Positions 1 to 64,000 of a stretch of 64,000 bases of DNA are shown here, piece after piece (positions within the stretch are counted from its first letter, which is position 1; the number at the start of each line of letters is the position of its first letter). The translations under genes and the position numbers were made by a program. Below the pieces are notes generated by a model that searched no databases, had not been told where the DNA came from, and saw only the letters and a program-made list of their open reading frames with translations. This stretch comes from Amoebophrya sp. A120 (taxonomy: Eukaryota > Protista > Dinoflagellata), in NCBI GenBank assembly GCA_905178155.1, contig CAJINV010000014.1, positions 1,229,858-1,293,857 on the forward strand, in the 5' to 3' direction.

Positions 1-20
1 AATGCTAAACAACTAGACCC

Positions 21-1469
21 TTGCTCCCCTACCTACGCTGCGGATCTGGCTGCGATGCCGTATTGCAAGACAGTGCGCATCTGTGTACGAAAATCCAGCA
101 TCAGAAACTTCGTCTCGATATGGGGAGGGGGGATTTTTCCTCACAATACTCCTTCTCGGATCTCTACTTCGATAAGTGTTTCCCGAGCGAAACCGCGCAA
201 CAGCGGGCGGTGATCCAGGCGCTCAAGCCGGAGATGAAACCGAGGTGGCACCTGATGCCGACGATATTTTTGACCGGCAGTTTCGTCTTAGAGTTTAACA
301 CGTTGGAGGAAAAAAACGCGTTTCTGTTGCTCTCGTCAGGAGGTGCAAGTAGTAGTACTTCTCCGGGAACTACAAGCAGTAGTGCCAGCAACACAATAAA
401 TTCCGGTCACTTTGTTGCCATAAATCAGCAGTTCGCGTCCTACATCCGCGAAAGATTTTGGAACAAGGACCAGTTCCGGAGGACGAGCGTTTTGGGAAAA
501 CAATCCCAAACCACGCGGCACGCCATTTTCGGGTACGAAACCCTGGATTTTTGGGTCCAGGTGAAGCCGAGAAACACCCTCTCGGGCGTGACGCCCGCGA
601 CGCTGGTGAGCGCAGAGCCATTGGCGCGCACTCCGTTCGACGACGAGGAAAGGGAGTACGCGCTGCGGCCGCACTACAAACGGATCGACGTCACGGAGAT
701 GCTACAGCGGCAGACGGCGTTGCTTTTGCACACGGTAGAATTAGTAATTTTCTTTTTCTCTTGCAGTCGTGTTGTTCTTTCGGAATTCTGGTTCTAGGTA
801 CCACCTAGTCCTCCAACATCATGTTGGACACAGTCGTAATGAGAAAGAGAATGGGCAACATGAACATGCTGGTTGGTGGCTTCAATCGACGTATAAACCT
901 ATGAAAAAACCAGGCTTTTCGACTTGCTCAGCAAAACGGACGACGTCATTAAAAGTGCCGAGAAGCAGAAAAAAGCCATCGTGAAGCAACTGGAGGCGGT
1001 TGCCGGCGCGAGCGTCGACCGCAACGGAGACGGCTGCGTGTCCACGTTTGAGGCGAAAACGTTCTGCGGTTTGATTGCGAGAAGGAGCAGTGGCGGACCG
1101 CAGCCCGGGGATGGCAGTGCCACGGCCTCGATCAACCCGACCTCGAGTTTTGTGGAAGTTATTACGGCGCAGAGGCGGAAACAGCTCGTGCAGTTGCCAT
1201 CGTGGGCAGATTGCAGGAGGAGGATCGCGTCCGCTTGCCGTGCTTGCACTGCTGCACGAGATCCTGACATGAATTCGGAAGATAGTGCGGATACTACAAC
1301 TACTGTGACGAGCGGCGTGACGAGCGTGGAGGTAACCAAAGCGTGCGAGATGCTCATCCATCGCAGCTGCAGCACGAAGGCTTTGCCGTTGCCATATGGG
1401 AGCGACTCGGGGCCGGGGGCATGCAAGCACTCGCAAGGTCGGGCGTTTTCAAGGGTGTTTGGCCTTTAG
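21..1469 (+). CDS. Partial gene of unknown function (probably starts upstream of the window) with one EF-hand loop; probable intron ~735-913
   Basis: Two consecutive + ORFs (21-797, 924-1469) separated by an AT-richer segment. The second contains DRNGDGCVSTFE (1017-1052), a canonical D-x-N-x-D-G-x-V-S-x-x-E EF-hand loop. Splice junctions not resolved. Confidence 0.45.
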
Positions 1470-2757
1470 AAAGCGGATCCCGGAAGAGTTCGCCGCCTTT
1501 TTGTGAAAGCCGAAAAAACAGCACTCGTCAAGCAGGGGAGTGGCAACATAGAGCACTTGGGCGGCTCCGCGCGATCTGATTCTGAAACGGAATAGCTCTT
1601 CTGTCGGTTATTGCCGATGGGGTGAGGCGTTTTAGAGCGGAAATCTTGCCACCCGTCGGCCGCTCCGGTCGCTTGAAAACTGAAAAAAAGTGCGCGGAAG
1701 CGACACTTTTTCGCGGCGTGGAAGCGGCCAAAAAAAAGACGGAGTCACTTCGTGTACGGCACGGAGGCCGCGTGAAAATTGGATTTGGAAGTGCTAACCT
1801 TTTCTGAAAAAGTAAAAGCCGCTTGAGAGTCGCCGCGCGCCCAAAAGCGGTTTCTAAAATTGTCACAGGGCCCATACCGTCTACCAAGCCTGTGGAGGTG
1901 TGTCCCCCCCGCACGGTTTCCATCTCGCTAAGGCCCACAAATTGCACCCCTTCCCCCACCTTGGAAATGCCCGATGTGGGCATCCAAAAAGGGCTGCAGC
2001 CGGAAATGGCCAAAATAATTCAACTTTTTGAGCTTCGCTTTTGTTTGCCTTCCCGTCTGCCGTCGTGCATAAACGTTATGCGCGATGGCCTAATGGCTTC
2101 CAGAGAAGGCTACTTCGTTTCAAGGAGCCTCGAACGGATGCCCCGCGGAGAGATGGCCGGATTCCGCATTCACTGCTTATCGCAGGAGCCTGCGGGCCGC
2201 CGCGGTGTGGCGACAGTAGTTGCCCGCGGGCTCAAGAAGAAGGGGCGGCACTCCAATAGATGGCGCTTTTTCTCGTGTGCCGGCTGCCGCGCGGCGCTCG
2301 GCGATCTTAGAAAAAGGCTGGTGGGTCTTCGCGCTGGTTAGATGTTCACGCACGCATTTGGTTACCAATATCGCCGCGACCCGGACCGAGGGCAGGAGGT
2401 GCCCAGCACCGAGCCCACATCGGCGATTTTAATCTCTTTGACTCTTCTGGTAATGAACTGCAACTTGTTCGTTGCTATGCAGGAATTAGCGGATTAGTTA
2501 CAACATCGTGTAGACTGACATCACTCTGCTATAGATAAAAACGAGATTCGAATAGCTTCGCCCGCTGGGTGTGACGTCGCAAACTTGCGCTAGAAGGAAC
2601 ATTTTTCACAGAGTTCACCTGCCGCGACGGCGCGCAGGCGTTTTCGGTATCAACTGAGAAAGACACTGCCTCTGCTGTCGTGCCGCAGTGCGTTTCCAGC
2701 TGCAAGGAAGCCCAGCCGGAAGCACATTGAAAACGCATCCGCAGCGCATCCCAGCCG

Positions 2758-2857
2758 NNNNNNNNNNNNNNNNNNNNNNNNNNNNNNNNNNNNNNNNNNN
2801 NNNNNNNNNNNNNNNNNNNNNNNNNNNNNNNNNNNNNNNNNNNNNNNNNNNNNNNNN
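2758..2857. other. Assembly gap (N run)
   Basis: About 100 consecutive n. Confidence 0.99.
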
Positions 2858-2878
2858 CATAGATGGCCTGCGATGAGT

Positions 2879-3090
2879 TTAAGATTTAAGATTTTTTTAA
2901 GATTTGAGATTGAGATAAGATTTGATAGTTAAGATTTTTTAAGATATGAGATTGAAATAAGATTTGAGATTGGAATAGGATTTGATAGATCATCTTAGAT
3001 CGATTTAAGATTTCTTAAGATTTGAGATCGAGGCAGGAAGATTTAAGATTCAGACTGTGACTCAGATTGAGATTTGAGTTGAAGTTGAGT
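2879..3090. repeat. Degenerate AT-rich tandem repeat (AGATTT/AGATTG-like units) next to the gap
   Basis: Recurrent taagattt/gagattg/gagattt units visible directly. Confidence 0.8.
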
Positions 3091-3115
3091 TATTAAATTT
3101 GAATTATTCATGGAG

Positions 3116-3219
3116 TTGAACTATTCAATTTGAACTATTCGCGAAATTGAACTATTCAATTTGAACTATTCACAAAATTGAACTATTCAATTTGAACTAT
3201 TCACGGAATTGAACTATTC
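3116..3219. repeat. 31-bp tandem repeat (about 3.4 copies) built from TTGAACTATTC(AA)
   Basis: ttgaactattcaatttgaactattcNNNNaa occurs three times plus a partial copy; TTGAA-cta-TTCAA is an interrupted palindrome. Confidence 0.9.
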
Positions 3220-5530
3220 GTGAGTCTTGCGATAAAATTGTAGATATGACTATCAATATATGATAACCTTTGCTTTATCGTTGTTGATGTTGATTGATTC
3301 TGGTGTTGCTGAACGAAGGAACTTGTCAAAAGAGACCGTGCACTAGATTGCAGTTCTTGCGTTTTCGCATATCCGCGCCGTTCTGACAAAGGAAACAAGG
3401 TGCAAGCTGCTGCGCGACAGGCACGGGCTGCCAGGCTGCGACCTGGCTGCAGTCGCAGACTGGCTGTCAGGCTGCTCGCTCCAGGCCGCGCGCGGCCTGC
3501 GAGGTTTGGTGATGAAAAATTTGTGTCTGGATCGCGATAAGTTTGCGAGCGAAAAACTTGAACCTTTCTCCTGTTTCAAATACAAAAAGTTCTTGGCTGA
3601 CATGAGAAAACTCGTGCGCAAAATGTGCGGACTCTGTAGGCGATTGAAATGTAAACGCACAAAAACTTTGGCGTTCAAAAAAGCTGCTGCTTACGGAAAT
3701 TACGGCGCTTAGATGCATTCGAAAATTATCCGGTGCAAAGAGAAAAGCAAAGTACGACAGGGCGGCGGCCAGCTGGCGGAAAAGATTGCAGGGACCTCCG
3801 CGTGCAGCGGTGGCTGCGGCCGCCGCCTTCGAGATCGGCCGGGCCGTGTCCGGCCGCTGGCACTGTGCGCGGGGCGGCCGCGCGGCGTGAGGCCGACGCG
3901 GCTAGCTTTTGGTTTTTCGAAACTCAGCGGCCGCCGCTAGTGCTTTGCGCCCCGGAGAGTTTCTTTGGCCGCGGCCCGCGCCCCCGCTCGGTTTTTTACG
4001 TGAGGCAGTCACCGCCGACCTGCCCGGGCCCGTGAGTGTTTTGGCGCCCCCCAGTCCTGGGGGCGGTGTTTTGTCCTTTTTTCCTAAGTGAGCTGTTGCC
4101 GGCTATCTGGGTGCCTAGCTGCCGGGGACGACGCAAAGAAGCTTCCTGGGAGGGCCGCGGAGCGAGAGAGAGAGAGAGAGAGAGAGTGAGACGCCGAAGA
4201 GCCGGGGCGGTCTTGTGCCGAATGTGCCGCGATCGGGGCCGCGGTAGCTAGGTTCCTTCTGGGCCCCGGGCCCCCGCCAGCTTCATGGCCTCCCCCCCGA
4301 GCTGCCGACGCTGCTGTGCTGTTTTTGTATCGCCCGCCCCCCTTTTGGATTTATGCAACCCAACAGGGCCCCACGGTAGGAGGACGAGGAGTCATAGAAC
4401 GCATTGGCGCTCGTCTTAGTCTTGTTGCCGCCTCACAAACTTCAATCAATCACTGAGCACGGAGGAAAATAAGTATTTAAAAACTTGCAGATGAGCGCGT
4501 GTGGGTTGGAAACGATGGCAAGCATGCCGTTTTCACGCCGACCAGGCGTGGCAAGCCCTACAGGCCTATCTTCTCCGAGCAGAGCGGGGACGCAGGTAAA
4601 ATTGTCTGTTAGCGTAGCTACCGCGAGCGTCTACCCGCTTTCTTGGGGTGTGTAATTTTGATTTTTTAGTATGAAGAAAAGATAGAAGAAAAAAAGTGTG
4701 TAAGTGTAACTGTATCACAAATTCGTATTTGCATTACAGGAAAAACCTGTCATGCGCAGCTAGTACGTGAAAACACGCATTTTCATTTTTGTTAAGAGAC
4801 TTTCGCGGAATACAGATCACAACCGCCGCGCCGAGCTGGACGAAAAAGAGCGTGTCCTTGCCCTTTTTCGGAAAGGGCGCAATGACAATCCAGATGCGGG
4901 GGTGTACTACATGTCCAAAGACGGAAAGCGCACCAGGTGGGAGCATGCCTCAGCATTTTTTCAGCGGCGCCAAGACCAAGCCAACAGCGCCGCTAAGACC
5001 TTCCCGCAGCATTCCTTCACCAGCAAGACGACCGCAGTCCAAGCGCTTCCCGAAGACCAGGACACCGATGCCCCGTCGCAAGACGAGCTGCCGCTCGACG
5101 AGGCCAGCCGCTGACTTCTGTCTGATCTTTTCGTTTGCGCTCCTGCGAAGTTTGATCATGAAACGAGGACAAGCTCGATGACAAGCAGGGAAGATACAAC
5201 TAAGGCTGTTCGAAGCTAGCAGGTACTAGACCTGAGTTTGTATAATTTGTAGTGCGAATAAAGTTATTCCCATCAAAAAATGTTTCCAAGTTCATCATAA
5301 TTTCCTTGTCTCTAATGCATGGCGCCCCTGGTTGAACTTGAAAGACAACTCAAACGAGTGAAAAACAGTATAGAAAAAGAAATCGGAATCGCAAAATATA
5401 TAACAGATCTATTCGCCCGTCTCGCGTCACATCTTCAGCTGCAGCGTAATTGCTGTCAATTTCCTACCCCTGCAAAAGATAAAAACCACATACATTGGAA
5501 CTCTTTCAAGTTGTACAGAATTAGATCGCC

Positions 5531-5869
5531 TATCCATCGCAAATGCGTCTGGATCTCGAAAGCTGTGATGCGAATGAGATGTGACTGATAAGAAAGCACC
5601 CTCGAAGAATAATAGGTATGTATGACAAGAAGTTTGCGAGCAGCGACCACGTCTTCGGTAAATCGCATGATAAAGGGCCTTGTTGCATGATAAACGGTCG
5701 AGGGCCAGGATGACACCGTGAGGACGACCGCAGGGGGTCTGTCTCAACGAAGAAGAAGACGGCAAATATATTGGGCTCTAGCTCAACGCGCATGACAGTT
5801 CTTCTGTTTCTCTTGCAAGCTAGCCTTGCAATTTTCCAGACCCAGACACGTTTGCGATGGCAATGCATA
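5531..5869. mobile_element. Degenerate family-A TIR element outside any recognisable CDS
   Basis: Left end tatccatcgcaaatgcgtctggatct; right end ttccagacccagacacgtttgcgatggcaatgcata; decayed DR tcgcc/tccct. Confidence 0.6.
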
Positions 5870-7426
5870 TCCCTCCAGCAGCAAGGCGATGGCGAGTGCA
5901 GCTCATCAGTTTTCAGTTTGTGAAATATCACCAGACAATTGAAAGTTTGAAAGTTAGCGCTAAGAACGTTGATTGCACTCAGTTCGGCACAGTCGTGTCT
6001 GTATGATTTGTTTCAGTTTTTAAAAGGTGAAGTTGTACTGCAATCATGAGTATTTACTGCTAAGCTTTTTCGAAATGCTACATTCCGTTCGAGATGTTGA
6101 TGTTGAAATTCGACTTCTATTGAAAGCCCAATGAGAAATGCAAAATAGAAAATTGCGCCATCCTCTTGATGCGTGCCTGATAAAATTTTTTCTGGATCGT
6201 TTCTGTTGATTTGTACTCTACTTTCGAATTTGAGCTTCGCCGCGAAACTTTCGCACCAGACACTGTACAACATCAAAAGCAGCAGCTGCGTCGACAACTC
6301 TTACTACGACTTCTGTGCTTACACCAATGTAATTGCGCACACCCATGTGGATTTCAAATTCAATTTTTGCCAGTACACGAACTATGTCTACTGGTACCAC
6401 TGTACTAAATAGAACCACGGACCGTTTATAGCAAGGAAAACGAGCTATGACTTTGACCGCAAGGAAAACGGGAAAACCCCAAGTGCCTGTCAGTCTTTTA
6501 CTGGCAATTCCCGGTCGTAGTTGTAACAGTTCAACATCATCTTCAGCACTTTGTTGTCCTCTTCGTGTCGTCGAGGCTGCACAGCTTTGCGCACTTTCTA
6601 AAATCGTCACCGATTGTTCTCATTTTGTCTTGGTCTTGCGAATGTGATCCGATATGATGCAATCGGTAAGCATGCAAGGCGTGAGACTGCGCGACAACAC
6701 GATCTATTTGCTCTGATCCGGAAGATCTGTGGAGTTTCATTTGCCTCAGTATGGTGATTTGCACTGCTTATTTTCGCAGAAACGATCTTTGAAGAAGAAG
6801 ATGCCATCTTTAAGATGATGATGATGAGATCCTATCCACGTCGATAATTGAGGAGCAGACAGCACTAATCTTCTCGTGATTCGCAAACGATCTCTTCGTC
6901 GTCCTCCTGCATAAGGCGGTGGCCAGGTCTAAATGAGTGCCTGCGCCAGGTGTTGAAGTTGATGCTCAATGCAGCATAGTGCGGACGATCCCCATCATAC
7001 AAAACCTGCCACAAGCGCTCTATTGGCAATTTCCTCGTCTTATCATGTTGCGACCCGATGGGAGCTTGGAGAAACAATTCTGGAGTTCCACTTCGATGAT
7101 CTGGCTCCGCTTAATATTAGCCTTCTACACTCACGCCAATATTGCTCTTCTATTGCCCCGCCCCTCTGCAGCGGTTTTCTTCTAGAACTTTTTCTAGAAC
7201 AAGGCTCGACTAGGACTACGTTTCCTTTTTTATCCGCATTTATCTTTTCCATCATCTCTTGAACTTGTGTACCATACCGACATTGGTTGTATCATTCTGC
7301 ACTTCTCTACTACTTACACAGATTATAATCCCTGTTTACTGTACATACTAAGTCGTACTATCGCGTTTATTTGATTCTAAAGTTTATCTTTTTTGCTACG
7401 TCGCTTCACAGAAATATTAAGTAACA

Positions 7427-10400
7427 ATGTCGTCGGACGCGCCACCTCCACCGCCGATTACGGCCAGTACCATTGCTGATCCGACTAACGCAGCTGCAGC
7501 TCCACCCCGTGTGGCCAGCAATACTGCTGCAGCCGCGCCGACGTCGCTGACCCCTGCCGCCGTCCCAGTCAACGTGGGTGTGCAGCAGCAGCAGCAGCAG
7601 GTCCTGTCTGCTCAACCACCAGCGCCCGCACCGCCACGTTATGTTCACCAGCCGAATGCAGGAGTGATGCCTGGATCCGGACCAGCAGCCATGGCTGGTG
7701 GACAACCTGTAGTGACCCACCACCAGCCACAGTGCATCAACAGCAATTACCAGCAGCCGCCGCAACAGGTCGTCGCACACCAACACCAGCAGTACTACGC
7801 CCAGCCGCACCATGTGACGTCGGTCCAGCAAGGCGGCCCGGCGCACCTGCAGACGCCGGTGGCTGCTGCTCCTGCCCCGGTGCAGTACCACCAAATTCCG
7901 CACCGGCAGAACCCCGCGTACACGGAAGTTCAATTTGATGACGACTCAAGCCCGCCACCGTCGTCCGGGTGCTCTTATGCATTGTTGCAAATCTCCTAGC
8001 GTACTTTTGCTTTTTTGCAGAAACTGCATATAGCATTTTTATTTTCAAGCATCTCTATCTCGATCTTTGTATTGTCATCGTCACGCTGAAAGAAAAATTT
8101 CAAAGACAAAAAATGTGTCATGCATGGTTGCACCAATTAAAATCAGTACGACTACGATTTAGATTTTGCACAGGATAGCTCTGCGGGGGTGGTGATTTTG
8201 ATTGTAGCGGTGGTGCTGCTCGTCGTGGGTGGAATTACCGCCGGCGTGGTGATGTGGGTCGTGCACACGAATAATGCCGTATGAACGTTCACAGTTCCTC
8301 CTCCCCCTCACTTCGAATGCAAAAACAGAACTCCAGCTGTTGCCTTTTGGCACTATCTTACGTTCTAAATTTTTGCAACTGCAACACCCGAAACAGAAGT
8401 TTAATATTACGATCTATGCAGAGGGGGCATAGGCTTGTCCTGCAGGACGTTCATTTCATTTTGCCATTCATTGTCGTGCTGGTTCTGCATAAGAAATCAA
8501 TGAGGGACGAGGGGAGGAGTTTTGTACCCTCATACGTCGCCCAGGAATCGTACCAGGCTCAACCGGTGGGAACAGGCGGAGTAGGTACCGGCGCAGGACC
8601 GGGAAATGGTATAAAAATCTTGTTGGTCGCCTATCTTTTTCTTTGACTGTTCAGCCACCGAACGGATCATCTTCTGTTAGAGCCATTGATCATTCTCCAA
8701 TACCATCTTGAATCTTCCTTATATCGCCGCCGCCTCTTCGTCTTCCCCTCGACGGTTTTGTATCAAGATGAAATTATAGAATTTACTGCATGTGATTTTT
8801 TTTCGAGACTTAGTTCCCGATGATCGCGTTGGTGTACTTGTTGTTTGCTTTAGACTTTATTCTACTGCAATCTTCTACTTCCTACAGGTGGCGGCCTTGG
8901 CAGCAACAATAACAATAACAATAACAATAACAACAACACTAACAATAACAACAACACTAACAACAATAATAACAACAACAATAATAATCCACCGTTGCCG
9001 ATGTTTAGCCCGCCTGGCCCCCCGCCCCCGGCCCCGTGGGTGCCCGGGCAGGCGGCTGTGGCGCAGCCCAGTCACGTGCCGCTGAGCTACGACTCGAGCA
9101 CCGGCGAGACGATTTTTGTCCTGGACGAAGCCCAGCGCACGAAGCAAGTGCCGGACCTGCTCGGAAAAAAGCAGGTTGAGTACTTCAACTACTTGAAGTA
9201 TTCGCAGTTCGAAAACGACCCGTGGAAGGAAACACTCCCGGGGAACCACTTCGATCTGTTGGAGGAAGGAGACGTGTTCATCGCGGAGGAGGGGACCGAC
9301 GCGGGAAAAGCGACTTTGAAAAAGCGGTTGGAAACAGCGGCCACGGAGACGTTGGTGCATCACTTTTCGGAGAACATCACGAAAGATCGGATCCACCTCG
9401 GGTTGACCAACCCGAAAAGGAACCGGAAGGATGCGTGGAGCACGGCAGGAAGCCCGGATAAAAGCGTCAGGGACAAAAACGGTCTGATTCGGTACTTTTT
9501 CGAAATATTCAAAACAGACCATATGACTGGAGCAGATCGTATTTTTGACGTGTCCTGCTACCAGCACGAACTGAACCGCGTCTGGGACGGCGACGATTTT
9601 AATTGGACCTCGCCGACTCACTGGACCGAAAAACGGGTCCTGGCGATGAAGTACCGCCTGAAAGCGCAAATGGAAGATTTCTTGCAGGTGCGGCTTCACC
9701 ACCGCGAGCTGGACTTTTTGTTTTCGCAGTTCCACCTGGACGGCCGTGGGGGCCGGATGCACGGGCACTCAGCTGTACTAGGTCGTCTGTTTGAGATGAC
9801 GGAAAATAAGGTGCGGAAGATCGTTCAGGTGCTTTTCTGGGCGGCTTTCTTCTCCCGGCTGCGCATCGGGCGACTGATTATGCACCAGAAGAACGACACC
9901 TGGGATCAGGTTCCGGACCCTGTCGTGGCGGACGCGCGCGTGTTTCGCAATCCCCACGCGCCGGCGGTGTCGGATGTAGACAACCAACCGCTTTCCCCTA
10001 ATCTGGGCTTTGACCGCACCAGCTTCGCACCGCCGAAGATTCTGTACCATTACACGTCGCAGTACCGGCTGAGAGGTATCCGCTCCTCGGGAAAACTGAA
10101 GGGCACCACAGGTAGGATACATGAAACGACTGGTGTGCATTTGACCAATTTGCAGCCGGGGCTTTGGAGTTCGGAGGAGCAGAAAGTCGAGGTTAACATC
10201 GAACAAGACTATTTTCGCCAGTGCGTGATCGCGCTCGATACTGACGCGGTGGCGAAGAAACAAGGGTTCTATTTCGACCGGTTTGCCACGGTAACCGATG
10301 CCGCTGGGTCTGGCGTGTTGCACTCTTATTCTCATCCCGTGCACTACATGTCAGGCGATGGGCCGAAGATTCTTCCGGGAGATTTTCACGACAGTGAAGA

Positions 10401-11243
10401 TGCTACCTTGTGTAAAAACGTGGCCTACGCCCCATCTTTGTCATGCAAATCTGCATTTTAGTATTATATTAATTAAATCCCAATATGCTCCTTCTCGTGC
10501 GCAGGCCCACTAGAAGCGTTTTCTAGTCATGTTTGTGTTTCGGAATTTGTAATCCTCGGGCCAGGATATTGACAAGGTTCTCAATTTCTGACGATGCGGC
10601 TAAACTTGCGAAACATACATGGCTACTTAGACTCCAAGGCCAAATCTGTCTTACGCAACGCACAAAACTTGGCTGACTCGGGCGGCAAAATGTTGCACAT
10701 CTTGACTTTAATAAGGGGGGGACGTTTTTACACAGGATACGGCTGACGCCGACCTCCACTGATGCTCCGGCGTACGCCCGCCTTCTAGAACCGGTTGCAG
10801 CACACTATTGGGCACAGGGAATGGGAAAGCTGCGCTCCCAGATTTTTGTGCCGGAAACGGGCACCCCGGGGGTCGATGCCGACCTGATGCGTCGCCTTTC
10901 TGACGAGCGCTCGGAGGAAGTGAAGTGGGAGCTCTACACCAACATTCCCCGGCTTAACGCCACCCGCTCCAACGGCACCTATCTGGATGGCCCAAATTCG
11001 CACTGGATCGCCCGGAAACGGTCGGACTACTTGAACCCGCGGGGGCGCCGCGAGGGGGTTGACTTCTTGGTCGGTGACGCATCAGGGATCGATCTGAATG
11101 GTCTGCAGGAAGGCGTGGATTTCCTGGCTATCTGCGATCTGGACGCTTCGGATTCCACACGCAAGAACAGGCAACACGACTTGTTGAATGCCTGGGTCGG
11201 TCTCAAGGAAGGCCGCTACAAACCTCTGGAGACGCCACGATAA
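7427..11243 (+). CDS. Single-pass (type II-like) membrane protein: Pro/Gln-rich N-terminus, TM helix, poly-Asn linker, unknown domain, Tox-ART-HYD1-like ADP-ribosyltransferase domain. Exons approx 7427-7975, 8183-8279, 8540-8608, 8888-10403, 10745-11243
   Basis: Removing the 7976 and 8280 elements (each plus one DR) and a GT-AG intron 8609-8887 joins SGCS|AGVVILIVAVVLLVVGGITAGVVMWVV, NNA|AQESYQ and GN|GGGLGSNNN in frame with ORF 8995. LYHYTS...GIRSSGKL...GVHLTNLQPG at ~10042-10160. The last exon join is tentative. Confidence 0.7.
7976..8177. mobile_element. TIR/DR intron-like element, 202 bp, DR gctct
   Basis: gctct|tatgcattgttgcaaatct...agattttgcacaggata|gctct; removal restores the frame into the TM exon. 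Confidence 0.8.
8280..8534. mobile_element. Degenerate family-C TIR/DR element, 255 bp, DR tgccg/cgtcg
   Basis: Left end tatgaacgttcacagttcctcctccccctca resembles the 57018 element; right end gaggggaggagttttgtaccctcata; removal of element plus 5 nt is in frame. Confidence 0.65.
8903..8988 (+). repeat. (AAC/AAT)n coding microsatellite encoding poly-Asn
   Basis: aacaataacaataac... run in frame with ORF 8995. Confidence 0.85.
10404..10739. mobile_element. TIR element, 336 bp, DR decayed
   Basis: taccttgtgtaaaaacgt ... acgtttttacacaggata; removal of element plus 5 nt puts ORF 8995 in frame with ORF 10821; contains tttgtcatgc. Confidence 0.55.
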
Positions 11244-12854
11244 GCTAGAAATCGGCTTTGTGCGCCTTGACTTTGAGAAGTTTTGCACGCTGGCTCCTGC
11301 TGTAACTTGCTTTTCAACAGTGGACGAGCCGTGATCGTGCCTGCTTCGAGAAATATGCACAGCTTTTAGCAACTTAAAGAAAAGATTCAGATTGAGAAGT
11401 GTCCAGATACAGAGAAGAAGATAGATGAAATTTTGATTGTATGATTCTCATTCTCAAGAGCATATTAAACATAAAAGCTTAAGCCAGCAAATGTGTTGGG
11501 CTTTTGACCAACTCCTGTGTTGATCATGAAGGTGAGTAATTACCCCTATTAGACAGTGAACAGATCGCTTCATAGCTATAGTTCGTCACATTGCACACTT
11601 ACGAGAGACACTTTTCACACATAAACATGATTTCTCCAGGATTTAAAGGAAAAAAAAAACGAGGGTGACACTGCAGTTGACACAACATGCAGGGGGATAT
11701 GAACACATGCGGAGGATACTTAATAAGTTAGCATATTCATTAGGTGGTGGTAGGGCTCCTGTTGGGTTGTATCTTTCGAACCCTTCTAGTTGCGGAGGCA
11801 ATAGCGTTCGGTGGACCCTGATCGGTCTGTCTCCCACAAGTGGGAATACATCGGATGGAGGCACCGTGGCGTGTTGCCCGATGTGCCTGGCTCTTGGTGC
11901 AATCCAGTGCCGGCAAGCAACGTCGGGATTTTGTAGGTAGTTGATTGTAGAAGCAATTTTTGGCTCGCCTGACGACTCATTCTGAATTTGTTGCTAAACA
12001 CAACATTTATAGTTTTACTAAGACCATCACCATTGATTCGTTTTGAACCCTGTCTACCCAATTTGTTTTGAACCCTAACTTCGAACTCTCTTTCTGTTCT
12101 TGTTAGTTCAGTTAACAATGAGCTGCTCCCGCCGCTACCGCTAGGCATTGAACACACTTCTGCAAGGACGCTAGAATTATAAGCTGCGCTGCAAGGGAGT
12201 TCTTCTTCTTGTTCTATTGATGTTCGGTAACTGCGACAAGGTCCGTGCAGCTCACACCTGCTCAAGAACAACGTGACGTACGTGGCGGAGTTTTTTTCTT
12301 GATCAGCAATGGTGAACTTGTTTGCATGAGCTCACGCAATCGATTGATGACAAGATCGCGCAAGACAACGATCCACCCTGTAATCCACACGATACAAGAA
12401 CGCGGCCAGTAGATATGATTTTTTTCACATTTTCGGCGAGAAGGCGAAAACAATTACTGCCAGCATGACCGATCATCTTGTGCTCGTCCAGACAGCGACG
12501 TCTACTGTATCACTTTGACGATTTAGTCCTTGTATTTTGATGAGACTTTTCCGGCTCTCACCCTTAGCATGTAGGTACGCTCTACTTTCTTTTTTCCACC
12601 TAGACAGTCGTAGTGGTAGTACCCATCAAAAAAAATTTTCGAGGCCGACCTGTCGCTAGCTCGCTTCTATATCTCCATTTCGTTCTTCTTAGCTCAAGCT
12701 CAAGCTCGAGCGACACTCACTGACAAGGTTTCAGTCTCTACTTTCCATCGATGGAACTTCGACGCCAGCGCTACTAGTAGCACCCCAAGAACACTACCTT
12801 CCACGACATATCTTAATCTTTCCAATAGCGTAATAAAACGAGAGCAAAAATAAA

Positions 12855-15025
12855 ATGGCGCTGTACGCGGACAACAGTAACACTACCAATTACAACATAA
12901 AGCACACGCGACAATGTTGCGTCTTTGTCGGGAACATCAGTTACGAGTGCACCGAGGAGAATCTGACGCAGATTTTCCATATCAAATGTAAAAATGTCTG
13001 AGTCTGGAAGAGTCATGCTGTTTTTGCATGACACAGAAGGTCTGGCATGGAAGCTCTAGCATCACAGGTTTCGAGAACCTTCCGCAATGCCGAATCCGCA
13101 TGACAAGTCCCCTATTTTGCTGGCAAAAAGTGGGAGCTTTTGCTACTTATGCATGAGAGACTTTTCTGTGTTCTGAAATACGCATTACAAGTTGCATTCT
13201 TCCAGACCCAGACATTTTTACATTTGGTATTCCAGCGCTGCGGGGCGGTGCACCAGTTCAAAATTTTGAAAGAAAAATATGGCGTTCTCAACTGTTACAT
13301 TCTCAAGTGTTACATGGATTTGTCATGCAAGAATGGGAAAAGTGAAAGGGGGGAGGTTGCATCTGTAGCATTACAAATTTCGAACAGATTTGGGTGCTGT
13401 TTAGCCATTCGCAAATTTGTTATGCGAAGCAGCTTGATCGTGTGGATCTTGATGATCATTTTGCATGACAAATCATGTAACAGTTGAGAATGTAACGTTT
13501 GAGAACGCCATAAAAAAGACGCCAAGACGCACAAGGGCTACGGGTTTTGCGAATTCAAGGACCCAGAAAGTGCGGAGCTCTGCACCAGGACCATGAACGG
13601 CGTGGAGTGCTATGGGCGGCCCTTAAGAATCGACACGGCCGACGTGGATGTCAAGACGTTGGAAATGCTCGGCGCCACGCGGCAGAGGGACTTCTTGGAA
13701 CTGCAGTCACAAATGGTCGGCGTGCATGAGGTAGGATTTATGCAAAATTTATGCTGCAACAAATACAAAAGTATGTGTATGCACTTCGAGTTTCTATTGG
13801 TGCTGTTCGCATGAATTGGTCTTGTTCGTAAATTCTTTACAAAAAATTGTTGCAGCTGGTGCATCTTCACTTTTGCATTAGACCGAATTATCCGCACGTT
13901 GAAACCGAAAGACAAAAAATGAACAAGGTGAATTACCAAGCCGAGGTGTCCGGGTTGATATCGACCCTGGCGACTTCCGAAGTGTTTTCAGCGCTGGCCC
14001 ACATGCAGCGGCTGGTGAAGAACAACGCCGAGGAGGCGCGCGCAATGCTGACCAAACACCCCGGGCTCGCGCACGCGATGCTGCACGCCCAGTTTCTCGC
14101 CGGGATGCATTCGAAGCCCATGCACTGCATGACCAAGAAGGAGATTGACCAGGCGAACTGGGAAAACCGCATCTCCCCGGGTAGTAACGGGAAGAACGGA
14201 CACACGGGCGGGTCGTACGCTAGCAACCACTACAACCAGCACGGGATGAACCACAACAACCGAGGGGGAATGAACAACAATCGCGGGGGTGGAGGACACC
14301 AGCCGCACAGTACAACTAGCGGCGCAGCAGGAGCTGCGTATGGCGACCGAGACCGAGATCATTACAATCGAAATCAGCAGAACTACAACAACAGTTCCTC
14401 ATCCGCCGGTGGAATGATGACGAGTAGAGACAGGCCAAACAACTACCCCTCCTCCTCCGGAAACCAACCCATCAACTTCTCGGACATCCAAAACCAGGAT
14501 CCGAGCGGCTACTCCGCCAGCAGACAAAACAGCACCAGCAACCCGAACAGCGCACGCGGAAACAAGGGGGACAACGAGATGACTGGAGGAGCTAGCAGCG
14601 CGAATCAAGCTTCGAATCAAGCTTCGATGAAGGATACCTGGAGGTATAGATACATGGCATAATGCTGGTCGGAACTATCAAGAACAATGCATGAACTAGT
14701 TTTAATATTCGGCTTGGACTCTCTTCAAAGTATCATTATCATAGAGGACAGTGACGTTTTTGTTTTCGATTTTTTTTTTCGTTTTCTTCGTAAAGCAATT
14801 CCGAATGATATATATCTATCAATCAGGTACGAAGACGCCCTCGCCTACAAGGGCAAGGGTTCTTCCGGCATGAGCGCCAATTTCACAAATGCGACCGGGG
14901 CCGGTTATTACGACGATTATGCGTCGTACGCGAGCTGGTACGGCAAGGGCGGCGGGTATGGCAAAGGCGGGGGATACGGCCGGTACGCCCCCTACGACAT
15001 GAATCGGGTTCGAAGAGTAGGATAA
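12855..15025 (+). CDS. CSTF2: Cleavage stimulation factor 64 kDa subunit (CstF-64/Rna15-like): RRM plus hinge domain. Exons approx 12855-12979, 13235-13277, 13518-13730, 13856-14643, 14827-15025
   Basis: Reconstructed RRM VFVGNISYECTEENLTQIFQ|RCGAVHQFKILKEK|DAKTHKGYGFCEFKDPESAELCTRTMNGVECYGRPLRIDTA and hinge LAHMQRLVKNNAEEARAMLTKHPGLAHAMLHAQ match the CstF-64 pattern. Third intron boundaries are ambiguous; the last intron is GT-AG 14644-14826. Confidence 0.9.
12980..13229. mobile_element. Family-A TIR/DR element, 250 bp, DR ttcca
   Basis: ttcca|tatcaaatgtaaaaatgtctgagtctggaag...cttccagacccagacatttttacatttggta|ttcca; removal restores the RRM. Confidence 0.92.
13278..13512. mobile_element. Family-B TIR/DR element, 235 bp, DR aaaaa
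   Basis: aaaaa|tatggcgttctcaactgttacattctcaa...ttgagaatgtaacgtttgagaacgccata|aaaaa; ~50-bp TIR; removal restores the RRM before RNP1 KGYGF. Confidence 0.92.
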
Positions 15026-15531
15026 AGCAGTATAACATCGATTTTTGGCAGGACGGAACTGCTGACATTTCAAAAAGTGAGAGAGAGAGCTCGTCTCGCC
15101 GGCCTCAAAAGCGACACCGCAAGTTTGTCCGTTCCTTCACTTGCGCACGTCTGAAGGAAAAAGCGCTCTGAGATAAAACTTGTGCTCAGTAAAACAGATG
15201 ACCGAGGAGAGGCACAACCTGTTTCCTGGTCTCGAGCGCGCGCTATACACCCTTGTAAGTATAAGTACCCAATAAGTATTGAAATCAAGCGACATCACGA
15301 TCCTTTTCAGCGATCAGTTTTACTCGTCGACGACGGGATAGGATCATTAAAAGGTACAGCGACTGAATCTGAATGTTTCTGTACTTAAAAATGTACGGTA
15401 AGAACGGTTTGCTATCCAAATTTACTTCATTTTGTTCGAGTCGATATTCGTAGACAGCACTCATCTCATCTTCAAAGAGCCGAAGCACAACAGGAACCAA
15501 AACGATCAACACTGCAAACCAAGCGCACGAG

Positions 15532-18500
15532 GTGCCGCCTCTTCGTGCCGTAGGAGTTCTAGCGCTGTTCTTGGTCCTCGGTGCATGGGTCTGGATCTCC
15601 GGCTTCGACTTTCGAGAGAATCGGTTTTCAGTGCAAAAGTCAGCTGTGTCTAGCTATCAGTGTCTTTCTTGTCGTCTTCTCACAATTCACACAGGCGTTG
15701 AAGCTCAGTCGGTTGCCCGATCTCCCTCTCCTTGGAGCCGAACTTCTTGCACGGGAAACGTAACTACGTCCTCGACCACGCTCAGCCGCATCGGTTTAGA
15801 TTCTGGAGGAAGAGAGTGCTTCTGTGTTTGTGTTGGCGAAGTACTCATGAACGACGGCGGGGAAGAAACAGGAGCGACGCGACCGTTCACGGCGGGCAAT
15901 CATGAAAAACAAGTCTTGGACAGCCGTCGCCTCGGTGTTTTAACTCGACCAGCGCGCGGAATTGAGGCTATCAGGGCAACAGGCTCGTTGTCGGTCTGGT
16001 ACCCTCGGGCGCCAACTTGCACATCAAAGCCGCTCAGCACGTGGACGTCTTTACCTTCCCAGCAAAAGATATCAGTGTCCAGATACCCAGTGGCGCTCTT
16101 GCACCGAGTGCGAGTATGGGCGTGCGAACCGGCACGGAAAGACGATGGAGCGAGGCGTGACGAGCCACGAGCTGCGCTGGCGGATGGCGTCAGTATCTGT
16201 GTATTATCTCGACCAGAGCACGGGGGATGTGATCTGCAGCCACATAGCACATCACACCAAAGGGTGCTCGGGTCTCGTTCTTCCGCCCATAACTGCAGTG
16301 ACGAGAAGCGATGCCTAGATCGCTGGATGAACGAAGGCACGGGTAGAAGAAGAACGAGAAAGATCGCCTCGAAAACGGGCCACGAGTTCAAATGTCGACT
16401 GGGGATGGCCACTAACGCGCACTGGAAATCACCAACAGGACACGAAGGTCCTCTGCAGTGCAACTGGATCTGGAGCGTGCGTTGCGGCGTGGTTGTTGAC
16501 GGGAATTGGTGCACGGTAAAGCAGGAACAGATGGTGGGAAGACGTGGTATCTTTTGTCTAATTCGACCAGAGCGCGGAGGTCGTGATCTGCGCATCGCAT
16601 GCACATCACGCGAAAGCGAGTTCGGGTCTCGTTTTTCCAATAATCCGAACGTCCTGGGCGGAGCAGCAAGCGGAGAAGCTGCGCTTGATAGCACTAGAAG
16701 GCGGGCCTCGTGCTCACGTGGACTGTCATCTGCGACGTGCGCCATGATGCTGAGAAAGGTGTTGAAAATTGGGCACGACATGACCGCACAGCCGCAATAC
16801 ACATTACCACCTTCGCCAAAAATTCGGGTCAGGGCGGCTTCCTCTACGGTGGGAAAAAGAGGAAGCGCCCTAGCAGGTGCCCTAGTATGTTTGTTTCCCC
16901 CCTGCATAGCGTTACAGCAAACATCTCTCGTGCCTGGTGATGGTGTCATGGTGGACTATCGTTGTTGCCCCGTCTCGTCCCGAAACTGTAACCTGCAGGT
17001 TCACGCAGCATTGCCGCCTACAAGGTTGAAACGGATGCCCGAGGAGTGCAGCATGGGAAAACGAAGTATAGCGCGCGGCGCTGGTCTTGCAGACGAAGTA
17101 CAACACGAGCGGAAACCACATGTCTGCTTGCAGGACCTCGCGTTATTATCCCCACGGGTGGCGAAGTGCAAGCGTGTTTGCAGAGACGCACTACGAGGAA
17201 GGCGACAAACCCAGAACTGCAGCCCCGACAATAATCCGTCTTTCTGCATCATGTTTGACTCCAATGTACAACACAAAAGCCCGATTATTATCGGGTCGCA
17301 AGTTCTGGATTTGTGGGGGCAGCACGTGAGAAGGTGGCGCCTGGAGCTAGATAGCCAAACTGCAGACGCTTGCTGGCCGGACATTCACGGACACCGCAGG
17401 GGAAATGATGGAAAGACGGTGGGCTGCAGCCTGGGGAAGCGAGCGTTCAAGTGTGCTGTAGGTCTGCTAGATGAAGCACAGCACGAGCGGGGTTCATCAA
17501 TTTGCGCGCATGGAGGTGGTCGGGCTTGCCTATCTCCACGACCAATTTGCCGTCCCGCTAGCGAAACCTGCCGAATAGTGTCCGTATCCCGCCGCCCTAT
17601 TTCTTACGTTTTAAGCTTATGCTCGGGTCGGAATTTGTCAAATCGGGCTCATAGCATCGGCGGAAGTAGGACATCAAACCCGATGCACCATCATAGCAGG
17701 TGGGGGCTAAGCGTTGACCTGCAATGCGTCGCAGCGTGCTCGCGCTCTTGTTCCGCGGGTGGCTTGGCTGTCGGAGACTTGGCCAGCAGATGGAGGACTT
17801 GTGGCGATGGTCTTGCAGATGAGGCACAACACGAGCGGAGGCCGGCTATCTTCTTGCAGGGGGGCGGCCGTGTATCATTATCTCCCCGAGCTGACGGCCG
17901 TCTCTCCCACTCTAAAGCGAGTTCATGCTCTTGTTCCGCGGGTGGTATGGCTGGCGGCGACGTGGCCAGCAGATCCAGGAGGAGTGGCGAAACCGGTTTC
18001 GCACATGAAGCACAACGCGAGCGGAAACCGGGCATCTGCTTACAGGGAGGCGACCGTAGACTATTAACCCCCCGAGCTGACGGCCGTCTCTCCCTCTCCA
18101 GCGGTAGCACCAGCAGCGCGGACCTGGAGGATGCAGCAGCCATGGTTGGCGAGCGACAACGACGCACAACGCGAGCGGAATTTGATGATGTAATGGCGTC
18201 GCTCGTGCACCGCAGGCGGAGACCTCAACTCGACTCACAGTGCGCCGCAACGCGACCAGGCTCTTGTTCCGCGGGTGGCATGGCTGTTATCTTGAATTCA
18301 CACGAACCAGAACAAGGAGAGGATGGTTTGCCAGCGCCACAACAAGGTAAACCATCCGGGAGCTTGTTCGGGTCAAATTTTTCCCACCATACCGGCGCCG
18401 ACGTCGCAAGCAGCAATCCCGGCCCTTTTGCAGTAGTGAAGCCGAGATTGGGATTAGAAGACCCACGCCTCACGTCATGTGCAGATACAGCGGAGGGTGA

Positions 18501-21500
18501 GAATGTGCAGCTTCGCAACGAGCACCGCATGACCACCGAAAAGGACAAGGAGGCCCCTGCCCTAGATCGTAGAGAAGGGACGGCGCCGCAGCGGAGCTTC
18601 TTCTGCGTCTCGCCGCTCCTCTTGGCGGAGTATGTTTGGCCGGAACGGCGACCCCACCAACGGCAAAAAGTGCCAGCGCAGTGGTATCGACACTACTGTC
18701 ACCTACAGCAGCTCCAGTGCAGAATGCCGCGGCTCTTCAAGTTCTTCCTGCGCTGTCTACCCATGCTTACCCTGTTGCGCAACGCGATAGTGGTGACTAC
18801 CCATGAGTATAAGTTGCTGCAGGACTGGCTGCAGTATGGAGATGCCGATGGAACAGCAGATGCGATGCGGCACCACCGCCCCACCATGGCGGACAAGTGG
18901 CATCGGTGCGAGGGTGTCGCGGATGGAAAAGTAAAGCTATCAAGGGTGCTTCGGAGCATTCGGGCTGTTTACAGACGTATAGACCAACGACAGCCGCGGC
19001 CATTGTCGCGGGGGGGCGCATGGATGGGATCGCGGTTACCGTCCACAAAACGGCTACAGCAGAGGGCATCTTCATGGCGGCGCGCGAATCGATTGGAAAA
19101 AATTCAAAGGCGAAGAGCCCGTCTTCAAAACGAACGAAGAGCACAAGCGGAAAACGGAAGAGTCCAGATGGAGAGCACGCTCTTGGTGTTAAGACGGGCG
19201 GCGCGCGGGGTGGTTGCTTGGGTATTTTCGCAAAAGGACACAGCTTACCGGGTGATAGACGCAGGTCACCAGGCGGCGCGACGCGTGGTACTGGTGTTTG
19301 GCTCACACAAGCATGTGAGGACGCGAACTCTAGTTCGCCAGCCGGTGGAGGTTTCGGGACAGCGTACACAGGGCGCGCACGAACAAGCTGCAGCAGCATC
19401 CCTTGTACCAGGTAGCCACCCAGTGGCGCAAGAACATAGCAAGCCAGCAAAGCACGACGCGGAAGCCTCTTTGAGGCAGTGCAACCGGACGAAGAAAAAG
19501 GAGGAGCGGCCTACCACTGAAGGAAAACTAAGAGGGGCCGTGGCGGCTGCGGTAGGGAATCTCCACGGCGCTAACCCCCAGCACAAAAACAAGAAAAAGA
19601 AGAAAAGCAGGAGCGTAGCTTTACCAGTATACCGCGCCCATAGGAGCACGCCACCTGCGCCAAAACCTTCAAACAGCACGAAGACCAGAAAGCTCGCGGA
19701 CGAACAGGAAGAGAAGGATCGCGCTGAGCTAATAGCAGGAACAGTTCTGGGCGGCTTCATCAGTAGGCCCCTAGACGAGGTGAACAAGGACCAACAGGAG
19801 AAGGCCAAGGCGGCGCGCGAAGAGGATAGAGACGGGCATGATGGCAATGGTCCAGAACGCCAGCAGCCGGAGCAGAACCAAGACCACCAGAGCCATGACC
19901 TTTTTCCAGATCGGGCGCAGGACAAGGGCCGTGAAGCTTTCCCCGGCCACCGGAGACGGCGCGTCGCCTCCGTGAACATGCGTAGCAGCGGGCAAGAGTC
20001 GCCGCGATTTCAGCATATACTAAGGGCTGCGGGGGTAAACGGCTGGGGAGTAGTGTTACTAAACGAATTCGAGTACAGCCGGAAGGACTTGAGGGAAGAG
20101 ATTGAGGTCTTGAAGTTCCAAGCCGCGGCGCGCGGAGGCGTGAACCCTGGCGAGGCTGGCGCGGACGTTGACATGGAGTTACCAGACGACAACGGACAGA
20201 ACCACGAAGCGGAGGCGCACGCACTCGAAGCGCTTGAGGTCATGGAAGAGAACGAAGAAGAGGAACGGGCGGTGGGTGCGATGCACTTCGGCAAACACGG
20301 CTTCCAGTGGATTACGCATAACAAATTCCATCTGCTGTATGCAAATGGTGTGGGCATCTTGGTGCTGGATCATGATTTACGCCACCAAATCGAAAAAGGA
20401 AAACTATGGCGGCAGACCTCCGACGCGGTGCGCTCCCGTCCGCGTGTTCTTTCCCTGTTTTTGGATGAAGAGATCTACGTTTCGGTTTACTCGCCAACAG
20501 CGGGCGCACCACTGGAAGAGCGCGAGGCGTTTAACGCTGAAGTGGCGGGCGCGGTGCGGGAAGCGCAAAAAATGAAGCAGCACAAGTGGAAAACGAAGAT
20601 TGTAGGCGGCGACTGGAACAGCCAAGTGGGCGCAACCATATTCGGCGAAACCCCAATACACGGAGGGAAGGGGCCGGCGTTGTCGTCCCCGAGCGGCAGG
20701 AAGCTGGGCGCGAACCTGCTTGCCCTGAACATGGCACTCCCCGGAACCTACGAAAACCAGGGCCAGCATGGGACCCATGACGCAGGAAATGAGGTGGATT
20801 TCTTTGCCGTGCCAGGCCCCCAGCTGCAAAAGGTGCGGCAGTATCGGCGCTTCGACGTCAATGGGATAACGAAAGAAGGGAAAACGTGGTCTCCGCGACG
20901 ATTTGACCATAAGGCGATTGAGATGGACGTAGACGTCAAGACGAAGGGGAGATTAGTAGAAGAAGGGGAACTGCGACGCTTGGCCACGTTTGGAATTTTG
21001 GAAGACCCAGGAGAAGACCAGGTCGCATATTTCAACCACGACTTAGCAAAAAGGGTGGCGGCGAGAGGAGGGGCGGAGCAGTTTACGCTTGAAGATGTCC
21101 AAGATTTTTTGAAGTCGCACATGCCCCATTTTGTCGGTAAAGTGAAGAAGCAGCTGCCGGGCAGTGACGTGGAGAAATTTCTGGAAGATGGAAAGAAGCG
21201 CAATGAAATGTGGCGAGTTTTCAGAGAGTTCGACCTGGCGAAGGTCGACCGGGTCTGCGCAATAACCCCGAAACAAGCGATGGACAAGTATCACGAGGTG
21301 GGCAACAGTCCTATGCATGCAGATCTGGAGCAGCTACCGATAGCGGAACACCTTCCCGAGCTTGTGCCCAAACTCACGCCGGAGGAAATTGCATCACTGG
21401 ACGAGGAAATAAAGCAGGACGAGTTCGAGCAGGTGGCCAGGGCGTTACGGAGGGGCGGAAAGGCGCGGGACGTCTTCGGGCTGCAGGCAGGAATCTTTAA

Positions 21501-24195
21501 GTTTCTGGATGACAGTTCCGCCACATTGCTGACGCAGGTCCTGAACAAGGAACTAAAAAATCGGAAGCTATCGGAGCTACGCGCGGATCTACACCTCTGC
21601 AAGGACGTGCCCTTGTACAAGAAGGGAGACCCGAAAGACCCGGACAATTATCGCTATTTGGTTATCAGTCCGCTCTTGTTGAAATTCTGCACGAAGTTGT
21701 ACAGCGACCGGCTGTATAGTTTACTGGAGTCCAAAGGGTATTTCTGTCCAACACAGTACGGCTTCCGGAGCGCGCGGGGCACATTGGAGTCGATCATGGT
21801 TTTCAATAGGATCCGCGAGGACTTGGGCCACTACTCCCACCATAGGTCGTCTAAGGTACTGAGTACCTTAGTCGACCTCCGGAAAGCCTTCCCTTCGTTA
21901 AACTGGAGACTGGTGACGGGCGTCATGACTTGCCTGGGAATCGAAGAAAGCACATGCTGGCAAATCATAAACAGTTCGCACAGGCATGCGGTCCACCAGT
22001 TTCATGACCAAGAGACCGGCATACCAGGGGACAGCTTCACCCTTACGCATGGAACAAAGGAGGGCTGTGTGTCGTCGCCGCTGGTGTTTCTGATAAGCTA
22101 TACGGCGGTCCTCCGATATTATCGCAAACTTCTGCAGGGAAACGGGGCTGAAGAGCTCAAGGGGGTCCGGCTTTACTCGCGGGAATCGACTTGGCACATG
22201 CCGCGCGTAGATAAGCTGCACGAAATTTTCGCCGGAAGCCCCCCAGAAGACGAAGACGAGACCACGGAGATTGATCATATTCGGGACCTCTTGTTCGCGG
22301 ACGACACCACCCTACTGGAGCACATGACTACCGAAGAGCTGACGGAATTCGTGCGGCTCAATGCAGCACTAGTGGCGGAAGACCTTGCTCCAGAAGAATC
22401 CGACGCGATGAAGCTCCTAACCAAGGCCCTACACGCGGCGGGTTGCAGCGAAAACGAGACGAAGAGATACAGCAACGACATCACCAAGATCGCGGTGCGT
22501 AATCTAGGCGCGTGGACGGATCCGGTGGAAGACGTTCGACAAAAAAGGCGAAAGGCTTGGACAGCATACAACAAACTGCGCGGCAAAATGAGTGGGGTGT
22601 CCAACCTCCACAACGAGCGACGCGGGTCCTTGATCGTCATTATGATTCGCAGCATCTTTCTCTATGGCTTGGCGGCGCGATACGTCGGACCCGAGGAAAT
22701 TCGGGCACTGGAACGGGAAGAGCTGATCATGATGCAGCGCATTCAGGACCTGCCATGGTGGGAGCGAATTTTACAAAAGAAAAGCGCGTCGGAACTGCGG
22801 AGGACGCTAAAAGTTCCACCCCTGGCGGCCCATTTGAAATACCTGCAAATGAGATTTCTGGGACACGTTCTGCGAAGTGATAGCGACGACATCACGAGGA
22901 GGGCACTTGTCGGGCAGTTCCTTCCGATCCTCCACAACCGAACCGGCCCAGGAGGGGACCAGCGAGAGCGGTTCATCAGCTCAAGGGCAGAGATCTACCG
23001 AACGGTGAAGGACCTCAAGGAGGTAGACGCAAAGCTTCGGCGAATAGGATCGTACCTGGGTGAGTCGCTGAGCCACCTCGCCACCAGCTGCAACATGCCG
23101 GTGGAGCTGGTCCAACTGTTGACGGAGAATAGGAAGAAGACAGAACAGCGGCGACCAGAAGGACTTGCAGGGGGGACAACGCTTTATGCAGTGAACAAAA
23201 AACTCTTTCACTCGATGACGCGGTGGGCACTCATAAGAGAAACGGCACAGGATTGGGCGTGTGGAGACGAGCAGCAGCGGGCTGAGTACGAAGAGGAGCT
23301 CGCTGTCAGATACTTTGGAACACCAGGCGAAACCGAGACGCGTGCGGAGATGGTGAAGCGAGTCCTTGAAGAAAATCCGGACGCACAGCCAGCGGACATA
23401 GAGTACAGCCCCCCGATGGGAATGCCGGAAGTCGTGCAGAGTTTGGCCGCGGGCGGAGAGTGCTTATGGAGCGGAGAGATTGTGACAGGCATGACGAGCT
23501 GGGGCACAACGAGAGAAGGCATGACGCCGGAGCTTCGGGACCACTTGCAAGGGCATCACCCCAAACGCACCCCCACGAGCATTCCCTTAAAGCAAGAGAT
23601 CTGCAGGAAGTCAGCGCAGTTTAATGCAGAACAAGACGCGGAGTTGAGGCGTGAAATTATCGAGAGAAACTCCGACATACTGCGCGACAAAATGGCGCGG
23701 GGCCCACGGGCCAACGTAAAAAAGATATTCTGCAAAAAATGCGAGTTAATGTACAGCTCGACAGCCGGAGCCATGGAGAAGCATGCTCAAAATCATAGAG
23801 ACAATAGCTATATACGAATTGGGCGCAAAAAGAACAACAATGGCGAAGCAGTAGGCGAGTACAGACCGGAGCAGCATCTGTGGAACCAGTGGACCGGGCG
23901 ATACTACTTTGGCTCTGATGCAAAGGGCTGGAAGAACATAATCCCGCGCGACGCACTTCACAAGGACCGGGCTGGCTGCGAGTACCTACGCTGTAGGAAG
24001 TGCAAAACGTACAAGATCCTTTTCAACCACGACCAGAAGACCGAGCGACTTCACAACCACGCCGAATCGATCAAAATCAGCCGCATGGTGGCGCATGAAG
24101 CTGCCTGCAAGCCAAAAGCGAAGGAGACCAAGAAGGACACGAGGAAAGCACCGATGAAAAAATTGATGAAAGCAGTTCTAGTGCGAAAGAGTTAG
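15532..24195 (+). mobile_element. Non-LTR retrotransposon (LINE), single 2887-aa ORF: long N-terminal extension, APE endonuclease (~19960-20930), reverse transcriptase (~21450-22700), RTE-like thumb motif, C-terminal C2H2/C2HC-like Zn fingers
   Basis: APE motifs VASVNMR, VLLNE, GVGILV, SVYSPT, GGDWNSQVG, EVDFF, FDHKAI. RT motifs PLYKKGDPKDPDNYR, QYGFR, VDLRKAFPS, GTKEGCVSSPLVF, LFADDT, RNLG. Then RFLGHVLR, CKKC..HAQNH and CRKC..HEAAC. Confidence 0.93.
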
Positions 24196-24385
24196 TGGGA
24201 TCGAGAGCGGACTTGTCTCGATCCCCCTGTTGGGAATTACTACTACTACATACTGATCCATGAGCAAAAAGAGAGCGAAAGACCACGAGGGATGATCCGG
24301 AAGAGCTCAAGCAGGGCCTTGAACGACCTTTGACGCCACGCCACGGCCGACTAAGAAAGAGGGAGCGCTTGTTCTTTTTACTGTT

Positions 24386-24426
24386 GCTTCTTTTGTGTTT
24401 GTTCTCTCTTCCCGCACTTACAATAG
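24386..24426 (+). repeat. ~41-bp pyrimidine-rich motif ending in AG, copy 1
   Basis: gcttcttttgtgtttgttctctcttcccgcacttacaatag; near-identical copy at 26507-26561. Confidence 0.75.
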
Positions 24427-24531
24427 TGTTTTGGAGCTTTTCATAGATACCTCATCGATCGCGTGACAGAGCACGAGTCGGATTTCGTGTGAGCCAGACC
24501 TGTCGGCTCCGGCCGCAACAAGAATTTCACC

Positions 24532-26037
24532 ATGTACCCAACGGGCGAGATCGCGAACCCTGATGAGGTCAGCCTCCAGATGGAGGGCGGCGCCTTCCAA
24601 GGCAACAATGTTCCAACGATGCCAGCGGAGGTGGGTGGGACGGACGTGAATGTGTATCTGAGTCCGAACGGCCATGACTTGACCGTGGCGCTGTCCTGGG
24701 GCTGGGACATCGTCGAGGGAACTCCTGTCAGGACATCTCCGGTGGATCTGGATTGCTCCGTCGTGTGCTGCGACGCTGGCGGCCAGGTTTTGGACGCCTG
24801 CTACTTCAACCAGCCAATCTGCATGGCGGGGGCTATCATGCACTCGGGCGACAACAAGACTGGAGCGGGCGACAGTTACGACGAAACCATCCAGATCGAC
24901 ATCGACCTCGTCCATCCGGGGGTGTCTATCATGGTCTTCGTCCTGAACGCTTTCAAGGGCGGAAATTTGAGCAGCGTCGCCAACGCGAAGGTCACCATCT
25001 TGGAGGCGGGAAAACCGGAGCCCCCGTTGGCCGTGTGCCCGGTTACGATGCGTAAGGGAGACTTCACCGGTATGGTGCTCGGGTTTCTGTACAAGCCACC
25101 GGGGATCGAGGATAATCACGCCTGGAAGTTTCGAAATTTGTGCCGAGCTTGTCAAGGCAGAAACTTCGAGGAATCGCTGCCGGACGTGCGTCGGGCGTTG
25201 AATATCTCGGGTATTCTGGACCCCGCATCGTCGAATATGATTATGTCGATGGACAAGAAGTTTGACATGCGCAAGGGTGACTTCCTCGAGATCCCCCCGC
25301 ACCTCTTCCAGGACGGTTCGGACCTTTTCATCGGCCTCGGGTGGGAGACGCCGGGCGTCCGCGGGGGCGTGGATTTGGACGCGTCCGTGCTGCTTTTCGA
25401 CGCCCAAAACAACCTGATCGACGTGGTCAACTACGCAAATTTGTCCTTCCTCCAGGGCGCGGTCCGGCACAACGGGGACAACGTGACCGGCGCCGGGAAG
25501 GGCGACGACGAGAAGATCGATCTGGATGTCGACCGGCTGCCGCCCGTTGTCGCGCAGATGTACGTCGTGGTCAACGTGTACAGTTCCCGGCACTCCTTCC
25601 AGCACGTGTCCGACGCGTATGTACGGCTCTGCGCGGCGAAAAACAAGCATGAATTTTGCCGGTTTTGCCTGCAGAAGCAGACGGTCCTGGCCAACTGCCT
25701 GATTTTCGCCCGGATCTTCCGCGGCCCGGTTCGGGGGTCCTGGGTCTTCAACACCATCGGGGTCGGGTGTCACGGCAACGTCGCCACGCAGCCCAGCGTC
25801 CTGCAGGGCTGTCTCGCCTCGGTGAACGGGTTTGGCAGCACGGTTTCCCAGGTGGGGCCGAGCATGATGAAGAACGTGCAGCTGTTCCAGCCGGTCCAGG
25901 TTGGCGGGGGAGGTCCTGGTGCGGCCATAGTGCAACAACCTATGAACGCCGCCGTCGTGGCAGGAGGGGGCGGGGGGGCCGCAAGTCCGACGCGACCGCC
26001 ACCGCCCTCTGGTGGAGGTTGCTGTGTCATTTTGTGA
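24532..26037 (+). CDS. Tandem TerD-domain protein (TerD/CABP1-like) with C-terminal CaaX (CCVIL); intronless
   Basis: Two TerD units: LSWGW..DLDCS..CYFNQ..IMHSGDNKTGAGDSYDETIQIDID and IGLGWE..DLDASVLLFD..VNYANL..VRHNGDNVTGAGKGDDEKIDLDVDRLP; ends GGGCCVIL*. Confidence 0.92.
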   Translation: MYPTGEIANPDEVSLQMEGGAFQGNNVPTMPAEVGGTDVNVYLSPNGHDLTVALSWGWDIVEGTPVRTSPVDLDCSVVCCDAGGQVLDACYFNQPICMAGAIMHSGDNKTGAGDSYDETIQIDIDLVHPGVSIMVFVLNAFKGGNLSSVANAKVTILEAGKPEPPLAVCPVTMRKGDFTGMVLGFLYKPPGIEDNHAWKFRNLCRACQGRNFEESLPDVRRALNISGILDPASSNMIMSMDKKFDMRKGDFLEIPPHLFQDGSDLFIGLGWETPGVRGGVDLDASVLLFDAQNNLIDVVNYANLSFLQGAVRHNGDNVTGAGKGDDEKIDLDVDRLPPVVAQMYVVVNVYSSRHSFQHVSDAYVRLCAAKNKHEFCRFCLQKQTVLANCLIFARIFRGPVRGSWVFNTIGVGCHGNVATQPSVLQGCLASVNGFGSTVSQVGPSMMKNVQLFQPVQVGGGGPGAAIVQQPMNAAVVAGGGGGAASPTRPPPPSGGGCCVIL

Positions 26038-26149
26038 AGTTGCAATTTGCGAGAGCGAAAAATCAAAAGCGAATTAGAGTCATACCTTGACAATGAAAGT
26101 AACTACACTTAGAGATGAAGAGCTGCGATTCTCGCCACGATGGCAGCAT

Positions 26150-26296
26150 CCATGAACAGAACATCATGTGCACTGCGACTAGTTTAAGTTCTGGTGTGTA
26201 CTAGTTTAGTTTAGTTTAGTTTAGTTTAGTTTAAGTTCTTATGAACAGAACATCATGTGCACATGCACTGCGACTAGTTTAGTTTTAGTTAAAGTT
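26150..26296. repeat. Local duplication (atgaacagaacatcatgtgcac...tgcgactagttt x2) around a (TTTAG)n array
   Basis: Copies at ~26152 and ~26241; about six tttag units between them. Confidence 0.8.
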
Positions 26297-26506
26297 TTAT
26301 CGCAGAGCCGCAAGTAGGGTTTTAAAGTAGCAGCGTAGAGGTGCCCGTAGAGAAGTTAGTTTCGTAGAGCCAAAAGAGCAAGAAGTAGTTAGACAGCCCA
26401 CAGAGCAAAAAGCGCAGCCTCACGCCAAAGTTAGTTTTAGTCAGTTTCCTCAGCGCTAAGTGTGTGAGCAGGCCCGTGAGAAAAGAGGAAAAAGAACAAC
26501 CAAGAC

Positions 26507-26561
26507 GCTTCTTTTGTGTTTGTTCTTTTGTGTTTGTTCTTTCTTGCCGCACGTACAATAG
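26507..26561 (+). repeat. Pyrimidine-rich motif ending in AG, copy 2 (with internal duplication)
   Basis: gcttcttttgtgtttgttcttttgtgtttgttctttcttgccgcacgtacaatag. Confidence 0.75.
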
Positions 26562-27084
26562 TTCTGAAGTTGTTGTACTGGATCGACCCCGAAAGCAATT
26601 GATGCGCTGAAGGTGATGATCAAGCATTGCGAAAAATGCGATCAACACTTTTTTTCAGATCAAGATCTCAAGGAAGATTCTTTTCCACATGCTTTTTATT
26701 TTTGCCTTGGAGGTACGTACTAGTGTCCTTGGATGGAAGTGAAAATCTTCGAACACGCGGCTGCGGCTCACCGACGAGGGTCCATTATGATCTGAAACTT
26801 CAGCTGTTGATGTTTTTGTGTGCCTGTCCATGTTGATGAGTTCCTTTTTTCTACTTCCGGCATCTCCGCATTTTTGGAGATTTGTAGAAGTTTTATACAG
26901 TTTCGTTTTTGCAGAGTTTTAGTGATTATGCGTGGCAGTTTTGCTCTTGCAGCCACAATTTTATGCCTCTCGTGTTTAGCGGTCACAAAAGAAGAAACTA
27001 CTTACACTTACTCCCATATAATTATAGGAATCGATCAGCACGCGCGTGGTCCAAATGTAGGATATTCATATTGAATTGAAGACA

Positions 27085-30000
27085 ATGGAGGATTTTCTAA
27101 TTGTGGAAAACACATCATCAACGTCCAGTGCGAAGATTTCTAACAGCCGCGAGCAGACGAAGCCTGCAGACGACGCGGTAGAAGAAGAACACGAATCCTT
27201 GGCCCAGCCCCGCGCTGGTGGACCACCTGCACCACCGACTACTAGCAGTAGACCTGGTGACCACGACCACCACAACTCGAGCGAAACAACCGATGTTGTG
27301 CGCTTTGTTCCAGCAAACGAAAGCACAGAGTCTTTCGAGTTTCGTCCTGGCAAGCGAGGCCACGCGGAAGAAGTAGAGGACGTCAATAATGATGCTGTGT
27401 CCTCTCCTGGTGCGGTGGACAATAAGCCGCAAAAAGCGCCGCAAGAGGATGACAGTCATCCATCTGCGGACAGAGACGACGACGAGAAATGCAAAGCTGG
27501 CGCCGGCAAAATAGAAGAAGCTGTCAAAGATGATGAACAGCCCCGCAAGAAGAAGGAGAGCGATCGGAATGAAATAATAAATGCGCAGCATGAAGATCGG
27601 GCAGAAGCTGTAGGTACACGCCACCAGCATCTTCGTGCAAAAAATTTCAATTTTCAAATCCCAGTTGCAGACGAAATCGAACTGCTCCAGCAGCTGATTT
27701 ACTGGCGCCTGAAGCAGCGGCTGCTGTGGATGAGAAAGCAGCAGTTGCGGGGGCGGAAGATCCCGCTGCAGTACCGCACGCTATTGGAGATCGAGGAGAA
27801 AGTTGATTTTGTCGTTTCGGAAGTGTTGCTTCGAAAGATCGTGGCGTTTCTGATCTTTCACGACAGTCGTGCACCACCAGCCGGCAGAAGTGGGGAAAAC
27901 ATCCCTTCTGCACAAGAGGTAAGAGTAGTGGAAGGAGTTGAAGTTGATCCAGACGCTGATGATCCAGACGCTGTCGTGGTTTCGAACAACGTAGATGGAA
28001 ACGAGGTGCAGTATGCATCCGCTAGTATGATTACGGGTCCTCCTCCTCGTCGCACTCGCGTGGAAGGAGATCCAGATCACCACGCCCAGCAGCCCACCAG
28101 CACATCGACTACCTCGTCCGCGGCGCATCTGTTGCATCGCAAGAGGAGGCACCTTGTAAAGCTCCTAGATCATCATCACCACAACAAGCACAACAATAAC
28201 CACCGAAACAACAGGACGAGAAGACATGGGACGATGATGAATAAAGGGAAGGACGGCTTGGATGAAGCTGGTGAAGAAAACGGGGAGAGCCTCCACGAGC
28301 AGCAGGGAACAAGAAAGAAGACGAGTTTGTTTGATAAGCAAGTGCGCGCGATCTATCAAATGCAAAAATGTCTGGGTCTGGAAACTTGTGATGCTGGATG
28401 GCGTCTCATGATGAGGCCACAAATGCTGGCTCAGCATGACAAGTTTCTGAGCTTCTAGGTGTTGCCTATTGATTCTGCATGACAAACTGCGTTTCTGCAT
28501 CACAGAAAAATGGAGCTCTTGAGTGACGTGCATGACAGATTTAAGAGTCATGCCAGACAAGCATGACAAACATGAACTTTTCCAGACCCAGACATTTTTG
28601 CAATTGATACGATCTGTAAGATGCTTTTCTTCGCCGAACGGCTGCAGCCACGGTATTTATCGCACGTGGTGGCGAAAAAGAAAGAGAAAACAAGTAAGGA
28701 TGAGCATGTTCAAGCGGCTTCTACTTCTCAGAAGACTGGCGAACAACATCGTGCGGGCGACGATGATATTAATCAGCTTACTACAGATGACAACGTCCTC
28801 GTAGCGCCGGGCGAAGGCGAAAAGAAGTCAGGATCCTCGCCATCGGCAACCTTTCCACCAGCTGCTGGGCTGGAAGTAGTAAATGGCGAGGGCAGCAAGA
28901 GAACGCAGCAAGACAAGCAGCAAGAAGGTGGACCTCTTGTAACAGCAAAGACAAAGAGACAGGAACCAACCGCAAAAATAGAAGTTGACGCAGCGGCTAA
29001 AACTTCAGCTACAAAAGTTGCAGTTGTGAAAGCTGCCAAGGGGAAGGCCAAAGCAGTGGCGACTAGGAGAAAGCGCAGCAGCAGTAGTTCTTCGAGTTCC
29101 TCAAGCGGTTCCTCCTCCTCCTCTTCTGGATCAAGTTCGTCATCGTCCTCTTCTAGTGGCAGCAGTAGCTCTAGCTCCTCCAGCAGCGGAAGTAGTAGCT
29201 CTTCCTCCGGTTCGAGTTCGTCTTCCTCTGGGAGTGATAGCAGCAGCAGTTCCTCCTCCTCTGACAGCAGGAGCAGCCTGGAGCGGCGCCGCAGAATAAA
29301 ACGGCGCGCCGCGCTTCTGGCGGCTAGGAGGAAGCAAATAGCGGAGCAGAAAAGTAGATTGAAGACAGAGGAACAGCAGGGTGGTCGTGCTGGGACGAGA
29401 GGTGCACGAGATCATGTTGGTGACGCAGCTGCACCAGGCGGTAGTACAACTTCTCACACCGGAAAAATCGCAGTCGGAACACCAATTATCGAGGAGGATC
29501 CTGCTGCATTGAAAAATAAACGCCGGCGAAAGAAGAAAAAGAAAAAGCCACTGTTCGATGCTGATGGGAATCCGATCGTAAGCAACAATCTAAGTAGGAA
29601 AGAGCGCGGGGAGAAGCGGAAACAGGAAGAAAGGCAAGAGGTCTCGGATCTGTTGCAAGTGCTGTTTCAGCAGATCAAGGACTGCGGAGCAGGAAGTACA
29701 ATTACGAGTCTACAGGAAGACGGTGAAGATGTAGTTGTACTTCCAACCACATTGGAGTTCCTGATACCGCCGAGTAGCGTCGTTGAGACGAGGGCAGCAC
29801 AAATTGTATCTGAAGTGATTGACGCGAAGCCGACTGCTCCTGTCCTCGCGCCATCCGGTCTTCTCGCAGCGCCTTCTGGTGAAGACCGGCCCTCCACGTC
29901 CACTCCAAAATCCATCTACGATGTCGCACTGTACCAAATTTTTCGTGTTCTGCGGCGAAAAGCCGGGAGAAAGTGGGGTCAGAATCTTCATGCAGTGTTT

Positions 30001-33000
30001 GCCTTGGCGACGCAGGTAACTGTCTTGGTGGTGGAGGCATGCCGGACGAAAGCAGCGAGGGGAAATAGTAACGCCAGTGCCCCTGCTGAGAGTCGTGATG
30101 CCACTATCACAAAAACGACGACTACGCCAGATGTAGTGCATCTTGATAGCACAAGAAGAGAGCAGTTTCTGTTGCAGAAGAAGGTTCTTCTGAATGCCGA
30201 CCTCTCGAGGGAAATCACACAGTGGCTCGGCTTGCTGCGAGAAGAAAGGGCGCTGTTTTTGGGACGCGGCAAGGACAAAAATAACGGAAAGATGAACTAC
30301 AGGCAGGGAAATACCAGCAAAAGTAGGGGCACCGGGAAAAACCAGAAGAACGGCGCGACGTCGCACGGCGACGCGACCACTGCTCAGGAAGATGTCGGGG
30401 GGAAAAATTCGTGGACGGGGCGTCCTGGTCCAAAGGAACAATCAAAAGCGAACTGGAACGGAAAAGAGGGAAAATTCTTGTCCAAAAGTAGTCACGGCGG
30501 AGCGGGCGCGAAGAACAAAGGTGGAGGTAGCGGTTCGATGAGCAAGTACCACACTACATCTGGATGGGAGCAGAGCCAGGGCCAAAAACAGCACGGCAAA
30601 TACAAAAACGGAAGTGGTAAGATGAACGAGTGGTGGCACGACGATTACGAACAAGATACAGCCGGGCATCAGTACAGCACAGAGCAGGGGACATCACGGA
30701 AGGGCAAGGGCCAGCACGCTGCGAAATTTTACAGTGGATTCAACAAGCATCAAGACTATGACGCTCACTCTCACAGCAAGAGCACGTTTGTGGACCCGAC
30801 GCAAAGCTTCAATTACGATGCAGGAGCTGCTGGTCATCGAATGCAGGGTCGTGCGCATGCGACTTATAAAGGAGAGGCGTCATCAAAGGCAAACCAGGAA
30901 AATGTCTCTGCCGACAATGTGAGACATACTGAGACCAACAAGGGAAGACAGTCTGGAAAGAATTTTTCCTACGCCGCATTTTCTTCAGCCAGCTACAGCG
31001 ATGGCACAGAAGTCGCACAAAGCAGTGCCAACATTTCTTCCAGCTGGCACGACGAGAACGCGCACAACTCGCCCGAAGAAATCGAAACTTGCTTCCGTCT
31101 TGTTTTCCAAACACTTCCCGCCCTCGCCTCCATTCCAGAACAGGAGTTACAGGATAGAAAGAAGCAGCTGCAATCCGCTGTGAATTCGGAGGACTTCGTG
31201 CAGGCGGCGGTGTTGAAGGAAGAGGTGACTGAATTGAGGGAAAAAGCAGCTGACATCACAAATTTAGTCAATATTTACGCGCTGAAACCCTTGGAAGACG
31301 AAATCGAGAACTTGGCGACCGGCAGCAACAGTAAAACTGAGTTCTTTACGACAAAAGACGACCTAGCGCGGTTGTTTGACTCGTTGGCACAGCATTTGAA
31401 ACTTTTGGAGAAGTTTGTGCAAACGAATTTCGGCCTACTTGAAGGTGGTCGAGCGCCGGCCCCCGAAGTACTACGCTCGGTTGAGCATTATCAACCTCTT
31501 CCTGGCAGGAGCTCCTCCGCGGGCACTAGAACTACTCCGATATCGGCGAAAGAAGCCGACCTTCGGCGGAGGCTCGGCGGAGCGATCGTGGCGGGAGGCC
31601 AGCGAGTGTTGAGCACGACTTTGGACGAGAACAGCGCCAGCCAATTCGGTTCGCTTTCCACCTCGACGGGGAAAAATGCAGTAGGTGGAAAACAAGGGTC
31701 TGGTGGCAGGAAAAGCAACCAGCCACAGTCTTCAACTTCCTCGCAGCGAAACTCCAATTACGCGTTGGAAGAGCGCCTGCAAAAGCACCGTGAGTTCTTT
31801 GCGGTGTTTCAGTCAGAGGAGGAACAGATTGGAAAAGTGAATCCGGGGAATAAAGCGAAAGGCAACAAGGGCTCATCATCATCTTCGAAAGCGCCTGTGT
31901 CGTACGCTAGCATGGTTGTAGCAGCCGACAATAAAAAGCAGAAGGACCTCCACGCCGGTCGTCGTGTCGAAGAAGACACCGAAGTTCATGAGGTTACCAG
32001 CTACATGACGAAGAAGAGACCGAAGTTCATGAAGCTCTCGCTCATCCTTCCCGCCCCGGGCGAGGGGTGGGAGTGGCGGGCGGCTGCTCCGCACGTGGGA
32101 CGACGAGACGCACTGGCCCGCATCGCGACCTCCGCAGCGTATCTGAGCTACGGCGTGCCGAATCTGAACGTCGCGGACATTGTTTTCGTCTTCGAGGACG
32201 GAAGCTTTTTGACGTTTCAACCGAAAGATCTGGTCAGGAGCGTGCCGATACCCTGCGAGAAAAAGTTGATCGAGTATTTAGCGAAGGTAGGACGAGTTGT
32301 TGGTGCGCAAACTACGAATTTTTCCAATTCGACGCGAAACAAGAAAAGCAGTGAAGATGGTGCAAAGCAAACTACTCCTTCGCCGCCATCCTCAACTACT
32401 AACGCGGGCTTAACCACTGCGTTGAGAAACTTGATTGATTCCACCACCTCCGCGAGCAGTAGAGCAACCTCGAGTACCAGTAGCTTCTGTTCCCTTTTTC
32501 TCGACGAGAATAGTTGTAACCTTCCGTCGCTTTCGACCATGGCCCTGGCGGACGAAAATCTGGTTCTCCGTGCGCTACAGCAGGTGGAAGAACAACAAAC
32601 GCGCGTGTACAAGAACGAGGACACACACGGATCAAAGGGGAAGGATAAGGCAAGGAAGTTCAAATCTTCTCCCTCGTCCGTGAACAATTCCTCAGCTATC
32701 CGAAATTTCGACCACTGCCTGGTTTTCCTGGGCGCCGTGCGGGACATCACGAGTAGCGAGAAAAAAGAGTGCAAGGCTGTGCTGCAGGAGCACAAGATTC
32801 CCTGGGTGATCGCGCGGCTAGGCACCCAGGCGGAATTCACGTCCAAAATCGTCGACATTCTCCTCGCTTACAATGCCTACGGAAAGCTGGCGAACGGCAT
32901 TCGCAATATGCACGTGTGGAACAGCAGCACAGCGGGACTACAACTTGTAAGTGGAGGGAGTGCTGGTGTACGCTCGAGTAGTAAGAGCTCCTCTGCCTCC

Positions 33001-34572
33001 ACGACCTCCACCTGGGACCAGCTTTTGTTGGGCTACAACGCAGGAGGTGGAGCAACCTCATCATTTGTTGCCAGTAGGGGCAATAAAGACGGTACTGGTA
33101 AAAAACCGTCTCGCCAACTACACGGTCGTAAAGGCAAAGGAGCGAAGCAGCAAAGTGGCACACCAGAAGATGTTGATGACTCGTCGTCGGGCACCAGTGC
33201 TCCTCCTTCCCTCTCCTTTGTTCTAGGTTGGATGGACCTGAAGACGCAAGAGGACGCGGTGTATTACATCCACCGCGCTTGTGTTATGGCGTTCTCAACT
33301 GTTACATTCTCAACTGTTACATGGATTTGTCATGCAAAAGCACCACTATCATCCTCACGATCAAGCTGCTCCGCATGACAAATCTGCGGAGGGCTAAATA
33401 GCACTATAATCCTTCCCAAATCTGTAATGCAAAAGGCGCAATCTTCCTCTCCTCCTTTCACTATTGCCCTTCTTGCATTACAAATTCGTGTAACAGTTGA
33501 GAATGTAACATTTGAGAACGCCATATGTGTCTCGCACCTGTGGCGCTCCCACGGGATGAATGAAAAGGCAAACGCGGTCTCGTTTCTGCTGCCGGAACAG
33601 TTCTCGAGAAATCGAGTTGCAACTACTAGTGAAGAACAGGCGGGAAATAACTACAAAGCGGTCAACAACACGTCATCACGGCACCTCCTCGCCATCTACC
33701 CGAAAATCGTGACCAACATGAACCGGCAGCACCGCGCGGCCCCCACGGAGGGGAATTTGTTCCTGATGCTGTACGCCTTTTTCCGGAGTCGAGGGGAGGC
33801 CCTGCAGAGTTTGCGGACGCGCTTCGCAGCCCCGTTCGAGAACAACTGGATTGCGATGCGGGGCAAGTGGGAAAACAAAGCAATCGAACTGGAGGTGGAT
33901 GACGAAATAGTCGAAGTGGTGGAGGAGAAAGAGTTTCTGGAGAGGGCAAGCAAGGGGCGAGATGAGAGGAAAGTAATAGGCGATAAAAGCAGCGCAGGCT
34001 CCAAGAATTCCTCCGCGAATTACATGATGAAAACTACTCTGGTGCTGCAACTACAACTGGGAGACCAGCACAAAACCAGCGTAACGTCTAGCAAACTCAC
34101 CACCCGAGAGGAAACTACACACGATGGTGAACACAACCAAGTATCTTCGGAGATATTGACGCTGGACCCTTCGGTCTTATTAGCAGGAGGAGGTGGAGGC
34201 GGAAAAGCAAGAGCGGCATCTTCTGAAGTGGATGATCCCGCTACTTCCGCGGTATTCGCTTCCGTCGACAAGGTCGTGATCGTCTTGCAGACGATACAAA
34301 GGGAGGTGACATTTCCAACGTTTGCTGTGACTTCTGCTCCAGGAGCTGGAAGTGTTTATTTCGACACGGAAGTTGTTTTACATGAGTCAGAAGACCACGA
34401 ACAGGATCCTGCAAGTACAACTTCCAGCAGAAGTGGTAGGATAGTGAAGACCGTGAAGAACCTTCGCATGCCCTTGATGTCGCACCACGCGGCCATTGCG
34501 CTGTTGAATAGTTGGCACCAGGAGAATCTGCTACTGCCGGCCTTGGAGAAAATGTTGAAAAACTCCACTTAG
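27085..34572 (+). CDS. Large (~2330 aa), mostly low-complexity protein with poly-Ser tract, UVR-like helical motif and two C-terminal TrmY-like SPOUT methyltransferase units. Exons 27085-28353, 28615-33284, 33531-34572
   Basis: Element removal joins QVRAI|CKMLFF and HRACV|SHLWRSHG in frame. Unit 1: GRRDALARIATSAAYLSYG..PCEKKL..LFLDEN..VFLGAVRDIT..ARLGTQAEFTSKIVDIL. Unit 2: IHRACVSHLWRSHG..PTEGNL..LRMPLMSHHAAIALLN. UVR-like: LQSAVNSEDFVQAAVLKEEVTEL (~31165-31235). Confidence 0.7.
28354..28609. mobile_element. Family-A TIR/DR element, 256 bp, DR cgatc
   Basis: cgatc|tatcaaatgcaaaaatgtctgggtctggaa...ttccagacccagacatttttgcaattgata|cgatc; removal fuses ORFs 27076 and 28621. Confidence 0.92.
29077..29265 (+). 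repeat. Coding poly-Ser/Gly tract (~60 aa) with mixed Ser codons
   Basis: SSSSSSSSSSGSSS... in ORF 28621, preceded by RRKR. Confidence 0.85.
33285..33525. mobile_element. Family-B TIR/DR element, 241 bp, DR tgtgt
   Basis: tgtgt|tatggcgttctcaactgttacattctcaactgttac...gtaacagttgagaatgtaacatttgagaacgccata|tgtgt; removal fuses ORFs 28621 and 33427. Confidence 0.92.
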
Positions 34573-35819
34573 AGGATAGACTACGTCGCACTCCTTAGTA
34601 TTTTAGCGCCCGATAAGTGACGAAGTGACCACGAGACCGTGACATGACTTCCACACGACGACAACCAGGCATAGCGACTCAATCCGAAAATTTAAATTTA
34701 AACGTTTTCATCATTATAGTGAAACATACAACGCGACTGCAGTTCGTTGAAAAAGGCAGCGATAATTTAGACCATTTTTCGGGTCGTGTGTGTTTTCCGT
34801 GTCCAGCTACTTTGAACTGTATTTCATCTATCACGTGCACGCTTGCGACTCGTTTATCTCGTTCATCATTTAGCTATCGTTTACGTATGTCCCACTCGGT
34901 TTCTCTCTTGATCTTCCGTTCGGTTCCGTTCGTCCAATACAAGTCCATTTCTGCTCTCCGTCCGTCTCTGCGTTCGCTCGGTACCTCCTTCGCTCGGTAC
35001 CTCGTTTTCGTGCAAATAGACCAACGTGGTGAATTTCCTGCTTTGCAACCGTTCGCTCTTCTCGTTTTTCGCAAGACCTTCGTGTTAGCCGGCACATAAA
35101 TTGAAGTCAACACTGTTTCTTTTTCCTTGCCTTTCTGCTCAGGTGTTATGCCTAAATCCCCCCCTGAGAAATTATGAATTGCACTCCCCGATCAACCGTT
35201 TTGGATGAACTTAAGCCCCATATGAAATGCTAGTCGAACACTTCCCCACTTACCATGAGATGAACTTCTACTCCTGCTACGCGTGATTCTATTTCCATCT
35301 ACTTGTCAGCCTCAACCGTGCTACGTTACTGCGTGAGCAGGAACGTCAGCCGCTGCTGTTGTAGAAGGTTCAGGTTGCGCAAGAATCAGGAGAAGTCATC
35401 GCGTATAGTTGAAGTAAGTAGTTTACAGTCGGTCACGTATGGGTGTGAAAAAGAAAATTGAAAGGGAACGCCTACGAAAATTAGCAATTTCCCCGAAAAG
35501 AAATCACACACGATAAGTCTTTACCCCGAAGAACTTCTCGTTTTCATCCGAAGCTTCGAAAAATTACTAGCCCCATATTCAACACCCCCCCCAGATATAT
35601 CATAACCCCGAAATCAAAAATAAACAACAGCATGGCGCCACTTCGAAACGAATGCGTCAACAACATTTCGACAATTGCGAAGACCACATTCCACGACAAT
35701 GAAAATGAAGCTCCCAGCCTACCCAGCGGGAGCTTTTCTTCAAGAACCTCAGTTTCAAGCCCAACGACGTGAACAAGCATCGCCAATAATCGGAGAACAT
35801 CAAAAGACTCGCACTTATC

Positions 35820-38800
35820 ATGTCGCGGGTTTATTTTGATCCGAGACCGAGAAAAATGCGGATGCGGCCTCGAGCCGCGCTCGCGGTCGCCGCGGTGGTC
35901 GTGCAACGAATTGCGCAAGATCAAGGTAACGAGGACCTTCGATCATTATTTCCGTTTGTCGGCCTCGTTCGCAGCTACACTGTAGGCTCGAAGAACGCGC
36001 GCTTGTCCACAAGAAGAAAATCGAAGCAGGACAGAGACAGACTAGAAAGGACAAGGACTAGGACGTCGGCATCATCTGGTAGTACTTCTACCCCGACTAG
36101 TGCGCGAATAAACCGTAGCTCTGAGGAAGAAAGCGCCGAAGTTGTAGAGGGGCGACCTGCTGATGAAAATGACGTTCCAGTACTTCTTGCAACGCCAGAA
36201 GCAGGTTCGAAAGGAAATTTATTTCAGCCGAATGCTCGTCCGCCTAGTTCCAGCAGCGAGCTTGGTTCGACAAGCTCCGGCGGCGAAGAACTGCATCAAG
36301 CGGAGCAGGGCAATGCTATAATTGCAGGACGACACGAGAAGAGAGGAGATGTAGAAGCAGTGGCAGAAGCGAAGGAGAAGGTAACGTCGAACCCTGCTGT
36401 CACCTCTCGTCCTGCGACAAGGACCCCCGACGTCGCAGTACGAACAGATAGTACAACTACAGAAGATCTTCATCGCCGGCCAAGCAGTACCATGCAACAG
36501 CAGGAGCGCCGTGGTCTAGACCACACCGAAAACAACTATGACGGCGGTGGTAGAACAGTCGCGTTACAACAGCAAACAAGAGGTACAACTAGAATAAGCC
36601 CCACGACCTCCATCAGCAGTGGTTCCTCCACCTCGTTGTCCAACAAGCAGAAGTTTTTAGAGACCATCTCCACCTCGTCTATACGAAAGAAGAGTAGAAG
36701 ACAAGAGGTCCGTCAAAGTGGCCTGGCCGGCACGCACGCGAGAGGGCGAGGTAGTAAAAGTAGTACTGTAGTACTACGACGGTGGTCCACTTCTGGACGA
36801 GAACTACTACAACATGGAGTTGTGCTTGGAGAGGAAGCTGATAGCACGACGGCTGGTAGTAGGCCTACTACAACATCTTCTGATGATGAAAGAAGCAGTA
36901 GTAGTACAACCACCTCTGCGAGGACCAAGCGCGACCAAGAGGACATCGGCGGCAGTGGGAGTGCTGGGAGTAACGACCTGGAGGTTCCTAAATACAACGA
37001 TCACGTTGACCACGACCGCGTTTCTGTGCTGCAAGAACCAACAGAACAACAAGTAGAGGACAAGGACAAGGACAACCAGCTAGAGTCCTCGTTCGGCGGC
37101 GAACAAAAGAACACTACAGCCGCTGCTGGCACCTACTTCTCAGAGATGTTGTTTCATCTCCGTTACGGTGAGCCTCTTGTAGCAGGTCCGGCGAACGTGA
37201 CAGCAACTCCAAGTGAAGTTGTAGACCAAAGCGAACAACTGGAGTCGGAGCCTGACATTATGGCGGTCGACGACGACGAGGAGGAGAATCAGAATGCAAA
37301 TTCGTCCTTTCTCGCCGCTTACTTCCCAACAGTTCTTTCCTCCTTCCTGGAGAATATCAGTGATACTGCCTCGTCATTCGCCACCAAAATGACGAGGAAA
37401 CGGGACCCGGACGAGCGTTCGGTGCGAATCCTGTCGGAGCGGTCCACGTTGCGAAGAACCGTGATTCCCAGTATCTTTCACGACGAAACCAAATTTATCG
37501 AGCACGGAAAATTTCGCTCCTTGCTCAGAATGCAGAAGGCGAATCGAGAGAGGTTGGAAGCAAAGAGGAGGGCAAAGAAGACGGGAAAAATAGTAAATGC
37601 AGCAACGTCGATGCGAGCAGATGAAGACCCTGCAGAGCAGGCGGAGAAGGAAATACAAATACAACAAGAGCCGACTACACGACCAGCTGCTGCAACTACT
37701 ACAGAACAAGGTGATACTAGTAGTACATCAGGATCTCTTCCAACATCGACTTCCGCCGAAGAGGAACTACAAGATAGCCGGAGCGACGCCAGTATTGTGA
37801 AGGAACTGGAGAGTGTAGAAGTGGTTGAACTCTCCAACAAAACCGTGGAGACGAAAATATCCGACTCCCGGTACCCCAGCGCGGACGTGGCTGCGCCAGT
37901 GGGCCACCGACTGCTGATGTCCTCCTCCTCGAGCCCGGCAGACGACGAACACGGCGAAAGCGACGAGCACGGCGACGAACACGCACACGCCGTGAACTAC
38001 CTCGCCACCCACAAGGATTGCACCATCGACGAGGAGCTGGATACGGGGGAGGAGTGCAGTGAGGCGGGGGAGTTCCTGTTCGGCATACCTGCGAACAAAA
38101 TGGAGCAGGGCAACATCGCGATCCAGGTGGACGGCATCCAGGTGGGCCCCAACCGGCCGGGCTGCTACTACGAGCGACAGCAGTCGGGGACGAAGCGGTT
38201 GATCTGGAAAACGGGGGGCGACACCAAGGACAAGCGCAGCAACACGGGGACGTTTCTGTTCGTCTGCAAGGTGTACCACCCGCCGCCGGATTTCCCGGAC
38301 TCGCACATCGTGCAGCTCCGCTACCCCATGATCTTCGTGATGCTGACCCTGTTCGTGTCCGTCCTGGTGTCCTACATCGGCAGGGCCACCCACGATTTCT
38401 TCCCGATGTCGCTCTGGCTGGTGCTGTTCGGGATTTTGACCGACCTGATCGCGTCCCAGTGCGGGTCTAAGTCGTACTTCGGCCGCATTGCGGACGACAT
38501 CCAGCACGTGGACCCGCACATCATCTTTTGGGTCCTGCTCCCCCCGCTGCTGTACGAGGACGGGTCCGGCGCGGACTGGCGGGTGCTGCGGCCGCTGGTG
38601 GTGAACGCGTTGATTCTCGCCGTGCCGGGCGTCATCATCTCGTTTTCCCTGATGGGCGTCCTCATCCGCTACACGCTCCGGATGCCGAGCTTATCGGATT
38701 TACATCAACAGCACATCGTACAGTGCACGTGCTCCGCATCTTCGGCCTGCGAGTACACGGAGGGCGACAACAGGGGGGAGCTCACCCCCGAGGCTGCGTT

Positions 38801-41800
38801 CTCCTACGCCTACACCACGGAGGACGGCACGAAGGGCCTGATCGACTGCGTGGACCGGTCTGGCGGGCCGAGCAAGTGGATCGCGAAGCCGGAAGTGTTC
38901 GGGTTGGAGGGGTCCTGGCCGTGGTCGACCTCGATGTTGCTGGGCGCGATTCTGTCCGCGACGGACCCGGTGGCGGTGATTGCGGCCCTGAAGGCGCTCG
39001 GTGCGCCCGCGCGGCTGACCTTGTTGATCGCGGGGGAGGCGCTGCTGAACGACGCGACGGGCGTGGTCTTTTTCTCGGTCTTCTGGGCCAACGCCAAGGA
39101 CAATGCGGAATTTTCCTTTCTAGGCGCGATCGCCTCCTTCTTTCGGCTCGCCGGCGGCGGCTTTGTGTGGGCTTTTGTGGGGGCGGGATTGATGCATGGC
39201 GCGCTCAAGTTCACGCACCACATGAGCTCCAAGAATTTCCTCTTTCTCACCTTCGCGTGCGTCTTTGGATTATTCCTCGTTGCGGAACAGGAGTGGTTCA
39301 GACCGGTTCACCCATGGTCCGGCGTGATCGCGGTTGTGGTTTTCGCGTTTTACGTGTGCGCGGTCGGCGAGAAGATGATTTTACTGAACGGCGGCGCCCA
39401 CCTGGCCCACGCGCACCACGAGGTGGTCAGCTTCGTCGCCGGGCTCGCGAACGACATCATCTTTTTCCTGGCTGGGATGGTGATCGGGCGTTTTCTGTTC
39501 TACTCGGGGATGGGGGGCGCCGACTTTGGCTTCCTGTTCGTGCTCTACGCGTACTGCCACATAGCCAGGGGGACGGCGATCTTCTCCCTGATCCCTTTGC
39601 TGAACATGTTCGGCTTCGGCATGAACTGGAAGGAAGGCATCATCGGCGTGCTGGGCGGCTTGCGCGGTGCGGTCGGGTTGGCGATGGCGTTGCTGATCGT
39701 GTCCGATGCGAGCGACCCGCCGCTCGATCTCGGGTTCCGGTTGCGCATCGGGTTCCACGCGAGCGGGATCGCGGCTTTGACGTTGGCGATCAACGGGGTG
39801 ATTTTTCCCTACGTTTACAACGCGCTGAACATCTACCCGCCGACCATCCAGGCCTCGCAGACGAAGATGCTGAAGTGCGCGACGCTGGCGGAGGGCATTC
39901 TGTACGAGCGGCTGGCGGAGATGCGAAATCACTGGCTGTTCTGCAACTTGAACGCGGAACACATTCTCGCTCTAGTCCCCAGAATTGCGGACATGCTCGC
40001 GGAGGAGGAGGAAAAGCACGCCGCCGGAGGTCATAACCACGATAAAGGTCATCATCATCATCATGGCCAGCACAAAGACAGCAAGGGGGACAACCACGCC
40101 TCCCACGGCAACAAAACGGTCGCGGACCGGTTACACCATTTACATCACGAGTACCACGGGGACGCGTATTACTTCAAGACGTTTCGGCAGGTCGCGGACC
40201 GGCACGAGGCGAAGTTCACCTGGGAAACGAAGAAGGGGCTGACCAACTTTCTCATCCCGGCGGCCTCCGAGTCCTTCTCGCAACGGAACGAGGACGCGGC
40301 CGCCTGGCTGCACGGGGGCTTCGGGAAGGACTTCGAGATGGTGATCCACATCTACTACTACGCCATGATGAGCGCGCTGGAGCGGTGCAAGATGGAGCGA
40401 CAGGACATGGCCATCTGGCCCGCGGCGGAGATCGGCGAGGCGCTGGAGTTCACGCACGAGGCCATGCAGGGGGTTTTACGGGCAGACAAGTGTCTGACCA
40501 AGGCGGACAACTTGATGATCAAGAAGTTCTTCCCGAAAATGCCGGACGAAATCTGGACGGAGGACCAGGACACGCAGCAACTGTTCGCCTTGGAGGTGGG
40601 GTTCTGCAAGCTCCTGGCCCGCTTGTTCGGCCGCGACATCGACCTGCCCTGGGTGGTGCGCACGGAGTGCTGTCGGACCGTCGGGAACCTGTCGACGGAT
40701 GTGGAGTCCGCGTCGAAAACTTTGCTGCTGTACTGCCTGCTGCTGGAAAACACGCGGGCGAGTCTCCAGCCCATCCTAGCCGGGGGGGACGAAGACGAGG
40801 CCGCGGGCGGCGGGGCGGCCAGGGTCAGCATCGGCGGAGCTGCTCTTGGACGAAAGTCGGTCGCGTTGGAGGCCATCCGCGCGAGCATGAGTGCGGCTTC
40901 TCTGGAGCCGGACCACGACACCAGAAAGTCAAAGCGCGCCGGAGGCGGGGGCGGGCGGAAATCCGTGGCCGGCGGGCCCTCGGCGCGGGGCGTCAAGCGG
41001 GCGCAAAGTGACGGCCTGGACAGCACGGCAAGCATGGACAGCAGTCGGAAGAAGGTATCAAATGCAAAAATGTCTGGGTCTGGAAGAGTCCGAATTTGTG
41101 ATGCTGCATTTGGATTCCAAAAAAATCTGTATTGCATGACCAGCAGGTGCAAAGGGAATGCAGTTTTGGCTACGCGGAGAGGGCATTTGTCATGCGGAAT
41201 AGGCATCGCGAAGCCCTCGAAAAGTCTGTGATGCTACGGCATGCATTACAGACATCATGGCCCATGCAAAACGTGCATGACAGGGGATTTCAAGGTGCAA
41301 AACGTGCATGACAAGGCTCAGAATCTTCCAGACCCAAACGTTTTTGCATTTCATAGAAGAAGAAGAGAGACAAATCTTCGCGGCGGGGATTTGAGGGAGA
41401 ACAGGAGAACAAGCAGTCACTAGAGAAGCAGACCATTGCAGCCATGATGCTTGGGCGAGGCGAAGACGATATGGTGAAGAGGGCGAAGGACAAATTTGCA
41501 CACTTGGCGCATAAAAACCAACATAGTAGTCATGCCAAGAATGCGTACCCCCACGCCGGCGAAGGAGAGGCTAGGAATTCAGACGATTTACGAGAACGAG
41601 ATCTAGAAGAAAACTTGTCACATGATGGTCTACTGGTGGAGGAATCCATTCCGATACTGCTCGGGGCAACGACAGAAGAAGACTCATCGGGGCCGGAACG
41701 TGGTGTCGAAATGAATTCCAATTCTACTTCAAGGCGGGTTGCTAGAACGCCAACATCAACTACACACGGTATTAGGAACAACAGTTCGGGAAAAATTGCA

Positions 41801-42817
41801 CCACCACGGCCGCCCCCGGTGAGCCGCATAAGAGCGGACTTCGGGATTGTGCAGACAGAATCAGGTTTGGACGTTGTAGAGGTGGACCGTAGGCTAAGCA
41901 TGGGCGTATCCAGTTCCAGTTCCGTCGAGATCATGCCACAGATGAGGACTTCTGTTCTTAATACAGGTAGTAGTAGAAGAGATCATATAGTGGCACCACA
42001 GAGACATGAGGACGATGAGGATGGCGATGGACGACACGACCATCGGAAAGAAGTACGAGCACTACGTCAAAGAGCGCCAGCAGCAGCATCTACTACGTCG
42101 GACCACGAGGACCATTCGCTCGATGTAAAAATAGCAGCTGCGCGACCTTCTACTTCAGAAAGGTCATCAACGTCGGAGGAAGCTTCAAAATTCTCTTCGT
42201 CTTCTACCCGTAGAATGAATATCGAGGGCCGCCACCACATGCCCGATCGCGGAGGAGGGGATCCAGACGAATACGAAGGGGGCAGGAAGAAAAAGAAGCC
42301 TCTCCCCTTGGGCGAAGCTCTCAACATGCTGGACCGCAGTCTGAGCGCCGTGCTGACGGCCGCACGGACCACGTTGATCAAATGCGTGTTTGAGAAGTTT
42401 CCCTCGCAGTCCAACATCTGGCTCCACGCGTTTGTGTGCCAGGGTTTGACGCAGGATTTATACAGACAGTTGGAACTATCGGAGAAGAACGGGTTGTTGT
42501 TACCAAACGAATTAGAGCTGTTGAACCACAACGTTTTCCATGCGGTTCTGCACAAGCTCGCAAAGTATAGTAGGTACGCGACCATAACCAAAAACTTCCC
42601 CGATCTAGATATGACGGCGAGACAGTCGCTGTTGATAAGTAGAAATAGAGTTTTATCCGTAGACGATCTACAGCTTCCCATAGGCCCCGTGGTGCTCGCC
42701 AACCTAAATCGCGAAATCGCCCGGAAAAAGCAAACCCGCGACGTGGGGAAGCGGGCCCAGAGAGCGGGCGTCGATAGGAAAAGAAGGAAACAAGAAATGC
42801 TCAGCGCAGACTACTAG
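35820..42817 (+). CDS. CPA1 Na+/H+ exchanger (NhaP/SOS1/SLC9-like) paralog 1, with long N-terminal extension and Cys-rich module; one intron ~41055-41356
   Basis: LLPPLLYEDG, LLGAILSATDPVAVIAAL, LIAGEALLNDATGVVFF, SGVIAVV, GGLRGAVGLAMALL; multiple hydrophobic helices; the downstream exon is in frame with ORF 41444. Confidence 0.92.
41056..41355. mobile_element. Family-A TIR/DR element, 300 bp, DR gaagg/gaaga; also readable as GT-AG intron 41055-41356
   Basis: gaagg|tatcaaatgcaaaaatgtctgggtctggaagag...cttccagacccaaacgtttttgcatttcata|gaaga; internally very similar to 54201-54466, plus a short tandem duplication. Confidence 0.9.
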
Positions 42818-43978
42818 CAAGAGAAGTTTCCTAATTTTTCCATACCCGATGTTTGAAACAATAACAATATTCAAGAGTTTGAGAACGGTTTTCCATATAG
42901 CATAAATTAAAAACAAGCAAGAAAACAAAATCATACCTAAGAAAGCGAGTCTCCCCGGAGTCGCTGAGTATAAACAATTTCTGTCTTCGCATTTTCTACT
43001 TGGTACTACCATGATTTACGCTCTCTGTTAGTTCAGCTTGTTGCGTATTGGGGATCGCGGTTCAAGCACCTCACGCGATCTTAATGCGGTGTTCAATTGC
43101 ACGGCGTCAGATCCAGATGAATGAAATCATCTTATTTTTCGTGCAGTCGACTTGAACACCACCATGAGTCAGTGACAAAGTTGAACTTTTTTCGTCCGCC
43201 TCGTCGGTCCTGCATATTCGGCCTGCAGCTCATCCGTGCGTAGTTATTAGGGTGACCGACTTTCATCGTTGCTCGATACTTTCGGTTTTCAATTGTTTTC
43301 GGTTTCGTACAGGTGTATTGCCGTTCACCACACAAAAATATCATGCGTAAGTGATGTTGTTCACATCGTCTTCGTCCTTTCGTGCTTTGAGAATGAAACA
43401 GATTGCGATTGCGTCACGGTCGTCGTCATTATCTTCCTCTCACATACGAGTTTGCGTTTGCATAAAGAGTTTTTGTTCGTCGCTGGGCACATCGTGGTTT
43501 GTTCTCAAGTGCAAGTCGTGTTACAATGATCTGACAGCTAGAAATTTCCCCACCTAGGTTCATTTCCCCAAAAATTATCTACAACTACGACCTGTGCATC
43601 GTTTCCCTTTTATTGTTCATCCCAACGAGAAAAGAAAAACGAATTCCCCCCTGCTGCATAACGTTTTTACTGGCACGCCGCCCTAGTCAAAAAGCCACTC
43701 CATGACCATGATCCTCTGACCCTAACATGAGCTCGAGCGGTTTAACTTTACGATAGTTTTCTGTTGATGTTCGAGGTCGTACACAGAACCACAACATATA
43801 CCTAGCAACATACCCCAAGTCCTCGAGCCCGACCAAAAGGTCATCACGGTGGGTCGTGAGGACGGCGCTCCTCTTGCTGCACCAAGTTTCTTTGAAAGCA
43901 AGAAGGAGCCTGCGTAGTTTCTGAAGCAAAGCCGCTTGATCAAGATCCAGAGCGTCACGAGCGTCGACGCAGGAAAGG

Positions 43979-46900
43979 ATGCGAATGGTTTTCAGGAACA
44001 ACTACGGCGAAGAAAAGCCGAGGCCACTACATGTTGCGGTCGAAACCGCAATGGCCGGTGGAAAATTCAGAACAAGAAATAGAGGCCAACATGCGCCACC
44101 CCCACCGGCGAGAAACAAGGCGCCATGGCTTATAGGAAGTCGTAATAGGTTGTCGTCCTGCAGCAAGTGGAATACGAATAAGATACGTGGTCTCATCGCA
44201 GGGGCAGGAGTACTACTGTTTGACAGCCTGTTAGTACCTCCGGAAGGTGTCGGCGGCGTCCGTGGCTACACCATCTCCACCGCTTCCAGGTCGAGAAGAA
44301 CGACAACCACATCAAAGGAAATCAGGAGAAAGAAGAGGAGAATAATCGCTACTAACCTCGTTACCGAAGGAGCCGAAGAGCGAAGATCTGACGCAGAAGA
44401 GGTGGAGGTGCATACTCAACAGTCAGCACTCGACGACCAGACGACAAGTTCCTCTAGAAGAAGTACTGAAAGAACAGAGCCTGTAGCGTTCGATGATTCA
44501 TCATCCGTAGCTCTTGATCCCGCCTTAGGCGGCGATGATAAAGCGAGAAGTAGCAAGCAGAAGGAACAATTGTTACAGATTTTATCGAAGCGTAGGACCG
44601 CGTCCTCCTCGCGGAGCACAAAAAGCAGAGGGGACAAGGCACGTGATGAAGCAGGTAGAAAAATATCCCTAACAGGTAGTAGAAGTAGTAGACGTGTAGC
44701 AGGTCCTCGTCCTCCTGCTCGAAGAATACTATCAACAGAAGAACACGACGTCGATGCAGATGGTGAAGAGACAAACGAACTCTTCAACACAGGAGAGGGC
44801 GACAGTACTTCTCCGTCTAGCGACGTAGATCATCCTGGAAGAAGGAGCAGTAGTACAACTTCCAAGTCTTCTTCTACTTCGTCAAAAGAAACAGCTTCTG
44901 CCTTCAATGATGTTGAAACTTCTATGGCAGGTGGAGCAGCCGCAGGAACCCCCCCAACATTAACCGGGTCAGCAGGAGCCGCGGTATCCTTCTTCGAGAA
45001 AATCTCCGAAAAGATAGATTCCGCGAGTAGAACGTTTCTGACACGCAAAAAAGACCCGGACGAGCGCATGGTCCGGATTCGTTCGGAGAAAACGAAATTG
45101 AAAAAAGGCTCCTCTATGCCCAGCCTGTTTTACGACGAGGTTAAATACGTTTCCGCAGAAAGATTTCAGTCCCTGATTGACCTGCGGAGAGAAGAACAGA
45201 AAAAGCAAGCTTTGCAGCTCCAACAGGAGGACAAGATGGCTACTACTTCTACGGGAAAAAATAAAGCAGCTGCTACAAGAATTATATCAAAAGGAGACGA
45301 CAAGAAACCGCGCACCATCGTCTTCAATGCCCCGACTACACAGCCGGCCGCGTCTACTTCAGAGGAAGAACATCAAGCTCCTGCAACTTGGACGGCGGCC
45401 AGCACGACGAGTATAATTCAGACAAGTGGGAATGAACAAGAAAGCCTTGGTCAGCCTCAGCACGAAGAACTACAGGATCAAAAAGCACCGTCTGCGGAGG
45501 CAAGTGCCGTGCCGAAGCCTTTTGAGATGGCAGAGATCACGCATGATATTCTGCAAGCACCACCTCCAATGATGAACAGCATGATCATGTTGTCCTCAAA
45601 TCCTACCGATGCGGGCGCCCACGGAGCCGATGGCGCCGACGGCACACAAGGACATGGAGAGGAGCACGCAGACGGTGATGCGCAACATGGCGAAGAGGAC
45701 GACCACGATAGCCACCATGTTGCGTATTTCGCCACCTACAAGGAGTGCACGCAGTATCAAAAGGAAAAATCCCCCCTCCCCACATCAAAACGAAATTTCT
45801 GATGCTGGATTTGAGTACACAAATCAGGTTTGTATTGCAGGAAAGCATTACGGTCAGATCCCCAGGCTAGGTAGGGGCGTATGCGTCTAGTTGTTCAGCA
45901 TGGCAAGCAGCTCCCCTTTAGGCCCAAGAGCATGACAAATCGCTTCCATAGTGGGGCGGAAGCTTCTGCCCTTGTCTTCTTGCATATACAAATGTGATTT
46001 GCGACCCCAAATCAGCAACGCAAATTTTTGGAAACATACCTTTTCGATATGGGGAGGGGGGATTTTTGCTTTTGATACCCAGGACGAGGAGATCACGAAC
46101 ACGCACGACTGCAAGGCGGCCGGGGAGTATTTGTTCGGCATTGGCGACATGCAGACGGGAAACATCGCCATTCAGTCGGGCGCGTCGGCGAACTCCACCG
46201 GCACGTCCGTCGGGCCGGATCGCGAGGGGTGCTACTACGAAAGACAGGCGACGGGCACGAAACGGCTGATCTGGAAAACGTCCGGCGATTCCCGGGACGA
46301 TCGAAGTAACACGGGCGTGTTTCTCTTCGTCTGCAAGGTACACCACGGGGACGAACACATCGTCCCGATCCGGTACCCTTTGCTGTTCCTCATGGGCGCG
46401 TTCGTCGTCTCTATTGGCGTGTCCTACTTGAGTCCACTCCTCCGCGACATCCTCCCCGGGTCCTTACTCCTGGTCGCGATGGGGTTCTTGACCAACACGC
46501 TAGCACATCTCGCGGGCCACGACAGCTATTTGGGCCGGCTGATCGAGGACGTGGACCACGCGGACCCGCACTTAATCTTTTGGGTCCTGCTCCCACCGCT
46601 GTTGTACGAAGACGGGTCCAGCGCGGACTGGCGGGTGTTGCGCCCGCTGTTCATCAATGCCATTCTGCTGGCGATTCCGGGGGTCATGATCTCGTTCTCG
46701 TTGATGGGCATTCTGATCCGGTCGACCTTGAGGTTACCGGGGTTAGCCGAATTCCACATCCAGCACATTTTGTTTTGCACCGACGAGTCCGCCGCGCAGG
46801 ACGGCACCGGGTTCGTGCACCACCGCACTACTCCGGACGGCGTGCCGGAAACGATCCAGTGTCTGGACCGGGACGGAGCTCCTGCGGAGGTGATCGTCGA

Positions 46901-49900
46901 CCCGGCCGTGTTTCAGGAACACAGCTGGCCGTGGTTCCACGCGTTCCTCCTCGGGGCGATTCTGTCCGCGACGGACCCGGTGGCGGTGATTGCGGCCTTG
47001 AAGGCGCTCGGTGCGCCCGCGCGGTTGACCCTACTCGTCGCGGGCGAGGCGTTGCTGAACGACGCGACGGGCGTGGTTTTCTTCAACGTCTTTTGGGATT
47101 TAGCCCGCGACGACGCGTCGGACTTCAGTTTTTCCGACACCGTGGTGGACTTCGTGCGCCTCGCCGGCGGGGGGACGCTGTTTGCGGGCATCGGGATGCT
47201 GGTCATGCATCTCGGGTTGAAGTACACGCACCACATGTCGTCGAAAAACTTTTTGTTTTTGACTTTCTTCTGCGTTTTCGGCCTGTTTCTCGTCGCGGAA
47301 CAAACCTGGCTGCCGAAACCCTTCATGCCCTGGTCGGGTGTCTTAGCGGTCGTGATCTTCGCGTTCTACGTGTCCGCGTTCGGGCAAAACATGATCCTGC
47401 TGAACGGGGGAAGCCACTTAGCCCACGCGCACCACGAAGTGGTGTCCTTCGTCGCCGGCGTGGCGAACGACGTGCTGTTCTACCTCGCCGGGGTGGTGAT
47501 GTGCCGCTACTTGTTCTACAGCCTGATGACGGGAAACGACTGGATCATGCTCCTCATATGGATGTGTCAGGATCGAAATTGACAAAGTCGAAAAATTTGT
47601 GACGCATAAAATGTAGGGCACTGAAGGCCTGCACTGGGGAGCAGGCAAATAAGACCGATTGTGCGCCTGTTTAGGGGTATACAATGTGCTGCCGGAGTAG
47701 CATGACAGGAGCAGTCATCTTTGCCCAAACAGCATGACAGGCTAGATTTGGGCGCTCCCGAAATTTGTCATGCGCCACTTCGAGACTGAGGCTCCAACTG
47801 ACATCCATCGATTATCGCATCACAAATTTTTCGACTGTGCCAATTTCGATTCTGACACTTCCATACCTCACCCTCTACGCGTATTGTCACGTCGCCCGCG
47901 GGTCCGCAATCTTCTCCCTGATGCCGCTCCTCAGCTTGTTCGGGTTTGGCATGAACTGGAAGGAGGGTCTCATCGGCGTGATCGGCGGGCTTCGCGGGGC
48001 GGTGGGCTTGGCGATGGCATTGCTCGTCGCTTTCGACCATTCGGAGACGCCGCTGGACTTGGGGTTCCGGCTCCGGATCGGGTTCCACACGAGCGGGGTG
48101 GCGTTGTTAACCCTGTGTATCAACGGCGTGGCGTTTCCCTACATTTATAATTTCCTGGACATCTACCCCGCCGGGATTCAGCCCAGTCAAACGAAAATGC
48201 TGAAGTGCGCAACCTTAGCCGAGGGGATTTTGTTCGAGCGGCTCGCGGAGATGAAGGGCCACTGGCTGTTTTCGAACTTGAACCCCGAGCATTTGCTGGC
48301 GTTGGTCCCGCGAATCGCGGACATGCTGGCGGAGGAGGACGAAAAGATCGCGGACCGGAATGCGATGAAGAACACGGTTAAAAAGAAGAGGGGCAAGGAC
48401 AGTGACAGCGAGAAGGAGACTGGTCATGGGGACGGCCACCAGGGGGTCGAGGCAAGGCTGAAGCACCTGCACCACGAGTACCACGGGGACGGGTACTATT
48501 TCAAGACGTTTCGCCACGTGGCGGAGCGGAAAGAGCTCAATTTCCAGTGGGAAAAGAAAACGGGCCTGGCCAATTTTATCCTCCCGAGTGCGTCGGAGTC
48601 TTTCTCGCAGCGGAACGAGGACGCGGCCGCCTGGCTGCACGGGGGGTTCGGAAAGGACTACGAGATGGTGATCCACATTTTCTACTACGCCATGATGAGC
48701 GCGCTGGAGCGCGCGAAGCTCGAGCGGGGCAGCATGGCCATCTGGCCGGCGGCCGAGATCGGGGAGGCGCTGGAGTTTACGCACGAAGCGATGCAAGGGG
48801 TGTTACGCGCGGACAAGTCACTGAACAAGTCCGAGAACCTGATGATCAAAAAATTCTTCCCGAAAATGCCCGTGGACATCTGGACCGAGGACCAGGACAC
48901 GCAGCAGCTGTTCGCGCTGGAGGTGGGATTCTGCAAGCTGCTGTCCCGGTTGTTTGGCCGCGATTCCGACCTGCCCTGGGCCCTGCAAACCAGGTGCTGT
49001 CGCACGATGGGGACCAAATCGACCGACGTGGAGTCGGCCTCGAAGACGTTGCTGTTGTACTGTCTCCTGCTGGAAAACACGCGGGCGAGTCTGCAGCCAA
49101 TCTTGGCGGGTGGGGAAGAGGAGGCCGGTGCCTTGATGGACAAGGGCATCCGACAGTCCGTCGGTGGGGGCGGCGGTGTATCCATAATTGCAAAGCGACG
49201 GCTTCGGATAGTCTGGAAAGTTGTCATGCTAGAATTTGAATTTGTAAAAAGATATCATGTGATGAAGATGAATGGAAGAATATACTGACCACGAGCGACC
49301 GCTAGGCATGATAATGTTTTGTCGTCGCCCCATAAGCGACCGCTAAAAAGATTTATACGAACTGTGGCAAAAATCATCTTCCAGATAAACGTCGTCCGAC
49401 CACGTGTTTGCAATGCATACCTGATGCGCAAGTCCGTGGCGCTGGAAGCCATCCGTCAGAGCATGATGAACTCTGCGGGGAGCGACGATGTGGGTATTCC
49501 GGTGAAAGGCAAGAAAAGGAAATCCGTCGCAGGAGGCGGTCGGGCCAGCCGCCAGGCCAGCGTGCGGAAGAGCGGCCTCCGGTCCAGCAGGAATTCCGGG
49601 CCGGCCAGCGGGCTGTCCCTGTCGCTGGGGAAGAAGAAAAAAAAGAAGAAGGCCGAAGGGGATAGTAAAGACACTAGCGATTACTTTTATCGAATGCAAG
49701 TAGAAGGTTGATGATGGCTGGGTCTGAAAGAGTGCAGAAATGTTGGTCATGCTGGTTTGTCGTAGTGTTACTGACTCAGAAGGTGTCGCGTACAAGCTCT
49801 ACTATTGTACAGATTTTGAGAAGGTGTCTAAATGCCTACGCCGCATGAGAAAAAGTGCCCTCGGTTGGTGACAAGAAGTCGGCAACTTTTGCTGTTGATG

Positions 49901-51011
49901 CACGAGCAAGCTTTGCGCGACCGCGTCAAGAAATGCGCACCGTCAGCACAGGTTCGTTTGCATCGTTCCAGACCCAGCACACGACATCTTTGCAGTGCAT
50001 AACCCTGCTGTGGAAGCAATCCAGGTCTTCTCCGGAGATGATTCTGGGTCTCCCGTCACTTCCGAGGTAGACCAAGAAGATCTAGAAGAAGGAGATTTTT
50101 CCGACATGGAGAGGCAAGTTCAGGCCGTTGCGCGAGTTCTTACAGACTTAGGCATTACGGTCACTACGGGAGAAGCAGAAGAAGATTATAGTAATATGGT
50201 GCCAGCACCATCAGTACCAGTAGCACAGGACGGAGCTGCAGAGAGGCTACTCTCGCGACCTGTAGTAGAAGAAGAAGACCGCGAAGGCGACGTCGCGGCG
50301 GTAAGCGAAAGTACTAGTAGTGCGGACCTGCTTGCGATAGAAGAGCCTCAACATCAGATAGAACATGAAAGAAGTCTTCGCGACAGCAGAAGCGCAACTT
50401 CACCAGCAACCTTCGAGGGCCGACACAACATGCCGGTGAGGTCAGAAGATGAGAAGGAGGACACAGCTGGTGCGAAGAAGAAAAAGAAAAAAGCCCTGCC
50501 CGTCGGCGAAGCTCTCAACATGCTGGACCGCAGTCTGAGCGCCGTGCTGACTGCTGCGAGGACGACCTTGATCAAGTGCGTGTTTGAGAAATTTCCCTCC
50601 CAGTCCAACATCTGGCTCCACGCGTTTGTCTGCCAGGCGTTAACGCAGGACTTGTACAAGCAGTTGGAGTTATCAGAGAAGAACGGGTTGCTGTTACCAA
50701 ACGAATTAGAGTTGCTAAACCACAACGTTTTCCACGCCGTGCTTCACAAGCTCGCGAAGTACACGAACTTTGGGCACATTTCGGAAAACTTTCCCGATCT
50801 GGACGTAAATGTCAGACAGTCGAAGATAATCAGCAGGGGCAAAGTGTTAACAGTCGACGATATGGCGCTGCCGATTGGCCCGGTGGTTTTAGCAAATCTG
50901 AATAAGGAAATGACGCGAAAGCAACAAACCCGCGCCGCCGGGAAGCGGGCAAATAAAGCCGGTGGAGACAGACATAAGAGGAAAAAAGAATTACTAGATT
51001 ATCCGCATTAG
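43979..51011 (+). CDS. CPA1 Na+/H+ exchanger paralog 2, interrupted by four TIR elements
   Basis: Same motifs as paralog 1. Joins KECTQ|DEEIT, IMLL|TLYAYCH and GGG|(V/LM)RKSVALEAIR agree with paralog 1; the fourth join DY|(F/P)AVEA is supported by frame only. Start codon uncertain. Confidence 0.9.
45755..46077. mobile_element. TIR/DR element (distinct TIR family), 323 bp, DR cgcag/cccag
   Basis: tatcaaaaggaaaaatcccccctccccacatc...gatatggggagggggatttttgcttttgata; the join matches paralog 1 KDCTIDEEL. Confidence 0.88.
47557..47865. mobile_element. TIR/DR element (distinct TIR family), 309 bp, DR cctca
   Basis: cctca|tatggatgtgtcaggatcgaaattgacaaagtcgaaaaatttgtga...tcacaaatttttcgactgtgccaatttcgattctgacacttccata|cctca; lies inside a TM helix. 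Confidence 0.92.
49179..49419. mobile_element. Degenerate family-A-like TIR element, 241 bp
   Basis: tatccataattgcaaa..gtctggaaag ... cttccaga..tttgcaatgcata; contains an in-frame stop; element plus 5 nt = 246 nt keeps the frame to RKSVALEAIR; DR decayed. Confidence 0.6.
49688..50001. mobile_element. Degenerate family-A TIR element, 314 bp, DR acttt/accct
   Basis: tatcgaatgcaa..ctgggtctgaaag ... ttccagacccag..tttgcagtgcata; removal of element plus 5 nt joins ORFs 49319 and 49995 in frame. Confidence 0.7.
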
Positions 51012-52004
51012 GATTAGAAATTTTGTTCATACTTGCATCACATACGTTGTACTACCCATAGAAAGTAACAGTAGCAGTAACTAGTAAGTACTACCTTCCC
51101 GCAATTGTATGGGCTCAGACATCAAATTAAACATGCATCCATTTTAGTTTTCGCCGAAGAGATCTTATGTTTCGCACGAGCCGCTCCCGCGCAGCTTTCA
51201 GCCGCACTACGAAGCAGGGGTGTTCTCTGGAAGTGTGGCTCCCGTCCTAATCATTTCATGGTGTTCGTACTCGAAAACCGAGAAAGCTGGCGTGGAAATT
51301 CAAATATTCGTTTCGTTCAAAAAGTAAACGCCTAAACCTTGCGTGTGCTGTGCGGATGAATGATCCCAACAAAACTACGAAGATCGTCTTTTTGCTTTTC
51401 ATTCAACACTGAATCTGAATCGTGCAGGAGTCGTCCTATTGTGTTTTCATTATCGTGCCACGCTTGAAAAGCGGTCTCAAACTCTTTGTCGTCCACGAAA
51501 TCGTTCTGCAAACTTCGTTCTGCAAGTTGTCCCGTCCTTCCTGTGGAAGCAAATGCACCTAACAAATCCAAACGGAAATTATAACGGTAGACGGGTACTT
51601 CGCTTTCGTGCCCTGCCGCTAGTCCTCAAAAATTCTCATACGCAAAAAAATGACAGGACTGACAGACGCTGAAAATTTGAGTTTTCAATTGAAGCGTAAT
51701 CGACAAGTTGTGCACTATCGCAAAGGCTCATGAACAAGCTACACAGTGGTATTTGCTGCTAGTGTATTAGCCACTCATAATTTATTCAGTAGTTTTTACC
51801 CGGGCGTGCGAACCAGACCGCGAAGTTACTTAAGTAAGTAGAAAGATCGCCGTTTGTTTTGCCTTTTTCAATTTGCGAACGACTGGAGAAGCATATAGTA
51901 CGCAACGGAATTGTTCACCGCGGCTGTTGTCTTCGAAAAAACTTGCGCAAGACCGAAGCCCAACGGTTCCGTCGAACTACCTGAACAGCATCTTCGTTTA
52001 AAAA

Positions 52005-55000
52005 ATGGTGGTCGTTAGGAGTGCTACAACTTCCCTACTTGCACTGCAAGTAGGAACGACAAGCATAATCCCTCTGGTTGTCGTTGCTCACGCCCTTTCT
52101 GCTGGACGCACTCGCAGCACTTCTCCCAGTGGTCTTCTGCAGAAGAAGCCGAGAAGGGGCACGAACCTGCTGCAGAGAGGGCGGAACGGAGCCGAAACTG
52201 CGGGCGCGGAAGATGTTGCCGTACTGGAAGTCGAAAAAGCGACAATCGTTGGTGACGAGATTCACCATTTGCAAAGCGCGACTTCTCTGTCGTCCTTGAC
52301 CACTGAGGATATTAAGGCGCTGGCGCAAGAAGATGAAACTGGAAGAAAACCCGCCTCTTCAGAAGATTGTGACGGGGCTAGGAGTTCATTCTCTTCTGCT
52401 TCCGGAACAACCACAAGGAACGTTGTCACTTTGGACTTGCAGGATGAGGCGGGGGAAAAGTTTCTGCAGATGAAAGATGCTGACAGGATGTTGAAACAGG
52501 ATAAAAAAAGCCGAACCGCCGGGCAATCATCTTCTGCATCTATGGACGAAAGAACGACAACTCTGGAAACATCTGCAGACGAAGAAGATCTTCAGCAAGT
52601 AGAACCAAATAAACAGGAGCGCACGGGCGAGACGATTCGGTCAGTCCGGGTGACGCACATTCCTGCCGGCATGAAGAAACCGTACGAGAGCTCGATTCCC
52701 AGTTTGTTTTTCCACCACTCGGCCTTTGTGCAGATGGAGCGGAGTGAAGCCGAGCAGGACATTGCAGTGGGGAATGCGTGGGAAAATGGGACGAGTGACG
52801 ATGTTCTCGCAGGAGCATCGTTTTTCGAGCACAGCGCGACGAAAAGTAGGAAGACGAAACATGCTCTGGCTGAACAGCAAGAGGAACGGAAAGAAGAGTC
52901 TCGAAAGGAGAAAACCGAGCAGAAACAGGTACAACCGCAGTTCCCACAGGGGCAAGCTGCTCAGCAAGGCGTAAACCAGTTTGGCGCTGGAGCTGCGCAG
53001 CAGTCGCAAAACATCAACCAATTTGGACAACAACAGCAGCAACTACTGCAGGCCTCTTCGACGAACGCAAACGCGAATGCTAGGCTGCAAACGCAAACGA
53101 CGAACGCAAACGCAAACGCAAACCCGTTCAGCGCCCCCGCGTTGCAACCACCGCAGTCGGGCGTCCGGTTGACTCCGCCCGAGGGGCGGGTGAACGCCTG
53201 CATGGACGAGGTTCCCTGGGTCGACACGCGCCTGAGCCAGCAGGAGCAGCTGCACCACGCTTTCCACGTGACGTTTTTCGCTCAAGCGGGGCACTGCGGC
53301 CACGGCGAGGAAATTCGGAGTCAGGCGTGTTGCCGCCAGGCTGGGGAGCATCTCTTCGGGGAAGCGGTCGCCAACAACATTGTCGCGAACAACTTCATGA
53401 TCCACCAGGGCCCGAACCTGCGCGGGTGTTGGTACCAGCAGGGCCCGGACGCGGGAAAACAGCTGTTCTGGAAAACCGTGGGCGACCCCCGGGACTTGAG
53501 ACACAACCACGGACCTTATTTGAGGGTATTAAGCATGAAGTAGATGCTGATTTGAAAATTTTGATTTGAACAGAAACTGCGGACGCGTTACTTAAGTAAG
53601 TTCTTTGAAAACAGGTAGCGCTATCATCAATAATGCTAGTTGTACTTCTCCCCGAAAATAAAGAATTTCCACTTTCGTCCTGCTCTCTTTTGATATCCAA
53701 CCCGCTCTACTAGTACCTACGTCTGGATCTGTAAGATGAACTAAAAACTACCCTTCCAGGTGTGCAAAGTTTTCCACGCGCCGCTGCACCACCCGCCGAT
53801 TTTCTACCCGCTTATGTTTCTGCTCGTGGCCCTGGTCGTGTCGGTTTGTGTGTCCTACACGGGGAAGCTGATCAACGGGTTTTTGCCGCCCTCGCTTCTC
53901 CTGGTGCTTTTCGGCTTTGCGACCAACTTCCTGGGCTACCTCTCTGGCCCCGAGTCCGAGATTGGTTACCTGGTCGAGCAGGCCAGTCACTGCGACCCGC
54001 ACGTGATCTTTTGGCTGTTGTTGCCCATGCTGCTGTACGAGGACGGAAGCGGCTCCGATTGGCGCGTCCTCCGGCCGATCTTCGTCAACGCAGTGATTCT
54101 CGCCGTTCCGGGCGTGGCGATCTCCTTCCTGATCATGGGCTGCTTGATTCGGACGACCTTTCCCCTGCCCCCGATCGAGGAACTGCACCCGGAGCACGTG
54201 TATCAAATGTAAAAATGTCTGGGTCTGGAAGAGTCCGAACTTGTGATGCTGCATTTGGATTCCAAAAAGATCTGTATTGCATGACCAGCAAAGGGAGTGC
54301 ACTTTTGGCTACGCGCAGAGGGCATTTGTCATGCGGAATAGGCATCATGAAGCCCTCAAAAAGTCTGTGATGCTACGGCATGCATTACAGACATCGTGGT
54401 GGCCCATGAAAAACGTGCATGGCAAGTCTCAGAATCTTCCAGACCCAGACACGTTTGCATTTGATAACGTGTGGATCTGCTTCTGGAACCAAGCCACCGG
54501 GCAAATGACGACGCAGGAGCGGAGCTTCAGCCCCGAAGACCCGCGGCGGTTCGCGCTGCGGCCGGTGATCCAACCGAACGGGAGCACGCAGATGCAGATG
54601 GTGCGGCGGAGTCCGCAGGAGTGGCAGACCCTGTACGTGAACAGGCCCTGTCAGGTGCCGCCGAACCCGAACGGCGGCGCCGTGGTGATCCCCGACCCCA
54701 CCAGTCGGGTGGACGGGGCCTGGCCCTGGATGATCTCCTTTCTACTCGGTGCCATCCTGTCCGCGACCGACCCCGTGGCCGTGATTGCCGCGCTGAAGCA
54801 GCTCGGCGCGCCGGCCAGGCTGAGTTTGCTCGTCGCGGGGGAGGCGTTGCTGAACGACGCGACCGGGGTTGTGTTCTTCAACCTGTTCTGGGAACTCGCC
54901 TCCACCGAGGCGGACTTCGACCCGGCGTACGCACTCTGGGTGTTCTTCCGGCTCGCGTGCCTCGGTCCGGTGGTCGCGTGCCTCGGGATGGGCGTGATGC

Positions 55001-58000
55001 ACGGTGTGTTGAAGGTCACCAACCACATCGAGGTGAAAAACTTCCTCTTCATGACCGTGTTTGTGGTGTTTTTCCTGTTCTTCTTCTCCGAGCAAACGAT
55101 CATCGGGGTCCCGCTCTTACCCGTGTCCGCGGTGCTGGCCGTGGTGGTTTTCTCGTTCTACGTGGCGGCCATCGGGCAGAACATGATCTTGTTGAACGGG
55201 GGGGAGCACTTGTCCCACGCGCACCACGAGGTGATCGGCTTCATCGCGGGGGTGTGCAACGACACCATTTTCTACGTCGCGGGCGTGGTGATGGCGAGAT
55301 ACTTGTTCTTTTCCTCCATGCTCAGCTCCGACTGGATGTTCCTGGGCATTTGCTACCTCTACTGCCACCTCGCCCGGGGCATCGCGATGTTCTCGCTGAT
55401 GCCGGTGATGAACTTCTTCGGGTTTGGCGTTTCCTGGAAGGAGGGCATCATCGGGGTGTTCGGGGGCCTGCGCGGGGCGGTCGGGCTCGCGATGGCGCTG
55501 CAGGTGGCCATGGACCACGGGAACAGCCCGTTGGACCTGGGGTTCCGACTCCGCATCGGGTTCCACGTGTCGGGCATCGCGTTGCTCACCCTGTCGATCA
55601 ACGGCGTGGTGTTCGGGAAGGTCTACAATGCGTTGAAGCTGTACCCGCCGGCCATCCAGCCGAGTCAAACGAAAATGCTGAAGTGCGCGACGCTGGCGGA
55701 GGGGATCATCTTCGAGCGGCTGCAGGAAATGAAGTCCCACTGGCTCTTCTGCAACATCTCCGCGGAGGCGATCCTCGGGCTGGTGCCCTACGCATTGCAA
55801 AAGTATCGTACTCGTGTAAATGCATCACAAATTTCCTCAGCATGAGAAAAAAAATTTGTAATGCGGATTTAGCTTAAGAACAAGACTTGTAATGCATGAT
55901 TGCAATACAACGAGTGCGATACTTTTGCACAGGATATGCACCGGATCTCGGACATGCTGGCAGACGCGGCGGGCCAGGAGTACGGAGGAGGACACGGCGG
56001 CAATAATCCATCTACGAGGAACCACGAGTTGCAGGACGACCTCCTGAACGCGGTGCAGGGGGGGCGCCCGGCGCAGAAGCAGTACAGCCACACGATGATG
56101 GAGGCTATGCACCACCTGCACCACGAGTTCCACGGCAGCGCGTACTACGAGAAACAGTTTGTGCAACTGTCGAAGGGGTGGAAGGCGGAAGACTTCCGGT
56201 GGGAACAGTGCTACGGCCTCACCTCGTTCATCATTCCCTCGGCCTCCGAGTCCTTCGCGCAGCGGAGTGAGGACGGCGCCGCCTGGCTGCAGGCGGGGTT
56301 CGGCCAGGACTACTCGATCATCATCGACATCTTTTTCGGCGCGGTCACGGGCTCGCTGCAACGGTTGAAGCGGGAGCGGTGCAGCATGGCGGTGTGGCCC
56401 GCGGACGAGATCAGCGAGGCTTTGGAATTTACGCACGAAGCCATGCAGGGCGTGCTGCGGTCGGACAACAGTCTGGACGGCACGGTTTCGCCCGTCATGA
56501 AGATGTTTTTCAAGGAGATGCCCATGCAGATCTGGACCGAGTCGCCGGAGATCCAGGAGAAGTGGGCGTTGGAAGTGGGGTTTTGCAAGCTCTTCCACCG
56601 GCTGTTCGGCACCGAGGTTCCGATGGACGCCAACACGGGGTCCGTCGAGGGCGGCGACTTTGCGCAGTTCGAGCACATATCAAATGCAAAAGTGTCTGGG
56701 TCTGGAAGAATGCGCGATTTGTCATGCAGCTTTTCCATGACCCATGAGGTCTGGAATGCAGCACCTAGCATGACAGACTCTGCGCGATCTCTCTCATGCC
56801 TATCCTGCATGAGAAACTTCCTCCCAACTTGGACAAAACTGGGCGACTTTTGGCAATCATGCAACACAGATTTGCAAAACGCGGTGCATCAGATTTGCAT
56901 GACAAGATTTGCATGCTTCAGATTTAGCATGACAAGTTGCATCCTTCCAGACCCAGACATTTTTACATTTGATAGCACAAGGGGCGAACCCTCCTGTTCT
57001 GGTGTCTGCTGATGGAATATGACAGTGCACAACTCCCCCTCTCCCTCATTTGTCATGCAAAATACCCAATCTACCCTTTGCCTCTTGGCACTGTTTGCAT
57101 GACAAGTTCTGGTAGCCCAAATAGCACTACAATCTAGTGTAAGTTTGTCATGCAAAACCGGCATTCTTGCTGATGCTTGTATTGCCGTTTATGCTATACA
57201 AATGAGGGGGAGCGGGAGTTGTGCACTGTCATATGGAAAATACAAGGGCCTCCTTGCAACCTATCGTCGCGGTCGGGATTGGGGAAAACTCGTCCTCAAG
57301 CTCGAGCAAGTTCGCTTCGGCGCAACGCAGCAGCGGGCGTGCGCGGGAAAACAGCCGCAACTCCGCGCAGAGGGCGAGCAACCGGCCGTCGGATCAGAAA
57401 GGGCCGGCAAACAAAGGTCCCATGGGAGAGGGCGAAGGGCGCGGCGGATCTGGTGCATCTGGGAGCATCGAAGCTGGAACCAGCAGCAGCTCGGGTGACG
57501 AAAGTACTACACAAGAACATCTTCAAAACCGAGCTTTTCGGACTGGCCAGACGCGGGAGGATTTGATTGCTGAGTATCACGCAGCGATGCAAGAGGATGA
57601 GGAGGATGTTGAGGAGAGCGCGGCAGATAGTTATGACAATTTCTACGAGGACGAAGCTCTTCACCAGCATGCTGATCCGGCACTGCTCGACGATAGCGGA
57701 ACAAGCAGAAGTAGCGGCACAAGCTCAACGTCGTCGGCGAGTAGCAACAATTCTACCGCGCGATCATCTTCGAGCAGCTTGGAAGAAGAGAACCTTGGAA
57801 CAGCTACAGCGAAGAATGCGTCCAGAACCAATAATTTCAAAAGCCGCAGCAGAAATTATCGGGAGACTATTCCCGCCTTCTTCTCCATCTTCTCCTCGTC
57901 ATCTCAGTCCTCTTCGGGGTCGGAGAACGAGCGCAGTGAAGATTTAAATACCAATACGCAACGAAGTAGATCTTCCCCTGCACAAGCACAACTAGCATCT

Positions 58001-59077
58001 TCGAGAAACCAAAATCACGTGAGGAAGAGCGCGCCATTCCATTTGTTCAAACAGGGTGCAGCTGCAGAGGGTGCTAGTACAACCACGGATGTTGTTGAAA
58101 CAAGAACCCGGCTGCAAAAGAACCTCGTCCACAATTCTACTTACTCTCGTCCCTCCACCGCTTCGGACGGCGACCTCGAGGAGTTCCTCCAGCAGGACGT
58201 CGAGAAAGCGCGTCGTGGGCTCTTTTTCGACGGCGCGCACGAGATGCCGTCGACCCAGAACGACCAGCGGTCGGGCAACACGAGTGGGCGGGCGAGCCAG
58301 CAGGCCGTCCCGCAGGCGGCGTTGGCGCAGTTGGACGTGAGTTTGCGGCGGATTCTGTACGCGACGTATCAAATGTAAAAATGTCTGGGTCTGGAAGAAT
58401 GCAACTTGTCATGCGAAATCTGAAGCATGCAAAAATCTGTATTGCATGATTACCAAAAGTCGTCCAGTTTTGACCAAGTCGGAAGGAAGTTTCTCATGCA
58501 GGATCGGCATGAGAGAGATCGCGCAGAATCTGTCATGCTAGGTCCTGCATTCCAGACCTCATGGGTTATGGAAAATCTGCATGACAAATCGCGCATTCTT
58601 CCAGACCCAGACATTTTTACACTTGATACGACGCGGGTGTTACTCATCAAGGCGGTGTTTGAGAAGTACCCGCGCGTCGGCCGGGTCTGGCTGCACGCCA
58701 TCGTCACCGAAGCGCTCACGCAGGACCTGTACAAACAGCTGGAGCTGTCCGCGACCTCGGGGCTGCTCACGGAGAAGGAGCTGGGGCTCTTCCACGACAA
58801 CGTGTTCCACGCGGTCACCCACGCGATCCAAAACTACCGGCAGATGCGCGGGCTGGACACCTTCGCGGCCATCGACAGCAAAGACGCGCCCCCCGGCTAC
58901 CGGGGCCCGCCGATCGGGCCGATCCACTTCGATTTGGGCGGGGAAAAGAACCGCCGCCAAGAAGCCCGGGACGTGCGGAAGAGGCTGCGGGGCCCGGGGA
59001 AGAACAGGAGAGAGCAGTTCACCGGCAACGGACAGAACACCGGGCAGAACAACAACGCCAGGGGGGCAAGTAAGTAA
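52005..59077 (+). CDS. CPA1 Na+/H+ exchanger paralog 3: one GT-AG intron (53526-53759) plus five TIR elements
   Basis: Joins YLR|VCKV, LVP|RISDML, FEH|KGRTLLFWCLLME|NTRASLQPI and LYAT|RVLLIKAVFEK agree with paralogs 1/2; PEHV|WICFW restores the frame. Signal-peptide-like N-terminus. Confidence 0.9.
54201..54466. mobile_element. Family-A TIR/DR element, 266 bp, DR acgtg
   Basis: acgtg|tatcaaatgtaaaaatgtctgggtctggaagag...cttccagacccagacacgtttgcatttgata|acgtg. Confidence 0.93.
55789..55936. mobile_element. Short TIR/DR element, 148 bp, DR tgccc/tgcac
   Basis: tacgcattgcaaaagtatcgtactcgt...acgagtgcgatacttttgcacaggata; the join gives LVPRISDML versus paralog LVPRIADML. Confidence 0.88.
56678..56974. 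mobile_element. Family-A TIR/DR element, 297 bp, DR gcaca
   Basis: gcaca|tatcaaatgcaaaagtgtctgggtctggaag...cttccagacccagacatttttacatttgata|gcaca. Confidence 0.93.
57018..57233. mobile_element. Family-C TIR/DR element, 216 bp, DR tggaa
   Basis: tggaa|tatgacagtgcacaactccccctctccctcatttgt...acaaatgagggggagcgggagttgtgcactgtcata|tggaa. Confidence 0.93.
58367..58628. mobile_element. Family-A TIR/DR element, 262 bp, DR cgacg; reverse complement of the 56678 copy
   Basis: cgacg|tatcaaatgtaaaaatgtctgggtctggaag...cttccagacccagacatttttacacttgata|cgacg. Confidence 0.93.
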
Positions 59078-60642
59078 AAATACTGGAGTTGATGGCACTT
59101 CTAAGACTGCTCCTGCGAGGGACTGATTTTGAATGCAGGGCATTCATCTTGAGGCGGATCTCTGTCATCCTTTTGTGTTTTTCGAGAAAATTGTCTTTTG
59201 TGTCCTCTTATGATTTTTTTTTTGCATTTTGCTTTTACTTTTTCATCTACGCCACGTGCGTCTTTTGTCAAATTTTGTTTTCACACACATTTTACACAAA
59301 CATTCATTCACATCATGCGCCAAAGCGAGCGAGCATTCGACTTCAAAATTTTCAATTTAGTCCTTTATACACACACACAACACAACACAACCCAAGTCCG
59401 AAAAAACCTAGCCTCATAACAGCCGCGCCCTTATGGTATAGATCAACTGTTCGCCATAGAGGATCGGCGTTCAGCTGCTCTCGGGCTGGGGGAGGGAGTA
59501 GCACGCAGCAGTCCGCTAAAGGGCACACTGCCAACATCATCACAACACAACTCAAATTCTTGCTTTTCCATTTTTTTGTTTGAATTCACTATCGTATACG
59601 TATTCGTAAATGTTGTTTGATTTCACCAACTATACTATCTTCCTGTGCTTGCATCATTTTATTCGTATTTATTATTCGCGTCCCCGTTTTATGATTTCAC
59701 CCCCGAAAACTATAGGAAGGTAAACCCACTTTCATAAGCATGTCCCTGGTATCCACGGTGGCGTAGTGTGAAACACCCGCCAAGTAACATGCTCCCCGAT
59801 GCTGGAACTACACGACAAAGCTCTGCACCTTTTCACAGCGCATGGAAAGAACAAGAAGCTTCTACCCGAAGTGAAGACGCGGCCCGATTTGATTCTGCGA
59901 AGAAAGATTTATGGATCCCCTGAAAAGATAACTCCCCCCTGCCAGTAGGATTCACTCCCAACCCCACAAGATGAAATAATTTTTCCATGAACCCATACAC
60001 CAACTTCGAAAACCAAGAACAAGTGCCTGATTGTTTTTTCTATGTAGTTCCCATCGAAGAAGTTACTTAGTGGTTGTTCTCGCCCTTTGTCGCGTTCGAT
60101 GTTAGAGCATCCAAATTCAGTCGTTTGCATATGTGGGCAGAGTAGAAGTCAAACATGTTGTGAAGGCATCATGTACAAGTATGCCGACGAATGCCCAGAG
60201 CAACTTTTCGGTTTCAACATCACGTCGTCGGTGTCTCTGCAACTACTTGAATGTTTCTCTATGTGTCGGTCGTGAATAAAAGACATAAGAAAAAAAATGA
60301 AACAATAGCAGGCAAGGTAGAAGTGAGAAGTGCAGAACAACTCACAAGCGACACATGTTGGGGCAGCAACGTACATTAGTTTCGCTTGTTGGCAATGGTC
60401 CTTGTACGCCAGGTGCAGTGTGCTCGCATAGCGTTGCCGCGCGACCACGACCCACTGCGCTCGTGCGTTGCCTGTCTCAAATCTTCTTCCCGTTGGCTCG
60501 CACGCGGTCAGGTGGAACCTGCCGGACGACAACAAAATGTAGACACTTTTCTATAACACCTGTAAGAGCAGAACGAAGAAATAGTAAACCCGCGGATGAG
60601 GAACAAAGGGCGACAGCACCAGCGGAGAGCGTCGAAAGGATC

Positions 60643-61500
60643 ATGAATTTCGAACATGAATTTCAAGGCGCAGAGCGACCCCATTCATCAACAAGAACAA
60701 ATCCGGAAACGCGAGAATGCAACTCCTCTGTTGTCGGCGGGGGAAGTGGAAGTGCAAGTTCAAACCCTTCATCACCATCCACACATTCGAATACTCCATC
60801 AACATCCAGGTCGTCCATTAACAAATCCAAATCGCACGCCGAACAAAAAAATGGAACCCGAACCCCCGATCAACGCGATGAACTCTCCGACGGTAGCCGC
60901 GCATTGACTCCCCCCAGTCCTTACGCGAAGCGTGGGAAAGTGTTTCGTGTGTTTGAGGAGAAAGGATTTGGGTTCGTGCAGCCTGTAGAATTTTTCGAGA
61001 ATACAACACCGAAGGCGAAGGCACTCACGCAGACTCAGTGGGAGGACGTGCCAGATTCAGCAACAGCCCTAGCAGCTGCCACAGGAAAAACTACCACTAG
61101 CAACGGAGGAGTCCTGTCCCGACATTTTGTTCGCCAAAATGACAGTGACAATCTGTATTTCAATCTTTCCGAGTGTGTCGATCGGAAAGTCAAGAAAAAC
61201 GACCTGATCTGGTACGAGGAAGCTCCGAACGCACGCTACGGTATGAAAAACATTGCCGTGCGGATTATCGGCGGCACGGGACAGGAAAGGAAAGTTCGAG
61301 GGAAGTACGGACCGAAGCAGGATCCGAGGATTTATAACTCGGCCGACAAGAACGCGGACGAGCTGTCGGAAGCGGAATTAAAAGCCCGCGCGCTTGCGGA
61401 AGCGGAGTCTCGACTGTCGTTTCAGCTGGGCCGCGCTGCATTGCTGGCGGACGCCACCGCGGAAAAGGACAAGAAGGGTGTAGGGAGGAGGAAGAGGTGA
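60643..61500 (+). CDS. Cold-shock-domain (OB-fold) nucleic-acid-binding protein (ORF is open from 60355)
   Basis: KRGKVFRVFEEKGFGFVQP (RNP1) ... DNLYFNLSEC (RNP2) ... KKNDLIWYEE...NIAVRI. ATG chosen at 60643; start uncertain. Confidence 0.75.
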   Translation: MNFEHEFQGAERPHSSTRTNPETRECNSSVVGGGSGSASSNPSSPSTHSNTPSTSRSSINKSKSHAEQKNGTRTPDQRDELSDGSRALTPPSPYAKRGKVFRVFEEKGFGFVQPVEFFENTTPKAKALTQTQWEDVPDSATALAAATGKTTTSNGGVLSRHFVRQNDSDNLYFNLSECVDRKVKKNDLIWYEEAPNARYGMKNIAVRIIGGTGQERKVRGKYGPKQDPRIYNSADKNADELSEAELKARALAEAESRLSFQLGRAALLADATAEKDKKGVGRRKR

Positions 61501-62110
61501 TAGTAGGATGTTGACGCTTGTTGGTTTCTGAACGAACCAGGGGAAGCAAGTCGAGATCAAAAAGTGAAGTAGAACTCAGGTAACATAGCATGTCGTATGA
61601 GTGTCGTTGTGAAATAAATTGTTTGCTGCACGACGAGCAGCTGCAGCTGGTCCTGCTAGAGTATAAAAAAAAAGAACCACCGGAGCGCCTGTTTTATTTC
61701 ACTTGCGAGGCCCTATTCTAAGGCTGGCCTACCTTTGTTTTCTATTGATCGACTGTCGTGAAGTGGACAGTTGTATTATGGATTCGTTGCATCGTTATCG
61801 TTTTCGTTTTCATCGTCTTGAGCGGATGGTGGAAAACCGACTGGACAGGGCTGATTCGTTGAAGAGCATATCGCTTTTTTCTAAAACAGGGACAGCATGG
61901 AACAATTGAGGCACTCTCGCTCTGAAAATTTCGTGTTTCCTTCGAGCAGTGTCAAGATATGCATCGCCCAGAAACGTAAAAAGTCTCGACTGCGGAATGC
62001 ATACGGTTCATCTCGCCTTTTAGAGTAAGAAAGTAGAGATGCGATGAAGAAGTCCAACTTGGATTTTCATCTAGCAGATTCTAAATGAACTACTAGGGAT
62101 AGGAATAGCT

Positions 62111-64000
62111 ATGGCCTCCACAACCTCCACGTCGATTGCAGCCAACAACACGTCTTTGCCCCTCATCCGCGGTCTCTTGGACCAACTGCAGGCGCACATC
62201 GAGGAGTATTCCATGAGTACCAACCGCACCCGGTGGAAACGGTTGAAAAACGACATCATCCTCAAAGACCAGGATTACGAGCAGGCACTGAAGCGACTAG
62301 ATCCCAAGAAGGGCGACTATGCATTGCAAATATGTCTGGGTCTGGAAAAATGCCAGGTTTGTCATGCTCTGCTAGCATGACTGTCAACGTCAAGTCTGTC
62401 ATGCAAGGTACCCACAAGCGCCACTTTTGTGTCATGCAAAAACCCAGCACCAGCTTCTCATGCAGAATAGGCAACACCAAGCGACTCAAAAACCTGTCAT
62501 GCTGAGCCGGCATTCCTGGCGTTCTCTTGATTCGCCAACCAGCATCAGAAGTTTCAGACCCAGACACATTTGCATTTCATAGCGACCTGGAAGTCCCGAC
62601 GTTCGTTGAGGCCCAGTTGAAGGACGACCTATCGGCGCTGGGCACCGTGGCGGCGGATGTCGCTGGGCACAGTTTTTTGTAACCTCTAAAGGCACGCTTG
62701 ATGAACTTGTTAGCTGTACCAATTCAAGAACAAATCTGCGTTTTTTTTGCAACCCGGAAGAGCGTAGTAGAACAAGGACAAGCTGGTTGGTACCGGTCGT
62801 CACCTCCGGAGTTGTGCACGACTTGACACCGATCCTGAAAATGCCAGTTTTGGCTCACCATAATTTGATGACCAATCACGACGCGGTCGAAAATTTCTCA
62901 TTTGGAATCCGAATTCAACAAGAGCTGTTGACCACAACGAAGCCTCTTCTACATAAACCGGCTCGATTTTTTTCAAGAGCAGCCAGCTCTTTTGCGGACC
63001 AGGACGGTGCCGCTGGTGATGCTGTAGACAACAACGTTGCCGCAGGCGAAAGCAGCACAGTGGGTGCCCAGGCAGGGGATGGAACTACAGGAGATGCGGC
63101 TTCGCCTACCCCCGCTCCTTTCTTCATCGACCCCGTCGACGGGAAGCGTACGTCGATGGAATTGAAGCAGTTTCCGGACAAAATCCCCTCTGTGATCTCC
63201 CCGTTGGACAACGTCCGGATAAAGCAAGTCTTTAACGTTCTCGGAAACAAGGCGATCACTTCCGCAGAGGAAGCGACGACAAACGAAAACACATCTGGGT
63301 GGCCGAAGAATTTCTGGAAGAAGTTCAACCAGCTGGTGCTCTCGAATGTGTGGAACGATTTCAAGGCGGCGTGTCAAGCCGGAAAGCTGGACAAGAAGGG
63401 CAAAAATAACACCCCCCTCGGGTGGGCGCCGCGCATCGAGGAAAAGAAGATGCAGATGGCCGAGGGGTGCGAAGTCATTTACCAGAGCTTGAAGAACAGG
63501 ATCGGGAAAGCGAAGGATTTAGTGGTTGGAAAACAGGACTACTTTGCGGTGCCCGGTGACCCAGTGGAGGAGTTCAACACCCCTGGAGGCGGGGGAGCAG
63601 AAGACGAACCACCGGTGAGTTTCTCGATCGATCCCTCTGAAGATGAGGGGGCAAGAACATCAGAAGTAGAACAAGCAGGACGAGGACCTTTTTACTACCC
63701 GGTTCTCCAGGGCCCGAACCAATTCCACAAGTTGTGTATGCCGGGCGGCGGCGACAAATCCTGGCTCGTGAACTTGGAACGCACCTGCAACGCCTACCAC
63801 AAGGAGCGGCAGGCGGAGTTGCAGGCCGAGGAGCCGGCACCGGAGGACGTTTTCCGGAATCCGGAATTGGCGAGCGCCGACGCGTCGCCGGCAGCTGTGG
63901 CGGAAAAGGAGGCGAAGAAGGAAGAATTCCGGAAGAGCATGGCGAAGATCCACGACGCCGGCGGGGGTCAGGTGGAAAAGCCGCTAGCGTCCTCTTCTTC
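62111..64000 (+). CDS. Unknown protein truncated by the window end; interrupted by one family-A element and probably a second short intron (~62677-62748)
   Basis: ORF 62111 continues KKGD|LEVPTFVE after element removal and then meets a stop at ~62680; another + frame is open from ~62750 to the end of the window. Confidence 0.6.
62318..62581. mobile_element. Family-A TIR/DR element, 264 bp, DR gcgac; opposite orientation to the related 28354 copy
   Basis: gcgac|tatgcattgcaaatatgtctgggtctgg...tcagacccagacacatttgcatttcata|gcgac. Confidence 0.88.

What the first reader, a model, noticed from the sequence alone, without database searches (positions are those of the whole stretch)
7976..62581. Window-wide system of TIR + 5-bp-DR insertions that must be removed precisely from essential genes without GT-AG
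Seen: 18 elements of 148-336 bp interrupt CDSs, all starting TAY and ending RTA, from at least five TIR families. Eleven have perfect and unrelated 5-bp DRs (gctct, ttcca, aaaaa, cgatc, tgtgt, cctca, acgtg, gcaca, tggaa, cgacg, gcgac). Removing element plus one DR restores conserved protein, including the RRM of CstF-64. Sliding the junction through these 11 DRs never gives GT-AG or GC-AG. Established: IR/DR-bounded non-canonical introns are reported in Amoebophrya, and to my knowledge their removal mechanism is unresolved. Inference: they are MITE-like DNA transposons made harmless either by structure-guided RNA splicing or by DNA-level excision, with the DRs acting like ciliate pointer repeats.
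Basis: partly seen in the sequence, partly recalled or inferred. Interest (0 to 1): 0.9.

Follow-up and report, generated by a model that had tools for sequence, protein, structure and literature searches.

The report
Transposon introns cut at fixed offset
These are the known transposon-like introns of the marine parasite Amoebophrya: they stay in the DNA, are missing from the RNA, and are likely cut at one fixed offset from their inverted ends without normal splice signals, which narrows the open question of how they are removed.

Summary
In detail: 18 TAY..RTA insertions, 11 with perfect 5-bp direct repeats (DRs). The host is an Amoebophrya close to or identical with strain A120, and the elements fit the A120 introner elements of Farhat et al. 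2021 (PMC7789003), so the system is already known. RNA contigs bridge 10 of the 11 elements in the stretches laid, each lacking exactly element + 5 nt, while DNA contigs keep them. DNA excision and ciliate-like pointers are not supported: removal is exact with DR identity of 1/5 and 3/5. Added here: five imperfect-DR joints share one cut, 1 nt before the left TIR and 4 nt after the right, where the paper called the sites variable. That puts the TIR's TA at intron +2/+3, as in GUA. In 264 elements of a relative, both orientations occur, with no bias for G at +1 or for AG. A relaxed spliceosome is likelier than a separate nuclease, but neither was tested. Only two joints exclude a cut 1 nt later, both with G at +1. 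The scan noted similar introns in other genomes.

The parts
7976..8177 (+). TIR element, perfect DR, in an unknown gene (7427-11245)
   Evidence: not tested with RNA
8280..8534 (+). TIR element, DR 3/5, related to 57018
   Evidence: not tested with RNA
10404..10739 (+). TIR element, DR 0/5; the only one in the window that could separate the two candidate cuts without G at +1
   Evidence: not tested with RNA
12980..13229 (+). TIR element, family A, perfect DR, in the CstF-64 RRM
   Evidence: not tested with RNA
13278..13512 (+). TIR element, family B, perfect DR, in the CstF-64 RRM
   Evidence: not tested with RNA
28354..28609 (+). TIR element, family A, perfect DR, in an unknown gene (27085-34572)
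   Evidence: not tested with RNA
33285..33525 (+). TIR element, family B, perfect DR
   Evidence: not tested with RNA
41056..41355 (+). TIR element, family A, DR 4/5, exchanger paralogue 1; GT-AG when cut at 41055-41359
   Evidence: RNA joint skips 305 nt
45755..46077 (+). TIR element, family C, DR 4/5, exchanger paralogue 2
   Evidence: RNA joint skips 328 nt
47557..47865 (+). TIR element, family D, perfect DR
   Evidence: RNA joint skips 314 nt
49179..49419 (+). degenerate TIR element, DR 1/5; intron fixed at 49178-49423 (GT..TG)
   Evidence: RNA joint skips 246 nt with no ambiguity
49688..50001 (+). degenerate family A element, DR 3/5
   Evidence: RNA joint skips 319 nt
54201..54466 (+). 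TIR element, family A, perfect DR, exchanger paralogue 3
   Evidence: removal follows from RNA contig length
55789..55936 (+). TIR element, DR 4/5
   Evidence: RNA contig pieces skip 153 nt
56678..56974 (+). TIR element, family A, perfect DR; reverse orientation of 58367 (83% over full length)
57018..57233 (+). TIR element, family E, perfect DR, behind a 38-nt exon
58367..58628 (+). TIR element, family A, perfect DR
   Evidence: RNA contig pieces skip 267 nt
62318..62581 (+). TIR element, family A, perfect DR
   Evidence: not bridged by a listed RNA contig
53526..53759 (+). canonical GT-AG intron, control: absent from the same RNA contig, present in the DNA contig
12855..14640 (+). CstF-64 gene, 5' part (RRM and hinge), with a canonical intron at 13731-13927

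Best explanation
These are Amoebophrya introner elements, likely small non-autonomous DNA transposons, that stay in the genome and are missing from the RNA as element plus 5 nt, likely cut at a fixed offset and likely by a relaxed major spliceosome. Step 1 (inferred): an unknown transposase inserts the element in either orientation, with no target preference, and duplicates 5 bp. Step 2 (shown for 10 elements): the transcript loses element + 5 nt, which restores the empty site. Step 3 (inferred from five joints): the 5' cut lies 1 nt before the left TIR and the 3' cut 4 nt after the right TIR, so the intron reads N-UAY...RUA-NNNN. The DR makes the product seamless but is not the signal. Step 4 (inferred, untested): the TIR supplies U+2, A+3 and U+4 in the register of a canonical GUA donor; the paired or protein-bound TIR ends replace U1 and U2AF recognition and set the 3' site by distance, with no need for G+1 or AG.
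For: RNA contigs lack element + 5 nt at 10 of 10 bridged elements, three of them by contig-length arithmetic, and the same contig lacks a GT-AG intron; DNA contigs keep both. Cuts compatible with the RNA (k = left-DR bases kept): 41056 k 0-4, 45755 k 2-5, 49179 k 4 only, 49688 k 4-5, 55789 k 4-5; only k = 4 fits all. I noted k = 4 and k = 5 as the candidates before the second lay. The mirror cut k = 1, which would put A at -2 as in AG, is excluded at 4 of 5. Both orientations: 56678 and 58367 in one transcript; 73 versus 61 among 134 assignable elements of a relative. 5-bp duplication: 262 of 372 TIR pairs, against 0-37 for other lengths. Element-free paralogues align without a gap at 45755, 47557, 54201, 55789, 57018, 58367. 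For the spliceosome: the register matches GUA, all five canonical donors I read in the window start GTA, one element is a GT-AG intron in that register, nearly all spliceosome proteins and U2, U4, U5, U6 are reported in A120 while U1 and snRNP27 were not detected (PMC7789003), loss of SNRNP27K is linked to U at +4 (PMC10581693 abstract), and a U2 spliceosome removes TIR-derived non-GT-AG introns in Fritillaria (PMC13326754, PMC11282704).
Against: The register rests on five joints from one RNA sample; five random cuts would share some common k 8% of the time and k = 4 1% of the time. Only 41056 and 49179 exclude k = 5, and both have G at +1. No trace of spliceosomal selection in the relative: G at +1 in 69 of 252, AG at -2/-1 in 19 of 252, mismatches at +1 favour G on the intron copy 6 times and on the exon copy 6 times; no +1/-1 pairing bias (44 observed, 39 expected). 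Fritillaria's commonest classes keep A at -2; these elements keep nothing there. The terminal TA is equally conserved at both ends (199 and 197 of 200), which transposition alone explains. No excess of G-U over A-C mismatches in the stems (241 versus 256). The T-at-+2 pattern in the paper's Table S4 is not independent support, because annotation slides within the DR. No lariat, circle or transposase was seen.
Confidence: 0.55

Rival explanations
1. Same RNA-level removal and same offset, but by a non-spliceosomal endonuclease and ligase that reads the TIR ends, as suspected for euglenid nonconventional introns.
For: No constraint at +1, -2 or -1 in 252-264 elements. Symmetric signal that works in both orientations. 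Exons as short as 17 nt between elements. Euglenid TIR introns leave as circles without lariats (PMC11282704).
Against: The cut falls in the GUA register (one of six possible). The DRs are not self-complementary, so a bulge-helix-bulge substrate does not form (0.93 versus 0.91 pairs in shuffles). Two exactly removed elements have no significant fold. No candidate enzyme was seen.
Confidence: 0.33
2. The elements are excised from somatic DNA, with the DRs acting as ciliate-like pointers.
For: The TIR + DR anatomy allows precise excision. Contigs drop rare variants, 412 joints were not shown, and the life stages of the runs are unknown.
Against: DNA contigs cross from exon 25-33 nt into the elements without a fork at depth 40-45 and keep the canonical intron. 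Removal is exact with DR 1/5 and 3/5. Unrepaired DR mismatches persist in 59 of 311 oriented elements. A separate somatic nucleus is not known to me in Amoebophrya (recalled).
Confidence: 0.04
3. The joints are reverse-transcriptase template-switch artefacts at hairpins with short repeats, and real mRNAs keep the elements or use other sites.
For: Hairpin plus short DR is the known signature of such artefacts (PMC4176328 passages). The data are cDNA-derived contigs from one sample.
Against: Retention truncates the frame in 18 of 18, including CstF-64. Joints restore the paralogue and PDB register. They are exact at element + 5 even with DR 1/5 and no significant fold.
Confidence: 0.04

Closest known systems
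Introner elements among the non-canonical introns of Amoebophrya A120 and A25 (Farhat et al. 2021, PMC7789003)
   Same: Host genus, TAT + 7 nt + AAA terminal motif, 3-5-nt DRs (a 5-bp example in the Fig. S19 legend), length near 240 nt, many families, RNA-supported non-GT-AG junctions, no internal transposase.
   Different: The paper calls splice sites variable relative to the hairpin and finds no dinucleotide signature. Here five joints fit one offset, and the duplication is 5 bp only. Whether this genome is A120 itself was not determined (nearest named protein 91% identical).
Euglenid nonconventional introns (as reviewed in PMC11282704)
   Same: TIR stem joining the intron ends, TSD-like repeats, no GT-AG, presumed MITE origin, unknown machinery.
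   Different: Their conserved pairing is CAG/CTG at +4..+6 and -8..-6 with Y|R junctions; here the TIR starts at +2 and ends at -5 with no junction preference. Circles are shown there and untested here.
Fritillaria borealis non-canonical introns (PMC13326754, PMC11282704)
   Same: MITE-derived TIR introns without GT-AG, removed precisely from mRNA.
   Different: They have preferred ends (AG-AC, AG-AT), retain U1 and have duplicated U2AF; spliceosomal removal is reported there and not tested here.
IS3EU/GingerRoot DNA transposons (PMC10045372)
   Same: TA..TA termini.
   Different: Usually 6-bp duplications; here 5 bp (0 of 372 at 6 bp). No transposase was found to test kinship.
Ciliate internal eliminated sequences with pointer repeats (recalled)
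   Same: Short insert in coding DNA, one repeat copy left after removal.
   Different: Removal here is seen in RNA and not in DNA, and repeat identity is dispensable.

Membership tests
Amoebophrya introner elements (A120 type) | Host is Amoebophrya | tested here: met
   TerD-domain protein 91% identical to A120, 62% to A25
Amoebophrya introner elements (A120 type) | Removed from RNA, mostly without GT-AG | tested here: met
   10 of 10 bridged elements removed; 9 of them cannot be GT-AG
Amoebophrya introner elements (A120 type) | 8-20 nt terminal inverted repeat | tested here: met
   14 of 18 reach >=16/20 ungapped matches; the other four are weaker
Amoebophrya introner elements (A120 type) | 3-5 nt direct repeat at the borders | tested here: met
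   11 of 18 perfect 5-bp, 3 more at 4/5
Amoebophrya introner elements (A120 type) | IR begins TAT, then 7 nt, then at least three A | tested here: met
   13 of 18 on at least one end, 10 on both, counting TAY; same profile in 264 elements of a relative
Amoebophrya introner elements (A120 type) | Repeated in families | tested here: met
   BLAST families in the window; element depth far above exon depth in the DNA run (not a copy number)
MITE (non-autonomous TIR DNA transposon) | TIRs, fixed-length target duplication, insertion into empty sites in both orientations | tested here: met
MITE (non-autonomous TIR DNA transposon) | Autonomous partner with a transposase and the same ends | tested here: inconclusive
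   none in 110 of 128 long ORFs scanned, nor in 5 long TIR pairs, in 557 kb of a relative; no whole genome held
IS3EU/GingerRoot | TA..TA termini | tested here: met
IS3EU/GingerRoot | 6-bp target duplication | tested here: not met
   5 bp in 262 of 372, 6 bp in 0
U2-type spliceosomal intron | GT (or GC) donor and AG acceptor | tested here: not met
   1 of 18 in the window; 5 of 264 GT-AG at k = 4 in a relative
U2-type spliceosomal intron | Lariat intermediate, dependence on U2/U5/U6 | not testable with these tools
   only assembled contigs of matching RNA were available
Euglenid nonconventional intron | CAG/CTG pairing at +4..+6 and -8..-6, Y|R junctions | tested here: not met
   TIR consensus and junction bases differ
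Euglenid nonconventional intron | Excised as full-length circle | not testable with these tools
   no back-joint among the 7 joints, but contigs cannot show absence
Ciliate IES / pointer system | Element deleted from somatic DNA | tested here: not met
   one DNA run keeps the elements; rare alleles and other stages not excluded
Ciliate IES / pointer system | Matching repeats needed for the joint | tested here: not met
   exact joints at DR 1/5 and 3/5

The most novel reading that the evidence does not exclude
Amoebophrya runs a separate, non-spliceosomal mRNA splicing machine for most of its introns: a factor reads the transposon end motif on RNA in either orientation, cuts 1 nt outside the 5' end and 4 nt outside the 3' end whatever the flanking bases, and ligates the exons, making any insertion of the element seamless. 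Neither a perfect repeat nor a strong hairpin is needed.
Probability: 0.3. Interest if true: 0.85.

Novelty: already known. Interest (0 to 1): 0.45.

Why it matters
The intron class is published, but its splice positions were left as variable and its machinery as unknown. A fixed offset turns tens of thousands of apparently arbitrary junctions into one rule. It predicts the exact ends of the excised RNA, which lariat or circle sequencing can test, and it would fix gene models. Either outcome is notable: a spliceosome that ignores G+1 and the 3' AG altogether, or a second splicing chemistry. A short sequence that removes itself seamlessly from RNA in both orientations at any target would also explain how these transposons spread into conserved genes such as CstF-64 and RPB1.

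Tried and rejected
Raw RNA reads X10 and X11 (same species label) covered only a 35-nt repeat, so they are not usable for this genome. X7 held element fragments and almost no exon sequence. No whole genome is held. Protein searches for the gene holding 8280 and 10404, meant to read the junction residue, found nothing at near or longer lengths, so k = 4 versus 5 without G at +1 stays open. Using DR mismatches in the relative to pick the exonic copy had no power; one search had a frame error on minus-strand elements, fixed. An apparent dynein motif in L056 was a misreading. Mismatches are synonymous in 32 of 60, against 43% expected if only the exonic copy is constrained (p = 0.12; p = 0.02 under weaker selection): a hint of constraint on both copies, not a result. 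My idea of selection towards G at +1 and AG failed. Table S4 of PMC7789003 first looked like independent support for T at +2; k = 1 explains it nearly as well (13% versus 19%) and annotated A120 families show both GT and AG excess, so I dropped it as evidence. The open-frame control in the relative was weak: 70 of 116 for +5, 68 for +8, 51-55 for frame-shifting lengths. No transposase, no Rfam match in the window, no TIR match in viral contigs. Symmetric pairs at 41761-41972 and 41962-42212 lie inside an RNA-covered exon and are not elements. Searches for a later paper giving the register or the mechanism found none; Roy et al. 2023 and Henriet et al. 2019 were not read, and figures (Figs 3, 4, S19-S25 of PMC7789003) were seen as legends only and may already show the offset.
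Full report
Observation. A scan for TAY..RTA pairs recovered all 11 perfect 5-bp DR elements at the stated places. Seven more with degenerate DRs bring the count to 18, of 148-336 bp, mean 262, 44% GC. Pairs with at least 16/20 TIR matches number 18 in the window, 10 with a perfect DR, against 0.075 and 0 in 40 resampled windows; perfect DRs alone arise by chance about 8 times. BLAST groups them into at least five families. All host genes are on the + strand. Removing element + 5 nt opens frames of 909, 2326, 2230, 1939 and 1874 aa, and keeping any single element brings an earlier stop in 18 of 18. The CstF-64 RRM is split by two elements; its first and third exons match PDB 1p1t 20 residues apart, exactly the spliced distance, and the hinge domain follows. 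Element-free exchanger paralogues align without a gap at six insertion sites; the other four lie in poorly aligned regions. None of the 11 perfect-DR joints can slide to GT-AG or GC-AG, but 41056 can.

What it is. An intron-free TerD-domain protein of the window is 91% identical to one of Amoebophrya sp. A120 and 62% to A25; I did not determine whether the genome is A120 or a close sister. Farhat et al. 2021 (PMC7789003; I read the abstract, passages covering sections 11, 12 and 32, sections 10, 16 and 36, and parts 3-4 plus figure legends of the supplement) describe more than 60% non-canonical introns supported by RNA-seq, with 8-20 nt inverted repeats, 3-5 nt DRs and, in A120, ends of TAT + 7 nt + AAA and a mean length of 240 nt. 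Thirteen of the 18 have that motif on at least one end. This is the same class.

RNA or DNA. Nine runs hold the stretch. X1 behaves as DNA: flat depth of about 45 across genes and spacers, the canonical intron at 53526 kept, and contigs that run 25-33 nt into the elements without forking. X3, X4 and X5, one sample, behave as RNA: a 6183-nt contig of X3 has exactly the length expected after loss of that GT-AG intron and five elements each with 5 nt, and one spacer bin has no cover. With, 10 of the 11 elements in the laid stretches are bridged, all at element + 5; three of these rest on length arithmetic, 62318 was not bridged, and seven elements outside the stretches, both CstF-64 ones included, were not tested. 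Limits: contigs hide rare variants, 412 joints were not shown, and life stages are unknown. Template switching (PMC4176328, passages) is unlikely, because retention destroys the frames and joints are exact where the DR is 1/5 and the fold is no better than shuffles. Young elements fold strongly (z -10.6 and -6.3).

Where the cut lies. Perfect DRs hide the cut; imperfect ones show it. With k the number of left-DR bases kept, the RNA allows k 0-4 at 41056, 2-5 at 45755, 4 only at 49179, 4-5 at 49688 and 4-5 at 55789. Only k = 4 fits all: the intron begins 1 nt before the TIR and ends 4 nt after it. At 49179 a second GT two bases upstream is not used, and a 3-nt insertion in the left TIR does not shift the cut. 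Independent random cuts would share some k in 8% of cases and k = 4 in 1%, so this is suggestive, not proven, and the two joints that exclude k = 5 both have G at +1. The paper's Fig. 3 legend calls the sites variable; I could not see the figure. Its Table S4 lists only T-at-+2 motifs as predominant in both strains, but sliding within DRs can produce that, so I do not count it.

A larger sample. A TIR pattern found 134 loci (557 kb) of a relative in metagenome contigs; its elements are 75-94% identical to the window's and no exon overlaps. Of 372 TIR pairs, 262 have a perfect 5-bp DR, and no other length from 2 to 9 stands out. A codon model oriented them (20 of 20 correct on window joints; 419 of 469 within-locus pairs agree). 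Of 264 oriented elements with DR at least 4/5, 134 could be assigned to a family orientation: 73 one way, 61 the other. Target sites show no base preference, no +1/-1 covariation beyond exon dinucleotides and no self-complementarity, and exons between elements go down to 17 nt. G at +1 (69 of 252) and AG at the 3' end (19 of 252) are at background. The terminal T is kept in 199 of 200 5' ends and 197 of 200 3' ends. Elements interrupt RPB1 in L042. No transposase was found in 110 of 128 long ORFs or in five long TIR pairs. TA..TA ends resemble IS3EU/GingerRoot, which usually make 6-bp duplications (PMC10045372, passages); one A120 introner family with integrase-like ORFs between TIRs is reported (PMC12130899, passages and supplement rows).

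Mechanism. Removal from RNA is about 92% likely, the fixed 1 + 4 offset about 75%, and the machinery is open. I favour a relaxed U2/U6 spliceosome (0.55 overall): the offset puts the TIR's U, A, U at +2, +3, +4 as in the canonical donors read here, which all start GTA; most spliceosome parts are reported present, with U1 and snRNP27 undetected; loss of SNRNP27K goes with U at +4 (PMC10581693, abstract only); and Fritillaria is a precedent (PMC13326754, abstract, passages, section 30). Against it, nothing is conserved at +1, -2 or -1, which goes further than Fritillaria and resembles euglenid introns that leave as circles (PMC11282704, section 6). A non-spliceosomal nuclease and ligase gets 0.33. 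In either case the signal is the TIR end, and the DR only makes the joint seamless.

Novelty. The class, its MITE-like nature and the open mechanism are in print, also in a 2024 review (PMC11453091, passages; PMC12787238 and PMC11170887 passages added nothing). I found no paper giving a fixed offset, orientation independence or dispensability of the DR (searches; subscription papers and figures not seen). Earlier notes of this scan report similar introns in three other genomes, one with a fixed cut; I did not test them. Verdict: already known, with one testable refinement. Interest 0.45.

Noticed in passing
window 15454-24195 (+): Intron-free 2913-aa ORF with a reverse transcriptase domain (RVT_1, E 4e-12), probably a non-LTR retrotransposon; no TIR element was called inside it.
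   Followed up: partly
window 35820-59077 (+): Three tandem Na+/H+ exchanger paralogues of 1874-2230 aa with long low-complexity N-termini, carrying 1, 4 and 5 elements at different sites, so the insertions postdate the duplications.
   Followed up: partly
window 24532-26034 (+): Intron-free double TerD-domain gene; its nearest non-Amoebophrya named relatives are in Triparma (Parmales) at 42-46% identity.
   Followed up: partly
window 7427-11245 (+): Predicted 909-aa protein with a Gln/Pro-rich start, one hydrophobic stretch, an Asn run and a weak, below-cutoff Tox-ART-HYD1 match (E 0.002); no homologue found.
   Followed up: partly
window 1-149 and 5829-5869: A 19th element of family C cut off by the window start, in reverse orientation, and a lone family A right end in an apparently non-coding stretch.
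   Followed up: no
window 13731-13927: The canonical GT-AG intron of CstF-64 contains an inverted pair resembling a decayed TIR element, so some canonical introns may hold or derive from old elements.
   Followed up: no
window 59496-59530: A 35-nt stretch that draws reads from otherwise non-matching RNA runs, all continuing into one common sequence; a small repeat or RNA fragment, with no Rfam match.
   Followed up: no
L042 5001-5972, L027 3862-4492, L038 5001-6031: Long family A TIR pairs (631-1031 bp) with perfect 5-bp repeats and no long ORF; possibly nested or composite elements.
   Followed up: partly

Follow-up and report, generated by a model that had tools for sequence, protein, structure and literature searches.

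Opposite-facing copies of an introner element in a Na+/H+ exchanger gene of Amoebophrya sp. A120

Introduction

Can an inserted element be removed from a message whichever way it faces and, if so, what is read? The question is raised by a Na+/H+ exchanger gene in a 64,000-nt stretch of DNA from Amoebophrya sp. A120, a parasitic marine dinoflagellate (the window, by which we mean the whole stretch analysed), in which an initial annotation recognised one element inserted twice, in opposite orientations, with both copies having to be removed.

Introner elements of A120 form many families whose inverted ends read TAT, seven variable nt and AAA (Farhat et al. 2021, PMC7789003). The text of that paper reports 29,850 copies of about 240 nt, with direct repeats (DR) of 3-5 nt (5 bp in the example figure) and no border dinucleotides, removed from RNA, and describes the genes as co-oriented. 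It describes the place of the cut with respect to the hairpin as variable or unknown, and the spliceosome of Amoebophrya as nearly complete, with U1 undetected. Diverse A120 introners are listed in the accessible part of PMC12130899, and an introner survey, as its available text has it, allowed opposite-orientation insertions in its method (PMC9860276). The text of PMC7789003, figures aside, contains no orientation count and does not state that the repeat is dispensable. In our literature searches, with most subscription papers outside reach, no cut register and no orientation count for Amoebophrya were found.

Results

Two orientations in one gene

The features of the host gene are as follows; the X1 contig is described below.

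52005..59077, + strand: Na+/H+ exchanger paralog 3, 7 exons, 1874 aa
53526..53759, + strand: canonical GT-AG intron, 234 nt, gone from the X1 contig; one junction shown, the other by arithmetic
56678..56974, + strand: element A, 297 nt, TAT...ATA terminal inverted repeats (TIRs), DR 56673-56677 and 56975-56979; predicted intron 56677-56978 (302 nt)
56979..57016, + strand: microexon, 38 nt, between A and C; borders assume the -1/+4 register proposed below
57018..57233, strand not given: element C, another family, 216 nt, exact 5-bp DR; 221 nt removed, right junction shown, left by arithmetic
58367..58628, - strand: element B, 262 nt, same family as A, DR 58362-58366 and 58629-58633; predicted intron 58366-58632 (267 nt)

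That A is the reverse complement of B was well founded. The alignment of the two, the check named beforehand, gave a strong match (82.8% over 297 columns, E 2e-91), and the sequences differ by one 35-nt indel. When 55 nt were taken off each end, the interiors still scored 232 when set in opposite orientation, against 30 when set the same way and at most 32 for shuffles, so the opposite orientation is real and owes nothing to the terminal repeats. The TIRs of A and B are identical at 28/30 and 29/30 positions, both elements have an exact 5-bp DR, and on folding they form long terminal stems (z -6.2 and -13.2, respectively).

Three tandem Na+/H+ exchanger paralogs, all matching Pfam Na_H_Exchanger, span 35790-59077. 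Each has its own element insertion sites; because these differ among the paralogs, insertion came after duplication. Paralogs 1 and 2 are empty and uninterrupted at the positions equivalent to A and B, and the 1874-aa ORF falls to 1449 aa with A retained and to 1730 aa with B retained, which agrees with the claim that both must go for paralog 3 to match the other two. Element C, between A and B and absent from the initial annotation, must be removed as well; the peptide of the microexon 56979-57016 aligns with paralogs 1 and 2.

In total, the A/B build recurs in the window as 14 well-formed elements and two degenerate ones; a strict scan for DR plus TIRs found 10 elements, vs 0-1 in each of 10 shuffles. 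Apart from A, B and C, the elements are:

5531-5869, strand not given: degenerate, DR 3/5, weak TIRs
10404..10739, strand not given: degenerate, 336 nt, DR 0/5, short terminal stem; intron 10403-10743, 10402 joined to 10744
12980..13229, + strand: main family, A-like; 255 nt removed, 12974 joined to 13230 in X4
13278..13512, strand not given: second family, opposite to 33285; 240 nt removed, 13272 joined to 13513 in X4
28354..28609, + strand: main family, A-like; frame restored by length+5 removal
33285..33525, strand not given: second family, opposite to 13278
41056..41355, - strand: main family, B-like, in paralog 1; DR mismatch at position 5
45755..46077, strand not given: 323 nt, DR mismatch at position 2, upstream copy retained; 328 nt removed, 45751 joined to 46080
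47557..47865, strand not given: 309 nt, in paralog 2; frame stays open with length+5 removal
49179-49419, strand not given: degenerate, DR 1/5, weak TIRs
54201..54466, - strand: main family, B-like; 271 nt removed, exon restarts at 54467, left junction by arithmetic
55789..55936, strand not given: 148 nt, one DR mismatch, upstream DR copy retained through position 4; 55787 joined to 55941
62318..62581, - strand: main family, B-like, opposite to 28354; an X1 contig piece starts at 62582

The further inverted pairs that had been proposed also held when interiors were scored in opposite vs same orientation: 28354/62318 (102 vs 16), 13278/33285 (100 vs 22), and 12980 against 41056 (57 vs 17) and 54201 (47 vs 17). 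Their placement in + strand genes is likewise sustained, as 14/14 detected window elements score in + strand coding sequence, 62318 weakly. For 5531, 12980, 13278, 49179, 54201 and 62318 the frame test is by itself uninformative.

Several other features of the window were noted. Positions 1-141 hold the right-hand portion of a relative of 45755-46077 (79%, reversed), with the outermost bases apparently missing, and 2758-2857 is an assembly gap of 100 N. The stretch 8854-10401 matches Pfam Tox-ART-HYD1 weakly (E 0.0019) and short of the curated cut-off, which may be chance. An ORF of 2913 codons (15454-24195) has internal repeats, and on its end lies 23871-24249, part of an X2 contig of depth 520.

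Removal from spliced transcripts

Removal was followed in unstranded contigs of runs X1, X2 and X4, which come from one study and whose RNA origin is only a guess. The X1 contig (6321 nt, depth 23.1) is mismatch-free in the displayed pieces. In its record 2, 58361 and 58629 stand directly next to each other, which shows directly that B plus 5 nt is gone. Between 56671 and 57233 the same record has 38 unplaced letters, the length of the microexon if A and C are each removed as length+5, and the seven-exon model, with one more inferred piece, sums to 6320 nt, the aligned record length, with an ORF of 1874 aa. By this length arithmetic, A is absent from the X1 transcript as length+5. Thus, of the two junctions at issue, that of B is seen directly and that of A by length arithmetic only, in a run guessed to be RNA.

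The X4 contigs lack 12980 (A-like), 13278 and 10404 together with two further GT-AG introns; the joint at 10404 skips 341 nt with zero ambiguous letters at a depth of 14.8. Since GT-AG introns are also missing from them, the X1 and X4 contigs are spliced transcripts. In the RNA-like contigs the skip equals length+5 for nine elements, through direct joints at 10404, 12980, 13278, 45755, B and 55789 and by arithmetic for A, C and 54201. Removed copies of the main family include both the A-like (12980 directly, A by arithmetic) and the B-like (B directly, 54201 by arithmetic). These losses from spliced contigs, together with the presence of both orientations in coding sequence of related loci, support the proposed orientation-independent removal. 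For 28354, where cover is low, no RNA joint was found among those listed; an X1 contig that begins at 28610 with 19 unplaced letters is a mere hint of its removal. A 43-nt microexon, 13234-13276, lies between neighbouring elements and, like the 38-nt 56979-57016, is retained in the spliced contig, so that neighbours are removed separately.

The alternative that removal happens on DNA, by IES-like excision in some cells or stages with transcripts made from cleaned genes, draws on the TIR plus DR anatomy, which is that of DNA transposons, and on the reservations that X1 is only guessed to be RNA and that run X5 may be a single life stage. X5 has a flat depth of 40-45 and retains the GT-AG intron of the exchanger gene, and therefore behaves as DNA; its contigs, such as 57204-58389 and 54438-55821, cross the repeats and continue into the elements without interruption, which makes a common empty-site form in DNA unlikely. 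X5 was judged on the joints listed and, since rare variants are lost in contigs, excision in a small fraction could escape: the empty site expected of an IES-like system was not seen there, and only a common form is thereby excluded. The elements are all still there in the window and in the related contigs, and removal takes unequal flanks on the two sides of an element and can do without the repeat (see below). With element-free contigs lacking GT-AG introns too, the suggestion of removal on DNA is left unsupported, and we regard it as highly improbable.

In the raw RNA runs X9 and X10 no match to the genes was found. Reads from both fell only on a 35-nt repeat behind paralog 3 (59496-59530), in large numbers; summed depth there is high in X1 and X5 too.

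Orientation and frame in related loci

A motif scan, whose detector required TA[TC] at the arm start, returned at least 144 loci (at least 142 distinct) with 334 elements outside the window among the matches listed; none of the sampled loci matches the window over more than 400 bp. An exact 5-bp repeat flanks 262/334 of these elements. Together with the window, the loci listed gave 348 elements, in families of 163, 28, 27, 17 and smaller. TAT is found at both arms in 115/118 elements, and A at positions 11-13 in 98, 103 and 114 of 118. Two elements, L044:3329-3608 and L102:74-328, have the same ends but flanking repeats of 8 bp and 7 bp instead of 5.

In a coding-frame test, with a codon model trained on window genes and the frame required across the joint, removal of length+5 restored the frame in 104/334 elements among the matches listed, vs 7 for length+4 and 3 for length+6; the 230/334 elements without a coding call were left out of the main count. 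The strand calls agree in 28/28 loci with at least two calls, window included, and the three frames are used alike (38:30:36).

The per-subfamily orientation count, made over the loci listed, largely followed the expectation of no strong bias. Relative to the host strand the main family stands at 19:30 (p=0.15) when the window is counted and at 16:26 (p=0.16) when it is not, strands borrowed from neighbours adding 16:18; the 95% interval of 25-54% leaves room for a mild bias. The A/B subfamily is at 4:6, and both orientations occur in 7/8 families with at least three calls, one family being 0:4. Against the expectation, one subfamily leans 12:3 (p=0.04, uncorrected).

The cut register and the direct repeat

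In most elements the two repeat copies are identical, which makes the exact cut ambiguous. Three elements that have mismatched repeats and RNA joints bear on the register, namely 10404, 55789 and 45755. At 10404, the message retains four bases of the upstream copy but takes its fifth from downstream of the element; the intron accordingly consists of 1 nt, the element and 4 nt. Retention of four bases (-1/+4) is the only fit for 10404, while 55789 fits 4 or 5 and 45755 fits 2-5; none disagrees. A register that takes 1 nt upstream and 4 nt downstream along with the element is thus the candidate, its exact value coming from one element in one contig.

The same element, with 0/5 DR matches, is precisely removed, and in this one case the repeat is dispensable; the proposal that recognition relies on the DR is contradicted by it. 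The fold of 10404 is no better than shuffles (z -0.6), whereas A and B fold strongly, and its removal despite the weak fold argues that a short stem suffices. Among related elements with at least two repeat mismatches, some of which are false or nested detections, 3/23 got a coding call (0/8 with 4-5 mismatches); so few calls add no support for independence from the repeat.

Strong hairpins can trigger template switching. The joints could then be reverse-transcriptase artefacts, or joining could be guided by microhomology of the 5-bp repeats, which are exact in so many elements. It is hard to see how either would account for the removal of 10404 with no repeat and a weak fold, for an intact protein matching the paralogs that needs the removal, or for the 104 frames restored by length+5, and we judge both very unlikely.

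The borders appear to be free of sequence requirements. The 10404 intron ends CT..GC, and under the -1/+4 register GT..AG borders occur in 5/118 elements, with no preference for G at +1 (38/118 vs 160/472 in the background) and no excess of AG at the intron end (14 vs 13.2 expected).

What is recognised

From the directionality of splice signals it had been inferred that recognition relies on the symmetric TIR hairpin. This reasoning is incomplete. As the TIR is an inverted repeat, an element presents almost the same ~30 nt at each end whichever way it faces, and orientation independence follows; directional spliceosomal signals could work either way. Symmetric ends therefore do not allow orientation independence to separate a hairpin reading from a linear one.

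A hairpin is plausible, although pairing on the transcript strand gave no excess of G.U over A.C (95 vs 100), with subsets at 8:21 (A-like) and 47:26 (positions 13-25, other families). This test is weak because young copies inherit their mismatches. Stem positions 4, 5, 7 and 10 pair in 37-59% of 49 elements, and 6, 8, 9 and 11-13 in 96-100%; such uneven pairing looks like a motif read by a protein, whether transposase, splicing factor or both. The 5' and 3' arms showed no compositional difference by transcript direction. The signal for removal is likely to be the terminal motif.

As to the catalyst, two lines of evidence pull apart. All three RNA-supported canonical introns begin GTA, two of them GTAT, and the candidate register sets T-A at intron +2/+3 as in these introns, a coincidence with roughly a 1 in 6 chance, which leans to a relaxed spliceosome. 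No branch-point motif was evident near the 3' end (CTRAY in 10/118), which counts against an ordinary spliceosome and, with the blind 3' end, leans to a euglenid-like system. In such a system, a non-spliceosomal endonuclease plus ligase would recognise the offset terminal stem and cut the elements from RNA, as proposed for euglenid nonconventional introns. The sequence-blind borders, the long stems of A and B, the missing branch-point motif, the undetected U1 (text of PMC7789003) and a 1-nt/4-nt offset resembling the Euglena N3CDG...CH'G N5-6/R, as quoted from PMC12501133 (slash, cut), all speak for it. It is less easily reconciled with the absence of a strand-specific pairing signal, the often unpaired stem positions 4, 5, 7 and 10, and the coincidence of the register with canonical +2/+3; moreover, the TIR introns of Fritillaria are reportedly spliceosomal (PMC11282704, in part). 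We favour a relaxed major spliceosome, which has about an even chance of being the catalyst, over a separate nuclease plus ligase, which is possible but falls short of that.

Discussion

The two-orientation observation is confirmed, in an element class that is already known. With TAT-n7-AAA ends, 5-bp repeats and a length of about 250 nt in common with A120 introners, with families, and with absence from probable mature RNA at non GT-AG borders, the window elements are most likely the published A120 introner elements, judging from their sequence. What our results add to this class is a count of the two orientations, one case in which the repeat is dispensable, and a candidate for a fixed register.

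A and B, which face opposite ways, are in our view likely to be copies of a MITE-like introner with a motif common to both ends, which the splicing machinery reads before cutting at a probably fixed offset. The element would be a non-autonomous DNA transposon that duplicates 5 bp of any sequence on insertion, as the exact repeats in 262/334 elements suggest. In the pre-mRNA, ends of the form TAT-nn-A-n-TG-n-AAA and the complement would be read, probably paired, and the cuts would lie 1 nt upstream of the 5' arm and 4 nt downstream of the 3' arm. Cutting there would remove exactly one duplication and restore the original message at any site, in any frame and in either orientation; the repeat would be a scar and no signal.

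Other systems resemble this one in part. In Polarella glacialis and, second-hand, in Aureococcus anophagefferens, TIR introners in either orientation are removed with one target duplication, according to the available text of bioRxiv 10.1101/2020.10.14.339549. Those introners recruit G[TCA] and AG from the duplication or the element, use a particular target and have an orientation bias, whereas the window elements need neither target nor border letters, and a G[TCA] donor with an AG acceptor was not characteristic of the 118. Euglenid nonconventional introns, as described in parts of PMC12501133 and PMC11282704, share sequence-blind borders, offset paired motifs and a proposed MITE origin with the window elements, and those of Euglena leave as circles. 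They differ in having CAG/CTG, spacers of 3 and 5-6 nt and a purine after the 3' cut, against TAT/ATA and 1 and 4 nt here; the Euglena signature N3CDG ... CH'G N5-6/R was not found among the window-type elements, whose ends are N-TAT ... ATA-N4 with a purine as first exon base in 70/118. The MITE introns of Fritillaria borealis, according to part of PMC11282704, likewise have TIRs and target-site duplications. An adapted spliceosome is reported to remove them even though their ends are non-canonical, but they prefer AG-AC/AG-AT borders, where the window elements show no border preference.

A bolder reading, which we hold to be doubtful, is that one genome-wide code, N/N-TATnnAnTGnAAA ... complement-NNNN/ (cuts at the slashes), is set from the end motif and tuned to the 5-bp duplication. 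It would be run by a U1-free or non-spliceosomal machine of independent origin, convergent on the offset-stem system of euglenids. If so, every insertion would be silent at any site, in any frame and orientation, and the machine would amount to an RNA repair system that reads transposon ends.

Taken alone, the orientation result is modest, because the symmetry of the ends predicts orientation independence. In combination, a fixed -1/+4 register, a dispensable repeat and freedom of orientation and frame would explain tens of thousands of exonic copies. A fixed register would also fix gene annotation in the Amoebophrya lineage and would give exact predictions for the question of how these elements are spliced.
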